57,020 nucleotides of DNA from Perkinsus olseni (lineage: Eukaryota). The stretch spans positions 1-57,020 of the forward strand of contig JABANN010000174.1 of NCBI GenBank assembly GCA_013115125.1. The letters are read 5' to 3'. Of this stretch, positions 1 through 57,020 are shown one piece after another; positions within the stretch are counted from its first letter, which is position 1, and each line of letters starts with the position of its first letter. The position numbers and the translations under genes are program-made. Under the pieces are notes generated by a model, which worked only from the letters and a program-made list of their open reading frames with translations, was not told the DNA's origin and ran no database searches.

Positions 1-147
1 CAAGATGATAGCCCAATCCTGTGGTGTCTTGTGTTCGAGTCGAGGTTTGGCACGCGAAGGCAATGAACTGTATTCCACGACGGTCGAACTCAACCTCAAG
101 ATACTCAATGATACTCAGAATACAAAACGGACGCATCATCATCAAAA

Positions 148-1257
148 TCATCTCTCCAAATAATTGAACCATGGTAACTTCACAACATCCGAATAAGCCG
201 CTTGGCTGTACGTCAAAAGAACAAAACCGAAAAGTTGGACCCACGACCAAGACGTCCACCTCTCGCCAAATTCCGAGTCGGGTAAAATGACATAATGTAT
301 GAGAAGATCCACCGTCCAGATGACCGCCGTTCGCGAGGCTTCAATCATCGTCCTGTGGACGGCCGTCAACTTGTATGTCACCATTACACCGGATATATTA
401 TAGCTAAGAATTGAGATAAAGTAAATCAGTAAATTGACAATCAACTGTGGGTTGTTGTGCAGCATCGTTATCGTATCAATAGTGTTCTCCAGACTGCCTC
501 GATCGTCTCCCGGGATTCTCTGTAAAACCGGGAAAGCGAGGAAAAGCATGAGAAGACATCCCCAGAGGCCTTCCATGCCGACCAGCTGTAATGGTGACAC
601 CGTCCACTCCTTCAACAGCCGCTCTTCACACACGACCTGAGCTGCTTGCACCACCTGCCCGACCACGATCATCAGCATACCAAACAGCATCAGCGCCGGA
701 TCGCCTCCGGACGGCGTCGAGGCGGCTGAGCTCATCAGATTGGCCAGTCCAACGATCAGAATAGCGATGAAACACAGGCCCACCGCCGCCCAGTGGTGAG
801 GACGGAGACGACGCCCAAGAAAACATACCGAGAGGATGGCACAGAAGATGATCTCTGCCCCGCGCAGCATCTGCCATACTGAAGCTGGATTATATAGCAA
901 CCCAACAAAACACATGACCGTGGCTGTCAAGTCCAAGGCTGCCGGGAAGCCGATCATAATCGATTTCTTGACGGAGTGCGGCCGACGTGAACTCCTGTCG
1001 GGTTGCAACAGAGGCGCCTCCTGCTCGACAAACTTTTCCCGACTGCGTCGCCGCTTTATGAAAGCACTGGCAAGATACGCCAAAATGCTGAGGGACATCC
1101 CCAGAAACATCGAGAAGGTGTTGAACCACGGTTTTTTGAACAGGTGCTCGTCACCGTCGATTCCAACAGATTTGGTTTGAAACTGTATCTTACCGATCAG
1201 CGTGTTCAAGGCCCCGAAGACCAGCATGGACCCGATGAAGATACTCACGGCCGGCAT
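148..1257 (-). CDS. SLC35F-like (DMT superfamily) nucleotide-sugar-type transporter
   Basis: Intronless 369-aa ORF with about 10 hydrophobic segments and motifs F.KPWFNTFSMFLG, ASVWQMLRG, QVVCEE.LLK, VGMEGLWG and RT.VIW typical of SLC35F6-like proteins. Confidence 0.85.
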   Translation of the reverse strand: MPAVSIFIGSMLVFGALNTLIGKIQFQTKSVGIDGDEHLFKKPWFNTFSMFLGMSLSILAYLASAFIKRRRSREKFVEQEAPLLQPDRSSRRPHSVKKSIMIGFPAALDLTATVMCFVGLLYNPASVWQMLRGAEIIFCAILSVCFLGRRLRPHHWAAVGLCFIAILIVGLANLMSSAASTPSGGDPALMLFGMLMIVVGQVVQAAQVVCEERLLKEWTVSPLQLVGMEGLWGCLLMLFLAFPVLQRIPGDDRGSLENTIDTITMLHNNPQLIVNLLIYFISILSYNISGVMVTYKLTAVHRTMIEASRTAVIWTVDLLIHYVILPDSEFGERWTSWSWVQLFGFVLLTYSQAAYSDVVKLPWFNYLER

Positions 1258-1382
1258 ACTGGTGAGAAGAACGCTGCAAATAAGGATGAGGTGGGAGGCC
1301 CATCGAACTCGACGCCGAGGTCGATCATTGAAACGGACGAAAAAAAAGATACGCCATGCGCGACAGTAGATGCCAACTTAAT

Positions 1383-3734
1383 CTATGCGGATGAAGTGGC
1401 CAAAAACTCGAGGAATGCCCCACGGTCGACAACAGCAGCGATCTGGTCATCATCACCGCCGACCACCGGCAGGCAGGGCTGCACATCCAGCTTGGTAGCA
1501 ACTTCCGCTAGGGAAGAGTCCATTCCCACCGTCAAGGGGCTCGGTTTATGCCTGTCCGAACGGGAAAAATGTCGCGCGCCACGAAATTACTGACACTTAC
1601 TTGCACTTGTCGAGAGTGAGCATTTTGGGCTCGTCAGCTGCTGACATTCGAGCGTACAAGTTGGCGATGGTGACCATCTCCCCTCCGCTGCTGAGCATGG
1701 CAACCTGACCGAATGGTCAAACGAGAATCTTCACAGTGCGGGAAGGTATCCTGCGGGTGCGCTAATAGCTGAAATCACACTGATCATCGTGATCCAGCTA
1801 TGAGAACTTCGAGATCTTCGAAGACTTCCGCAAGGATCATCGACCGACCGGCGTCCGCTCACCTCGGATGAGAAACTAGGGTCCTCTCGGGCAGCCGATC
1901 GGATTTTTTTAATACCATCGGCGGCCGACAGAGCCGGGCTGAGCATCAGAACCTTTGATAAAACTATTCCAGCTTCCTGCAAAGATACGCCACCCCAAGG
2001 ATTCTTCCGGTAGGTAGGGTAACTGAGGGGAGTAGCTGCTGAACCCAACTTGCCGACTGCAAGGGTCGACCTTGGATGCTCCTCCAGAGTGATAAAACCA
2101 TGAGCGAACATCCAGCCATCATCAAGGAACTGACGGCAGGAAGCCATCCTCAACAGCAGTAGCGAGGACAGCGCCCCCTACCTTTGACATGTAATTTCGG
2201 GAGGAATCCGGTAGCAACGCCACCACCCTCTTCCCCGCCATCTCCTCGGGCCTTTGCGACTTTATATACCGCACCTGAGGAGAAGCGGTCAAGTCGACTA
2301 CTCCCGTCTCCACGATCGTACCGCAGCAGCAACGCAGGTCCCGGAGCTTCCCCCGACGGTGAGGCCTTCGAGACGGATGAGCTTTCGAGCCATGCTCAGA
2401 GCCTCCGGGTCGCCAACCTTCATCCACTGGTCAATCACACTAGGATCTCGGTCGAGGACCTGAGAAGGTCGCAGGTTCGATCCCCGGCAACGACATCTCA
2501 GCACTACTGTTGGTATGAAATCATATCCGATTCCCTCAACTTGATACCCTTCCAACCTTCCAGGGTCATTAAGAGAGTCCGGAACCGCCAAAATCGATCC
2601 GATAGGATCCACGCCGACGACCAAACCTTGTCAAAAATCTCATCAAAAGCACAACACCCCCCCCTCTCCTTACACTTCTCCCCGAGCTCATCCTTCAGCT
2701 TCCTCGCTACTCCCGTAATAGTGCCACCAGTACCAGCCCCAAGGACCATCCTGACGCCTCCAAATTCGCTCGCCCACACTGAGAAGCAAACTTACACGTC
2801 AACTTTTCCTTCGCATTGGTCGACTATCTCCGCTCCCGTCCCTTCATAATGAGCCATCGGGTTGGCCGGGTTGAGGTACTGAGCAACACCATCATCAACG
2901 CCCCTCGTCCGGTGGTGCCAACCTACCTGGTCCAAAATGTGGCTTCTAGGGATCTCCTTCTGTAGCTTCATAGCCAATCCGATATGCGACTCCGGTGTGT
3001 TCCATGCGACCTCGTTCGGAGTACCTGGTCAAGATATGTACCCATGGCGAATCTTAGGTTGACCCTGGCGACTTACGCAAAATCTTGGCGCCGAGTGATT
3101 TCATCATGTTCACTTTCTCCCCGCTCATTTTCTCCGGCATGGTGATGACCATGTTGTACCCCTGAAGACCTCAACTCAAAGACGACGACGCTTCCTTCCC
3201 TCCTACTTTAATCGCAGCCGCCAGGCAGAGACCAGTACCAGTGTTACCGCTAGTGGGCTCAATCAGAGTGTCGCCCGGCCGGATCTGATTCGGGAAAAGG
3301 TTGGTATGCACGCATGCACATTTTAGCCTACCCTCCCTTCCTCCTCGGCAGCTTCGATCATCCTCAACGCTATCCTATCCTTAACGCTGCCACCCGGATT
3401 GAAGTACTCGGCCTTCGCCCAGAGCTCACCTACGGCCACCATCGACCAACAGCCAATCGGAAGCAGCCAACTTACAGGGCAAATCAAACTCCTTCATGAT
3501 CCTCTCCAGTTTGACCATGGGGGTTCTCCCGACCAACTCGAGGGCGCTGCTGACGACGCTGCCGCTTCCCGCAGACGAGGACTTCGACGTCCGACCGAAG
3601 ACGTGGTGCGGACAATTGTCGAGACCGTCGCCGACCTTCCAAGTGCACTTCTGAAGACCGTTATAATCTGGGAAGACCATCGGCTTCTGAGTGGTGCTGT
3701 TGGCGGAGGAGCTGCTGGTGTTCAGCGGCGACAT
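1383..3734 (-). CDS. CBS: Cystathionine beta-synthase (multi-exon), with N-terminal heme-type motif and degenerate C-terminal regulatory region
   Basis: Exons give [26 protein letters not shown] (PLP Lys), [46 protein letters not shown] and [12 protein letters not shown]. The last exon ends ...[10 protein letters not shown] at 1383. Confidence 0.92.
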
Positions 3735-3945
3735 TGATAGAAAAACTGCAAAATAGGTGAAGCCTGCTGCAGCAGCTTCAGTACTCCAAAATCGAACCAC
3801 TCAAAAACCGCTGCAAAAAAACTTCGCTCCGCCCAACCCCCCTGAATTAACTCAACTCGAGCCTCGATAATTCCATAAAAATACCATCGACGATACCAAC
3901 CCTCCTTCCAGTCTGCGAAGGCTCCTGGCCCACGCTGTACTACTG

Positions 3946-3982
3946 TGATGATGATGATGATGAAGATGATGATGATGATGAT
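3946..3982 (+). repeat. (GAT)n microsatellite
   Basis: gatgatgatgatgatgaagatgatgatgatgatgat just downstream of the M16 gene stop codon. Confidence 0.85.
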
Positions 3983-3995
3983 CAAAACTAATAGA

Positions 3996-6401
3996 CTAAT
4001 AACGCCACCACCAAGTCTGTCTTCTGAGGTCCCAGAGTTGCAGCAGACCGTGCAGGGGGCCGACGCCCGTCATCGTGATCTCAGCGTCGTGAAGGCGGTT
4101 CCACGCCACCCGCTGGACTTCCTCTGAAAACGGCAAAGCTGATGTCGTGTGATGATTATCATTGTCGACCTACGTGAGTCGATCTGGTCCAACCTCTCAA
4201 CGAACTCAGCTGGGGAGAGCCTTCTGCCGTAGGCCAGAATCTGTCGGCCGATGTCCTCAGCGACACCTAGGACGGTGATTATCCGAACGGATGGTATGAC
4301 AATAACCTAGTCTTGAAGGAATCTCGGATATGCTGATAAGTCTAGATACCACATTTTGAGTGATTTTATGACGGTACATATAATGACAGCAATAATTGTA
4401 TCACAAATATTAGTTAGAGTACACACTGTTACGCTTACATTAGTGTTTTACATTTAAAGCAGCACAGCAATCTGTAACCCGCACTGCGTAAGGTGAGGAC
4501 ATCGAGGATGGCAGCCGCTCACCAGTGGTGTTGTCCAGGCCCGAGAAGAAGTTGGTCTTGAGCTCTCTCTTGGCCTTCATGACCTCCTCCTCAGTCAGAG
4601 AGTAGGAGAAGCTGGTCACTCCAAACATGAGGTCACCTGTACCGCTGGGAATGATAACCATCGGGAAGATGATGATGGCCCACCGACGGCGTGCTCTACT
4701 GCGACCTCATCGGTGGCGATGTAGAAGCCGAACAGGCCGGTATCCTTATAGGAGATGTTGAATCCGGTATAATAATCTGATCATCACCAACAGCGGAGCG
4801 ATGCACGACAAAAATAAAATCCACTTTTCGGGGCTTACCGAAGCATCCAACGTCCATTCTCGTGGCGCCGGTTTGAGTGATGCGATTGGCCGATTGGAGG
4901 CCAGGAACCAAACCTGGCAGGGACAGTCTCGACGGAATCTTTCCGCTAACGTTGAGATAGCATCACCATAAGTCCAACACGGATATTTTTCCGAGTTTCG
5001 AGTCAAAAATTTTCGTAACTTCCGTAAGCCGTTGAGGATTCAAAAAGAAATTTTTAAGTCGGCAAAAACAGGACAGGTGAAAAATTCAAATTACATTCAT
5101 ACCAACTTTTCCCCTAAACCCACCACCCATCACCACCCTACCTTCATTCTTCTTATCATAGCTGCCAAAAATTGAGTTCATCAACATGAAGGTGATATGG
5201 TCGGGGCTCCTCCAAGGCACCCCCTCATAAGCGATGGCGATGTGTGCAGTCGGGCCCATATCGTCATTCCTAACATCACCGTCACGCGCCACGAAATTCC
5301 CCAGCTCTGGGAGCTCACCTATAGACCAACTCAGAGGCGCAAAAGTAGGGCTTCTCCTCCAGCATTCGCGGCCCCGCCGTCGGACGAATATTTGCAAACT
5401 TCTTTTCGGCCTGAGAGGGACAAAAATGCACAACATTCCACGCTTCGCTCCGCTAACCTCCTTCACTATCTCCCCGTGGTCGACCGGGCCAACAGCCACC
5501 AAGACCATCCGGTCCGCTGTGAAATTGTTGTAGAGGTAGTTGATCATGTGATCTCGTTTTATAGTGGCCACGTTCTCCTCCGGTCCAATCACGGTTTGAC
5601 TGAAGAAGGGCATACCACAACACGCCCGCATCATCACCAACCTACCCGAGGGAACAATCCCGATAGCACGCGGTGTGGACCTTATCGTAGAGCAGCTCTT
5701 CATAGGACTGGTTGACCGCTTGAAGATCCTGGGTGATGAGGATGCGCTCCTGAAAGGGACAGGATGAGTGTGACGTTAAGGAAGGCAACGGCAGACCTTC
5801 TCGATTTCATCAGCGTCTAGGGAGGGGTTGAGAATAGAATCAGCGAGGACATCGATGCAGGGAAAGATACCGTCCTTGGTGGTCTTGGCGTAAAACCTAG
5901 AGAGGTCGACCCGTGCACATGACGGAATAAAAGATACGGTGCTTACGCTGTCTGCTCTCGACCAGTGTATGAGTTAAGATTAGCCCCGATGTTCTCGACT
6001 TCGGTCTCCAACTGATTCCGAGTCCGGTTTTTGGTGCCCTTGTAAAGAACACGCTCCAAAAAATGCGCGGTACCTAAAGCGTATCTTTCGACCTCGTCAC
6101 TTGCAAGCTTCAACCTACCATTAGATTCCTTTGTCTCGTATCTTGCTCCCGCGTCTATCCACAGACCAACCGTTGCCGAGTCGGTATACGAAAACTGAGT
6201 CGCAACTCGCATGCCATTGGCCAAGCGCGTCACCTGAGACATAATTTGCAAAACGCCAGCTCCAACCTAAGATACCTGTGTCGGTGCCACGTTGTGCATC
6301 TCATTAGTGATAGTAGAGCCCCAGTAGTAGGTACGCCTCGACTGGGCCAAAGGCCGACTCCACAACCCGGATGGACGAAGACGAACGCAACCAGCCAACA
6401 T
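3996..6401 (-). CDS. Mitochondrial processing peptidase beta / bc1 core-1-like M16 protein (multi-exon)
   Basis: Presequence-like MLAGCVRLRPSGLWSRPLAQSRRTY, then VTRLANGMRVAT, TVGLWIDAGARYET, GTAHFLER, LNSYTGREQT, YKDTGLFGFY, AEDIGRQILAYGRR and C-terminal WDLRRQTWWWRY*. Confidence 0.92.
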
Positions 6402-6549
6402 AAAGCACTTCCTCTGCACACCAAATCCTATCTTGAGCACAGGTCAACCCAAAAAGCGCTCGCCATTCTAATCGATTTCACGACCGCGACCAATCTCACA
6501 ACACAAGATCGCGGGATACTGCAGAAACCGTGCGGAAACATTGGTATCA

Positions 6550-8675
6550 TCACGTGGCCGTCTTCCCCTGCCGTATGAATTCTCTGATAGTTGGCTCGAG
6601 CCACTCCTGGAGGGTTAGGTTGGGTAAGCGGCGCTCCAGGGTCCGAAGCATAGCCAGGCAGTGGAGGGCATCGGGCGCGGTGAAATATTGCATCCATCGG
6701 ACCAGCTCTCTCGAGCAAGCTAGACTTATACGACGGCATCGATCGTCCCTTTTGAGGGTGGGGAGGAGGTCCTCCTGTTGGTAGAGGTGGACCAGGCACT
6801 CGATCAGAGTCATGAGGGTTGGCGGATCGCAGTAGCGGCAACTGTAGAGCGTGTGGGAGAGGATACGATCGAGCCAGGCTTCGACAGCATCGCTCGGAGG
6901 GAGTCGAACGCCGTACCTGACACGAAGACGATGAGCGCAATGGGTATTCCTTCACCCTACTTGAGGGTCGTCACCAGATGAACCACCGGCCAGTCCACCA
7001 TGGCCTTGTCGGTGCAGTAGGCAGTGACGAGCTCGATCAGGCTGTCGTTGCTGAGCTGGAAGTGGGCCATGACGAAGGCAAGATCGGGTACACTGTGGCT
7101 GTCCCAGGCCAGAGCCTCATGCTCGGCTACGGTCTCGGCGAGGTTGCCCAGCGCTTTCGTGACGACCTCTCTAACACGCTCGGAATCTTCCAACTGACCG
7201 CTGATGGTGGCCAGAGTGAGGCCCTTGAGCATTCGCATGATGGCTGCTGGTGGCACCAGGGAGGTTGACTCTAACATCTCATGGGGTTCCAAGATACTCG
7301 CTGTTTTTCCGAAGAGGTCCGGCCATCGTTCGAAGGAGTATCCACACGAAGACAGCTCTCCCAAGCCGTTGAGCAGATGTGAAAGCGCTAAATATGGTAC
7401 CTGAAATTACGGTTTACCCAAACAGTCAACCAAAATAGCCGGGTGGTAGAGCAACCAGCTGTTAATCTGAAGGATGTCGGTTCGAACCCCGCAGCATACA
7501 TAATCGAATCCATCTATGCACTGATTGGCAATTAAATCAAAGAGTTCCTTATTAACCAGACCAGCCTTCGCCGCTGCTGTAATAACGTAAACGCTCGAGT
7601 TATAAAAATTGCAATTCGCCATCGCGAGGTCGTTGCCGATACACGACTGATACGACTCCAAAACCGTCCTCATCAACTCGTGGAACAGAGGCTGGTATCT
7701 GATCCACTATTCATCCTAACCACATGGAAGCAGCTCCCCACTCCGTGTTTTCCAGCTTAGCCAGAGCATTCAGGAGCTGCACCCGTTCGGTGACCAGCAT
7801 GTGGGCCGTCCTCCCCCGCATGCGTCTGATGATTCTTCCAATCAGCTCGTCTCGTATTTTAATCAACTCCACTTGATCCACATCACAGTTCAACACTTTA
7901 TTCCGGTTCACACAAATTGACAGAGCGTACCTCGAGGGGGACACCTCGACACATTAAATCTGCACGCATGCACACGCACATTATGGAACCCAGGTCCTCC
8001 ACCCTGTCAAGGTTCCTTCTAATGAAGAGTAGGAGATCCTTCGCCAGCGCCCCGTCCATCGGCCTATGCCCAGCATGCAGCCTCGCCAAAGTTCGGAAGC
8101 CCTCCACCACAAGATTAACGTCATCATACGACCGCCAATGGCGTTTGAACTGAGTAAAGACGCAGAAGGACTCATCAAAGTTACTTTCCTACACAGACCA
8201 CCAGAGGAGCTCGGGCGAGGAAGGCTGTGAATCACCAGCTCCACGACAACGGTAGAGCGATAGATCGACCGGAAATCAATCCAGCCGTGAAGCATTGTCT
8301 TCGAGAAAGTCAATGACAAAGATCATACGTAATCAGCAGTAATTATTGAAACAAAATGCAATCCAAAAATTAATATAATCGAGCCAGCCTTAGGATAGCC
8401 CCCCAGCCACCGCGTTAAGGCTCGCCCACTACCCTGGCTGTCATCTCCTCCACTTTGCCGAAGTCAGCCCTTTCCCCGTGGAACAGGTTCGGTATCATCT
8501 TCCGCATATCCTGCAAGAGCCGCGCATCCTCCCCTCGAGCAGGGGACAAGACAGATCGCATCCGCCGGGAGTTGGGCCCGGTGGAGTTGTCCCGGAGGGC
8601 CCGAGCCGCCACGCTGTAATTTCGTGGCGCAGTGAAAAGTCCCGCCGCCACTGATGCCTCCGCCCGAGCTAACAT
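6550..8675 (-). CDS. Hypothetical helical-repeat protein, possibly organelle-targeted (multi-exon)
   Basis: Chain of minus-strand ORF pieces separated by short GT-AG introns. Arg/Ala-rich N-terminus (MLARAEASVAAGLFTAPRNYS) and amphipathic helices such as VQLLNALAKL and LAFVMAHF. Confidence 0.6.
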
Positions 8676-8811
8676 GAAAAATACCCTGCACGAAGCACGA
8701 CGTATCTTTGCTCGACCCTGGCTAATTATGAACTCAAAAGATTCCTCTCACCAGTCCCTCCGTGAAGTGACATTAAAAATTGGCAATATTAGCATATACG
8801 TTACGGCGACC

Positions 8812-9615
8812 TCAACTCACATCATCACCTTCATCCTCATCCTCCCGGACAAATGGCAGGGCCTCATTAACGAAGACATCAAAGATTTTCTGCCACCCAC
8901 CTGAGGGCCCCCTAGGTCCCCGGCTTCCTCCGAAAATCATCCTCAACGCGAAGTCTGGACACATTGCGAAGGCCCATCCAGGCACGCCGTGTTGGACCGA
9001 AAGGAGGTAAATCAGAGCGCTCGAGAACAGCAAGACCGCCTTCGGTGCTCGATCGTACAACCGTCGAACCCTAGGCGATGTCCTCAGCAGCAAGCTGCAC
9101 AACAGCAGTACCGTAACAATCACAATCAACCTCCGACGGCACCATGGAGCCCAAGATTCGGACACGTATCTTCTAAGATACCTCTCCACTATGCTCGCCA
9201 CAATCGGAAAGATCTTTGGTTTGCCAAATCGATCAACTTCGACCAGCGACGAGTTCGTCGGCCGACCGCCATGCAAGCGATACCGCTGGTAGCTCAGGTT
9301 CGCAAAATCCTCATCAAACCGCATGAGAATATCGATCATCCGGGCGCGCGCTTCTTGCTTTGACAGCCCCCTGCAATTATCCCAGGCTAACCAGGCCAGT
9401 GCCTGCGCTGGTTTGGTGACAGGTGGATGGTGAAGGGGGGCATCGCCGTGGAGGGTTTGTCGGCATAGGGCCGACACTTCCAGTCGAAGACGCGGACTCA
9501 GTGATCTGAGATGATCACCCAAAAAATATCCGGAAAATGCAACGACGCCCTCATCATTCGAGTCGGGTTGCCCAGGACTCGAACTACCCTCTGTACATGA
9601 TAAACTAAAAAGCAT
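8812..9615 (-). CDS. Acyl-CoA-binding (ACBP-like) domain membrane protein
   Basis: LEVSALCRQTLHGD...LAWLAWDNCRGLSKQEARARMIDIL resembles the ACBP core (LYALYKQAT.GD...KWDAW...GMSKEEA). Two hydrophobic segments follow. Start taken as ATG 9615. Confidence 0.7.
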   Translation of the reverse strand: MLFSLSCTEGSSSPGQPDSNDEGVVAFSGYFLGDHLRSLSPRLRLEVSALCRQTLHGDAPLHHPPVTKPAQALAWLAWDNCRGLSKQEARARMIDILMRFDEDFANLSYQRYRLHGGRPTNSSLVEVDRFGKPKIFPIVASIVERYLRRYVSESWAPWCRRRLIVIVTVLLLCSLLLRTSPRVRRLYDRAPKAVLLFSSALIYLLSVQHGVPGWAFAMCPDFALRMIFGGSRGPRGPSGGWQKIFDVFVNEALPFVREDEDEGDDVS

Positions 9616-10290
9616 TTTCCCGAAAAAGTTTTTTCCGAATTCAGAAGGCGCCCGAATGGCTCTGAAGAGGGCAGCGTGTGGTACGCTAATCACCAAAATT
9701 TTTCCGTCGCGGGAAAAAATTGAGATCCGAAAACGGGAATTCGCACGAGCTTGGCCGTCAAGCTAGGGGACACGTTCCTAAGGTCGCTGAGCTCGATCCC
9801 GCAGAATAGCGAGAATCCTATGTCGAAGCACGTCACTGACGAAAACGGTCCCAATTTTCCTTCAGCCGAGAGCGTGATATCGAATCATCCCGTACGGGCC
9901 CATCCAGTGAAGAAGCAACTTGTGAAATTCCAACTGCCAGCCGAATAAGACAACCTGTGCGCATTTCCCGCTGGATATTCCGGATAAGTGACCCGCGCTG
10001 GTTACCCGATAGACACACCACAGTGGTAAAACTTTCTTAAGAGTTCATAATCGCTCCGGAGATCGGCATACAACTTCGCGGCGCGCGAGAATTATATGCT
10101 ACTAGCACAGCTTCAATAGCACATCCGACGATATCTGACTCCACGAAGTAAAGACACAACCTAACCGTTCATGCCCTAAGCAGCCAATTGGCAGGGACTG
10201 CGCCCGCAAAAGATACCTTATGAAAGATACGATTTCCAGTTGGGCGAATTTACCCAGCCCCACCGTCGATGAGCTCCCACCCTCCCTCTA

Positions 10291-10999
10291 CTACCGTGGA
10301 TGGCGTTTGATGCACGCCAGGGCAAGATGGACACTATCCTCGTCTCTGCTGGTCGCCTGCTGCTGTCCACTACTACTGTTGGGTAGGGCCATCCGACGAG
10401 GGGTGTCCTTGGGCAGGAAGGAGCGGATCCAGGAGGGTAGGAGGGATGCCAGGCCGCGAGTGGTGAGGAGGTGCCGTATCCGAGGAGAACAACCCGCCAG
10501 GAAACGAGCCCTCTCCAGCTCGTTGAGGTCGAAAAACTTCAGCGCTGACAAGCAGCAAGAGTCGAACGAATTTTCTGATGAAAAAACCGAAAATTCTCCC
10601 CTTCCTTGACTCACATAGCAAGCCAGCCATCATGAAGCCCATGGTGCTTCGCTTCAGCACGACCTCCAGGATCTCCAACAACGTCTTCTCGGTAAGGATC
10701 TCCCGCACAGTGTTCGACATGACGATCGACCCGCTACCACCACTTTCTGACACCTCTAGCCACACTCCCACCACCAGCACGATGGCCCCGACGGTTGAGA
10801 TGAGTAGACATAACCAGACTAGGGAGGGGACGACTGTTATGATGGCCAGGAGGACGCCGAGCAGGCCCAGGCCGACCCCGGCGAGTTGCAGGCGTCGGGG
10901 GGTAAGGGTGAATTCTGGTATGATTTCGAAAGGTGTGGTATGGCGTAGTGGCGGGGTGGCAGGCCGGGTGGCGGTGATGGCCGTGCAGGAGGTGGGCAT
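10291..10999 (-). CDS. Hypothetical membrane protein (3' end uncertain)
   Basis: ATG at 10999, two strong TM segments, intron at ~10567-10612 joining to ORF 10291-10614. Confidence 0.55.
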
Positions 11000-11205
11000 G
11001 AGGGAAGCCTACAAAAACAACGTATCCAGAGGAAAGGTGAAAATGGTCTGAATTTGGCGGAGCGAAGTTGTTTATAGAGGCGGAGCGAAGCGATTCATGA
11101 ATGAAATTTTGTCATTTTTTGGCTTGGACTTCTCGGATATCTATTTCGAAGCGTGTAAGATACAGAATATGTCAAGTTGATGCCTTTGAAGTTACATTAT
11201 TATGC

Positions 11206-11797
11206 ATGATCATGAGCAGAGTAATTCTCATATCTCTGCTGTCATCCTTGTTACTCTGCTTTTTCCAAGGCTGTGCCACCACCCGCTCCAACTTCACCCC
11301 GATAACGCCATCAAGGGGCAGCAATAGTCCGACCCCAACGGACAGTAACGCATCTTTCAACTTGCAACCGCCTTGCTTCAACCTTGGATTCCCTCAGATC
11401 CCCCCTACACTTGCGATGCCGCCACTCCTGCTGTTGCGGGAACTTATCGAGGCTCCTTCGAGGGCAGCAGCACTCAAGGCGTGTCACTACAATTCGCCCA
11501 GCCCAAGAAGATAGGCGTGATGGCTGGTAAGCCCCTTGACTTCACACCCCCTTCCTGCTACCCTCCCCTTCAGGTTCCTTCAACAGCTCCCCCTTCAGCT
11601 TCAGCAACATCTACTACGAGTTTGTATCAGGGCAATCTTGGTTCAGCCTTCGACCTTTCCATGACTCCAAAAAGCTGCTCTCCCTCTTCAACCTGCAGAG
11701 CATGGACCAGGTCCGGGTATACATCAACCACCAGTGTCAACCGATTCGGATCGACTTCGGCAGCACCGCCAGCGCTCCTCTCGCCAAGGAGGTGTAA
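11206..11797 (+). CDS. Small secreted protein, copy 1 of tandem pair (3 exons)
   Basis: Signal-like MSRVILISLLSSLLLCFFQGC. Introns ~11345-11397 and ~11527-11572 give PYTCDAATPAVAGTYRGSF...GSFNSSPFSFSNIYYEF...APLAKEV*. Confidence 0.75.
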
Positions 11798-12402
11798 CCG
11801 CCACCATCCCCATCATCACGATCAGCCTCTGTACGATTCCTGCTGTGACTACAGTCGCTCTGTGAAGCATTCGTCATACTTTATGATGTCGTCACATGGT
11901 TTATCATCTTCCCTTCAAGGGTCATAATAGTTTCCGCCACAGACCACCCTGGTGCAGAGTTATCCTCGACTAGCGCAGATTCATGACCATTCATGAAGCC
12001 AACCAAGCACGAATCGGTATAGGTCGGTGTAGGTCGTGACGGTTACTAACCGGACCCGATCCAACTGCATTCGTGGGCGGGTCGATGGAGCACTATAGAA
12101 CTGAGTGCTGGTAGCAGTGAACACTGCTGGCTTAGCATGACTTCAAGCTCTGCTTCCGCCGCAACAGGTCCTCCAGCCCCAAGAGTCAGCCTCTCAGGAA
12201 TTAATAAGGGGAGTTCGCAATATGCTTGGAAAAGCACTTTTTTCTTAGGCAAGTGTAACTTGTTCGGGAACGTGCATAGCGTCTTAGGAACATTCCCAGG
12301 CACTCAGGAAGGGTTTATTGAACGACCCGTGTATCTCGAAGCGTGCAAGATACAGAATATGTCAAGTTGGTGCCTTTAAAGTTACATTATTATTGTTCCT
12401 GC

Positions 12403-13673
12403 ATGATCATGAGCAGAGTAATTCTCCTACCTCTGCTGTCATCCTTGTTCCTCTTCCTCTTCCAAGGCTGTGCCTCCACCCGCTCCAACTTCACCCCGAT
12501 CACGCCGTCGGACTCTCCCTCGAGTACCACTCCTCCCACAACTTATCCGGGAAGTACCACCCCCGGGGACGACTCTCAGGGCCCCTCTACCTCACCGGGC
12601 TCATCGAGCGGTAGCAGTAGTCCGACCACTCGGACGACTCCGACTCCGGACAGTAACGCATCTTTTTACCTGCTACTCCCTTGCTTCAACCTTGGATTCC
12701 CTTAGATACCCCCTATACTTGCGACGCCGCCACTCCTGCTGTTGTGGGAACTTATCGAGGCTCCTTCGAAGGCAGCAGCACTCAAGGCGTGTCACTACAG
12801 TTCGCCCAGCCCAAGAAGATCGGCGTGATGGCTGGTAAGCTCCCCTCCTAAGGCATTACTTGTGTTTTTTAGCTAAGTATAGTTTCCAGTTTATAAAAAA
12901 TCTCATTTTTTACCTAGAGCTCGAAGGCAAGCTAGTATTGTTATATTTGCGCACTATGAGCAAGTCGCATAAAATCTACATCAAGTGCGCGCTGGTGAGA
13001 AAGTCTTTTGAAAGCGATCCTGACAACTTCCGGAGCGTCCTTGGTACTAAAGGGTTTATGATGTGTCGGACGCACGGTATGAACCGGTATGAAAGTCTGT
13101 AGGAAAAGACCCTGACAACTACCGGAGCATCATTGCTGCGGCACAAGGCAAACAAGGAGATCGTCACATCACGTCATATGGCCGCCCAAAAACACGTCTA
13201 ACCCTATGCAGAGTACTCTCACTAGCAACGGGCTGACACGTTCTCATATCCACACTCATAAGGAGTGCATTTTTGGGCACTCTGGGGAGAGATTCAGAAA
13301 TCGCATCGGTCACACCGGTCACAATTGGCACTTAACGCTAGACACGAAAATGTGATTACGATTGTGATCTTCAATTCTGTCATTCGAAAATATTTCATTA
13401 CCATAAATCTATCTTGTATCATGATACTTCCTACCACCCTCCCCTTCAGGTTCCTACGACAGCTCCTCTTTCAGCTACAGCAACATCTACTACGAGTTTG
13501 TATCAGGGCAATCTTGGTTCAGCCTTCGACCCTTCGATGACTCCAACGAGCTGCTCTCCCTCTTCAACCTGCAGAGCATGGACCAGGTCCGGGTATACAT
13601 CAACCATCAGTGTCAACCGATTCGGATCGACTTTGGCAGCACCGCCAGCGCTCCTCTCGCCAAGGAGGTGTAA
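12403..13673 (+). CDS. Small secreted protein, copy 2 (longer S/T/P linker, enlarged intron 2)
   Basis: Near-identical nucleotide copy of 11206-11797 with an expanded Ser/Thr/Pro region and ~590 extra bp in intron 2. Confidence 0.72.
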
Positions 13674-13849
13674 CCGCCATCCTCATCATCATCACGATTC
13701 TCTGTACGATTCCTGCTGTGACTACAGTCGCTCTGTGAAGCATTCATCTTCATCTTCTTCCCCTTAAGGGCCCCTCTGTGAATAGTAGTTCCCACCACAA
13801 GCCTCAGCGTGCTGAGTTCGCCCGACCGGCCGTGTAACAAGGAGAGTGC

Positions 13850-15953
13850 ATGGTAGCCCTAGCGTCTGTGCGGCTCCGACTGAGAAGAAGATACTTCTGG
13901 CTGGTCGTCAGTTTCAATCTTCATGCCCCCGCCGTCCGGTCGAAGTGTCTTGCCGACCTTCCGAGGCACGGCTCTCAAACAGATACCCCACACCTCCACC
14001 AACTCCCACTTCGGGAATCCTTTGACCAAAAATGTAAGTGCCTAGCATCGACCTCGGATACTCACCTCCTCGTCCTCAGTACGTCCATCCGTCGTCCTCG
14101 CCCCAGCCTGGTCCTCCCCCTACCTGGAAGCCTCTCGCTAAGTTCGGCGGCCCTCTGACATCCGAATTGCCACCGCCTTCGACCTTGGATGCCGAGGGGC
14201 TCGGCCACGCCGCCAACACCGCCGCTCGGGACAGAGTCAAGGGCACCTCTCCCTACTGGCAACAGCTGAAGGACAGGGCTCTTGCTATCGCCCCAGCGAT
14301 GGAGCCTAGGGACTGCGCGCTCCTCCTCAACGCCTTCTCCCGAGTCCGGTTGTGTGATCAGCAGTTGTTCGACACTCTGGCGCCCGTGGTCGAGGCCAAG
14401 CTTTTATATTTTACCTCGGTCCACTTGGCGATGGTTTTCAGCGCATACGCCAAAACCGGCGTAAAGATTCAGGTACGTACTGGATGGAATCGGCGTACTG
14501 GACGGATTGTGTTGCTGTTTTTCCAGGAGTCTTTTTTGAGCGCTCTCTCCCGGGAGGTGGGCGCCCGAGTTCACGAGTTTCACAGTCCGGTGGAGATCTG
14601 TATGCTCCTCAACGCGATGACCAAGCTAGGTTTGGTGGACCTAGATCTCTTCACCCGATGGTCCAAGCATGTCCAGGCGAGGATGTCCCAGGAGCCCTTC
14701 CACGTTCGAGATCTTAGCGTCATCGCCAGCGCCCTCGCTAGGGTCATCAAGCATCATACCGTGGCTGAGGGAGATAAGCAGAGAAAGGAAGAGGTCGTAC
14801 AGGAGGGGGCTGAGATTTTTTATGCTTTTTATCGGGGTCGTCGCTCTTGGCGATTTCGGGGAAAGTTGGTATACATTGGAATTTCCGAAAGCGGCGCTTG
14901 ATGCGGAAAAAAATTTCTACGCCGTTCAGGATTCTACGGCGTCGTTGAATGAGGGTCTCGACCCTCTTACTGACACAATGGACCTCATAGCGGGCCGAGC
15001 GTTGGCGACTCTGGGCGAGGCAACCCCGATGGAATTAGCCCGACTGGTGCTGGCCTTCACCAGTGACAGCGGCGGAGTCATCAGCCCTCCGAAGCAGCTG
15101 CTCGAGTCCAGCCTCGAATGCGCACGGGATAAACTCATGTTCATGGCACCCGCGGAGCTGGTAGTAGTATCCAAGGTCGAAGCGCGGCAATGACAGAGGA
15201 GCGTATCTTCAGGTCAACGTGGCGTTCGCATTCGGACAAGTCCGGGAGTCTCTGACGAGCGTCTCGGACATCGCCCTACTCGATGCTTCGATCTTTGAGC
15301 GTCTACGTTTCTCAGCGGTCAGCTCAGCGCCCCTGTTTTTGGCCTCGGAAGTAGCCGGACTGCTTCAAGTGTTCGCACGGTGGAGGATTCCCTTCGGCCA
15401 CAGCGACCTCGCCGTGATGGTGTCCCGGCTCATCGCCACTGCTGACAAGTGCGATGCGGAGGTCGCGTGCAATGCAGCCTACTGTGCATCGATGATCGTG
15501 TTGAACACGGCCAAGTCCCGGGAGATTGGTAGAAATGGGTCCTAGAGCTGAGCTCAACGTCAGCGTCTTTCTTCTCTCAGCTCCCTCAGCGCTGATGGAG
15601 TCCTTGCGGAGATTGCTACACTCGTACTCGCCGCTGATCGTCTCGTCGGCGGCCACACTCGAGCTCAGTACCATCGCCAAGTTCGTGGAGGCGATGTCAA
15701 ATACGGCGCACTCGGATCGAGCTGTGATGGACGCCCTGGCAAGGTAGGGATGGGCGGTAGTTGGCTGTTGGACGGGCGGTATCGGGTTAGGTCTCTGATG
15801 GCATCCCCCGCCAGAGTGGTGGAGTTGGGCCGGTCTAAGCGGACCTGTCATATGCTGATTGAGTCGTTCATCGCTCATGGCTTCGATCCCGAGGAGGATC
15901 TTATGTTGACGCTGAGAGAACAGCGAGAAGGAGGAGGAGCGTCGTCGTCGTAG
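13850..15953 (+). CDS. Helical-repeat (OPR/HPR-like) putative organellar RNA-binding protein (multi-exon)
   Basis: Repeating units MEPRDCALLLNAFSRV, FTSVHLAMVFSAYAK, SPVEICMLLNAMTKL, HVRDLSVIASALAR, TPMELARLVLAF. Basic N-terminus. Start uncertain. Confidence 0.65.
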
Positions 15954-16808
15954 TGGGAAGGGCTGTTTCCGATCTTCATGCCAATCATAAATTTGTTTCC
16001 GTCCTACCATCGGACTTTGCTGGTTGAGTCAATTGTCAATAATTGTCGTTGTGAGCCTCCATTTCGCTCGCCCTCGGTGACCGCCATTGCAGGTAGTGAC
16101 GATGGACTGCCCCTCGGGTACTATGCAGACGGGAAGGGAAGGACTAGGGTGTCAACCGATGTGTTATTGGGGTGGGTTGGAGGAATGTTGAAGCATCTAG
16201 CTACCTGACTGCTACCGCATTGGCCCCTCCTCACTGGCCGTGGACTCGGCAAGTGGTACTGGGTGCACCGAAGAATCTTCCTGGCTTCTCTCGTCTCTGT
16301 GCCTACTTCAAGGGATGGTAGTACTGCTTGCAAGCTTGGCTCTTCCAGTCGGCGTCCGTCTCGGTTTTACTTGAGCTACGCTCCTGTCAACCTTCCTGGG
16401 ATCTTTGATGTGCAGTTGTTGATATCAGCACATTTTGCCGACCTCCATCGCCCTTCATAGCGGCGCCGTCTAGGATGTTCGTAGAGATGGGGCTGCCCTC
16501 TAGAGTCCAAGGAAGCGGCACCGATGCTGTTGGGTTGGGTCAACGGAAATGGTCTTGCAGTGTCATTCTTGGAGCCCGCCATGTACGTCCGAGCGGCTGC
16601 CTTCGACAGCTAAAACGCGATGGAACATCAGCAGCAGCTACTACCAATGAACCCCTTGCCCCTCCCGGCTGAGGGGCCTCTCCCTGAGCTCGGTATGATG
16701 ACGATGATGCAGTTGAGGAGGTGATGCGGTGAGGGAATGGTATCGAGGTGGATATGCTGATGATCAGATTCGCACAGTGCATGCAAATGGAGAAATTGGA
16801 CATTCAGA

Positions 16809-19800
16809 ATGAGTTCGACATTTGCCGGGAAAAGTGAGAAATTTAGTTTGCTGATTGATCGTACGTGACTGAGCTGGGAAAGATACGAAGGAGACGTTGA
16901 GAAATTGGTAGAGAAGATTAGATCGCAAGAAGTCCTGTTGGCCTCTGTGAGGACCTCTGCGGCCAACTCGGCGAGGGAAGTGGAACGAATAACCGCGGAG
17001 AACCGTTCCCTGACTGACCGGGCCCAGGTGGTCGCCTAATGTCTCTGCCTCGCTCGGAGGGGCTCATGCAGGTACTGGAAGCGGAAGTGCGGAGCGTTAA
17101 TGCTGCTAACGAGGAGATGGCGATCGAGATCAAAACCGTCCACGGTGGGGTCTTCTCCTTCTCCTTATCTTGGATGCAGGGTTGGGGCTGTCAGATCTGC
17201 AAAGTCGAGTAGAGCATCTCACTGGCCGTTGCCAAGAATTGGAGGATGAATGTGATTCACTGCGAACGGCGAGGCACTCTGAGGGGGAGCGTTCGAGGCC
17301 TGTAGCGGACCGGACGGTGGTGGTTGACAGGTCGGGTCCATGCGCGTCCGCCAGTATTCATTGCCGTAGTGCTCAGTCCGCCGAAGACGACTGAGGCGAA
17401 GGAGCGTCCTGAGAAGGTGCCTGTTGGTGGGGCGATGGCCAGCCCGGGAGAGATCGAGGAGCTCGTGGGTCTGTTGGAGAAGTCGACCAGTGAGGTGGAG
17501 AGGCTGCAAGACCAAGTCGCGTTGTGGAGGCGACGGGGAGAAGAGGCGGAGAAGGAAGTGGAGAAGTTGAAGTCGGCTGTAGAGGAGCATCATCATTATA
17601 TTGAGGGTAAAAATGATGGGTGCCGGATTTGAACCGGGATTTGCATAGTACAACCACCGTTCGGACGAGATTGAATCCGCGAGGCTAGTTGGTTCAGCTC
17701 GATCATCTCTTCTTTAGATGAGCATTCCCAGCCGAGCTTCACGGCCAGTACCACACCTGAGTCGACAGGAATCTTCATGAACTCGTCGGAGGAGATCGCC
17801 AATGCTTCTTCCAGCTTGCGAGGGTCGATGGACTCCCACACAGCCGAGCGAGCTGAGAACGAGCTGCTCCACTTCCTGCTGGAGGGCGCGGCGAGCTCTC
17901 AAGAAATTGAGTCCATCCGGGAAGAGTTCCTGGCGACGGGGCCGACGGATGCGGCGGGGAGGAGGAAGTGGCCCTCGTCGATGATGACTGAAGTTAGCAG
18001 GCTTCGGTCGACGGTGGAGGCAGCAGAGGCGAATAGAAAAGTACTGCAGGGGAGAGTGAAGGAGCTCGAGGAGGAGTTGTCTGTCGAGAGGAAAGGGAAG
18101 GCGGAACTCGAGGCTCGACTGGAGGCGCTGAGCAGCTCTGATGCAGAGGCGGGGAAGCCGACTCTTCAGACGCAGATTAACGGAGGCGTAGCTACTGTGG
18201 TAGCACCTGTGGCTCGAAAACCAGTGCTCGCTGATATTGGTAGGCGGGCTGGGATTTCCGAGCTTGCCGCTGTGTGGATCGATGTTAGGGACCAGTCCTC
18301 TGAAACACTCGCAGGAGGAGGAGGGACGCCGCTGGGCAGAAGGATGTAGTCAGACTACACCAAGAGAGGGCTCCCCTCACCATCAGTGTCCGAGCGAAAA
18401 AGAACAAGGGGATGGCGATGATGATTGTACTGTTTGCTCTACAGAGGATTTGGCGTCTCTAAAGAGAGAAGTGAGGGAGGGGCAACGGATCGAGGTTGAG
18501 AGTATTTTGCGGTTTCTCTATCAGATTAGGCGGTTGAAGCAGGAAGCTGTGGAGTCGGCCAAGTGCGCTACCAATAAGCTCAGAAGTGCTCGAGACCAGC
18601 TGTCATCTCGGGAGGTGGATTTAGCTCGGGCTCAGCGGGCGGGAGAAATGGCGGGAAAACGGATAGAAAAAATGGAAAATGAATTGCGGGAGGTGACGGA
18701 GAGACTGCGAGAAGAAGCGGCGACTAGCGAGAGGCTCGAGACGAAGCTGAAGCTGATGGTGGCCCAATTGTCCCTGGCGAGGAGCGAAACCTCCGGCTTG
18801 CGAGATGAAGTGGTCCGCCGACGCAAAATGATGGAGAAGATGGACGAAAAGGAATCTAAGGTAGGCGCGTGAGACGCTCGCTGTAATTGATCTTGATGGC
18901 ACAGAATGCCGCCGAGTTGGAAGGGAGAAGTATGGCCTTGGCAGACACTGAGGGGCTGCTGTTGAAGATGGAAGAGCAGACGGCCAATTTGGCTGAGGAC
19001 ACGGAGAGGTTTTTGGAAGAGTAAAGAAGTCTCTACTGCTGCGGCCCTGCTACTCGTCATCAGATACTCCCGAGTGTGTTTGAATGAGGAGCGGGAAAGA
19101 ATGCTGAGTAGCGATCTGTGTGGTCATCTAATCCGTGCTGAGGAGCGTCGGCGGACAGCTGGGGAGGATGCTGCGATGGAGGAAGGGATGGGCAGGGAGC
19201 GGAGGGAGATGATCAGAGAGGACCGGGAGTCAACTTATCGGAGGGAGTATGGTCGGTTGAGGTCGACAGCTGGTGATGATCGGTGGCTCGCGGAAGAGCA
19301 GCTAAGGACGATCAAGGCCCGGGAGGTAATGCTGTCGTCTAGCTGGGAAGGGCGATGACTTCATAACACCTCGAGTGCAACAACGCATTGGGGCGAATTT
19401 ATCTTGTGCCAGGGTGCACAGTCATACCACTCCTTTCGCTTATCATGTTCCCTTTTAATAGGCCGAGCTTGGTAGTCTGCGATTGGAATTGCGTCGTTGT
19501 CGAGAAGAGTTAGCTCAACAACAGCAGCAGGAAGATGTCGTGGTATTTGAGGTGAGACCACCAGGCGGTCACGGGATAGTTTTTCATCGTGTCCACAGCC
19601 CGAGTTGGTCTCTCGACCGTCGTCAACAGAATGGTCGTTTTCACGAGCAACCGACGACTAGCTGGGTGAGCCTCGCCCCCCCCCCTTCCATACTAAATCG
19701 TTGCAGTGCTAAATCGACCATGGCGATTCATGATCATCCAACCCGTCTGTCGCCTTGTTATCGGTTATCGCTCTTCTTGTTATCGGGCATGCTCATGCGG

Positions 19801-22187
19801 CTACTGGAGCTCCCGACTCGGCAGTTCATGCATGAAGACCTTCAGTGGAGGTCCTTCACGATGTTGACATCATCAGCGTGCTTGTGCCCGACGGTCGTAA
19901 CGGGACGAAGAGAGTAAAGTTATGCTCGCATCATTCATAGAGAAGATGGATGTAGAAGATGAGAACCCCGCCATGCGAGAACTTCTGAAAGAAGGCGGGT
20001 CTCTGATAGACGCTGGTGATTCTCTTTTGAGAAACAGAAGCAACCTGATGCAGGGAATGCTGCATTACACTTCTTTCTTCTTACACGTATGCACAAGTGT
20101 TTTTAATAAGAAGATGCAGCACCTCCATTTCAAGCTACAGCGAGGAACTGGCAGATTGCCAGAAAGATGCAAGTATTTGAGCACTGATCAAGGGTCATCT
20201 GATAGTAGTGGTCTACTCTAGACAATATTAGTCAAAATAGGGGACCTCACGGCGACGATGGTGTGCAGTGCGACTCATGCGAGCTATGGTAGCACATCGA
20301 ACAATGCGCTCCGTGGTTTGAGAACGCCATCCATGCTGACACCTAAACACCATGGTACTGCCCTAGCTGTGATGGTATGAAACGCGGCCGGCTGACGGAT
20401 GGCTCGCTGGTTCTCGCTATTTTCGGAGCACAGGCTAGACTTAATACTAGTTTCCGTGAGAACGGTTTGGCTACATTGGGCGAATTGGAATCCTGTTTGA
20501 AGAAAGATGATAATCTACCCGATCGGGCTGGGGACCTGTGGCATGACGAGAACTCTTTGTTGACTGGGCGGTTGATAGGTTATCACTTTTCCACCTCACT
20601 AGCAGTGTTCTCTTTTGGGAAATTTCCTTGCAGTCGGTATTTTTTCTTGGACTATCGGCGGTCATTTATCCCTGGTATTTCATAAAAATCACGAAGTGTC
20701 AGCGTCAAGAACGTTGTCACGCGGTTGGTGGGCCTCTCGAGATGGCACACTATTCGTGAGATTTTGGAGACACTACATGGGATCGGCGCGGATTGCTTCT
20801 CCGTCAGGGTCAATCTAGACTGAGTAGCATCGGAGAAAGTACTGATTTTGGAAGTGAACAAATGGCGGCACTCACCGAGTACGTTGACAGACTGTCAGCG
20901 GAGTGAGTTTGGAACCTCGACCCTTCGGCTGCATTCGTTGCTTGCACCATCAGATACTCCCGAGTGTGTTTGAACGAGGAGCGCGAGAGAATGCTGAGTA
21001 GCGATCTGTCTGCTCACCTAATCCGTGCTGACGAGCGTGGAAGGGGTCTGCAGAGGGCAGCCAGAGATGTTGCTGCCAAGACGGATGCTGTGATGATGAA
21101 GGAGGGGAAGGGCAGAGAGAGGAGGGAGATGATCAGAGAGGACCGGGAAGGGCACCTGCAGGCGCTCGTAGAGGCCCTGGTGGATCTCCAGGCCGCTGGA
21201 GAGATCGGCACAGCCGCTGGCTCGAGCAAAATGTTTTTGACCGTTGGCGTGCAGACCATCCGAGTGGCCCGATGGAACTCGATGGTCCAAGCTTCGCCCC
21301 GCATCACCGATACCGGCGTCCAAACCCGCGTGGAGGTGTCGACGGTGGAGTCGCAAACCAACCCCGTGGGGAGGAAGGGCAGGAGCGTCTCAAGGCTGAC
21401 GCAAACCCATTTCGGTGATGACCATCCGATAGCCGTCCATCCCGTTGATGCCGATCATGAAGCAGCCATACGTGAGGAAGCCATAAGAGAGATGAAGGCG
21501 CATATGGAGGAGCAAGTGAGAATCACCAGGTGTAACGGGCAGGTGAGAGCATCAGCTGCTGACGCTCCCGGGTTGCACGCCTCTCTCAAGGTTCGTCTCC
21601 GAGCGCGGGAGGAATCTTATCGAGCGGAGGTAGAGCGGCTCGGTCGGGAGCATCAGCGTGTTACGGCGGAACTCGAACGTCGCCATGCTGAGGACCTGCG
21701 AGTTCAGCGGCTTCGACTGGAGAGGCAGTGGCAAGTCAGACGGTCGATGGCGGAGATGCCGAAGCGGAAGGAGGATCCGTTGAAGGGCGGCAGAAGGGCG
21801 GCCGTCCCCCAGCCTATAAGGATTGACGAGGAAATGTTTGAAACACCAAGGGAAGAGGTGAGTAGCGAAGATGAGCTTTTACAGACGATACGATTTCGAC
21901 AGCGGCAGGATTCGAACCTGCGCGGGCAGAGCCCAGTGGATTTCTAGTCCACCTCCTTAACCACTCGGACACGCTGTCTGATGCATCGCATCATTCTTTC
22001 TCATGTTCCTACTTGCCTGCCTCAGGTCCACTCATCAGCGCCATTCGCCCCACAGCCGATATTCGACGACCGACCCAGTCCAAACGCCATTCGACGGGCG
22101 AGTGCCGCTCGAGTTGTCGAGTCTGTCCGAACTGGTAGAAGGAGAACCGTCGACAGATCACTCAAATTACCATCCCATGATAATTAA
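16809..22187 (+). CDS. Long coiled-coil protein (multi-exon, contains a duplicated exon; structure uncertain)
   Basis: Series of E/R/K/L-rich plus-strand ORFs (17324, 17777, 18237, 19074, 20964) separated by GT-AG introns. Boundaries approximate. Confidence 0.55.
21897..21978 (-). tRNA. tRNA-Ser(AGA)
   Basis: Reverse complement GACAGCGTGTCCGAGTGGTTAAGGAGGTGGACTAGAAATCCACTGGGCTCTGCCCGCGCAGGTTCGAATCCTGCCGCTGTCG has a perfect 7-bp acceptor stem, anticodon arm GTGGA-CTAGAAA-TCCAC, long variable arm, T-arm GCAGG-TTCGAAT-CCTGC and discriminator G. Confidence 0.96.
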
Positions 22188-22929
22188 CATTAAAAGTATA
22201 CAAGTTGCTGTTATGCCGCTGCCTCATTAGTAATATTTTCACACTAGCAGCTGTTGTGTATTGTTTTGTCCCAGTGCATGGCAACGGAGGATTTCCAGCA
22301 ATTCACTTTGGCCGTTCATTGCAGCTTCGGTCCAACTTGCCATACATTCACTTTCTGGACCACATTTCTCATAGTGGACACCCAGAGTCTGATAACTGTC
22401 AGAACGCCCTCCTTCCATAGCAGGCCAGAAACCTGTGACACATCTCAAGGCTTTCTGAACCTCTCTGTAAGCCCGAGGCCATCTCGTGGGAAGGCGCTAA
22501 TGACCGTTCGTTCAAGCTCGAAGTGAACCTCCCGTTTGAGTTGAAAGTCCAACGCCGACAGCACAGGTTAGACTAGCACTACCGATGTACCTTTCTGTGG
22601 GGGATCAGTTCAACCTGTTGATAGGGTCTTTTCATGAAGGCAGGATTGTTGCTCTCAGAGCGGTAGTAAGACGCCACCGCCAACGACTCTATCACGCACT
22701 TATCGGTGAATCCCTCCCCACCAAGGTGCTCTAGCAGATCGTCGCGTTAATCCTTCACTCGCAAAGAACTCAGAAGGCCCCAGCGTGTATATGAAAGCAT
22801 CAAGAACATCATCATGAGTTCGTGCGTCGATCGGCCAGAGCATATTAACGCCATTCCAGCCTTCTAGGGGGTCATCAGCCGGGAATCTTAGCTCGACCCA
22901 TGAGCATCACAAAATAGGTTCGATCCGCC

Positions 22930-23566
22930 CTACTCGTAATGCCTCCTTATCGGCTTCCCTTCCGTATCCCAAATTTCCGCTAAATTACGGTTTCGGTGAT
23001 GGTGGAAGGTGACTTCATTGGTGGGAATCTGAGGGGCCTCCACTCCCTCAGTCGTCCCCTGACCCCATCCCAACCGGTAGCTTCCATCGCGTCCACCACG
23101 AGCTGGTCTCGTCATCAGGCCGGTCGGTAATATGACAAACATGCGTCTGGTTGGTCCGCAGACTGGCCGGGTCCACCACCACTACCCGCTGGATCTGATA
23201 ACCGTGAATCGGAAGGCCCTGCCCCTCGGGACCCCACCTGCCGCCGATGTATTCTGGAACCCCTGAGTGGCAACGCTCCGACAGGCTTCACCTTCTCCGG
23301 ATTGAGCTTGTCCCATGCAGCCAAGTCACGTTTATAGCCACCTTCCGAAGGCCTAGGAATCTTATGGTCGACTCTGGTCTGATACAAGTGAGGTTCACCA
23401 AAGCACCCTGCCACTACCACCCCACCGTTTCCATATTCTTCACCTGCTCATGCGTCACTTGCGCGCTCTCGTGTGTCTGCTTCGTCATAATATTCATCAG
23501 ATTCTCGATCGGGTTGATCGACAGGAATTCCGTCGGCTGATGGCAGCCCTCCTCGGGCGGCGTCAT
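22930..23566 (-). CDS. Small hypothetical protein (multi-exon)
   Basis: ATG 23566 (MTPPEEGCHQPTEFLSINP...) splices via short GT-AG introns to TRVDHKIPRPSEGGYKRDLAAWD and ...KPIRRHYE*. Confidence 0.55.
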
Positions 23567-23632
23567 CAGTAAAACAGGGAAGCACCTCCCGTCGGCCCTC
23601 CCGTGAACACCAACTACGAAGGCCCGGCAAAA

Positions 23633-25735
23633 TCACACTATGTTCCACAAGCCATCGATAGTCACACCATCACGTAACCTCGCAACGGCCAAGCCGAGCT
23701 GAGGACAATACACCGGCTCCCTGCGGACAGCACGATGACCGCCCGCCGACTGCCCTGCTGCTTCTACCGGTAGCCACCAGGCTCGCCATCAGGGTGGTAG
23801 AGCATGGCAACATCCCCCTCCTGCTCGGCCGCGCCCGCCCGATCCAACAACTTCTCAAACCCGACTTCCTCGTCGATCTCAACATCCTCTTCGAACCGTT
23901 GCAGTGGCGCCGGGGCAGAGAGAAGCTGAGGCTAATTTCGTGGCGCGCGAAATCTCGTGAACCTGAGCTCTCACCTGCCCGGCACCTGACACTACAATCA
24001 GCGCACTCGAAAGGTTTTCAAGATACTCACCTGCTGAGGTCCCTCCCCCACCGATGGGTTCCTCCATCGACACCTCCACTCCGAAAATAGGAGACTAGCC
24101 ACGAAAAAATGGCGGAGCGAAGCAGCCGCCTTTCCGCCCACCTCGACGAACAGTTCGCGCATCTTCAGCACTTGCTGGTGAACTCTTTTGAGCTCCTCCG
24201 GCGGGTCCAGTCGGAAACCGAGGACGTATCCTCCCGCTGGCCACCAGGAACAACGCAAGATCGGTTACAGTCGCGAATGTAGCATAAAAATTCTCAATTT
24301 TGTTTTCACTTCTACCCCATGCCTTGCTGAGTCGCCTAATGACTAGTTGCATGATATCGCGCCGTAGTGATCTATTCTTTCAACCGAGCGCTCGTCTCTT
24401 GCCTCACTACGATCGAGGCTTAGGGAGATAGCACTTCACCCGGATGCGACCTCCCCTACTCACGAACCCCATCCTTTCAGATCTGACCCGAGACCCTCTC
24501 CTCTGTGTAGAATGAATATTCCACATAACGTTCGACTCTCGTCACCGCTACCCCTCCACGGCCTAGTGTCACCAGTCGGATTGACGACTACTTCACACTC
24601 TTTTTGGCACCATTAAGAATGCCAAATGCTGTTGATGCTCAGCCGTTAGATTTCGACTCGACGGAGCGGTTGTGCTGACCTCCTCTGAAAGTATCCATCA
24701 CCAACGCCTTGCCGAACTTCGACTTCTTCAGCGTCACCCCACGCTGAACCAACGGCAATGCACACAGAAAGATAGCCAATGACAATTACAATCTGTATGT
24801 AGGGTATGGAGACGTTGAAGGACTCAGCCAGGGCGGCATACCACACCACCCTCACCTAACCCGAGAAGCAATACTAACACGCTGTCCTCGGCAGAGCGAT
24901 CACATTGGTGATGACCATGGTGCCCAGGTTGCCTTGGTCCGTCGCAAGGTTCCATACTCCCGATATCTTGTCGTACATCTTCTCGTCAGGGAGCAGCACC
25001 AGCTCTTGATCTCTCACTATAGCAGCCCTGATATTCTGTGAATGACACGGGTCAACCTAAGATACCCCTACCTGAGTTTGAGCTCACGGTAGAATCTTGA
25101 GGTATCGTAAGCTTTGTAAACTGATTGAATTGTCGTGAAAATTCGAGGAGAATAGCGGACCAGCGAAGTAAAGATGAACTCGAATCTTTGGCCATTGTAT
25201 CTTACCATGATCAACCTGTCACTGAAAGATACCTATCAGTTCACTTAGTCATGATAAACACCGCCTGGGTGTCGCCCCTCAACTTGCTGTTCACCATTTT
25301 TATGTTGATATTTTGCACGCACCCCCATCCAATAGAAAGGTTCGCTCTGAAAATGACGTATCCGGCGAAAAATCTTCGCGCTGCGCAAAGATACCACCGA
25401 GCTTTTCTCTTGGCAGTTATCCAAATAACCCTGAGATTGGTAACTATCATGACACCTCGATCGCCATTATTTCCCTAAACCAAAAAAATCGACCGAATCG
25501 CCCAAAACCTGCCGCCTCCTCGCCTTAGTGTCTTCAACAGAATTAATCGTATCAATCTCCTGCTCTCCCCTACAAGGGCCGTCCCCTCAGCCACCAAAAG
25601 GCCTATCGTCACCCACCTTCTCAATTTCAAATCACTACTTGACAGATCAAACCGAATCTCAGCGTCCTGCCAAACCCCTCTGGTCGATTCACCAATGGAC
25701 GCGCTGCTCCGCTGACCCATCACCGTGTCCGCCAT
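23633..25735 (-). CDS. BBS5: Bardet-Biedl syndrome 5 protein (BBSome subunit), multi-exon
   Basis: [90 protein letters not shown] and C-terminal [12 protein letters not shown]...DGLWNIV*. Confidence 0.95.
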
Positions 25736-26277
25736 GATGATAAAGTCTAATACCAGATCCTGAGAGAGCTCACCATTTTGTCCGGACCCAATTGACAACT
25801 GGACAAAGCGCAACTCAAGAGTCCACACGAAACAGCAAATGTATCATCCCTGATGGACCCACTTGAAGAAACTTGACAACATCTTACCCATCATCATTAA
25901 TAACAACAACAACAATACCGTCCACGGAGGGCTGTACTGATGATGATAAATGACGATGACAGCCTCCACAAGCGCGTACGGTGAGTAAAAGTATCAGTCC
26001 TGGCTGGTCGGACTAAAGATGCGGTAACAGGCAGCGGGCGGCGGCAGCGCTGGAGAGCAATAGGATACCAATATGGTCTCCCTATCGGAACAACAACAGA
26101 GTAAATCGAGAATAATCCCAATATCTTGCAATCTTGCATTTCCTCAACGTGTACCGTCATAAACCCACTACTGTTACCAATGAGAAATCAGTCGAAGACT
26201 TTTACTAACCGGTCGACGCTGCGGTGACGAGGGGCGGCCTCCTGCTGCTGCTGCCGCGCCAGACCTTCACCGTCGCC

Positions 26278-27845
26278 TTACGCGCTGCCGGCCTTAGCGG
26301 ACACGAGAGGGGAGAAACTCAGAGACACATACGGGTAGTACTCGCTGCTACCCTCCTCCTGAACAGAAAAGAAGATACCATCAACGTCATCGACCTACCG
26401 AGGGAATCTTACGTCAGTGGCGGCGCTTCCCTGTTGCTTCTCGGTCTTCGCACCGGAGAGGTAGTTCTTACCGAAGAGACCGCTACTCGAGAAAACGTCC
26501 ATGAGCTCAGCACGCAGCTTAACCGGCTTGGCCTGGGACTTCTTGCCAACAACCGCGATGAAAGCAGCGAAGTTCGGGGGAACACCAAAACGGAGGACGG
26601 CCTCGACGAACGTCCGCATAGCCTTCAAGTGCATCCAGCCGACCAGAGTATCGGAGAAAGCAGCAGCGCAAACCCTGAAAAAATACACATCCCTTAGCGG
26701 AGCAAAGCAGATGGACCCTCACCTCTTAAGGAAAGCCTCCTGCTTCTTCACCTCGCTCTCCATGTGGGCCTTGGCGGTCTGAAGCTCGTCGTACTTGGCG
26801 GCGTCATAGGTGAAGTCGCGACAGTTGAATCTGGCGTGTCGCATGTTACTGGAGAACTCCTCGACGATGTTCTTGAAGACAACCACTCGGTACAGCTTAG
26901 CGCCGTCTTTATCGGCGGGGAGGTTGAGGGGAATGGCCGACTGAGGGACCACCTTCGAGGCGGCGGCCTCATATTTGCTCAAAAATTCTTGATCTTGGCC
27001 GCGAGGAACCACAACAACAACGGTGGTCAAGTGCTCGGTCTCGACGAAGTCACCATCGCGGACGCTCTTGGGAGTCACTACATCGGTGAGGTCACGCTGG
27101 GCGTAAGAGCCAGCATCCTAGGGACAAACAAAATAAAAGATACTCTAGCGGAGCGAAGCAGCATACCTTCTTGGACATCTGAGTGTACTGAGTCTTCAAA
27201 TCCGAGAAAGTCTGACTCTTGGACTTGACTTCCTCGTCGAGCTTCTGAATGCTGGTCAAGAGCAAACTGAGGTTGTCCTGAATGTTTCTGGTCCTGGGGA
27301 ACTTAGCGTCGTCCCAGTGGAACTTGGAAATGTACTCCTCGCACGAGAGAGAGGACCTCTGGGAGACCACCTTGAACTCGGTCTTGGGGTCGAGCTCGAG
27401 AAGCTGTCTTTCGATTCGGCGCAGGACAGCTTCAACCTGAGGAAGAAAAGCCAAGGGTGAGCAACCTGTTGCGCAGCGATTGAGAGTTACCTGAGAATCC
27501 TGCTTCGAGAGGTCGTCCACCAATCTGATGAGGGAGTCGAAGGAACCGAACTTGAGGTTCTCGGGAACGTCGAACCTGATGGAAAAATAGTAAAACAACA
27601 ACAGGTATTCCACGCTAGAGACAACAAAGCCATAAAATCGGTTGCACGAGTAAAAGTAGCATAAAATTTTCACCAACCATAACAAAGCCAAATCCCTCCC
27701 TCTACCATAACTACTTGTAAACAGCATCACAATATTTGTTCTTCTCGCATACCCTGGACTGCAAAACGGTGTGAATGAGTTCCTTGGGCTCGTCGGCGGA
27801 CGAACAGGCCAGAATCAGGTACGGTTGGATCGTAGAAGAGGACAT
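26278..27845 (-). CDS. ATP6V1C: V-type H+-ATPase V1 subunit C (multi-exon)
   Basis: FDVPENLKFGSFDSLIRLVDDLSK, FHWDDAKFP, FVETEHLTTVVVVVP, KVVPQSA, WMHLKAMRTFVEAVLRFGVPPNF and EYYPYVSL. Confidence 0.95.
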
Positions 27846-28291
27846 AGCTACAGCACACTTGGGTACACTAGAAAAAAGAGAAAGGCTTCTTCTAGAGGAT
27901 CTCGAGCTTAAGAGCCAGGCTCAGGAACTTAGTCTTCATTTCGCGCGCGCCCGTGTAATCGATAACGAAGCTGGCACGAGTCAACCTAAGATTCCTGCCC
28001 TAAACAACAGTGCTAGAAGAGAGGTCATCGTAGAGGACTTTAGGGAGCTACGCAGCTGCCCTGAACACGAGCTTGGCGAATCTTGCAATCTTACCATTCC
28101 CTAAATCACCAACAGTCCAAAAATTCGCAAATAACCTATGCCTTCTTCTTAGCCGTAGCTGTACCACCCCCTCAGCGCTGAGCTAAGTCCCTTCTGTGTT
28201 CCTCTTCTCGACCCTCCGCCCTCCCAACTGTTCAACACCAACAGTACCCGTTTGTATCATGCTTAACAACACCATCGCATGATGCTCATCA

Positions 28292-30921
28292 TCAGAGATC
28301 CCTTTCGGCCCGGGCGGCTCTGATGGCTCTCTTCAACTCGCCCGCGGCGAACTCGAGCTCAGCGGCAGTGGACGCTCGTAGTCGTCGAGTGATGAACTCC
28401 CCTCGCCTCTTGTAGCGCAGTATGAATACTAATGATTCTGATAAGTTGAAGCTCGATCGGCTGGAGTTCCGAGGAGGAATGTGCACTCGGTTAACAGAGA
28501 GCAACTGAGGGACGACACCGATGGTCACCACTGCTGGCCCGCTGGAGGACTCACCGGGATGACCTCGACGGCTGAGGAGAGGTCTCGATGGTAGGCCTCC
28601 TCTCTGGTCACCCAGCTGGCTAGGAAGTACATCAACCCTGCGTCGTCACTTCGGCCGCTTTCGGTGTGGAAGATCCTGTACCAGTAGGGGGTCCTGACGG
28701 AAGAGATACGAATGGTGTGGTATGGGTACATCGGATCGGCATTAAAGGCACCAGCAAGGATCGAACCCTATACCTCACCCTACTAAGTCCCGTGTTCTAA
28801 CCACTAGACCAATCGAGCTTGTGTCCTACCAGCGGCCTCCCTTATCCGAGTCCTTCTCCAAGCACACTACGAAGTTGTCAGCGATCGATCTAGTATCCTC
28901 AAAGGGACATGGTCTAACACCGAATGAGCGCTCCAACGAACGACTCTTCCCGTTCCTCTACCCACATCTTCGGGCGCCGAGTCATCAGCCACGGGCGGAC
29001 AGCTCTCTGTATAACAACAGCCGCCCAGGAGTCAGGGTTGATCCATCGGACTACCCCTCGCAGCCACGACGACATCTAAAAATTACAAAAACTCTAGCGG
29101 AGCGAAGCTGGGTGAAGAGAATCGTGATCATCACCATGCTGTTCTTTCTGCTGGGCATCAGTTTCACCCAGGCCGAGCTCGAGAGGACGCGGTCGCGGAT
29201 ACCTGCGATTCGATTTTTACGAGGAAGTCCCCCGACCCTCGGCCGACGGCTACTGTCTGGCAGTTTGCTCAGCATCCTCTCCGTCAACTTGGTCGAGTAC
29301 AACTCTTTCAGAGGCATCACCATCCCCCAGGGTATCTTTGACAGGAGGTTGACCTAGCAATTGCACGCATGCACAAAAGATACCTTATTCTCGGAGTTCC
29401 ACTTCAGCCAGTGCCTCTCCTCGACGATACCAAGGTCCTCCGCAGTAAGGAGCCACTGCCTGCCGACCAACCAGTCTCGTATAGGGCCGCCCAGCTCAGG
29501 GCGTATATCCTTCTCCACGAGTATCTAGAGGTCCCCGGTTCGAATCCCAGCGCCGGTACTTTGCCAAACCTTCTGAATGGCCTTCGCAAGCGGGCACGTT
29601 TCATTGGCAGCCTTCCTTCGGCGTTTGAGCATACTAAGGAAAGGTAACATGGTTACCCGACCCCCACAGCTCACCCACGCCCCTACCGTAAAATCCATCG
29701 ACTCACAGCCAGCATGATGGTCCTCCTCGCGACCTTGTAAGACGCCGTGCTACTCGACGCCGCCGAGGATACGCTACTCCGGTGGGCTGAGAGAAAACGA
29801 TCCCCCTGTTCGGTACACCAATTGTGAAATTTAGGATCGATTCTGGAACTGATTTTTACACGCTCGCTTCCAGAATCAAGTCTGAGATCCCAAATCAGTT
29901 CACTTAACACTCAGCGATCGTCCTGTTTCCCAGAATGGCGAACTCACTGAGGATAGGCCTTGGACCATCACCCATACTCCAGGACATCGTAGAAGCCTGT
30001 TCGTAAAATTCAGGGCAGTCCCGGAACTCCCCATCCTCATCGTCAGGTCGGTAGACGAGCATGTGGCCATCTCTTCTCATTAGATACCGTTTGTAGCACT
30101 CCGCTATGGTCACGGCCGCCCACCTGAGGTCGAGAAAGCGTTCTTGGAAGCTCCTCGCGGCCACACGGAAGCTCCCCTCTGGGAATACCACTTTCTATGA
30201 AAAAAGCGAAGCGAAGTTCCATTGCTTGATAGAAGCTTACTCGACCAAGCCAAAACCGTCCTGCTCTTAGCCAAACAAAAGAGATTCTTTTTTCCAACTC
30301 TTCCATGATTCACGCCCAGCCTACTTTTCCTTGTGGCGGTTTTTCAATTTTTCCATCGCTTTTTTCCTCTTACTCTTCCTGTCCCCCAGAATTTGCAGCC
30401 GAGCAACGAAGTCGGACCGAATGGCCGTGACCTGACCACCTCCGAACCACAGCCTGGCCGATAGATCACAACTCTCACCTCAATATCCCGAACTTGCTCC
30501 TTGAGCGCTTTTATCAATTTAAGAGGAATCCCCCATCCTTCCAGGACCTCCTCAGGGACCTACTCGTCATAATTTCGTGGCGCAGTGACGATTGATGCTC
30601 CCTCCGTTCGATAAACCGATCCAAAACTCAGAGTCGCTTCCAGAATTTATTTTTACGCGCAAAATGACGCGGTTTTGGAATCAATTATGAGTCTCAGAAA
30701 TGGCTCACTGACAACCAGATGCCGACCTTGGAAACGTCGTGATGATTTTTTATCCACTGCTTGTGATAGAGGACTTCCTGATAAGGTCGAATTTCGTACC
30801 GGTGCCGACTGAGCTGCCGAGAGCACCGGTCGAGGAGAGCGTTGAGGGACACTGGACGAGAGGACACTGTGGGGTCGTTCGAAAAAGCAATTCTGAAACT
30901 CGGAATCGATTCTTGGACCAT
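28292..30921 (-). CDS. Hypothetical protein with N-terminal SAM-like segment (multi-exon)
   Basis: ATG 30921; spliced WIKNHHDVSK-VPEEVLEGWGIPLKLIKALKEQV resembles a SAM helix set. Chain of minus-strand ORFs ends ...RAARAERDL*. Confidence 0.5.
28748..28818 (-). pseudogene. Degenerate tRNA-like sequence (A-box and B-box)
   Basis: Reverse complement GCTCGATTGGTCTAGTGGTTAGAAC...AGGGTTCGATCCTTG. A/B boxes are at tRNA spacing, but acceptor and anticodon stems do not pair. Confidence 0.5.
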
Positions 30922-31757
30922 ATTTTGGGTTTAGAAAGAAAATCCAGAGTCGATTCTCAGTCCAAAACTACTGTTTCGAACAAAGTGTATGTATAGTAAT
31001 TGGTGTGGCCTTCAGAGGAAGAATCATCCCCGCTCTTCCACTCAGAACGCTGTTAAGGTGAGGAATACAGTTGGCGTATCCAAGGTTGACCCATGCTCTC
31101 GACAGAATGAGAGAAGGATGCTAGAGGTAGGGGCATGCTAGCGCTGTTACTCCAATCGCTAGTGACGAAGCTAGCACGCATGCACATCGTAATCGTAACA
31201 ACGACCTCGCGCTGGCAACAAGTATACTATAGTCTGGTTACTCTCAGGAGGGCCCCTCCGACTGGTGACGATTAGGGAGAGTTGTGGTAGTAGGAGGTAT
31301 CCACGATAGTGAACTCAGAATCAGTTAGCCCACGACCTTCGTAAACATTGATCTCAACCAGACGAATGTCGATCAGCCTACCCTGAGGGGGACAGTGATC
31401 ATTTAGCGCGGAAAAGTGCCACCACCGGGGATAGAACCTGCGGCCAACCGCTCGGAATTCGCTTGTTGTGCATTTAGGTCAATTGTGGGTTTCCTTTTTT
31501 CTTGCATTGCGCTGACGACCGAGCGGCGGCGAGAAGGAGAATCTTCGATTTCACCAAGGTTGGAGGGAGGCGAAACTAAGGTCATGAGTGATGGGAAAGT
31601 GTATCCTACGTTGAAGCATGCAAGATACAAAATAGGTCGGGTTGAGGCAGGTCGCACGAATATCGATCAGCACATATTTTACTTTTATATGGGAAATACA
31701 CTCGCTTCGATCGAGTCCAGCTCAACAGTCTCCAGGCTAGAGACTTTCAGCACCAAC

Positions 31758-32643
31758 ATGTTCGACCAATGCTGCCGACGGCCCGAATCATCAGAATGGC
31801 TTAACGAGGTCACAGTAGTAGGGGAAGACGGACAACAACAGCAGGCAGCAGCAGCGGACCATACCACACCAAAGGCAACTCCTGCTCCTATGGTAGCTAC
31901 CCCAAGTACAGCCTCTGTAGCTGAGAAGGAAGAAGGTACTAATCGACCGAATCACAAGTGACCGTTCGAACGACTATCATCAGGTCATTCAATTCAAACG
32001 GGAGGGAACGCGGCGGCTGCGGCAGCACAAACATTGGGGGTAACACGGGAAGGCCCGTGGGGGTATCTTTTAGTCACGCGTGAACTTTGCGGAGAGGGTC
32101 GTACTTCGGGCAGGTTATCGAATATCGCTGCGGGACTTGAATGATTTTACGAGGATTAAAGAGCTAGTGGTACTGATCTGTGACGGTGGTTGCTCAGACA
32201 ACGACCACCACTGATGATGACACGTTCGAGGACGATACTGATGACGACGTTGCTGATGAGCGGATAGGGGCTCCTGAGGAAGATATCGAGGCCAATTGCT
32301 TCAAGATAGATATACAGGTAGTATCTTAGGTTCATGCAGGGAAGATACAAAATAGGTTAGCTCATGACCCGCTTTTCAGAGGATCCCCGGCGTTCGTCTG
32401 GGCATTGATGTTGATCATAGCGATCCTCGATGGCTGGTAGTTGACAGAGTGACCCCCGAGGGTTCGGTTGATCTCTGGAACAAGAAGGCCCCTCCAGGCC
32501 AGAAACTTCAGAAGGGAGACATTATCGTCAGGGTTAACGACGTCCGAATGGACGCCATGCGGATGGTAGAACAGTGCCAGGCTTCGAGCGTTCTGCACAT
32601 GTGGGCGAGGAGACCGAAACTCATCCGTTCCTTATCTAATTGA
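31758..32643 (+). CDS. PDZ-domain protein (multi-exon)
   Basis: Last exon RLGIDVDHSDPRWLVVDRVTPEGSVDLWN...LQKGDIIVRVND is a PDZ signature. Low-complexity N-terminus starts MFDQCC. Confidence 0.75.
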
Positions 32644-33082
32644 TGAACTCCTTTGTCACAGCCATTTCATGCTACTCTCGCATTATTAACCTACTACTAC
32701 CAGTGCTCTCAAGTGGTCGGCCTGGCGACACCCGTATTACTTCCATCTTCGCTGCTACTGCTGTTTCTGGTGGTTGTAGTGCCCTTTCTCCTCCTGTTAC
32801 CATCAACAAGGCCTTCTGTACTCTCATTTCTATCACTTCCCAGTATATCGATCAACATCTTCGACTGTGTCGGCGTCCTATTGACCAGAATAATAATACC
32901 AATGAAGCAACAGCAGGTTGGAGGGGTCTCAATTAGAGTCCTCCAGCGACAAGCCTCGTGTATAATAAGTGTTTAGGTGGTGATAACAATATTATTATAC
33001 TTGCCGTCCAATCGCAGTCCTCAGAGGCTCTCTTGCGTTCTATCAATCGTCTTCTGCACAGCGGGAGTTGGCAGTTTTCAGG

Positions 33083-34375
33083 ATGTCTTCTGCGGGCGAC
33101 GGGGAAGATGCGGCAGACCTCTACGCTGACCTCACGCCCGATGCTGACGAGGTGGTCGAAACGACGCCGGGCAAGAAGGCGGAGGTGATAGACGCTGCGG
33201 GCCTCAGTGAGTGAGCTTGCCTTCATCAGGACACAACAGCCGCAGCGTCGCCAGCGGTGGTGGTGTTCGATCCTCTTTTTAAGGAGGTCTTTGTGTTGAG
33301 TAAGATAGTCGATTCCTGTCTGCCGGTGACGCCGGCTACTGTACGGAGAAGGAGGAGGGACGCCGTTGGTAGAGAGGACGCTGAGGACGAAGAGATCTTA
33401 CTCAGTGAGTTTTATGTGCAGCTGAGTTACGAAAGGAGCGGTATGGCTGGTTGCAATTCACGATGGCAAACCTCGAACGAGCGGCTGAGGAACATAATGT
33501 TCTGAGCATTACTCCTGTCGAACTTGGCATCGAAGTGGGCTTGGCATATCGTGTCGTTTATGTGGTCATGAAAACGCGATACAGGCGGGATGCCGACGAC
33601 TGCGGTGCTAGGGGCTCCGGAGTACGGCATAGCCGTCCTGGTTCTAGTGGGGCCTCCAGGGAACCTCCGCGTTCCGTCGGGTTATTGAAATCAGTCGACG
33701 AGGACTTGCTTGAACCCAACGATGGTGATGGTCGCTTGTGGGAGTAGAAACGCCTTCAGGGGCACGGACGAAATATTTCGCGCACGATTATATCCTAGAT
33801 AGTATCCTAGCCGTCCTCCCTCTGCCATTTCCCTCTTCTCAGATCGGCCGATTTTCGTCGGAGTGCCGAGTGCCGTTGGAGACCTCCACGACCACGAGAA
33901 GGCTCGAACTAGGGTACTCGTCAATTTGCCGTCCAATACTACGGAAGCTTCGCTCCGCTCAAAATTACACACCGCCGCCGGTCCCACCAGAAGCATACGA
34001 ATGCTCGTTGGTGACTTCGATACCGGCGAGTTTGGAGGTGCTGCGGCGGTTGAATTCACCTCGGCGAAAAATGCAGAAAATCTCAGCGGAGCGAAGCTCG
34101 AGGGAGACATACTGGTACGGCAGCCAACAGCTAGGGAATGGGCAGCCCTCGGTGAGGGGGACTGGCCAGGCCTCTCCTACGGCCGCATCGACCCCGAAAT
34201 TCAGAAGAGTAAGATCCATGCTGGTGGAAGTTCCCATCCCTACTCCCCTCCTGTAGGTTTGTGTTCGGCAGACCCGCTGGACGAGCCTCGACACTCTCTC
34301 CTCTCGGCAAGTGACGGGTCCTGGGCGAGGGCGTTCGCTGATCAGAAGGCTTCCCGTTGGGCTCATCATCGGTGA
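33083..34375 (+). CDS. RRM-containing RNA-binding protein (multi-exon)
   Basis: Acidic N-terminus MSSAGDGEDAADLYADL. RRM-like VLVNLPSNTTEASLR...TGEFGGAAAVEF. Confidence 0.6.
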
Positions 34376-34495
34376 TCGCTTTCGGCTGCTGTTTAACCAT
34401 TGCTCCTCTATTGTCATATTCCACTGTCGTTTCGCCTTTGGTCGGGTCTGGCGTTGTTGCAGGCTTCAATCATCGAGGAAGGGTTTTCTATTTTT

Positions 34496-37209
34496 ATGCT
34501 ACTCTGGCGACTACAACCTCTTTTATACTGCCTAGCACTCCCAGCCGCGACAGTTGGTGAGTCGACAGCGCTGCAGATGATCTCGGAGGCGGCTGGTGCG
34601 GGACGGTCCATTCGGGACCTGGTTACTCCTGAGGAGATGGAGAAGTGGATGAATAACCAATGGTGTGGTATCGTTCGACTGCTGCTTGACTTTAATCCCA
34701 TCTTCCAGGTGGGATGCGGCTTTGGCCGCCATCAAACTCGACCATGAGCAGCAGCCGACCAGCGGCAAGCGGACAGACTACTTCGGTCCCCCCGTCCGAA
34801 AGGCGGCACGCGAGATCAAGGCTCGGGCAGACGAGCTAGTGCGAAGCCTCGACCAGAACTACTTCAAACCGCAGCGGGTGGCGCCGGCCTTCCAGTGGGC
34901 ACAGAACGATACTGCCGTTTTTATCAATGTTAAATTCACTCGACGATGGAACGCTCCGGGAGCGCTCGATATTCGGCATCCCGAGGTTAACATTACGGAT
35001 AGTGGGATCCAAGTAAAAGCTATAGGAGAACATTCTGGTGAGGATTGAAGTTGACCTATTCTGTATCTTGCACGGGTGAGCTGAAGATTCTCAGGCAAAA
35101 AGCATGAGTATATTCTAAAACTCGGGTTTTTCGATGAGGTTGACCCTACCCTGAGCAAGTGGGCTATGGCGTCCGTCGGGAAGTTGTCGGCGACCCTCGT
35201 CAAGGCCAATAGGAGAAGTACTTGGGAACGGCGAACGTGCAAAATTGGGGAAGTCCGGGTTAGGTAAATGGCCGCGGCTGTTGGCGTCGAAGGAGAAGAA
35301 GGTGAATAACATGCACTACTGGATGGACTTTGCCGAAATTCACGAGGAGAGTCTGAAGGGGCTGCCCACGCCCAAGCACAGTCTAGTCACTTGCCGACTT
35401 GTTAAGAAGGCCTATTGTTTGGGAGAGGATAAGTGTGTCAGTAGTTGTGCAGATGATTGTCGAGGTGGGGAAGGTCGGGGGTTCGATCCCCGGTTGAGGC
35501 ATTTTATTGGCAGGTAAATTGTTCACTGGACCTGATGGGAGGTGCCTTGGCAAGCCGCAAGAGGAAGTCTCCGGCGTCAATTTTACAGATTCCGATCCGA
35601 AACAAGGATTCATAGGCGGAATCGTGGAGGTGCTTGACTCTACCTTCTTCGTATCTTACACGGTTTAACCTAAGATACCTTGGTCAGGTCAACTCTACCG
35701 CCACCTTCGGCGATGCCGAGTTTTTCTCGATATATTTCCTCGACGAGGACAATAACAAACTGTCCGACCAACCGATACTGAGAATAGAGAACCCGAAAAG
35801 TCGGGGCACCAACCTCTCCGGAAAGATACCACCCTCCACGCCCATTCCCGAGGAGGCGAGTAAGATCACAGCAGTCCCGGGCAACCTCGCTTTCGGCGAA
35901 CCTGACAGCCAAAGGGACTTCGCTCCGTCGTCATCATCGCTGTTGGATCTGGCTGTGCCGACTTGTACGCCGCAGGTGAGTGGGGTTCGTCGATGTGTTG
36001 GTCGAATTGTGGTATCTTAGAAAATCGACCTCGAAGATACCTCCCCAGAGGTCGGCCAGTTGGGAGGAGACGTGAAGATATCTTTTTCTGCGCACGCGGA
36101 AGATTCCGCTTCTCCGACGGTTGATTACTACACCCTTCACTGGGGTCGGACGGCTAACAGCTGCGAGCGCCTGCCCGGCGGAAACAGCTACATCGTCCGA
36201 GTTCGGGCGAAGGGGGTTGGGGAGGTGCAGCATCATATCGGTGAGTCCATTGCCATTGAGAAGGGGGCGGAGAGTATATTGGCATTCAGTCAGCATGAGA
36301 ACACTGATGGTGAGGCCGTGGGTTCGATCCCTGGCTGCGGCATTTTCAGTATATCTCAGGCCCGCATCCGTCCAAAGGCGAGCTCACCTCCTCGTGTGCG
36401 ATTTGGCCCATCAGGGGTCGATCGTCCCCGTCCAAACCTCCCCAGGGCCTGTCAGTCCTCAACGGCCAACTCCTGGCCAACGGCAGTCGTTTTTCCGGTG
36501 AAGTCATCGTAAAGCGCGCTGGGCGAGGGGACGAGGTCGCCGCCGAGGCAACAGCATACACGCTCTGGTGGTGTGACGATGACGAGCGGAAATTGAGTAG
36601 GGCTTTCCGATGACGGTCCCGATGAGAAGCTCGAATGCTGCTCTGTTCCTGTCAGGTCTTCTTGACTCTCCCAACATAGAAGATACTACCGCGGCAACTG
36701 ACTTCAGGTAGGAGGATTCTCACTAGGTTTGCTATCCACCCTCGAAGTTTCGGTACTCGTTCGTTTTACCGTCACAGTAAACTGAGAGAAATACGACTGG
36801 AAAAAATACCAATGCTTACGCTAAAAGTTTTTGAAGGGGAATAGTGTCGTCCTGAGCGGACGAAAGGTTTGCAATTTCTTCGGTACCGTCGCGAGTTGCC
36901 TCGGGGGCAGTTCCCAAGCCACGTTAAGGTTCCCCTTCTGGGACTAATAGAATTTCGCCCGATGATCCTCCAAAAGCGTTTCAATAATCGATAACTCTTC
37001 GCCTGCTCCCTGCAGCCCTTCTTCTGTCAGACTCGTCTATGAGGAGGTGGAAGTGCCCGAGAAAGCTTCTAAGATCTGCGCATTCATGAAGAACGATTTG
37101 GGGGAAGGTCGACAAGTACACTCGAACGATCATCTCCTCCCCTCCGACTTGGTCGTTTCAGGGAGCCGCCGCGGCTGTGGTGTCGGACACGGCAAGAGAT
37201 GAACTTTAA
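34496..37209 (+). CDS. Signal-peptide CS (p23/HSP20-like) domain protein with probable RDEL ER-retention signal
   Basis: MLLWRLQPLLYCLALPAATVG signal; PAFQWAQNDTAVFINVKF...KWPRLL CS-domain motifs. Splicing 37116-37161 gives ...SDTARDEL*. Confidence 0.75.
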
Positions 37210-37325
37210 TGGCATCCACTTCCTGTCGACTCGTTTTTTGTCACCTTCCGAGGGGTCGTGTTACTCGTCAAATCAACACCCTCATCGATGAACTAACATC
37301 AACATGAACAACAAAATGAACATCA

Positions 37326-38648
37326 TTAGCCCCTCACCGTGGACCTCTCGAAAGCGCGGCAGTCCCCTCCCGAAGTGTAAGTCGCCTTCTCCTTGTCATG
37401 GAAATTAATTTCCATCCTCATCATCGCCTTATTCTTTACAACCATACTGGGCAAGGCCAAGGTCTCAGCCGACCTCAAACTGGCCAGACTCCTGCCCGCG
37501 GATGATTTGCTCACGATCCTCAGCTCAGAAGCATTGATGACAATTTTACCCATTTTGGGACTGTAAGTAGCGACGTAAACGCCCTCGTAAACTTTCTTGT
37601 GTCCCATCACCGTCACAGAGCCGTTCCTTTTGAAGGAGAAGGTGACAATGTCGAACTTCCCTTCGTCGGCGGTGAAGTCACAATCCATGCGGACCCCATC
37701 GCGCACACGAACGCGATTAACATCGTAAAAAGCACTTTCCCATTGGACTTGTTTATAAACATACTCGTCTGGTTGGTAACAGTATTCGTTCTCTTCTTTG
37801 ATAATCAGTGTGAGTGGGTGTAAATCCAAACTCGCGTCCTCAGCGATGAATTGGACGATCCCAGCGAGACTTTCAGAACTGGATTTCTCGCACTCCCGCA
37901 AAGTTACTTTATTATTGGCTTTCACTTCGTATCTACAAGTCACTTGTTCATTTTTATCATTAAAAATATCAACTTTTCCGTCCAAGTGAAAGGAAATATC
38001 CCCAGTCTTCCCGGTGAAGGTGCAGTCCATTTTCGTTCGGTCTCTACCAAGGCCCACGCAGTACCCCGGCTCCTCACGCAGCCTGCCGTGCGTGTAGACA
38101 TCCGCCGGAGGTTTGCAGTACTCTCCCTTTATGCTAACTTGCATCTTGTGTAAATCCAGACTAACCCCTCGGTCGAAAAAGTGTCTGCCGTATTCTCGAA
38201 TAATCCTTTCACAGCGATTGCTCTCATCGTGATGAGGATCGCTCAGTATCACTTGTACGTTATCATTATCTCTGATAACGCCGCTGTAAAAACAACTGTG
38301 GGGTTTATCTTCTTCAGTGTAAAAGGTGACCTCGCCGGTCGGTCTGAACTCGATCATTCTCACCGACCCAGCTGGGTACTGAGGCGTGTAGAAAGCCGCA
38401 TCAAGAGTGAAGCCAGAGGCAGTAGGCGAGATGTCAGGCCGAGCGTAGGCCAGGGAGGTGTACTCGGACAACGAGCAGGGTCCGAGGCCAAGGGAAGGAA
38501 GACCGGCCATGGAGAAAAGCAATGCCTCTGCCGGGGATCGAACCGGGGACCTTGGATTCACCGACGCAACACAACGATGAGCAAAAGCTATCAATATCAT
38601 CGCATGGCGACTACTACTGACAGTGATACAACCAATCGTCACAAGCAA
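37326..38648 (-). CDS. Lineage-specific protein with about three diverged internal repeats, possibly secreted
   Basis: 440-aa ORF with recurring units EYCKPPADVY...MDCTFTG...SFHLDGKV and EYCYQPDEYVY...MDCDFTA...SFKRNGSV. True start uncertain. Confidence 0.65.
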   Translation of the reverse strand: MLVTIGCITVSSSRHAMILIAFAHRCVASVNPRSPVRSPAEALLFSMAGLPSLGLGPCSLSEYTSLAYARPDISPTASGFTLDAAFYTPQYPAGSVRMIEFRPTGEVTFYTEEDKPHSCFYSGVIRDNDNVQVILSDPHHDESNRCERIIREYGRHFFDRGVSLDLHKMQVSIKGEYCKPPADVYTHGRLREEPGYCVGLGRDRTKMDCTFTGKTGDISFHLDGKVDIFNDKNEQVTCRYEVKANNKVTLRECEKSSSESLAGIVQFIAEDASLDLHPLTLIIKEENEYCYQPDEYVYKQVQWESAFYDVNRVRVRDGVRMDCDFTADEGKFDIVTFSFKRNGSVTVMGHKKVYEGVYVATYSPKMGKIVINASELRIVSKSSAGRSLASLRSAETLALPSMVVKNKAMMRMEINFHDKEKATYTSGGDCRAFERSTVRG

Positions 38649-38781
38649 ACTACAATCAACTAGAATTCATCATACTCACATTAAATAAAATCGATCAATC
38701 GGGCGAGCGCTACTCGCGTTTCAACTACTACTGCCGCCGTCCAGACTTACATACAACAGTGCTGGTAGAAGTACATCAACT

Positions 38782-40157
38782 TTAATAAGCCTTCGCAGTG
38801 GTTACGTGTAACGAGTCAACTATTCGGTACCGACCGTCATCCGTTTTGAACTTCAACGCTTTGAGCCTCGGAAGGACTCCTCGCCGAAGTCCTTCGAACA
38901 GTAGAGAGGCATCCTCAGGGAGGGTGGTCGCAGTGGTGGTGATAACCTGAGCAGAGTATGAATAGTTCGCGCGCCACGAAATTTCTACCCGGAGCTTAGA
39001 GTGTGGGGGTATCCGATGGGCTTGATAGAGCTTGGTGAGGATACCCAGAAAAGACACTCCGAGGTCAGTATGGACGACACCCCCTCCGCCGTAGAATTCA
39101 GCAGACTTCGTTAAATTGAGGGACCTGTAAGTCCACCACATGAAGAGATGATGACGGAAAGAGGATGAGGATCTTACAGGCAGTTCAGGGCCGGGAAGAT
39201 TCCTTCCGCAGTGAGCTTGATCGCGAGAAGCGAACCGACTGCGCCGAAGAAAGGCCCGCTAAGGGAGAGTCTGAAGGGGAGTGGAGATGGCGTAGTCGAG
39301 GAGAAGCCCGACTGTACCGTTCCAAGTGAGGGAGCGGCCCGGCTGTTGAGAGACTGTCGAGCAATGTAAATGATATCAGGCAGTCGCTGAGGCTCAGACT
39401 CGATAATCGTCGAGCGAAGGGTGACGGGCCGCACAGTAGGGCAGGCGGGAGGCCTGAGGGTGCCCGAATAATGACGAGAAGGCGAAGCGATGCACCAACC
39501 TTTGAGTTCGACTTCGGTCACGGTTGGCATGAACTCTATCCTCCGCTTTGCCATGGTCAGCTGGCATTGGCCTCTCACGGGGTGCCCCCAGGGGACGGCA
39601 CTGATACCCCTTAGGGTCGGGAAGGCGAACGATATTGCTTCCCAGATATCCAAGGTCGAACCGTGGCAAGACGTCCCGTTGTGGGAGATGAGAATCTTCT
39701 CGACTCGCGGCCATTCCTCAACGATCTCTATCGCCCTCACGATGGTGTCACAGCAGAAGCCTTTTAGATTGAGAATCTTCAATTTAGGCGTGAGGAAGCG
39801 TCCGAGGGTGGGGCAGAGGTCGAGCTTAGACTCACTACCGTACGAGGGTCGTATCGTAATACTCGTTAGTGATGGTAGTGTGCAGTAGTTGAAGTTGATA
39901 AGTTGGTCTTCCTGTACGGAGAGAGTCTGGAGGAGTTGGAGATCTTGCCAAGTCAGCGAGAGGTCGCTAGGGGAGTCCACGAGGTGAACCAGAGGCATCT
40001 GTTCGATCGGCTCTCCAAACGCTTCATACAGCGATGCTGCTTCTGATGATCGCAAGAAGGGGACCACCGCGAAGAGAGGTAGAGAGGCGGGATGGCGGAG
40101 GGGTACTGCCTCGCTGGGGAGGGGTGGCATCGGACGAAGAATAAAGGCTGATCGCAT
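38782..40157 (-). CDS. Leucine-rich-repeat-like hypothetical protein (2 exons)
   Basis: LxxLxxLxL-type segments (LQLLQTLSV, LPSLTSITI, PKLKILNL, FPALNCLSLNL, LPRLKALKF). Intron at ~39125-39177. Confidence 0.6.
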
Positions 40158-42016
40158 GTCTACATGAGCACGGTCCCGAAGGCGTCATCATTGGTGGCCG
40201 TAGTCACTTGTCCCTGTGAAGAGGGAGCTCCTCTTCCACACCCTAATACAAGCGGCACACAATGGTTGTGAAATCATCCGTCACGAATGGACAGGTCACC
40301 ATCAGCATCTCCATTAAGAGGTCGAAAAGTTCTAAACTTACATCCCAGTTCGCATGATCGGTCGGGTAATAACGTCTCATCTTCGCAGAATGCTGGACCT
40401 CGTCACCAGTGAAAGCGACAGAAATCAACTTGTGTTACGAAGTTTCAGGAAACTGCCAACTGTCGTATTCCATAAGAAAAAGACGCGGACACGAGGAGCG
40501 GTGAAGTGGCTAAACTCTCAGCTGGGGTTACAGTTGAGGTTCCCCTCCCCCCCCCCCTACCGGACCTGCAGTACCAACGAGCAGTTGTGGTAGAATGAGA
40601 TCGGGGCCCAGCACCACGAAGGGGCGTAGTAGAGTGAGCCGAGCGAGAAGAAAAAATGATACCGCCACTCTGGCTAGATACAGAATAAGTCAAGATCTAG
40701 CCTACCACTCCCTCGACCCCTCTCCACCCATTACCTGCTGATCATGCATCCCCGGCCAGGCGGAGCTTCTCGGCCCACACGGCGGCCCACAGCGAAGCCC
40801 TCCTGGGCCCTCTCTTGACATCCACTACTCTTTTCCTTACATAAAGACCTGAGTGGCATTCAAGATCATGGTGAGACCCGATAAGACCCCCTACGGGAAG
40901 GATGGTAACTGAGAGCATGAGGTAAGGGATATTCAGAAAGGTCCGGTGGACGCGGAAGAAGTTTCTCATGTTACGCGGCGGTCCTCACGACCAGCCATGA
41001 TGTTGTATGTCAGTGAGGGATGTTTCTCCTCAAGCACACTTAGCACTGCCGGCCAAGTGCTTTTTCATCGACATCAAAAATGACTTTTTTTGAGTGGAAA
41101 CGAAATTATACACATGGTAGATTATACGGATCACAAGTGAAACGTTCATCAACCTTAACCAGCCAAACAGCCAAACATCAAAAATGACTTGAGATAGTTT
41201 TGTCGTCGCCTCCCAACAACGCGACGGGCGACTGATCGGGCGAGCGATCATTGATCGGGCGAGCGGGCAGGACTGGGCGAGCGAGATTGTCATCCGCGCT
41301 CGAAGGAACAATTGGGAAGTGGGGGTGCTGAGGCTGATTACGAGGCGTTGAGTTCCTGAAGCCCACTTCAGGAGCCAATTAAAGTGCCCACTTTTCCAAG
41401 TCCAAGTGGAGGGAAAGTACCCCTTTCCAAACTTGGAGAAAAATAGTCTATTAAAGTGCAGCAATGTCCCAGGGGATATCTCCAGGTACTTGGATCCACG
41501 TGCAGGGTCTTGTTTCCAATCCAAGTGAACACTTCCACGAGAGCGCGGATTAAAGTGCGCGATTTCCATGTTCCCGAGGAGGGTCATTTTTCCACCAGTC
41601 GCGCGACTCCGAAGCGCAACCCGTTTTTTTCCAAGTGCACTCGTTACTTGATAGGGAGCAATAATTCTAGGCGGTGAAATAATTCTGTATTCTAGGGGTG
41701 AAATACAGAATCCCAGAATCGTTTCCAGGTATCAGGATTAGTTTAATAAACTGAACCGGTTCCTTAAGTTTTTGAACTGGAGGCGGGATTGTTGCTCGAC
41801 AATCGGTCATAACAGTGTACTGTAGTGTGAGAATCTCATCGTTGCGTGGGGGAATAGATGAGAGAGATTTATTTTGATGCTACATACGCGTGATAGCTGT
41901 TGCAGGGCATGCGCAAGATTATAGCGTGATCGATAGCGTCCACGCACGCGCGGGCGGGCGGTAAGAATGTTGAGGAGTCGTAATTCATCAGTCCATTCCG
42001 ACTTCCTCCATTCAAG

Positions 42017-42903
42017 ATGGCCCGCCGGGTGCTGTCCCGAATCTTTGGGTTCCAATCCGAGTCCCCGATCGAAATATTCTGTCGGTACGGAAAAGCTTCT
42101 CATACATGTTTTCTAGAGCGCGACGCGCTCCCTGTCTACGCGTTCGAATACGCCGTAGAATTCGCTGGCGATGTAGGCGCTGTACCGGTCTCAATGACGC
42201 GAGGGTGTACGCTGAGCCTTATCCCCAATACAGCCGAGCAAGGGGACGACTTCACGGAGCTGCAGAGGTTGAAGCCCGACTACTACACGCGTGACCAAAC
42301 ACTTATGGCGAGAGGACCGCCACGGATTTGTGAGCACAGTTTTGAGTATGCCAAGATAGAGAACGACGTGAGAGTGGTGGACCGAGATATCTACACCGGA
42401 CGATTCGACAGATTGGAGAAGCAAAAGGCGGATGGTATGAAAAAACTGTTTCTCGCTACAAGGTACCACTACTTCTCTCAAATCCCTCGGATGGGGATTC
42501 TCATCACGAACGGACAGACGTTGACGATATTCGATGGGGACATGAATAGAGATCCTGTCCCATTGAAATGGATGTCGAATGGAAATGCAATCGCCATCGA
42601 CAAGCATCGCTACGCCATTTTTATTCATTACTACATGTTGGTCATCAATGGGAAGACTCAGGAAACCACAGTTCTGCGCATGTAAGTTACCCCTCCAAGT
42701 TTTGTCCGGATCGAACTGCACCGACTCGGTGTCACCGAGAGAATGGCGTCAGCTTTATGCCATTTTCAGAAACGGCCACTTGCAGCATCCCAAGAGAAGA
42801 TTGTGAGTCATTGTTAACTCATGTTTTACGTGTCTTCATATTCATGATTCCGCAGATACTTCGAGAGCATGATAGCTGGGTAGGGGACAGGAGTGGCTCA
42901 TGA
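42017..42903 (+). CDS. Lineage-specific 'FCR' family protein, type A copy 1
   Basis: 222-aa first-exon ORF (EIFCRY...CFLE...YAFEY) paralogous to 45780. The conserved downstream segment suggests a second exon. Confidence 0.65.
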
Positions 42904-43417
42904 CTATTGCCATCGTTGCCATAACAGCATCCGAGATATTTCTTTTGTTGATGAAAATCACCGCCCTTGACGAATTCAATACACAATTCTGCATCATATT
43001 CTATACAAACTCGCCCGTTACGAGCCGAACAACCGCTGTATTTCACAAAATTCGACCCTCGTGCGTCGCGATTGTATCGGAGCATTCTCAGGCTCTCCCC
43101 TATTGAGAGATTCGGGGACGGTATGAGAGAATGTTGTCCTAGGTGGGAGTCCCTATTCTCGCTCGAGACCGCAGTTGTTTCCGTCTTATTTCAGCTACGG
43201 TAGTAGCTTGAAGTTCGACACGCGAGTTTGTACTCGTGTCCCATGCAGAGAGGAGAGTTAGACGAGCATAGACGGTGACTCACCGTCGGTGAGACAAGGT
43301 GATTATGTGATTTTCGATGTCGTTGTGCATTTACGTGTTATGATAATACTGTTATGTTCCGATCAAGGATAAGAGACGGCTCACTTGTTCCGAGATTGTG
43401 ACCTTGTTCTTGGGAAC

Positions 43418-44556
43418 ATGCATCAGCAGTCATTTCGCCCCCTCGTCTGCTTCCTGCTGATGCATGTGATACGGGGGAGCGGCCTAGGGTCGTATCACGA
43501 GCTCTTCTGCCGGTCGATCTATCCTGAAAACACCATCGCCGATGTGTGCTCTCTGGGCTTTGAGTACCACCCGCGTTATTATATGTTCACTCTTAATTGG
43601 GATGTTTCCGGTCGAGATGGTGACGAGGTTTTATCTAACTACACGGTGATCGAGAAGAGTTCGGATCGGCCGACCATGCTCTACTACCCTAGAGTGGCCC
43701 CAGATGATCCCTTCACCGCCGAAGGTGATATCATAATACCCGAAACATGTCCCATCACTGTGCTGGAGCAGGGAGACACAGCGAACTATATACTTGTTGA
43801 TGATACTCGTAGGCTAATCGGTTCGCGATCTGGATTGGAAGATATGATGTACCGGAAAGAGAACTTAAATCGGTCAAGGATGAGTGAAATCAGCAAGGAC
43901 AGGACACTGCATTACTATCAACCAGGACGTGAAGATACCGGTTTCATCGTCAAGGACGGCATTGTGACTGGGCTGGAGAGGTTCCGTGGGTCGATTGAAG
44001 AGGGCCCTCAATTCACGTGGCACGACAAGCTCCCACAAGCCTCGCTACCGAGGCTGGACGGTGGCACCAGCGTTGTCTTCTTCATACCGTATTATATGAT
44101 CCACACGATATTTGACATTGACGGGGAGGTTGATACCATCGAAGCTTACAAATGGTCAGTAGTTCTACCGTTACAATCATGCTTCATTGTCTTCAATGCT
44201 TTAGGGGTGGACCACGGCAGACAACCGAGTCAAACAAACCGTAGGGTTGCCGGAGTTCCAGCCTTTGGTATCATCCTCATCTGTTCAGGTTCTTCCTCAT
44301 ACCGATGCCACGGTAGGTATTACGACGACTTCCTGTTTCGGAAGTGTTTCTGATAGGTCAGCGGAAGGGTCAGTTCGAAATGTTGATCCCCCACCACCGA
44401 CGTAAATGATCGACAAGTTCTCCATGTTATGCCTGCATAGGTAAAATCAGGTACGAGGAAGCCATCAGAGATGGCCATCGTCATGATGACCACCGTCAGT
44501 CGCCGACCAGCCCCCGCTCTTCAAGACCAGCTCACAGAATAAGTACGCTAGTTTGA
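43418..44556 (+). CDS. Secreted 'FCR' family protein, type B copy 1
   Basis: Hydrophobic N-terminus then ELFCRSIYPEN...VC; paralog at 48229; probable last exon IRYEEAIR...STLV*. Confidence 0.65.
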
Positions 44557-45779
44557 GAGTTCCCAACCTCATAATTGGCATGAACAGGTCACCTGTTACA
44601 GGTGTATGCGCTTCATTTTGATGTGTTGTTGCTGGCGTGTGGTGTCGTGTAATAGTTCCACCGGGGAACTTTCACGAGTCAGTGACGCTGTATCACAGAT
44701 CAACTGTCTAAGACAGTCTGTCTTGTACCGATGGAACACTACCGCAGCGATCCACGGACACGAAGAGTATAATGGTCCATTATTAATGGATAAACTCAAC
44801 AAGAATGCCACTTGGAACGAAATAATGACAAATCATTTACCGTGCGTCCCATGATTATTGCGCATGTTGAGGAGGCTGTTAGCAGCTCATCATTAGCTGT
44901 GACCAGCATTCCAGTTACTGTAGCTGATCTCTGACAAGATGTCGTCGGCGGTCTCACCAACAAAATCGCAGTGAACTCTGCCGGTTTGGCAGGATGTGGA
45001 TTCAGATACGGGGCCAACATACTCTGTTGGACTCCCTGTTGCGCGAATAGTTCCCGCCGAACTGTTGCCTGTATCGTTTGTTGATAGCTGGGCGACCGCG
45101 AATCTCTGAGGGTCATATCTTTACGCTACACCATAGTGTGTTCTTTAACCATAGTAACGCCCTTTTCTTTTTAATATCTTCAACAAGGAGCTGCTACCAG
45201 TAAGGTGTCGCGGTACTGACTTGGATATCACTTAGGGGAAACTCAACAAGCGGATGTCTTGTGCCAGAATAAGCCAATACCACTACCCTGGGACAGAAGT
45301 AGTGTAACAATGCACTTCACTCTTCTCTCTACTTCACAGCACCGCCTGAGCATCTCGCTTGCCCAGACGATCGGTATTGGGCTCATCAGCTATATAAGGA
45401 CTGCGAGGGTTTGACCTCTCTCGGGACTTGACAAAACCCTTGGGGAGTGCTCGGGACATACTCAGGACCAACCAACCGAGTAGAGGAGCACCGGTAGTAG
45501 GCAATCTGCACCCACAACACAGGCCAAAGTGATAATTGGGCGAGCGACTCTCGGCGATGGCTGCTCGAGAAGTATCGACGGTGGAATTTCCAAATCGTGA
45601 CATCAGAAGCGGGAGGCGCCTTGGATATCAGTGATCTCCGTCTGAGGATCTCGGCTCAAGATTCTGGAGTAGAGCATTCTCCAGGTCAGAGAATCAATAT
45701 GCTGCACAAGGCGTAGGTTCGCTCACCTACATGAATTGACTGTTGATATTCCTGACAGGAATTTCCTGTTAGCTACACG

Positions 45780-46660
45780 ATGCCATTATTGGCCCCACTT
45801 CTCGGCTGCGGATCTCAGGACTCGGCATCCTCTTGCCTCGCAGGTCCTGGCGTCCCTCTCGTGTCCGAGATAGAAATCTTCTGTCGATACAATAAACAGT
45901 CCCACAGTTGCTTCGTCGAGAGCAACACGGACCCTGTCTACGCTTTCGAATACAACGTCGAACCCGGAGAGACCCCGGGAGATGTACCAGCACCGATCAC
46001 TCGAGGCTGTCGGCTGGGCTTGACTGACGGGATCGTAGAGCAAGGGGACGACTTCACGGAACTCCAGAGGCTGAAGCTCGACTACTACACGCGTGACCGA
46101 GTGCGTTTGGAGAGAGGACCGCCACGAATTTGTGAGCACAGTTTTGAGTATGCTAAGATAGAGAACGACGTGAGAGTGGTGGACCGAGATATTTACAATG
46201 GACGATACGACAGGATGGAAAAGCACAGAATGGAGGGATTCAAAAAAATCTTATTGGGCTCGCGGTATCATTACTTTTCTCAAACCCCACATCTCGAAAT
46301 TGTTATTCGGTAGGGCGAACAGTTCGATATCTATGATGATGGGAAACATTGACCTTTCCCTGTTAAGTGGATACCAACGGAGAAACTCGGAACATACAAG
46401 TTCGCTATCGACAAGAATCGCTTCGCCGTTTTTATTCACTACTACATGCTAGTCATCAACGTAGAAACCAAGGAGACTACAGTATTGCGTGTGTGAGGCG
46501 TCTTTTCAAGTGATTTGAGGGAATCACACATCTCTTCAGGAACGGCGTTTCGCAACATCCCAAACGAAGAATGTGAGTCGACTCGGCATTGCCTGTATGT
46601 TTTTATCATCCCCAATGCTCAGGTACTTCGACAATATCATGGCCGGGTGAGAACGATGTG
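45780..46660 (+). pseudogene. Type A copy 2 with two in-frame stops
   Basis: Homology to 42017 continues in frame past TAG (46311) and TGA (46350): FAIDKNRFAVFIHYYMLVINVETKETTVLRV. Confidence 0.75.
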
Positions 46661-46851
46661 AAAAGCCATTCTTCCGTGCTCCAGTTCACAACTGTCCTCC
46701 CCCAATGGAGGATCTCCATCCTCCATCCATTTTCCGCCTGGTGAGTTGCCAGAGGGAAAGTGGTCCAGATTGTCGCCTGAGTTCGTCCATGTGACCACGG
46801 TGGCTAAATCAGTAGTACTGATTCAGTACCGTGTGGGTGCTCGGACAGTTT

Positions 46852-47692
46852 CGTTCCGGGGCGGCGCTGATAACAGTGAATCCTGAAAAGGGTGAATCGG
46901 AAAAAATCGCTCACGTGGCCTGTGAACAGTGAATGCACAAGCGCGCGCCTGGAAAGTCCGCGACCCGTGAAGTAGAACGATGATATGATGAATTCGTATT
47001 AGGGATCTGGCGTAATGGTTAGGGCTCAAGTATAGTCAACGGTGGATTGTGGGTTCTATTCCACCCTATTCATTTTCTCGGTTTGTCGGATGACTCACGC
47101 AATTGAGGAGTTTGAGTACTACCCTCGAGTCGATAATGTGCAGGCAGACACCAAGTGCACTGGGGCGATCCGCAGTCACTATGGGAGAGAAAACCAAACT
47201 ACATTAGGGTTCAACGAATGAACCTTCCACGAAATTCTTTTTGGTCAAGCGGATAAGCGTCGCTGCTGGCATCTGTAAGACCCAGGTTCAAATCCCGCTA
47301 ATGGCGCGGAGACATCGTGATGGGGGACTCGCGCGCGGAGCGCGCGGGCTTGTATGTATTGACATGCCTTTCGCGAGCGGCTCGCGAAAGGCATGTCAAT
47401 ACAAGCCAGAGCAGAAAAATGTTAGAAATCCTGCGCTGGGATTTGAACTCGCCGCCATACTGTCATTATGCACGGGACTCAACGCCATGGCGAGTGGTCT
47501 AGTGAAGAGAGCCGAAACTTTCGGTCCGAAAGCGAGCGGGTCTACATGAACATGTAAAAATGGCGAGCGCACTTGGCGTTCACCGTTTTTAGGCTTTCAC
47601 CGGTTTTAATGAGCGATATTGTAACAAAGTCGGATTAACTAACACTTCACCATTATCAGGATTCGCTGTTATCAGTCGCACCGTTCCGGAAC
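46852..47692. mobile_element. Degenerate non-autonomous TIR (MITE-like) element
   Basis: Left end gttccgg...ctgataacagtgaatcctgaaaagggtgaa; right end reverse complement gttccgg...ctgataacagcgaatcctgataatggtgaa. No ORF with transposase motifs. Absent from the paralogous A-B spacer. Confidence 0.6.
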
Positions 47693-48228
47693 TTCTGGAG
47701 CAGAACTTTCACGATGAAACCGTTTCATTGAAACGCATATGATAAACGGACTGCACTCAGCACACTGTACGGTACGGTGTACTGTAGTACCGTATCGACA
47801 CAACGGTACAGTCCGTACCAATTACAGTAATGGAGTCACGTTTTCAGGCTCTCATCTATGCAAAGTGTTGGAGAAGAAATGAGAGAATGTTGCCCTGTGT
47901 AGGAACGGTCACTTTTGATTTAACCCACGGTCGCCTGTATCAGTTACGATGCCGCCATGCAATTCGATAGGCAATCCTGCAATCGTGCCGTATGCACAGA
48001 AAGCAGAGGCACAAGTGTATAGCCAATAAACGTAATGATGTGACTCAATCATCATAATTTATGATGGTGTACATGCCACGAAGTAAACGCTTGTTATGTT
48101 CTCATGGAGGCCTCATGACTATTGCTGGGACTCCCATCGCGGCATAACGCCCGCGGGAGTTCCTACGAGTTCAACTTCACTCGCACGGCCCGTAGTTCTT
48201 GAGTCCAACTCTCGGTACTCTCGCTTGC

Positions 48229-49700
48229 ATGCCTCGGCAGCTCCCCTCCATCTGCTATGGGCTGATACATATAGTCTGGTATGGTCTGGGCCTACCTACC
48301 ATTAACGGGACCGGCATAGAATCGATTTATCCAGTGCTTTTCTGCCGTCCGATCTATCCCGAAAACGCCGTCACCGATGTGTGTCTTCTGGCCTTTTGGT
48401 ACCACCCGCGTTACTATATGTTCACTCTCAATTGGGCTGTTTTCGACCGAGATGGTGACGAGGTTTTATCCAACTACACCGTTATCGAGAAGAAATCGAA
48501 CATAACCCGCCGCCCCAGGGTGGCATCAGATGATCCCTTCACCACGGAAGGTGATATCATAATACCCGAAACATGTCCCATCACTGTGCTGGAGCAGGGA
48601 GACACAGCGAACTATATACTTGTTGATGATACTCGTAGGCTAATCGGTTCGCGATCTGGATTGGAAGAAATGATGTACCGGAAAGAGAACTCAAATCGGT
48701 CAAGGATGAGTGAAATCAGCAAGGACAGGACACTGCATTACTATCAACCAGGACGTGAAGATGTCGGTTTCATCGTCAAGGACGGCATTGTGACTGAGTT
48801 GGAGAGGTTTGACGGATCGATTGAAGAGGGCGCTGAGTTCACGTGGCACGACAAGCTCCCACAAGCCTCGCTACCGAGGCTGGACGGCGACATCAGCATG
48901 GTCTTTGTAGTGAACCGCCTTTTCAATGATTGCCTACTGTAATACGTTATTGTGGCCGATCTGTCCCCATGGCCTGTATAGGGCAATGATATCTTAGCAC
49001 TCTCTGTGTATTGTCTCTAGCGTGAGGCTAGTAGTTACTATTGATACCCACGTTGTAATGTATGGCTTATTTAAGAAGTATCGAGAGTTTAACCCATTTC
49101 CCCTATGTCACAGTTTCCGTCGAGTTCTAAGGGTGGCGAGCTTCCTGCTGTCTCTAGTGAACGGTTTGGTCAAGCCGGGAACACTACACTTATACCGAAC
49201 ATGTAGCCGGGAACACATACCGTATTATATGATCCACATTATAAGAAGTGAAGAGGGAGAGATGATCAAACTGGAGGCCTATAAATGGTTAGGGATGGAC
49301 ACTGCCATACCATACATGGTCTCCGATGTTTCAGGGGTGGACCACGACAGACTCTCAAATGGGCCAATCCATAAGACCTCCGCTCGCAAGTTCTGCATCA
49401 CCATTGCCTGTTTAGGTTGTTCCCAACGCCAAAATTTCGGTAATGACTTTGATTTCTAGAGAAGACCTTTTATATGACTTTTGAGTATCTTTTTCGTAGG
49501 TCGGCGAGCAGACCTCGCGGGAGTGATGATCTCGGGAATCCACCGCCCAGGTGAGTGGAATCCACTCAGTGGATAACACGCTCGCACTATGCACACCATC
49601 ATCATCTCAGTTACGAGGAAACCATGAGCCGCGATTCCCTACCTAGTACCGCACTTCAGCGAGAAAGAAGAGAACGATCACCGAATCGCTCTCGTCCTAC
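48229..49700 (+). CDS. Secreted 'FCR' family protein, type B copy 2 (interrupted by ~310-bp insert, possibly a pseudogene)
   Basis: Near-identical to 43418 up to 48906; homology resumes at ~49217 (IPYYMIH...EAYKW). Confidence 0.55.
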
Positions 49701-50116
49701 TCATTCGACTCAAAAGCGAGTGACAGTGGTTTGAGACCCTCATGTGAATGATGATGAACAGATGCTTGTTTGATATCTTGCTGTCCTTGTTCTTGCACAA
49801 TGCCATTTAGTTTTGTCATTCCCGGGTGACTCACAGGGCGAATAACCCTGGGTGATTGAGATGGCATACTCAGTATGCGCAGATGATAGAAGTACATGAT
49901 AATCTTCAGACTAACTGAAAACTAGATGCCTAGTACTACTAGGCTGGTTGACATCACTCGTGACACGAAATTCGTGTATATGAAGTTATCGTCGAGGCAA
50001 CTGACTCCCGCTCACAACTCCACCGACCTGTTCGACCTGTTCACGACCTGCGCATCACCGGAAACGTCCATGTCGTTACTGGGAGAATCGTGAGTCTCTC
50101 TTCAGTTCACGTTGGA

Positions 50117-51500
50117 ATGTCTCCTCGAATGTTGATGCTCGTCTCCTTGGCCGTCCTCAGCGTCAATACAGTACTCGCTGCCTACCCTCATTACAATATC
50201 TACTGCAGGGAAGGCAGAGGGGCGTTCATAACTGAGTCACTCAGTTAGACTGAATACACTCAGTCTGAGTGTATTCTAGAGAAAGATCGTCATCCGATTC
50301 GCGCTTTCTCACCTATGAGGTTGTGCGCGACTCCGGCGATGTTTACGCCACCTTAACCGACTATTGCGGGTTAAGCGAGCAGAAAAGGGCCCTTATATTT
50401 CCTTCTGATTGCAACCTCCATCATGCGCCAAGTGGCGGCGGTTCCTACTTGCACGAACAGTACCGTGAGAGGAGGGTGATAGGCTGGCAAAACGAAAGGC
50501 CTTATAGGAAAAAGCTCGAGAGGTCTCGCCAAGATATTAAGGGTGAAGCCGAGGCACAGGGGCTCAGATATATGTCGTTCTCACCAACTGCTGATCTCGA
50601 CGTTTCTAGAGAAGGAGAATTCACTTGGTCGAGATCAAATCGCACCGCTAAGAGCGCAAAATGGCTGTTCGACGAACAGTGTTCGTGGAGAGGTATGATG
50701 TCTTCAAACTGCCGAGCGGCCGCATCGGTTTCTTCGCTGATGATATCGCCGTGATTGTAGCACAGGATGATCATTATGTCCTACGCAAGTAAGCTCAGCT
50801 CACTATGCTGGACTATTTCATACTGTATGGTACAGTCTGTGTCATCCCTCCCTCAGGCTCCCCTCTTGGTTCAACCCTCAACGGGCTCGGTACGTCTGGA
50901 ATGCCTGATGAACCATTCTACTGGCAGTAGATAATTCCTTTCTCAGAGTCCCTCGTTGGCTGACATCCGCCCGACGAGCTAGGTAGGTCGGAACTGCCGC
51001 TGTGCCGGTCTCTCGAATCTTCTCCCTGTTCCTCGCGTATTCTGCCCTCATCAAAGGCGCCCGTGCACATCAGCGAACCACATTTAGCGAGAAAGTGATG
51101 TTGACTTGTTTTCAGGAATACCCCGAGTTCTGTTCGTCGACTTGATTGAGGACCACCGGCGTATTCTGATTCGGTATACTCTCAGGGTGCCACGTGAGCC
51201 TACATTGCCTCTGCTGCTCCCCCCCGCCCACTACTTGGTCGTCACTACGACTCGTAGCCTGCGACCTCCACCTGCTCCGATGGGATAGTGCCCGTGGAAA
51301 TGTTCCTTTTGTGCTTTCAGAAGTTTTGATGAGTCATCAATCACCGGGTAGCGAACTACCCGGCCCCCGACGCTTCCTTATTTTACGATGTCCATGACGG
51401 CGGCCCGACAAGGTGGGCACCGCAGAAGGCCAGCTCCCGTTCGGATCCTTTAATCTCAGTTATAAGCAGGCAACGAGGACGGGATCTCCTTGAGTAAAGC
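50117..51500 (+). pseudogene. Secreted 'FCR' family type C copy 1, disrupted
   Basis: Signal peptide MSPRMLMLVSLAVLSVNTVLA then YNIYCR. A 33-nt insert with TAG and a 2-nt insertion at ~50308 break homology to 52734. Confidence 0.65.
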
Positions 51501-52733
51501 AAACGAGTGAAGGTTGGAAGATGCTGGACATTTCGTTAACGCCTTCCGATATCAATCCCTGTCTCAACTTAGTAATGAAGCATGCTACGGTAGCATGCTA
51601 TGGTACGGCAGATCATCATCAGTGCCCGCGGCAAGCTGATGATGCTGTTGACAATGTAGAACCTTTCTCGAGTTCGGACTGTCCAGATGGGTAGATGGTT
51701 TCGCAAGTCGTGACTTCGTAATCCTCGGGATCTTTTGGTAAGAGACTCTCGCTGAGAGCAAAGGAATCACCCGAGTTCCTAACGCTCCATCGAGAGGAGT
51801 CCGTCTACTATTTTTTGCTTATTTGGTCCAAGATGCCTCCGCACATGGGCAACTCTCGCTGTACGGTTCGACGTTGAGCGAGAGTTCTCTTGCTCCGAGC
51901 AAGTTGCTAGAGAGCGAGGCAGTTTGTACGACTATGAAATTGTCAGCTCGGTTCTTACAGGAGTCCTCGGAGTCCTCATAGCTATATTTGCAGTCTCCCA
52001 ACCAATTTTCCCACTCTTGGGGGTTCAACTCGAACTCCGAACGCTGCGATGGTTGAAGGTACTGGGGGCGACATGTAGAGAACATAACCCGCCACTTCAC
52101 GGCCAAGGGTAAGGCTGGGCTAGCTCGCAGCGCGAGAGAGGAAGGCTTCCAGTCTCCTTACCATGCGATACCATAATCAGGCGGGCGAGATCTCCTCGTG
52201 CCCGAAAACGAGTGCGATTCTCAATTTCCGGCGCGAACTTGGACCGCAAGATGTGGGAGATTCCGGTGTATCATTCTACGCCCGAGGGTCAAACGGACCC
52301 AAGACTAGTACTACTAGTCTAGTAGCGTTAGCTGTTAAGTTGACAGTGCCAACTTTCAGTCCGAAGTCGCGGATTCCGTATCCAGTATCCACAGGTCGGC
52401 CGAGACCTCGAATGGACCCTGTTGTTGAGGCGTTGACACTTTCAAGGAAGAAGACTTTCACAAAGAAGGTTCGGAAGAGCGCTGAGCTTTCGAGCTTAAG
52501 GCTCGGCCCTCTTCCGAAACCGTAGAGGGGTTACCACACCTGCTTCGCAGAGAAGGCCTGCTTCTGTCACTGACACGATTCGTGTGGGGGACTGTGGACC
52601 ACGTATCGCTTCTAGCCCGACAGCTTCGTGTCACACGACTAGTAGATCATCAAGATTAATGATTCTCGCTTCATCGAGAAAACTATGCGCACCGGAAGTC
52701 CTGGTAACTTGTTCTTAGTTGGTGTTTTCAACA

Positions 52734-53760
52734 ATGTCGTACTCGCCGTGGACCGTCGTGTTCACAGTCATCTGCGGCTTCACTATAACATCGATCGCTG
52801 CGAGTGATCTTTATGATATCTTCTGCAGGCCAGGAACAACTTTGTCCAAGACCGAATGCTTCTTGGAAGAAGACAGACGTGTAACTCGCGCTTTCACCTA
52901 CGAGGTCCGTAGAGCCCCGGATGGTTACTCGCCCACATTGACTGATTATTGCGACGTGGACTGGAAAAGAGGAGCTATCGTATTCTACCCTGGCTGCAAG
53001 CTTGGCCATTTGCCTGACAGTACAAGCTATCACTCCTACGTGCAGAGAAGCGACGAAGACAGGATAGTCGGTGACGACCGCCGTAGACCGTTCAGGAGAG
53101 TGGACAAGGTTCCGAAGATGACAATCAAATCTGATGCGAAGTCGCGAGGGCTGAGGTACACTTCGGCCTCTCCCCGTGCTACACTGGATGTCTCCAAGAA
53201 AGGGAAGCTGACCTGGGGTAAAAATGGTCGTCCCATTGGAGAAGCCGCGTGGCTCAAGAAGGAGGGACATAGGCACACTGCAACAAGCCCTTACTTCGTG
53301 CTCCCAGATGGCCCTGGTGGATTTTTCATCCCTGGCCACGCTGTTGTTCTTGGGAGCACGATCACCGTCCTGCGCAGGTAAAGTGTACGATGATATCTTG
53401 CTTTCGAGCCTTCCGTCGTCTCAGGACCGACCCCGGCCTAAGATTTCCTGATGATGCCAGGTAGGTCGGAATAGCTCGAGTTGTTCGCCGTGCCGTGCCT
53501 CTTTTACCCGCAATGCGGGTCCCGCATTAATCTTATCATATAATCGAGGTCAATGGTACAGGCCCTGTACTACAGGGAGCTGGTGATGATTTTCAGGGAT
53601 CTCGATTCTCCCACTTCAAGTGACGATGAACCCCCGCCGAGGTAGACTCTGCCGAGGCATTTCCGCACGCACGATCCGTCCCTCGCTCAGTTACGAGGAA
53701 GCAATGAGAATGCCGCCCTCCCTAGGGCTATCGCGCCTACAGGTCAGAAATGGTATTCCG
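52734..53760 (+). CDS. Secreted 'FCR' family type C copy 2 (3' exons uncertain)
   Basis: Signal MSYSPWTVVFTVICGFTITSIAA, then YDIFCRPG...TECFLEE...RAFTYEV...TLTDYC. Donor site at ~53378. Confidence 0.7.
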
Positions 53761-55043
53761 GCCCTGGAGACCGACGTCTGAGGACTCACAGCTTGGTACT
53801 GTTGCGGTTGTTGTTGTTGCCATTGCCGTGAAGGCGTTACCCCTGTTGAGTTGGAGTAGGTATGAGCGTCGGCGGCAGTTGGCCACTGATCCCCACCTGT
53901 GGCCGATCACCCTCAGAGTTGGCAGCAGACTGTAACGGCAGTATTTTCCCGAGAGAATGACACGAAGTCGAAGGACTCTAACGATTGATCAATCTTAGCC
54001 ACCCTCACCTTCAGGCAAGCTCGGTATGAGTTAGGTCAGAATCAACAGTTGATTGGATGAAATTCATGCTTCGTAGTTGATTATCAACTTCGAAGCGTGA
54101 ATTTCAGGAAGTAGTTAAGAGATTTTCCGTCGTTAGACGGTGGTATGCGTTACACAGCATCCACGGCTTGACTGGTGAATGCTTTGAAGACATTCGAATC
54201 ACTCACAGTGAAGCGCTACCCGGTAGGGAGAGAATTGACGGCATCCTCATTGATGGCTCAGTCCTCGTCACGCGTGACGCAACACCAGCCCGAGCGAACA
54301 GAGCCCCTCCAGGGCGAAGAACCGAGCGTGAACATCTCCAGCAGAGACTCACTTGGCAGTCACACGAAATCTCCATCTCATCATGTGGTAACTTCGACCA
54401 CAGATGCCGGCAAACCTGAGATAGGATTCCTGACGCCCCGCTAGGAAGCATGAGCCTTACTCTCAACAGGACCTGTCGAACAGGTCCTCAGTGACCCAAA
54501 ATCATCCACCTATCGGGTGGAGCCAGTTCTGCAATGAGCCCCGACGAGCTGGCTTGTTTTTAGCTTACGGACGATTGCTAACGTTGCGGACTGTAAGTCG
54601 GATCATATATGTCTTGTTAAGTTAATAACAACAACCTTGTTAATAACTCCAAATTGAGGAGTTAGCTTCGTTATATTGATGAGGGAGCGATCAGGCATCG
54701 CGTTCGGAGACTCCGGCGGCCGGCTCACAACGACGGTTTCACGGGGTGCGTTGTGGCGATTCGCTAGGAAAGAAACAGCAAGTTGCCATCCGCCCCGGCA
54801 AGTCATGGCGAGATCCTAAAGAGGATTTCGCACCCTCACCGAACAGCGTCTCTTGGCGGAACCATCGACCAAGAGGGAAGACGCGGATCTTTTACTGTGC
54901 ACGGCCCGATGCATAAGGGACTAACCAATCGAGCTCACCAACGGCCGACCGTCGACGAGAGAGTCAGCCTTCCCAGGAGATTGGACGATTTCGCGAGCCA
55001 CTTGAAAAACACAACCGAAATGAAAACGAAGATGCTGGTTATA

Positions 55044-56874
55044 TCAACACTTTCGATTTCCGACAGAATCTTCATAAAACACAACTTCGCCCGAGGACTT
55101 TTCCCTGGCCTCCTGAGGCTGCTGGGACGAACTGTCGAGGAAGGATATCAACTGCCGGGCTGCGTTGAACTTCGCCTCCTAAAAATTAAAATCCAGCAAG
55201 CAAACACCCTAGCCGGGAATCGAACCCACGACCTTGGGCCGTTTCTTCCCACCTTCCCATCTGCCGCTACGCCTACGAACTCTCTACCGTCCAGGCAGTC
55301 CGTGCTCAGCAGCGCTCTGAAGATGGGCGGGACTTCACCCTGAAGACCCACATGATTCAGCCGTCGTGCGTTTCCTCTTACCTTGATGGTTTCGACACGC
55401 CACTTAAATTTCCCAGGCGACTTTCCGGCAAATTTCTGCAGCCTCGTATTAGCCTCGCCAATAGGGTTCGTATGGCCGGCCAGAATTGATCTCTGGATAT
55501 GCTCCCCTGAGATTCAACGATCCCTTGGGAAACACAAGCGAGGGACCGCTACTCTCTGCGGCCGGTAGATGGGTATCGATCTTCTCCAGTGCGTACTTAG
55601 CACACGCCCGCTGAGCGTCCTTCTTGCGAGTCACCCAGGGGCCTCGAAAACTCCTTTCTGTCCCATTCAAAGGGAACGTCGCCGAGGCCGAAAACTGCAA
55701 CGAAGAAACTTCGCTCCGCTAGCACAGTACTTTGAAACCTCACCAAGGGCCTTGGCATCTCCCGAGGCATCATCTCGAGGAACTGCCAGGTAATCCGTCG
55801 GGCGTCCTCGTCGGGCGTCCCACCGTAGGTCTCGACCGTCCTGATCAGACCGATCATCAGCGCCCCACCCTCTCCCGTGTCAAAGCTCACCTCTCTAGAA
55901 TCTGAAGGTGAGGTACTTTGTTATCTTCTGGTCGCCATTCGATAACCTCTTCTTTGTGCGTTCCAACGGAAACGAATTGTCTTGTATCCTCGCCGGCTGC
56001 TGTGCTTTCATATGGCTGAGCTCTTGGTGTTTTCTCAGCTATAGGAGATCTCACCGGCCCAGTGGTCTAACGGTTAGAGAACATGTCTACCATCCGCCAA
56101 GTCCAGAGTTCATTTCCCATCGAGACAAATGGTTACCTACGGCGGGGGCAGCTTCCTTCCCGTCCGACAAAGCCTTTTGAACCTGAGTCGCCAAGCATAC
56201 TGGAATCTCATTTGTTCCACTCGAATGATGATCTCAACTAAGAATTCCAATCGATCATTGTGAAACCGTCGGGAAGCGTTCGATAACAGAGAGTATCCTC
56301 ACCTCCATCAGCAAGCCCACCGGAAGCCCCAGAGGGATCCAAACTTTGTAGTTAGAGGCCAGCAGCGCCTCCCGGGACGAGATGGCGTTGGTCACCAGGG
56401 ACTCCACCATCTGAAGTAAAACCCGCAAAGTCCTCGCGTAACCTCAAGATACCATCGTCGTCCTCGAATCTTATATTTTCCGCCAGAGATAACCATCAAC
56501 GACTCGAATGTTGAAATGAATGAACTCCCGATTCCTGCGGGTGCCCGGCGGCGAAATAAAAGATCTCCTTAACAGCGCCGCGATACCGCATCTCGCCGAA
56601 TTCACGGTGATGTCCGACCTCCCGATAGAGTAGTTCTAAAACCTAGAGTCGATCCTGGAACTGATTTTTAAACGTAAAATATGGTTCTGCAATCGATCTT
56701 GAGTTTCCGAATTGGTCTATTGAACGGGACACCATCACTCACTTGCGAGATCTCCGCATCCGACCGCCCTCTAGCCTTCATTCTCAAGGACACAGCATCG
56801 ATAACCTCACCCCCGTGCAGCCCGTCCGACATTAAAATCAACTGTCGCTCCAATTCAATTGGAACTTCCAGCGT

Positions 56875-56916
<42 letters not shown>

Positions 56917-57020
56917 CGCGGCGGCGCGCCCGGGGGGGGGGGGGGGGGTGGGTGGGGGGGCTGGTGAGGTCTGGTCGGCTACGGTGACGATGGAGCCGAG
57001 GTAGACGGGTCTGAGAGCGG
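55044..57020 (-). CDS. Protein with two C-terminal double-stranded RNA-binding-like domains (5' part outside window)
   Basis: Spliced exons give FSASATFP...FRGPWVTRKKDAQRACAKYALEKI and NPIGEANTRLQK...PPIFRALL...EFVGVAADGKEAKFNAARQLISFL, both with dsRBD pattern. Confidence 0.65.

Follow-up and report, generated by a model that had tools for sequence, protein, structure and literature searches.

A family of short, probably tRNA-gene-derived cores with an intact B-box in introns and spacers of a Perkinsus olseni contig

The stretch of DNA analyzed here, from the clam parasite Perkinsus olseni (57,020 nt of contig JABANN010000174.1, referred to as the window), contains twelve dispersed copies of a core of about 31-36 nt that corresponds to the portion of a tRNA gene running from the variable loop through the T-arm and the acceptor to the terminator. 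A first-pass annotation had proposed that most of these cores fill short introns in either orientation. This holds for eight of the twelve, which fall within GT..AG introns of 45-136 nt in six or seven different genes, four being sense and four antisense to their host; for four of these introns there is support from protein homology or from annotation, and the other four are inferred from reading frames. The remaining four copies (31428, 38534, 47285, and 47439) are found outside introns. We consider it reasonably likely that these copies are mini-elements derived from tRNA genes that constitute, and probably created, spliceosomal introns, i.e., an introner-like phenomenon.

Results

The B-box is strongly enriched in the window

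The exact pattern GGTTCRANYCC occurs ten times in the 57-kb window (2474+, 7479+, 17625-, 21908-, 29537+, 35480+, 36321+, 38534-, 47285+, and 55216-). In 100 dinucleotide shuffles it appeared 0.68 times on average and at most five times, so that none of them reached ten matches. The recurrence described in the first-pass annotation is thus real. All the boxes that it had listed are present in the sequence; most of them match the pattern exactly, but three have one mismatch, i.e., 28757- (GGTTCGATCCT; given there as 28758-), 31428- (GGTTCTATCCC), and 47439- (AGTTCAAATCC). These three and nine of the exact boxes define the family of twelve cores. The tenth exact box, 21908-, which had not been listed, belongs to a genuine tRNA-Ser(AGA) gene. 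Several boxes fall inside long stop-free frames, because the sequence is rich in G+C.

As a class, one-mismatch boxes are not enriched. There are 18 in the window, four of which are opposite-strand echoes of family sites, and the 14 left, three of them family members, compare with about 15 expected by chance. A profile built from the twelve copies scored these copies and the tRNA-Ser gene at 12.6 bits or more, and the next best match in the window at 4.8 bits or less. Thus, neither the one-mismatch count nor the profile search of the window revealed half-decayed copies. This sharp gap between the copies and the background suggests a constraint on the box or a very recent spread, whereas a simple decay of pseudogenes would not predict such an absence of decayed copies.

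The core has the geometry of a tRNA gene but is not a tRNA gene

The twelve copies follow the pattern AAGGTC-NNN-GGTTCGATCCC-CGG-NNNN-GGCA-TTTT. The A, G, and G at positions -8 to -6 of the box are present in 9, 10, and 11 of the 12 copies, the C, G, and G located 3' of the box in 9, 10, and 8, the G-G-C-A columns in 10, 8, 9, and 8, and a T in each of the four columns after GGCA in 9, 9, 7, and 7. The recurrence of the AGG, CGG, GGCA, and T columns agrees with the earlier proposal that the boxes extend as a tRNA 3' part. AGG(T)C is placed 4-8 nt 5' of the box, the T-loop is separated from the discriminator A by 13 nt, and a T-run directly follows the discriminator in 9/12 copies. An A-box-like motif at tRNA spacing was detected in two of the twelve copies (0.025 expected), and there is a weak 13th site at 56063. 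The copies, which form repeat family D13 in this one 57-kb window, are 65-85% identical over 34 nt; two of their blocks (positions 49-51 and 66-69) vary freely, in contrast to the box and some adjoining blocks, which are nearly fixed. Six copies share one consensus that includes an unpaired T-stem (e.g., GCAGG..CCCGG in 2474 and 31428).

The cores are not tRNA genes. T-stem pairing is not kept, since 66.7% of the cells are paired versus 71.7% in shuffles, and 476 of 500 shuffles equaled or exceeded the observed value; the three outer T-stem pairs are intact in 3, 8, and 6 of the 12 copies, and no T-stem covariation was found across them. The acceptor 5' strands, judged by reading the sequence, are not complementary. 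In a search of the whole window at E up to 1, the Rfam tRNA model (RF00005, gathering score 29 bits) matched only the tRNA-Ser gene. Slices around 28757, 47285, and 47439 gave no covariance-model match at E up to 10. The truncated model yielded a non-significant match for 38534 (9.7 bits, E = 6.9, 5'-truncated, model positions 38-71) and none for 35480; for the seven other cores, the result is that of the whole-window search (E up to 1) only. ARAGORN at 80% thresholds draws cloverleaves at six sites, but these calls are noise, because the same threshold produces 43 "genes" across the window. The box remains intact although the T-stem around it is paired no better than in shuffled controls, an observation in favor of some constraint acting on the box.

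Eight cores are associated with supported or predicted introns of protein-coding genes

The 48-nt GT..AG intron of the cystathionine beta-synthase (CBS) gene (2460..2507, minus strand) consists almost entirely of a core with an exact box at 2474 (2465..2500, plus strand), antisense to the host gene. The in-frame 16-residue translation of 2460-2507 corresponds to a gap against solved CBS chains, of 120 CBS homologs spanning both flanks, 119 lack the insert, and the flanking ORFs carry the PALP domain. A CS-domain gene holds two further introns on the plus strand, one of 49 nt (35465..35513) with the core 35471..35506 (+, exact box 35480) and one of 50 nt (36310..36359) with the core 36312..36347 (+, exact box 36321), both cores being sense to the host. 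Neither intron is represented in the P. olseni protein P0001 or in its P. marinus ortholog P0003, which have the junctions CADDCRG/KLFTG and CADDCEG/KMLTG, respectively, for the first intron and HENTD/GPHPSKG and HDNTQ/GQHPSKG for the second. In run X10 a difference at 36417 is 59 letters away from where an aligned piece ends, and this would fit a piece starting at 36359. The fourth case is a 74-nt intron (55179..55252, minus strand) with the core 55200..55235 (-, exact box 55216) in sense orientation; it is skipped by the protein P0124, whose annotation comes from another P. olseni assembly and which has the junction VAADGK/EAKF. On this comparative evidence we regard these four intervals as well-supported introns.

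The other four introns are predicted from their GT..AG boundaries and an open reading frame across the junction. The core 7470..7505 (+, exact box 7479) belongs to a degenerate full-length tRNA-like stretch antisense to its host, and the putative 99-nt intron (7401..7499, minus strand) has a single open junction frame, linking two long ORFs. A similar degenerate full-length stretch, also antisense, contains the core 17609..17644 (-, exact box 17625) in a putative 111-nt intron of a coiled-coil gene (17607..17717, plus strand), again with a single open junction frame; the 5' splice site of this intron, GTAAAAA, is the reverse complement of the T-run of the element. The core 28741..28776 (-, one-mismatch box 28757) lies within a full-length tRNA-like stretch that has an A-box-like TGGTCTAGTGG at 28811 and is sense to its host, in a predicted 136-nt intron with a single open junction frame (28694..28829, minus strand). 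The weakest of the eight cases is the core 29528..29563 (+, exact box 29537), antisense to its host in a putative 45-nt intron (29525..29569, minus strand; GTTTGG..CTCTAG) that has two open junction frames. None of the 15 splice joints listed, out of 39 in all, crosses a core-bearing intron.

Four cores lie outside introns

The core 31412..31447 (-, one-mismatch box 31428) is located in a 276-nt spacer between two divergent genes, with an acceptor-like CCCCCTCAG followed by G about 30 nt downstream. The core 38518..38553 (-, exact box 38534) had been taken as intronic in the first-pass annotation, a placement that does not hold: it sits between two tandem genes, after the 3' end of one (RNA contig from 38640) and before the ATG of the other at 38510, 12 nt downstream of the core. 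The remaining two are convergent, i.e., 47276..47311 (+, exact box 47285), in a region without clear coding signal and with an A-box-like TGGTCAAGCGG 43 nt upstream, and 47423..47458 (-, one-mismatch box 47439). The tRNA 5' piece TGGTCTAACGG reported at 56063 is indeed present, but it extends across the acceptor of a 70-nt intron, with part of it in the exon; the tRNA-like stretch at this site has a two-mismatch box.

An intact tRNA-Ser gene most likely resides in an intron

The tRNA-Ser(AGA) gene maps at 21897-21978 on the minus strand (ARAGORN; Rfam tRNA score 59.1 bits). Most likely it sits, whole and antisense, within a 168-nt GT..AG intron of a plus-strand gene (21858..22025), predicted from the in-frame junction PREE/VHSS. 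In RNA contig X7 record 11, the aligned piece ends at 22024, and 125 of the letters are unplaced in the rows listed.

Intron sizes, insertion marks, and other repeats

The four shortest core-bearing introns measure 45, 48, 49, and 50 nt, and outside a 31-nt core they have only 2-6 and 11-17 nt. The core and its T-rich tail thus nearly fill these 45-50-nt introns, leaving no room for an earlier intron. Among the verified introns without the element, 16/19 are 42-62 nt long. The presence of four sense and four antisense copies, together with the four copies outside introns, fits a DNA insertion and not reverse splicing.

Target-site duplications were not found: a flanking direct repeat reached p ~0.01 in one of the twelve copies, and the other eleven were at chance. 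No similarity between copies was observed beyond the 31-36-nt core, either in the 80 nt upstream or in the 60 nt downstream, and neither terminal inverted repeats nor near-identical copies were seen in the window. With no sequence in common outside the core, the copies lack the features usually expected of a recent transposon. The proportion of copies in introns (8/12) does not exceed the share of introns in non-coding DNA (p ~0.10, with a rough share of 44% and exons set aside).

At least two unrelated short repeat families, which have no B-box, fill other verified introns of the contig. The best non-self BLAST match reached at least 28 bits in 6/16 short introns versus 3/38 exon controls (Fisher p = 0.014).

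Discussion

Our results are consistent with a scenario in which a copy of a tRNA gene, whole or partial, was inserted in a coding sequence and most likely became an intron by itself. Each copy would keep the AGGTC of the variable loop, the T-loop/B-box, the acceptor 3' strand, the discriminator, and the T-run of the Pol III terminator, without CCA, and a few would retain a degenerate full-length tRNA-like body. The copies appear to be confined to the non-coding DNA of the contig, and those located in genes would be spliced out as ordinary GT..AG spliceosomal introns. The element probably did not enter an older intron, since with its T-rich tail it is essentially the whole of the shortest introns. 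In the sense orientation, the tail would act as the pyrimidine tract preceding the acceptor (GGCATTTTCAG), while in the antisense orientation it may supply the donor (TTTTTAC read as GTAAAAA). The creation of introns by insertion is what we infer from this arrangement. The spread may have proceeded by retroposition of 5'-truncated Pol III primary transcripts or by capture of gene fragments at breaks. The first-pass annotation is partly supported as a whole; its suggestion that introns are seeded or occupied by tRNA-derived mini-elements agrees with the tRNA-gene geometry, the filled 45-50-nt introns, and the two orientations. The most likely intronic location of the tRNA-Ser gene and the filling of other introns by unrelated repeats also fit this suggestion.

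A different origin of the same arrangement would be that ordinary tRNA genes or pseudogenes landed in pre-existing introns and spacers, the only places where they were tolerated, and that these introns then shrank to a preferred size of about 48 nt. The real tRNA-Ser gene lies in a putative 168-nt intron, the introns form a size series (168, 136, 111, 99, 74, and 45-50 nt), introns are not significantly over-represented among the non-coding placements, and the ascertainment by the box is real, so that the tRNA 3' part would be seen because the search used the B-box; the additional tRNA-like stretch at 56063, with its two mismatches, points in the same direction. However, such shrinkage must have ended four times with the core and tail spanning exactly from donor to acceptor, and decayed relics are few. 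Moreover, the consensus common to six copies, with its unpaired T-stem, points to a copied non-functional template rather than to the separate decay of different tRNA genes. We judge this origin unlikely. Somewhat less likely still, to our judgment, is that the cores are extra-TFIIIC (ETC)-like sites, in which selection would keep the B-box for a putative Pol III-free TFIIIC binding that organizes chromatin or influences Pol II, tRNA ancestry explaining only their origin. The box is intact although the surrounding T-stem is not kept, half-decayed copies are lacking, the full-length tRNA-like copies retain the box yet fall below any covariance-model match, the independence of orientation suits a DNA-level site, and two copies are found in 5' flanks or divergent spacers. 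Against this, the conservation extends to AGGTC, CGG, GGCA, and the T-run, which a B-box site does not need, and eight of the twelve copies are in gene bodies, unlike the known intergenic ETC sites. The other intron-filling families of the contig have no B-box, and therefore TFIIIC is not needed for intron-filling repeats.

The T-run after the discriminator, as in Pol III genes, and the six ARAGORN cloverleaves obtained at 80% thresholds could also be read as functional unusual tRNA genes (split, permuted, or with multiple introns) or as small intron-hosted Pol III transcripts. This is very improbable, given that the Rfam tRNA model matches only tRNA-Ser in the window at E up to 1, that the T-stem shows no covariation, and that the acceptor 5' strands do not pair, the relaxed ARAGORN calls being noise. 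The least credible explanation is chance, or codon usage within exons, which would suit the boxes that lie in long stop-free frames; we have rejected it, since 0/100 shuffles reach ten matches and the stretches are missing from homologous proteins.

The mini-element reading that we favor invites comparison with introners, the intron-generating mobile elements of Micromonas, Aureococcus, fungi, dinoflagellates, and Amoebophrya (PMC9860276, PMC12130899, PMC7789003). As introners are described in these papers, the two have in common that dispersed repeats, in either orientation, account for entire short spliceosomal introns in genes that are unrelated, that copies also occur outside genes, and that there are several families per genome. 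Unlike the introners described there, the P. olseni copies share only ~31-36 nt, this part derives from a tRNA gene, and in the window neither target-site duplications nor terminal inverted repeats nor near-identical copies were seen. The main texts of the two large introner surveys, their supplementary species lists aside, mention neither tRNA, SINE, nor Perkinsus.

The cores also recall tRNA-derived SINEs in their tRNA ancestry, internal B-box, dispersion in both orientations, variable 5' extent, and common 3' end. A tRNA-derived SINE begins at its 5' end with a tRNA-related head that carries A and B boxes, followed by a common body and a tail, whereas the piece conserved in P. olseni is the tRNA 3' part that ends in the gene's own terminator; no common SINE-like body was found among the twelve copies, and an A-box-like motif appears in only 2-3 of them. 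The extra-TFIIIC sites of budding yeast and the chromosome-organizing clamps of fission yeast are few and intergenic. Like the yeast ETC sites, the cores have a B-box without a functional tRNA gene, but 8/12 are intronic and include further tRNA-gene features. Nested tRNA genes are common in introns of animal protein-coding genes, and the tRNA-Ser at 21897-21978 resembles them in its predicted placement within an intron of a plus-strand gene. In contrast to the animal cases, the nested gene of this compact genome accounts for roughly half of its 168-nt intron, and the degenerate relatives fill nearly all of introns of 45-136 nt.

A bolder extension, which we put forward only tentatively, is that Perkinsus has a Pol III-derived intron generator, a 45-50-nt unit in which the 3' third of a tRNA gene, including B-box and terminator, is retained, that would be copied genome-wide and spliced in either orientation, the B-box being kept for its own spread or as a putative TFIIIC site in gene bodies. 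No tRNA-type introner would have preceded it, and it would belong to a set of several mini-element families that together built a large share of the tiny introns of this lineage.

For annotation, there is a risk that relaxed tRNA finders will call the core sites and that gene finders may take the in-frame 48-nt CBS intron for coding sequence. The origin of new spliceosomal introns is a long-standing question, and their best-documented source to date is transposons that happen to be spliced out, i.e., introners. The intron-filling repeat described here is a piece of a tRNA gene, whose terminator may also serve as pyrimidine tract when the element is in sense and as donor when it is in antisense, and the series may have started from a gene such as the intact tRNA gene on the same contig, which is most likely intronic. 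If this is true genome-wide, a Pol III gene would be added to the sources of Pol II introns, and Perkinsus, being culturable, would become a system for studying intron gain.

Identification of a tRNA-Like Family around the B-Box

The B-box/T-loop motif GGTTCRANYCC was found 10 times in the window, against 0.68 matches expected, and none of 100 shuffles (0/100) reached 10. One match, 21908(-), belongs to a genuine tRNA-Ser(AGA) gene (21897-21978), of which it forms the T-loop. Allowing one mismatch retrieved 18 further boxes, four of them being opposite-strand echoes of family sites; among the 14 non-echo boxes, against about 15 expected by chance, three, i.e., 28757(-), 31428(-), and 47439(-), have tRNA-like surroundings as in the family. 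The box-aligned consensus of the 12 non-tRNA sites is AAGGTC-NNN-GGTTCGATCCC-CGG-NNNN-GGCA-TTTT. The A/G/G letters 5' of the box are present in 9/10/11 of the 12 copies, C-G-G 3' of it in 9/10/8, the G-G-C-A columns in 10/8/9/8, and T occupies the four columns after GGCA in 9/9/7/7. From the variable loop on, this core is built like a tRNA gene, comprising AGGTC, the T-arm, a 7-nt acceptor strand, the discriminator, and a Pol III terminator, without CCA. Thus, the recurrence of tRNA T-arm/B-box fragments noticed in the first-pass annotation is borne out by the excess of boxes and by their shared tRNA-gene geometry. In addition, A-box-like motifs lie at tRNA spacing in two copies, at 47242 (for 47285) and 28811 (for 28757), where 0.025 were expected.

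Among the copies, positions 49-51 and 66-69 are free to vary, and the box, AGGTC, CGG, and GGCA hardly change. Neither the one-mismatch boxes nor a profile search of the window revealed a tail of decayed copies, no sequence outside the core is common to the copies, and there were no target-site duplications, flanking repeats being at chance in 11 of the 12 copies. Some copies share finer details: an unpaired GCAGG..CCCGG is common to 2474 and 31428, 36321 resembles 55216, and 38534 resembles 29537. These sub-groups speak for copying from templates that were already non-functional.

The cores were rejected as tRNA genes, since the Rfam tRNA model matched only the tRNA-Ser gene in the whole window (E up to 1). 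Slices around 28757, 47285, and 47439 gave no match at E up to 10; the 35480 core alone gave none, and the 38534 core alone gave a 5'-truncated, non-significant one (positions 38-71, 9.7 bits, E = 6.9). ARAGORN cloverleaves at six sites were also discarded, since they appeared only at thresholds yielding 43 "genes" in the window. T-stem pairing was found in 66.7% of cells in the 12 copies and in 71.7% in shuffles, with no covariation, the outer three pairs being kept in 3, 8, and 6 of the 12 copies.

A thirteenth, weaker tRNA-like stretch, at 56050-56136, combines an A-box-like TGGTCTAACGG (56063) with a two-mismatch box, AGTTCATTTCC, near 56107. The stretch falls within the host gene of 55216, antisense to it, in a 70-nt intron (56067-56136) except for its 5' part, which belongs to an exon and encodes TTGPV.

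Short Introns and Spliced Leader in the Host Genome

The window spans a whole contig of P. olseni, a parasite of molluscs, whose genome is intron-rich, with SL trans-splicing and very short introns. RNA contigs from four public runs contain many GT..AG joints of 42-62 nt on 21001-41000 (15 of 39 joints listed), and 16 of the 19 verified element-free introns have this same size. At three gene starts, 31669(+), 33060(+), and 40149(-), the RNA contigs carry loose 5' letters, ..TCTTGGCTCA, corresponding to the 3' part of the spliced leader PmaSL1 of Perkinsus, ACCGTAGCCATCTTGGCTCAAG (PMC3101222), which shows SL trans-splicing of these genes at these positions. A one-exon protein query retrieved the 100% identical "hypothetical protein FOL46_002348 [Perkinsus olseni]" and its P. 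marinus ortholog. The codon-usage scan for coding frames was too weak for exon placement, and a brute-force intron test based on GT..AG and an open frame was dropped, since 300 of 300 random control positions passed it too.

The contig also holds local segmental duplications of 72-95% identity (11203-11875 vs 12400-13748; 42058-42486 vs 45860-46288; 43493-43986 vs 48328-48812; 19058-19228 vs 20948-21148), and thus, several of its genes are tandem paralogs. Near the contig end, at 56871-56961, about 40 G are followed by a GC-rich piece and then by about 17 G, inside or beside a - strand ORF; these G runs may reflect a peculiarity of the assembly or the sequencing.

Locations of the 12 Copies

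The proposal that most boxes fill a short intron, in either orientation, holds for eight of the 12 copies, four of them placed by reading frame, the other four (38534, 31428, 47285, and 47439) lying outside introns. The core 2474(+) lies in a 48-nt intron (2460-2507) with a GT start and an AG end, antisense to a - strand cystathionine beta-synthase (CBS) gene that encodes a PALP domain. When the element-spanning ORF was aligned to solved CBS chains, a 16-residue gap fell exactly over 2460-2507, and these residues are absent from 119 of the 120 CBS homologs covering both flanks, a set obtained by searching ORFs called on unspliced contigs. Within the length range searched, such ORFs included no Perkinsus relative, the best match having 57% identity. 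The cores 35480(+) and 36321(+) lie in sense orientation in introns of 49 nt (35465-35513) and 50 nt (36310-36359), both skipped by the P. olseni CS-domain protein P0001 and its P. marinus ortholog P0003 (CADDCRG/KLFTG vs CADDCEG/KMLTG and HENTD/GPHPSKG vs HDNTQ/GQHPSKG, the slash marking the junction). One aligned piece of run X10 ends 59 letters away from a difference at 36417, as would fit an exon piece starting at 36359. No orthologous locus was found in metagenome contigs with P0001 as query. The core 55216(-) lies in sense orientation in a 74-nt intron (55179-55252) that is skipped by P0124, a protein annotated on another P. olseni assembly.

The introns at 7479, 17625, 28757, and 29537 are predicted from their GT..AG ends and from a reading frame that stays open over the junction. 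The cores 7479(+) and 17625(-) would lie antisense in introns of 99 nt (7401-7499) and 111 nt (17607-17717), 28757(-) sense in one of 136 nt (28694-28829), and 29537(+) antisense in one of 45 nt (29525-29569), the last being the weakest prediction because two junction frames stay open. Single-ORF Pfam scans around these four sites and 55216 gave no informative domains, and a representative-protein search with ORF 29907-30194(-), from the gene hosting 28757 and 29537, gave three weak matches, none mapping to the window. No RNA-contig cover or joint was seen for 28694-28829 and 29525-29569, a region at low depth in one run only, and none of the 15 joints listed out of 39 crosses any of the eight element introns.

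The core 38534(-), previously assigned to an intron, is in fact located between two tandem genes, 12 nt upstream of the ATG at 38510. A divergent spacer contains the core 31428(-), some 30 nt upstream of an acceptor-like CCCCCTCAG/G. The cores 47285(+) and 47439(-) are convergent and flank a palindrome; the surrounding stretch lacks a clear coding signal. This palindrome (47355-47403) is perfect, with 24-nt arms and a 1-nt gap, and sits inside a 73-nt hairpin exactly between both cores; Rfam returned for it weak microRNA-precursor look-alike scores only, far below threshold.

Other Repeats Filling Introns

A repeat search of the window revealed that other short repeat families coincide with verified introns. 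One of them contains an internal inverted repeat, GTATCTT..AAGATAC, followed by AGAATAGGTCAAGTTGA, and its GTATCTTRCAYG motif occurs 6 times at ≤1 mismatch, against 0.44 expected. This family occupies, in both orientations, the verified introns 32318-32379, 35038-35094, and 35630-35687 (copies 32321-32357, 35041-35078, and 35642-35678) and is also present in spacers, with further copies at 11136-11185, 12326-12375, 31601-31650, 40666-40703, 9813, 22883, 31076, 3046-3089, and 25025-25068. The GCTTCGCTCCGCTAGAG family (D10), with GCTTCGCTCCGCTAGAG on the - strand and then a T-rich tail, is found in two verified introns (26675-26722 and 27118-27166) of a V-ATPase subunit C-like gene (copies 26678-26718 and 27129-27169), as well as at 29078-29118 and 34067-34107; the copy at 34067, in an RNA-covered exon, may be a chance match. 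Further repeats common to verified introns and other sites are I14 (38954-38983 with 30571-30600), I7/I11 (27632-27666 with 34492-34526 and 24263-24291), and D17 (28699-28723 with 33420-33444, 34647-34671, and 10917-10941). Of the short element-free introns, 6 of 16 had a best non-self match of at least 28 bits, vs 3 of 38 among the exon controls (Fisher p = 0.014). Dispersed mini-repeats thus make up a notable part of the introns of this contig. GTTCGA relics in the 19 element-free introns (4 vs about 1.4 expected, p ~0.05) are too weak for a claim.

Origin of the Element Introns

The elements supply splice signals. In sense copies, the T-run and the following letters serve as pyrimidine tract and acceptor, ending at the exon border in GGCATTTTATTGGCAG, GGCATTTTCAGTATATCTCAG, and ..TTTTAATTTTTAG. 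In antisense copies, the donor abuts the 3' end of the element, the donor GTAAAAA at 17607 being the reverse complement of the element's terminator, and the AGGTC end directly adjoins the acceptor in the copies 2474 and 29537 (GACCTTCTCAG and GACCTCTAG, respectively). The tRNA-Ser(AGA) gene (21897-21978(-)) itself appears to lie antisense in a putative 168-nt GT..AG intron (21858-22025) that precedes the final exon of a + strand gene; the junction PREE/VHSS is in frame, and an aligned RNA-contig piece stops at 22024. A size series is thus apparent, running from 168 nt for the intact gene through 99-136 nt for degenerate full-length copies to 45-74 nt for 3' parts. The eight element introns showed no special RNA folding (z -1.67 to +0.91 vs -2.79 to +1.40 in fifteen element-free introns).

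The four short introns measure 45-50 nt, with just 2-6 nt 5' and 11-17 nt 3' of the 31-nt core, so that the element equals the intron; landing in an older intron would leave at least about 80 nt. We consider it unlikely that the cores are pseudogenes that landed in older introns, which later shrank. The presence of 8 of the 12 copies in introns was significant over the whole window (p 1e-4) but not when exons were excluded (p ~0.10, with a rough 44% intron share of non-coding DNA). Intron creation is therefore argued from the length of the introns and not from enrichment. Regarding the nearly fixed box, there are two possibilities: young copies whose differences go back to several source lineages, or constraint acting on the box. 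The latter leaves some room for the cores being maintained, putative TFIIIC sites, as initially suggested, but we regard this as rather improbable.

Dispersed mini-repeats that make up introns, as in this contig, are known as introners, a picture for which a B-box is not required. The introners of Amoebophrya have inverted and direct repeats, according to PMC7789003, in which P. marinus is used for comparison only. The terms tRNA, SINE, and Perkins* are absent from the main texts of the introner surveys PMC9860276 and PMC12130899, whose supplementary tables may list Perkinsus. A full-text literature search found nothing joining tRNA-derived sequences with introners, and search listings on tRNA-like or SINE-derived spliceosomal introns and on the P. 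olseni genome showed nothing on tRNA-derived introns. Among the texts and listings searched, none describes introns of tRNA origin in Perkinsus. On balance, we favor, with some reserve, the view that the cores are mini-elements derived from tRNA genes, and that they form, and probably gave rise to, short spliceosomal introns of P. olseni.
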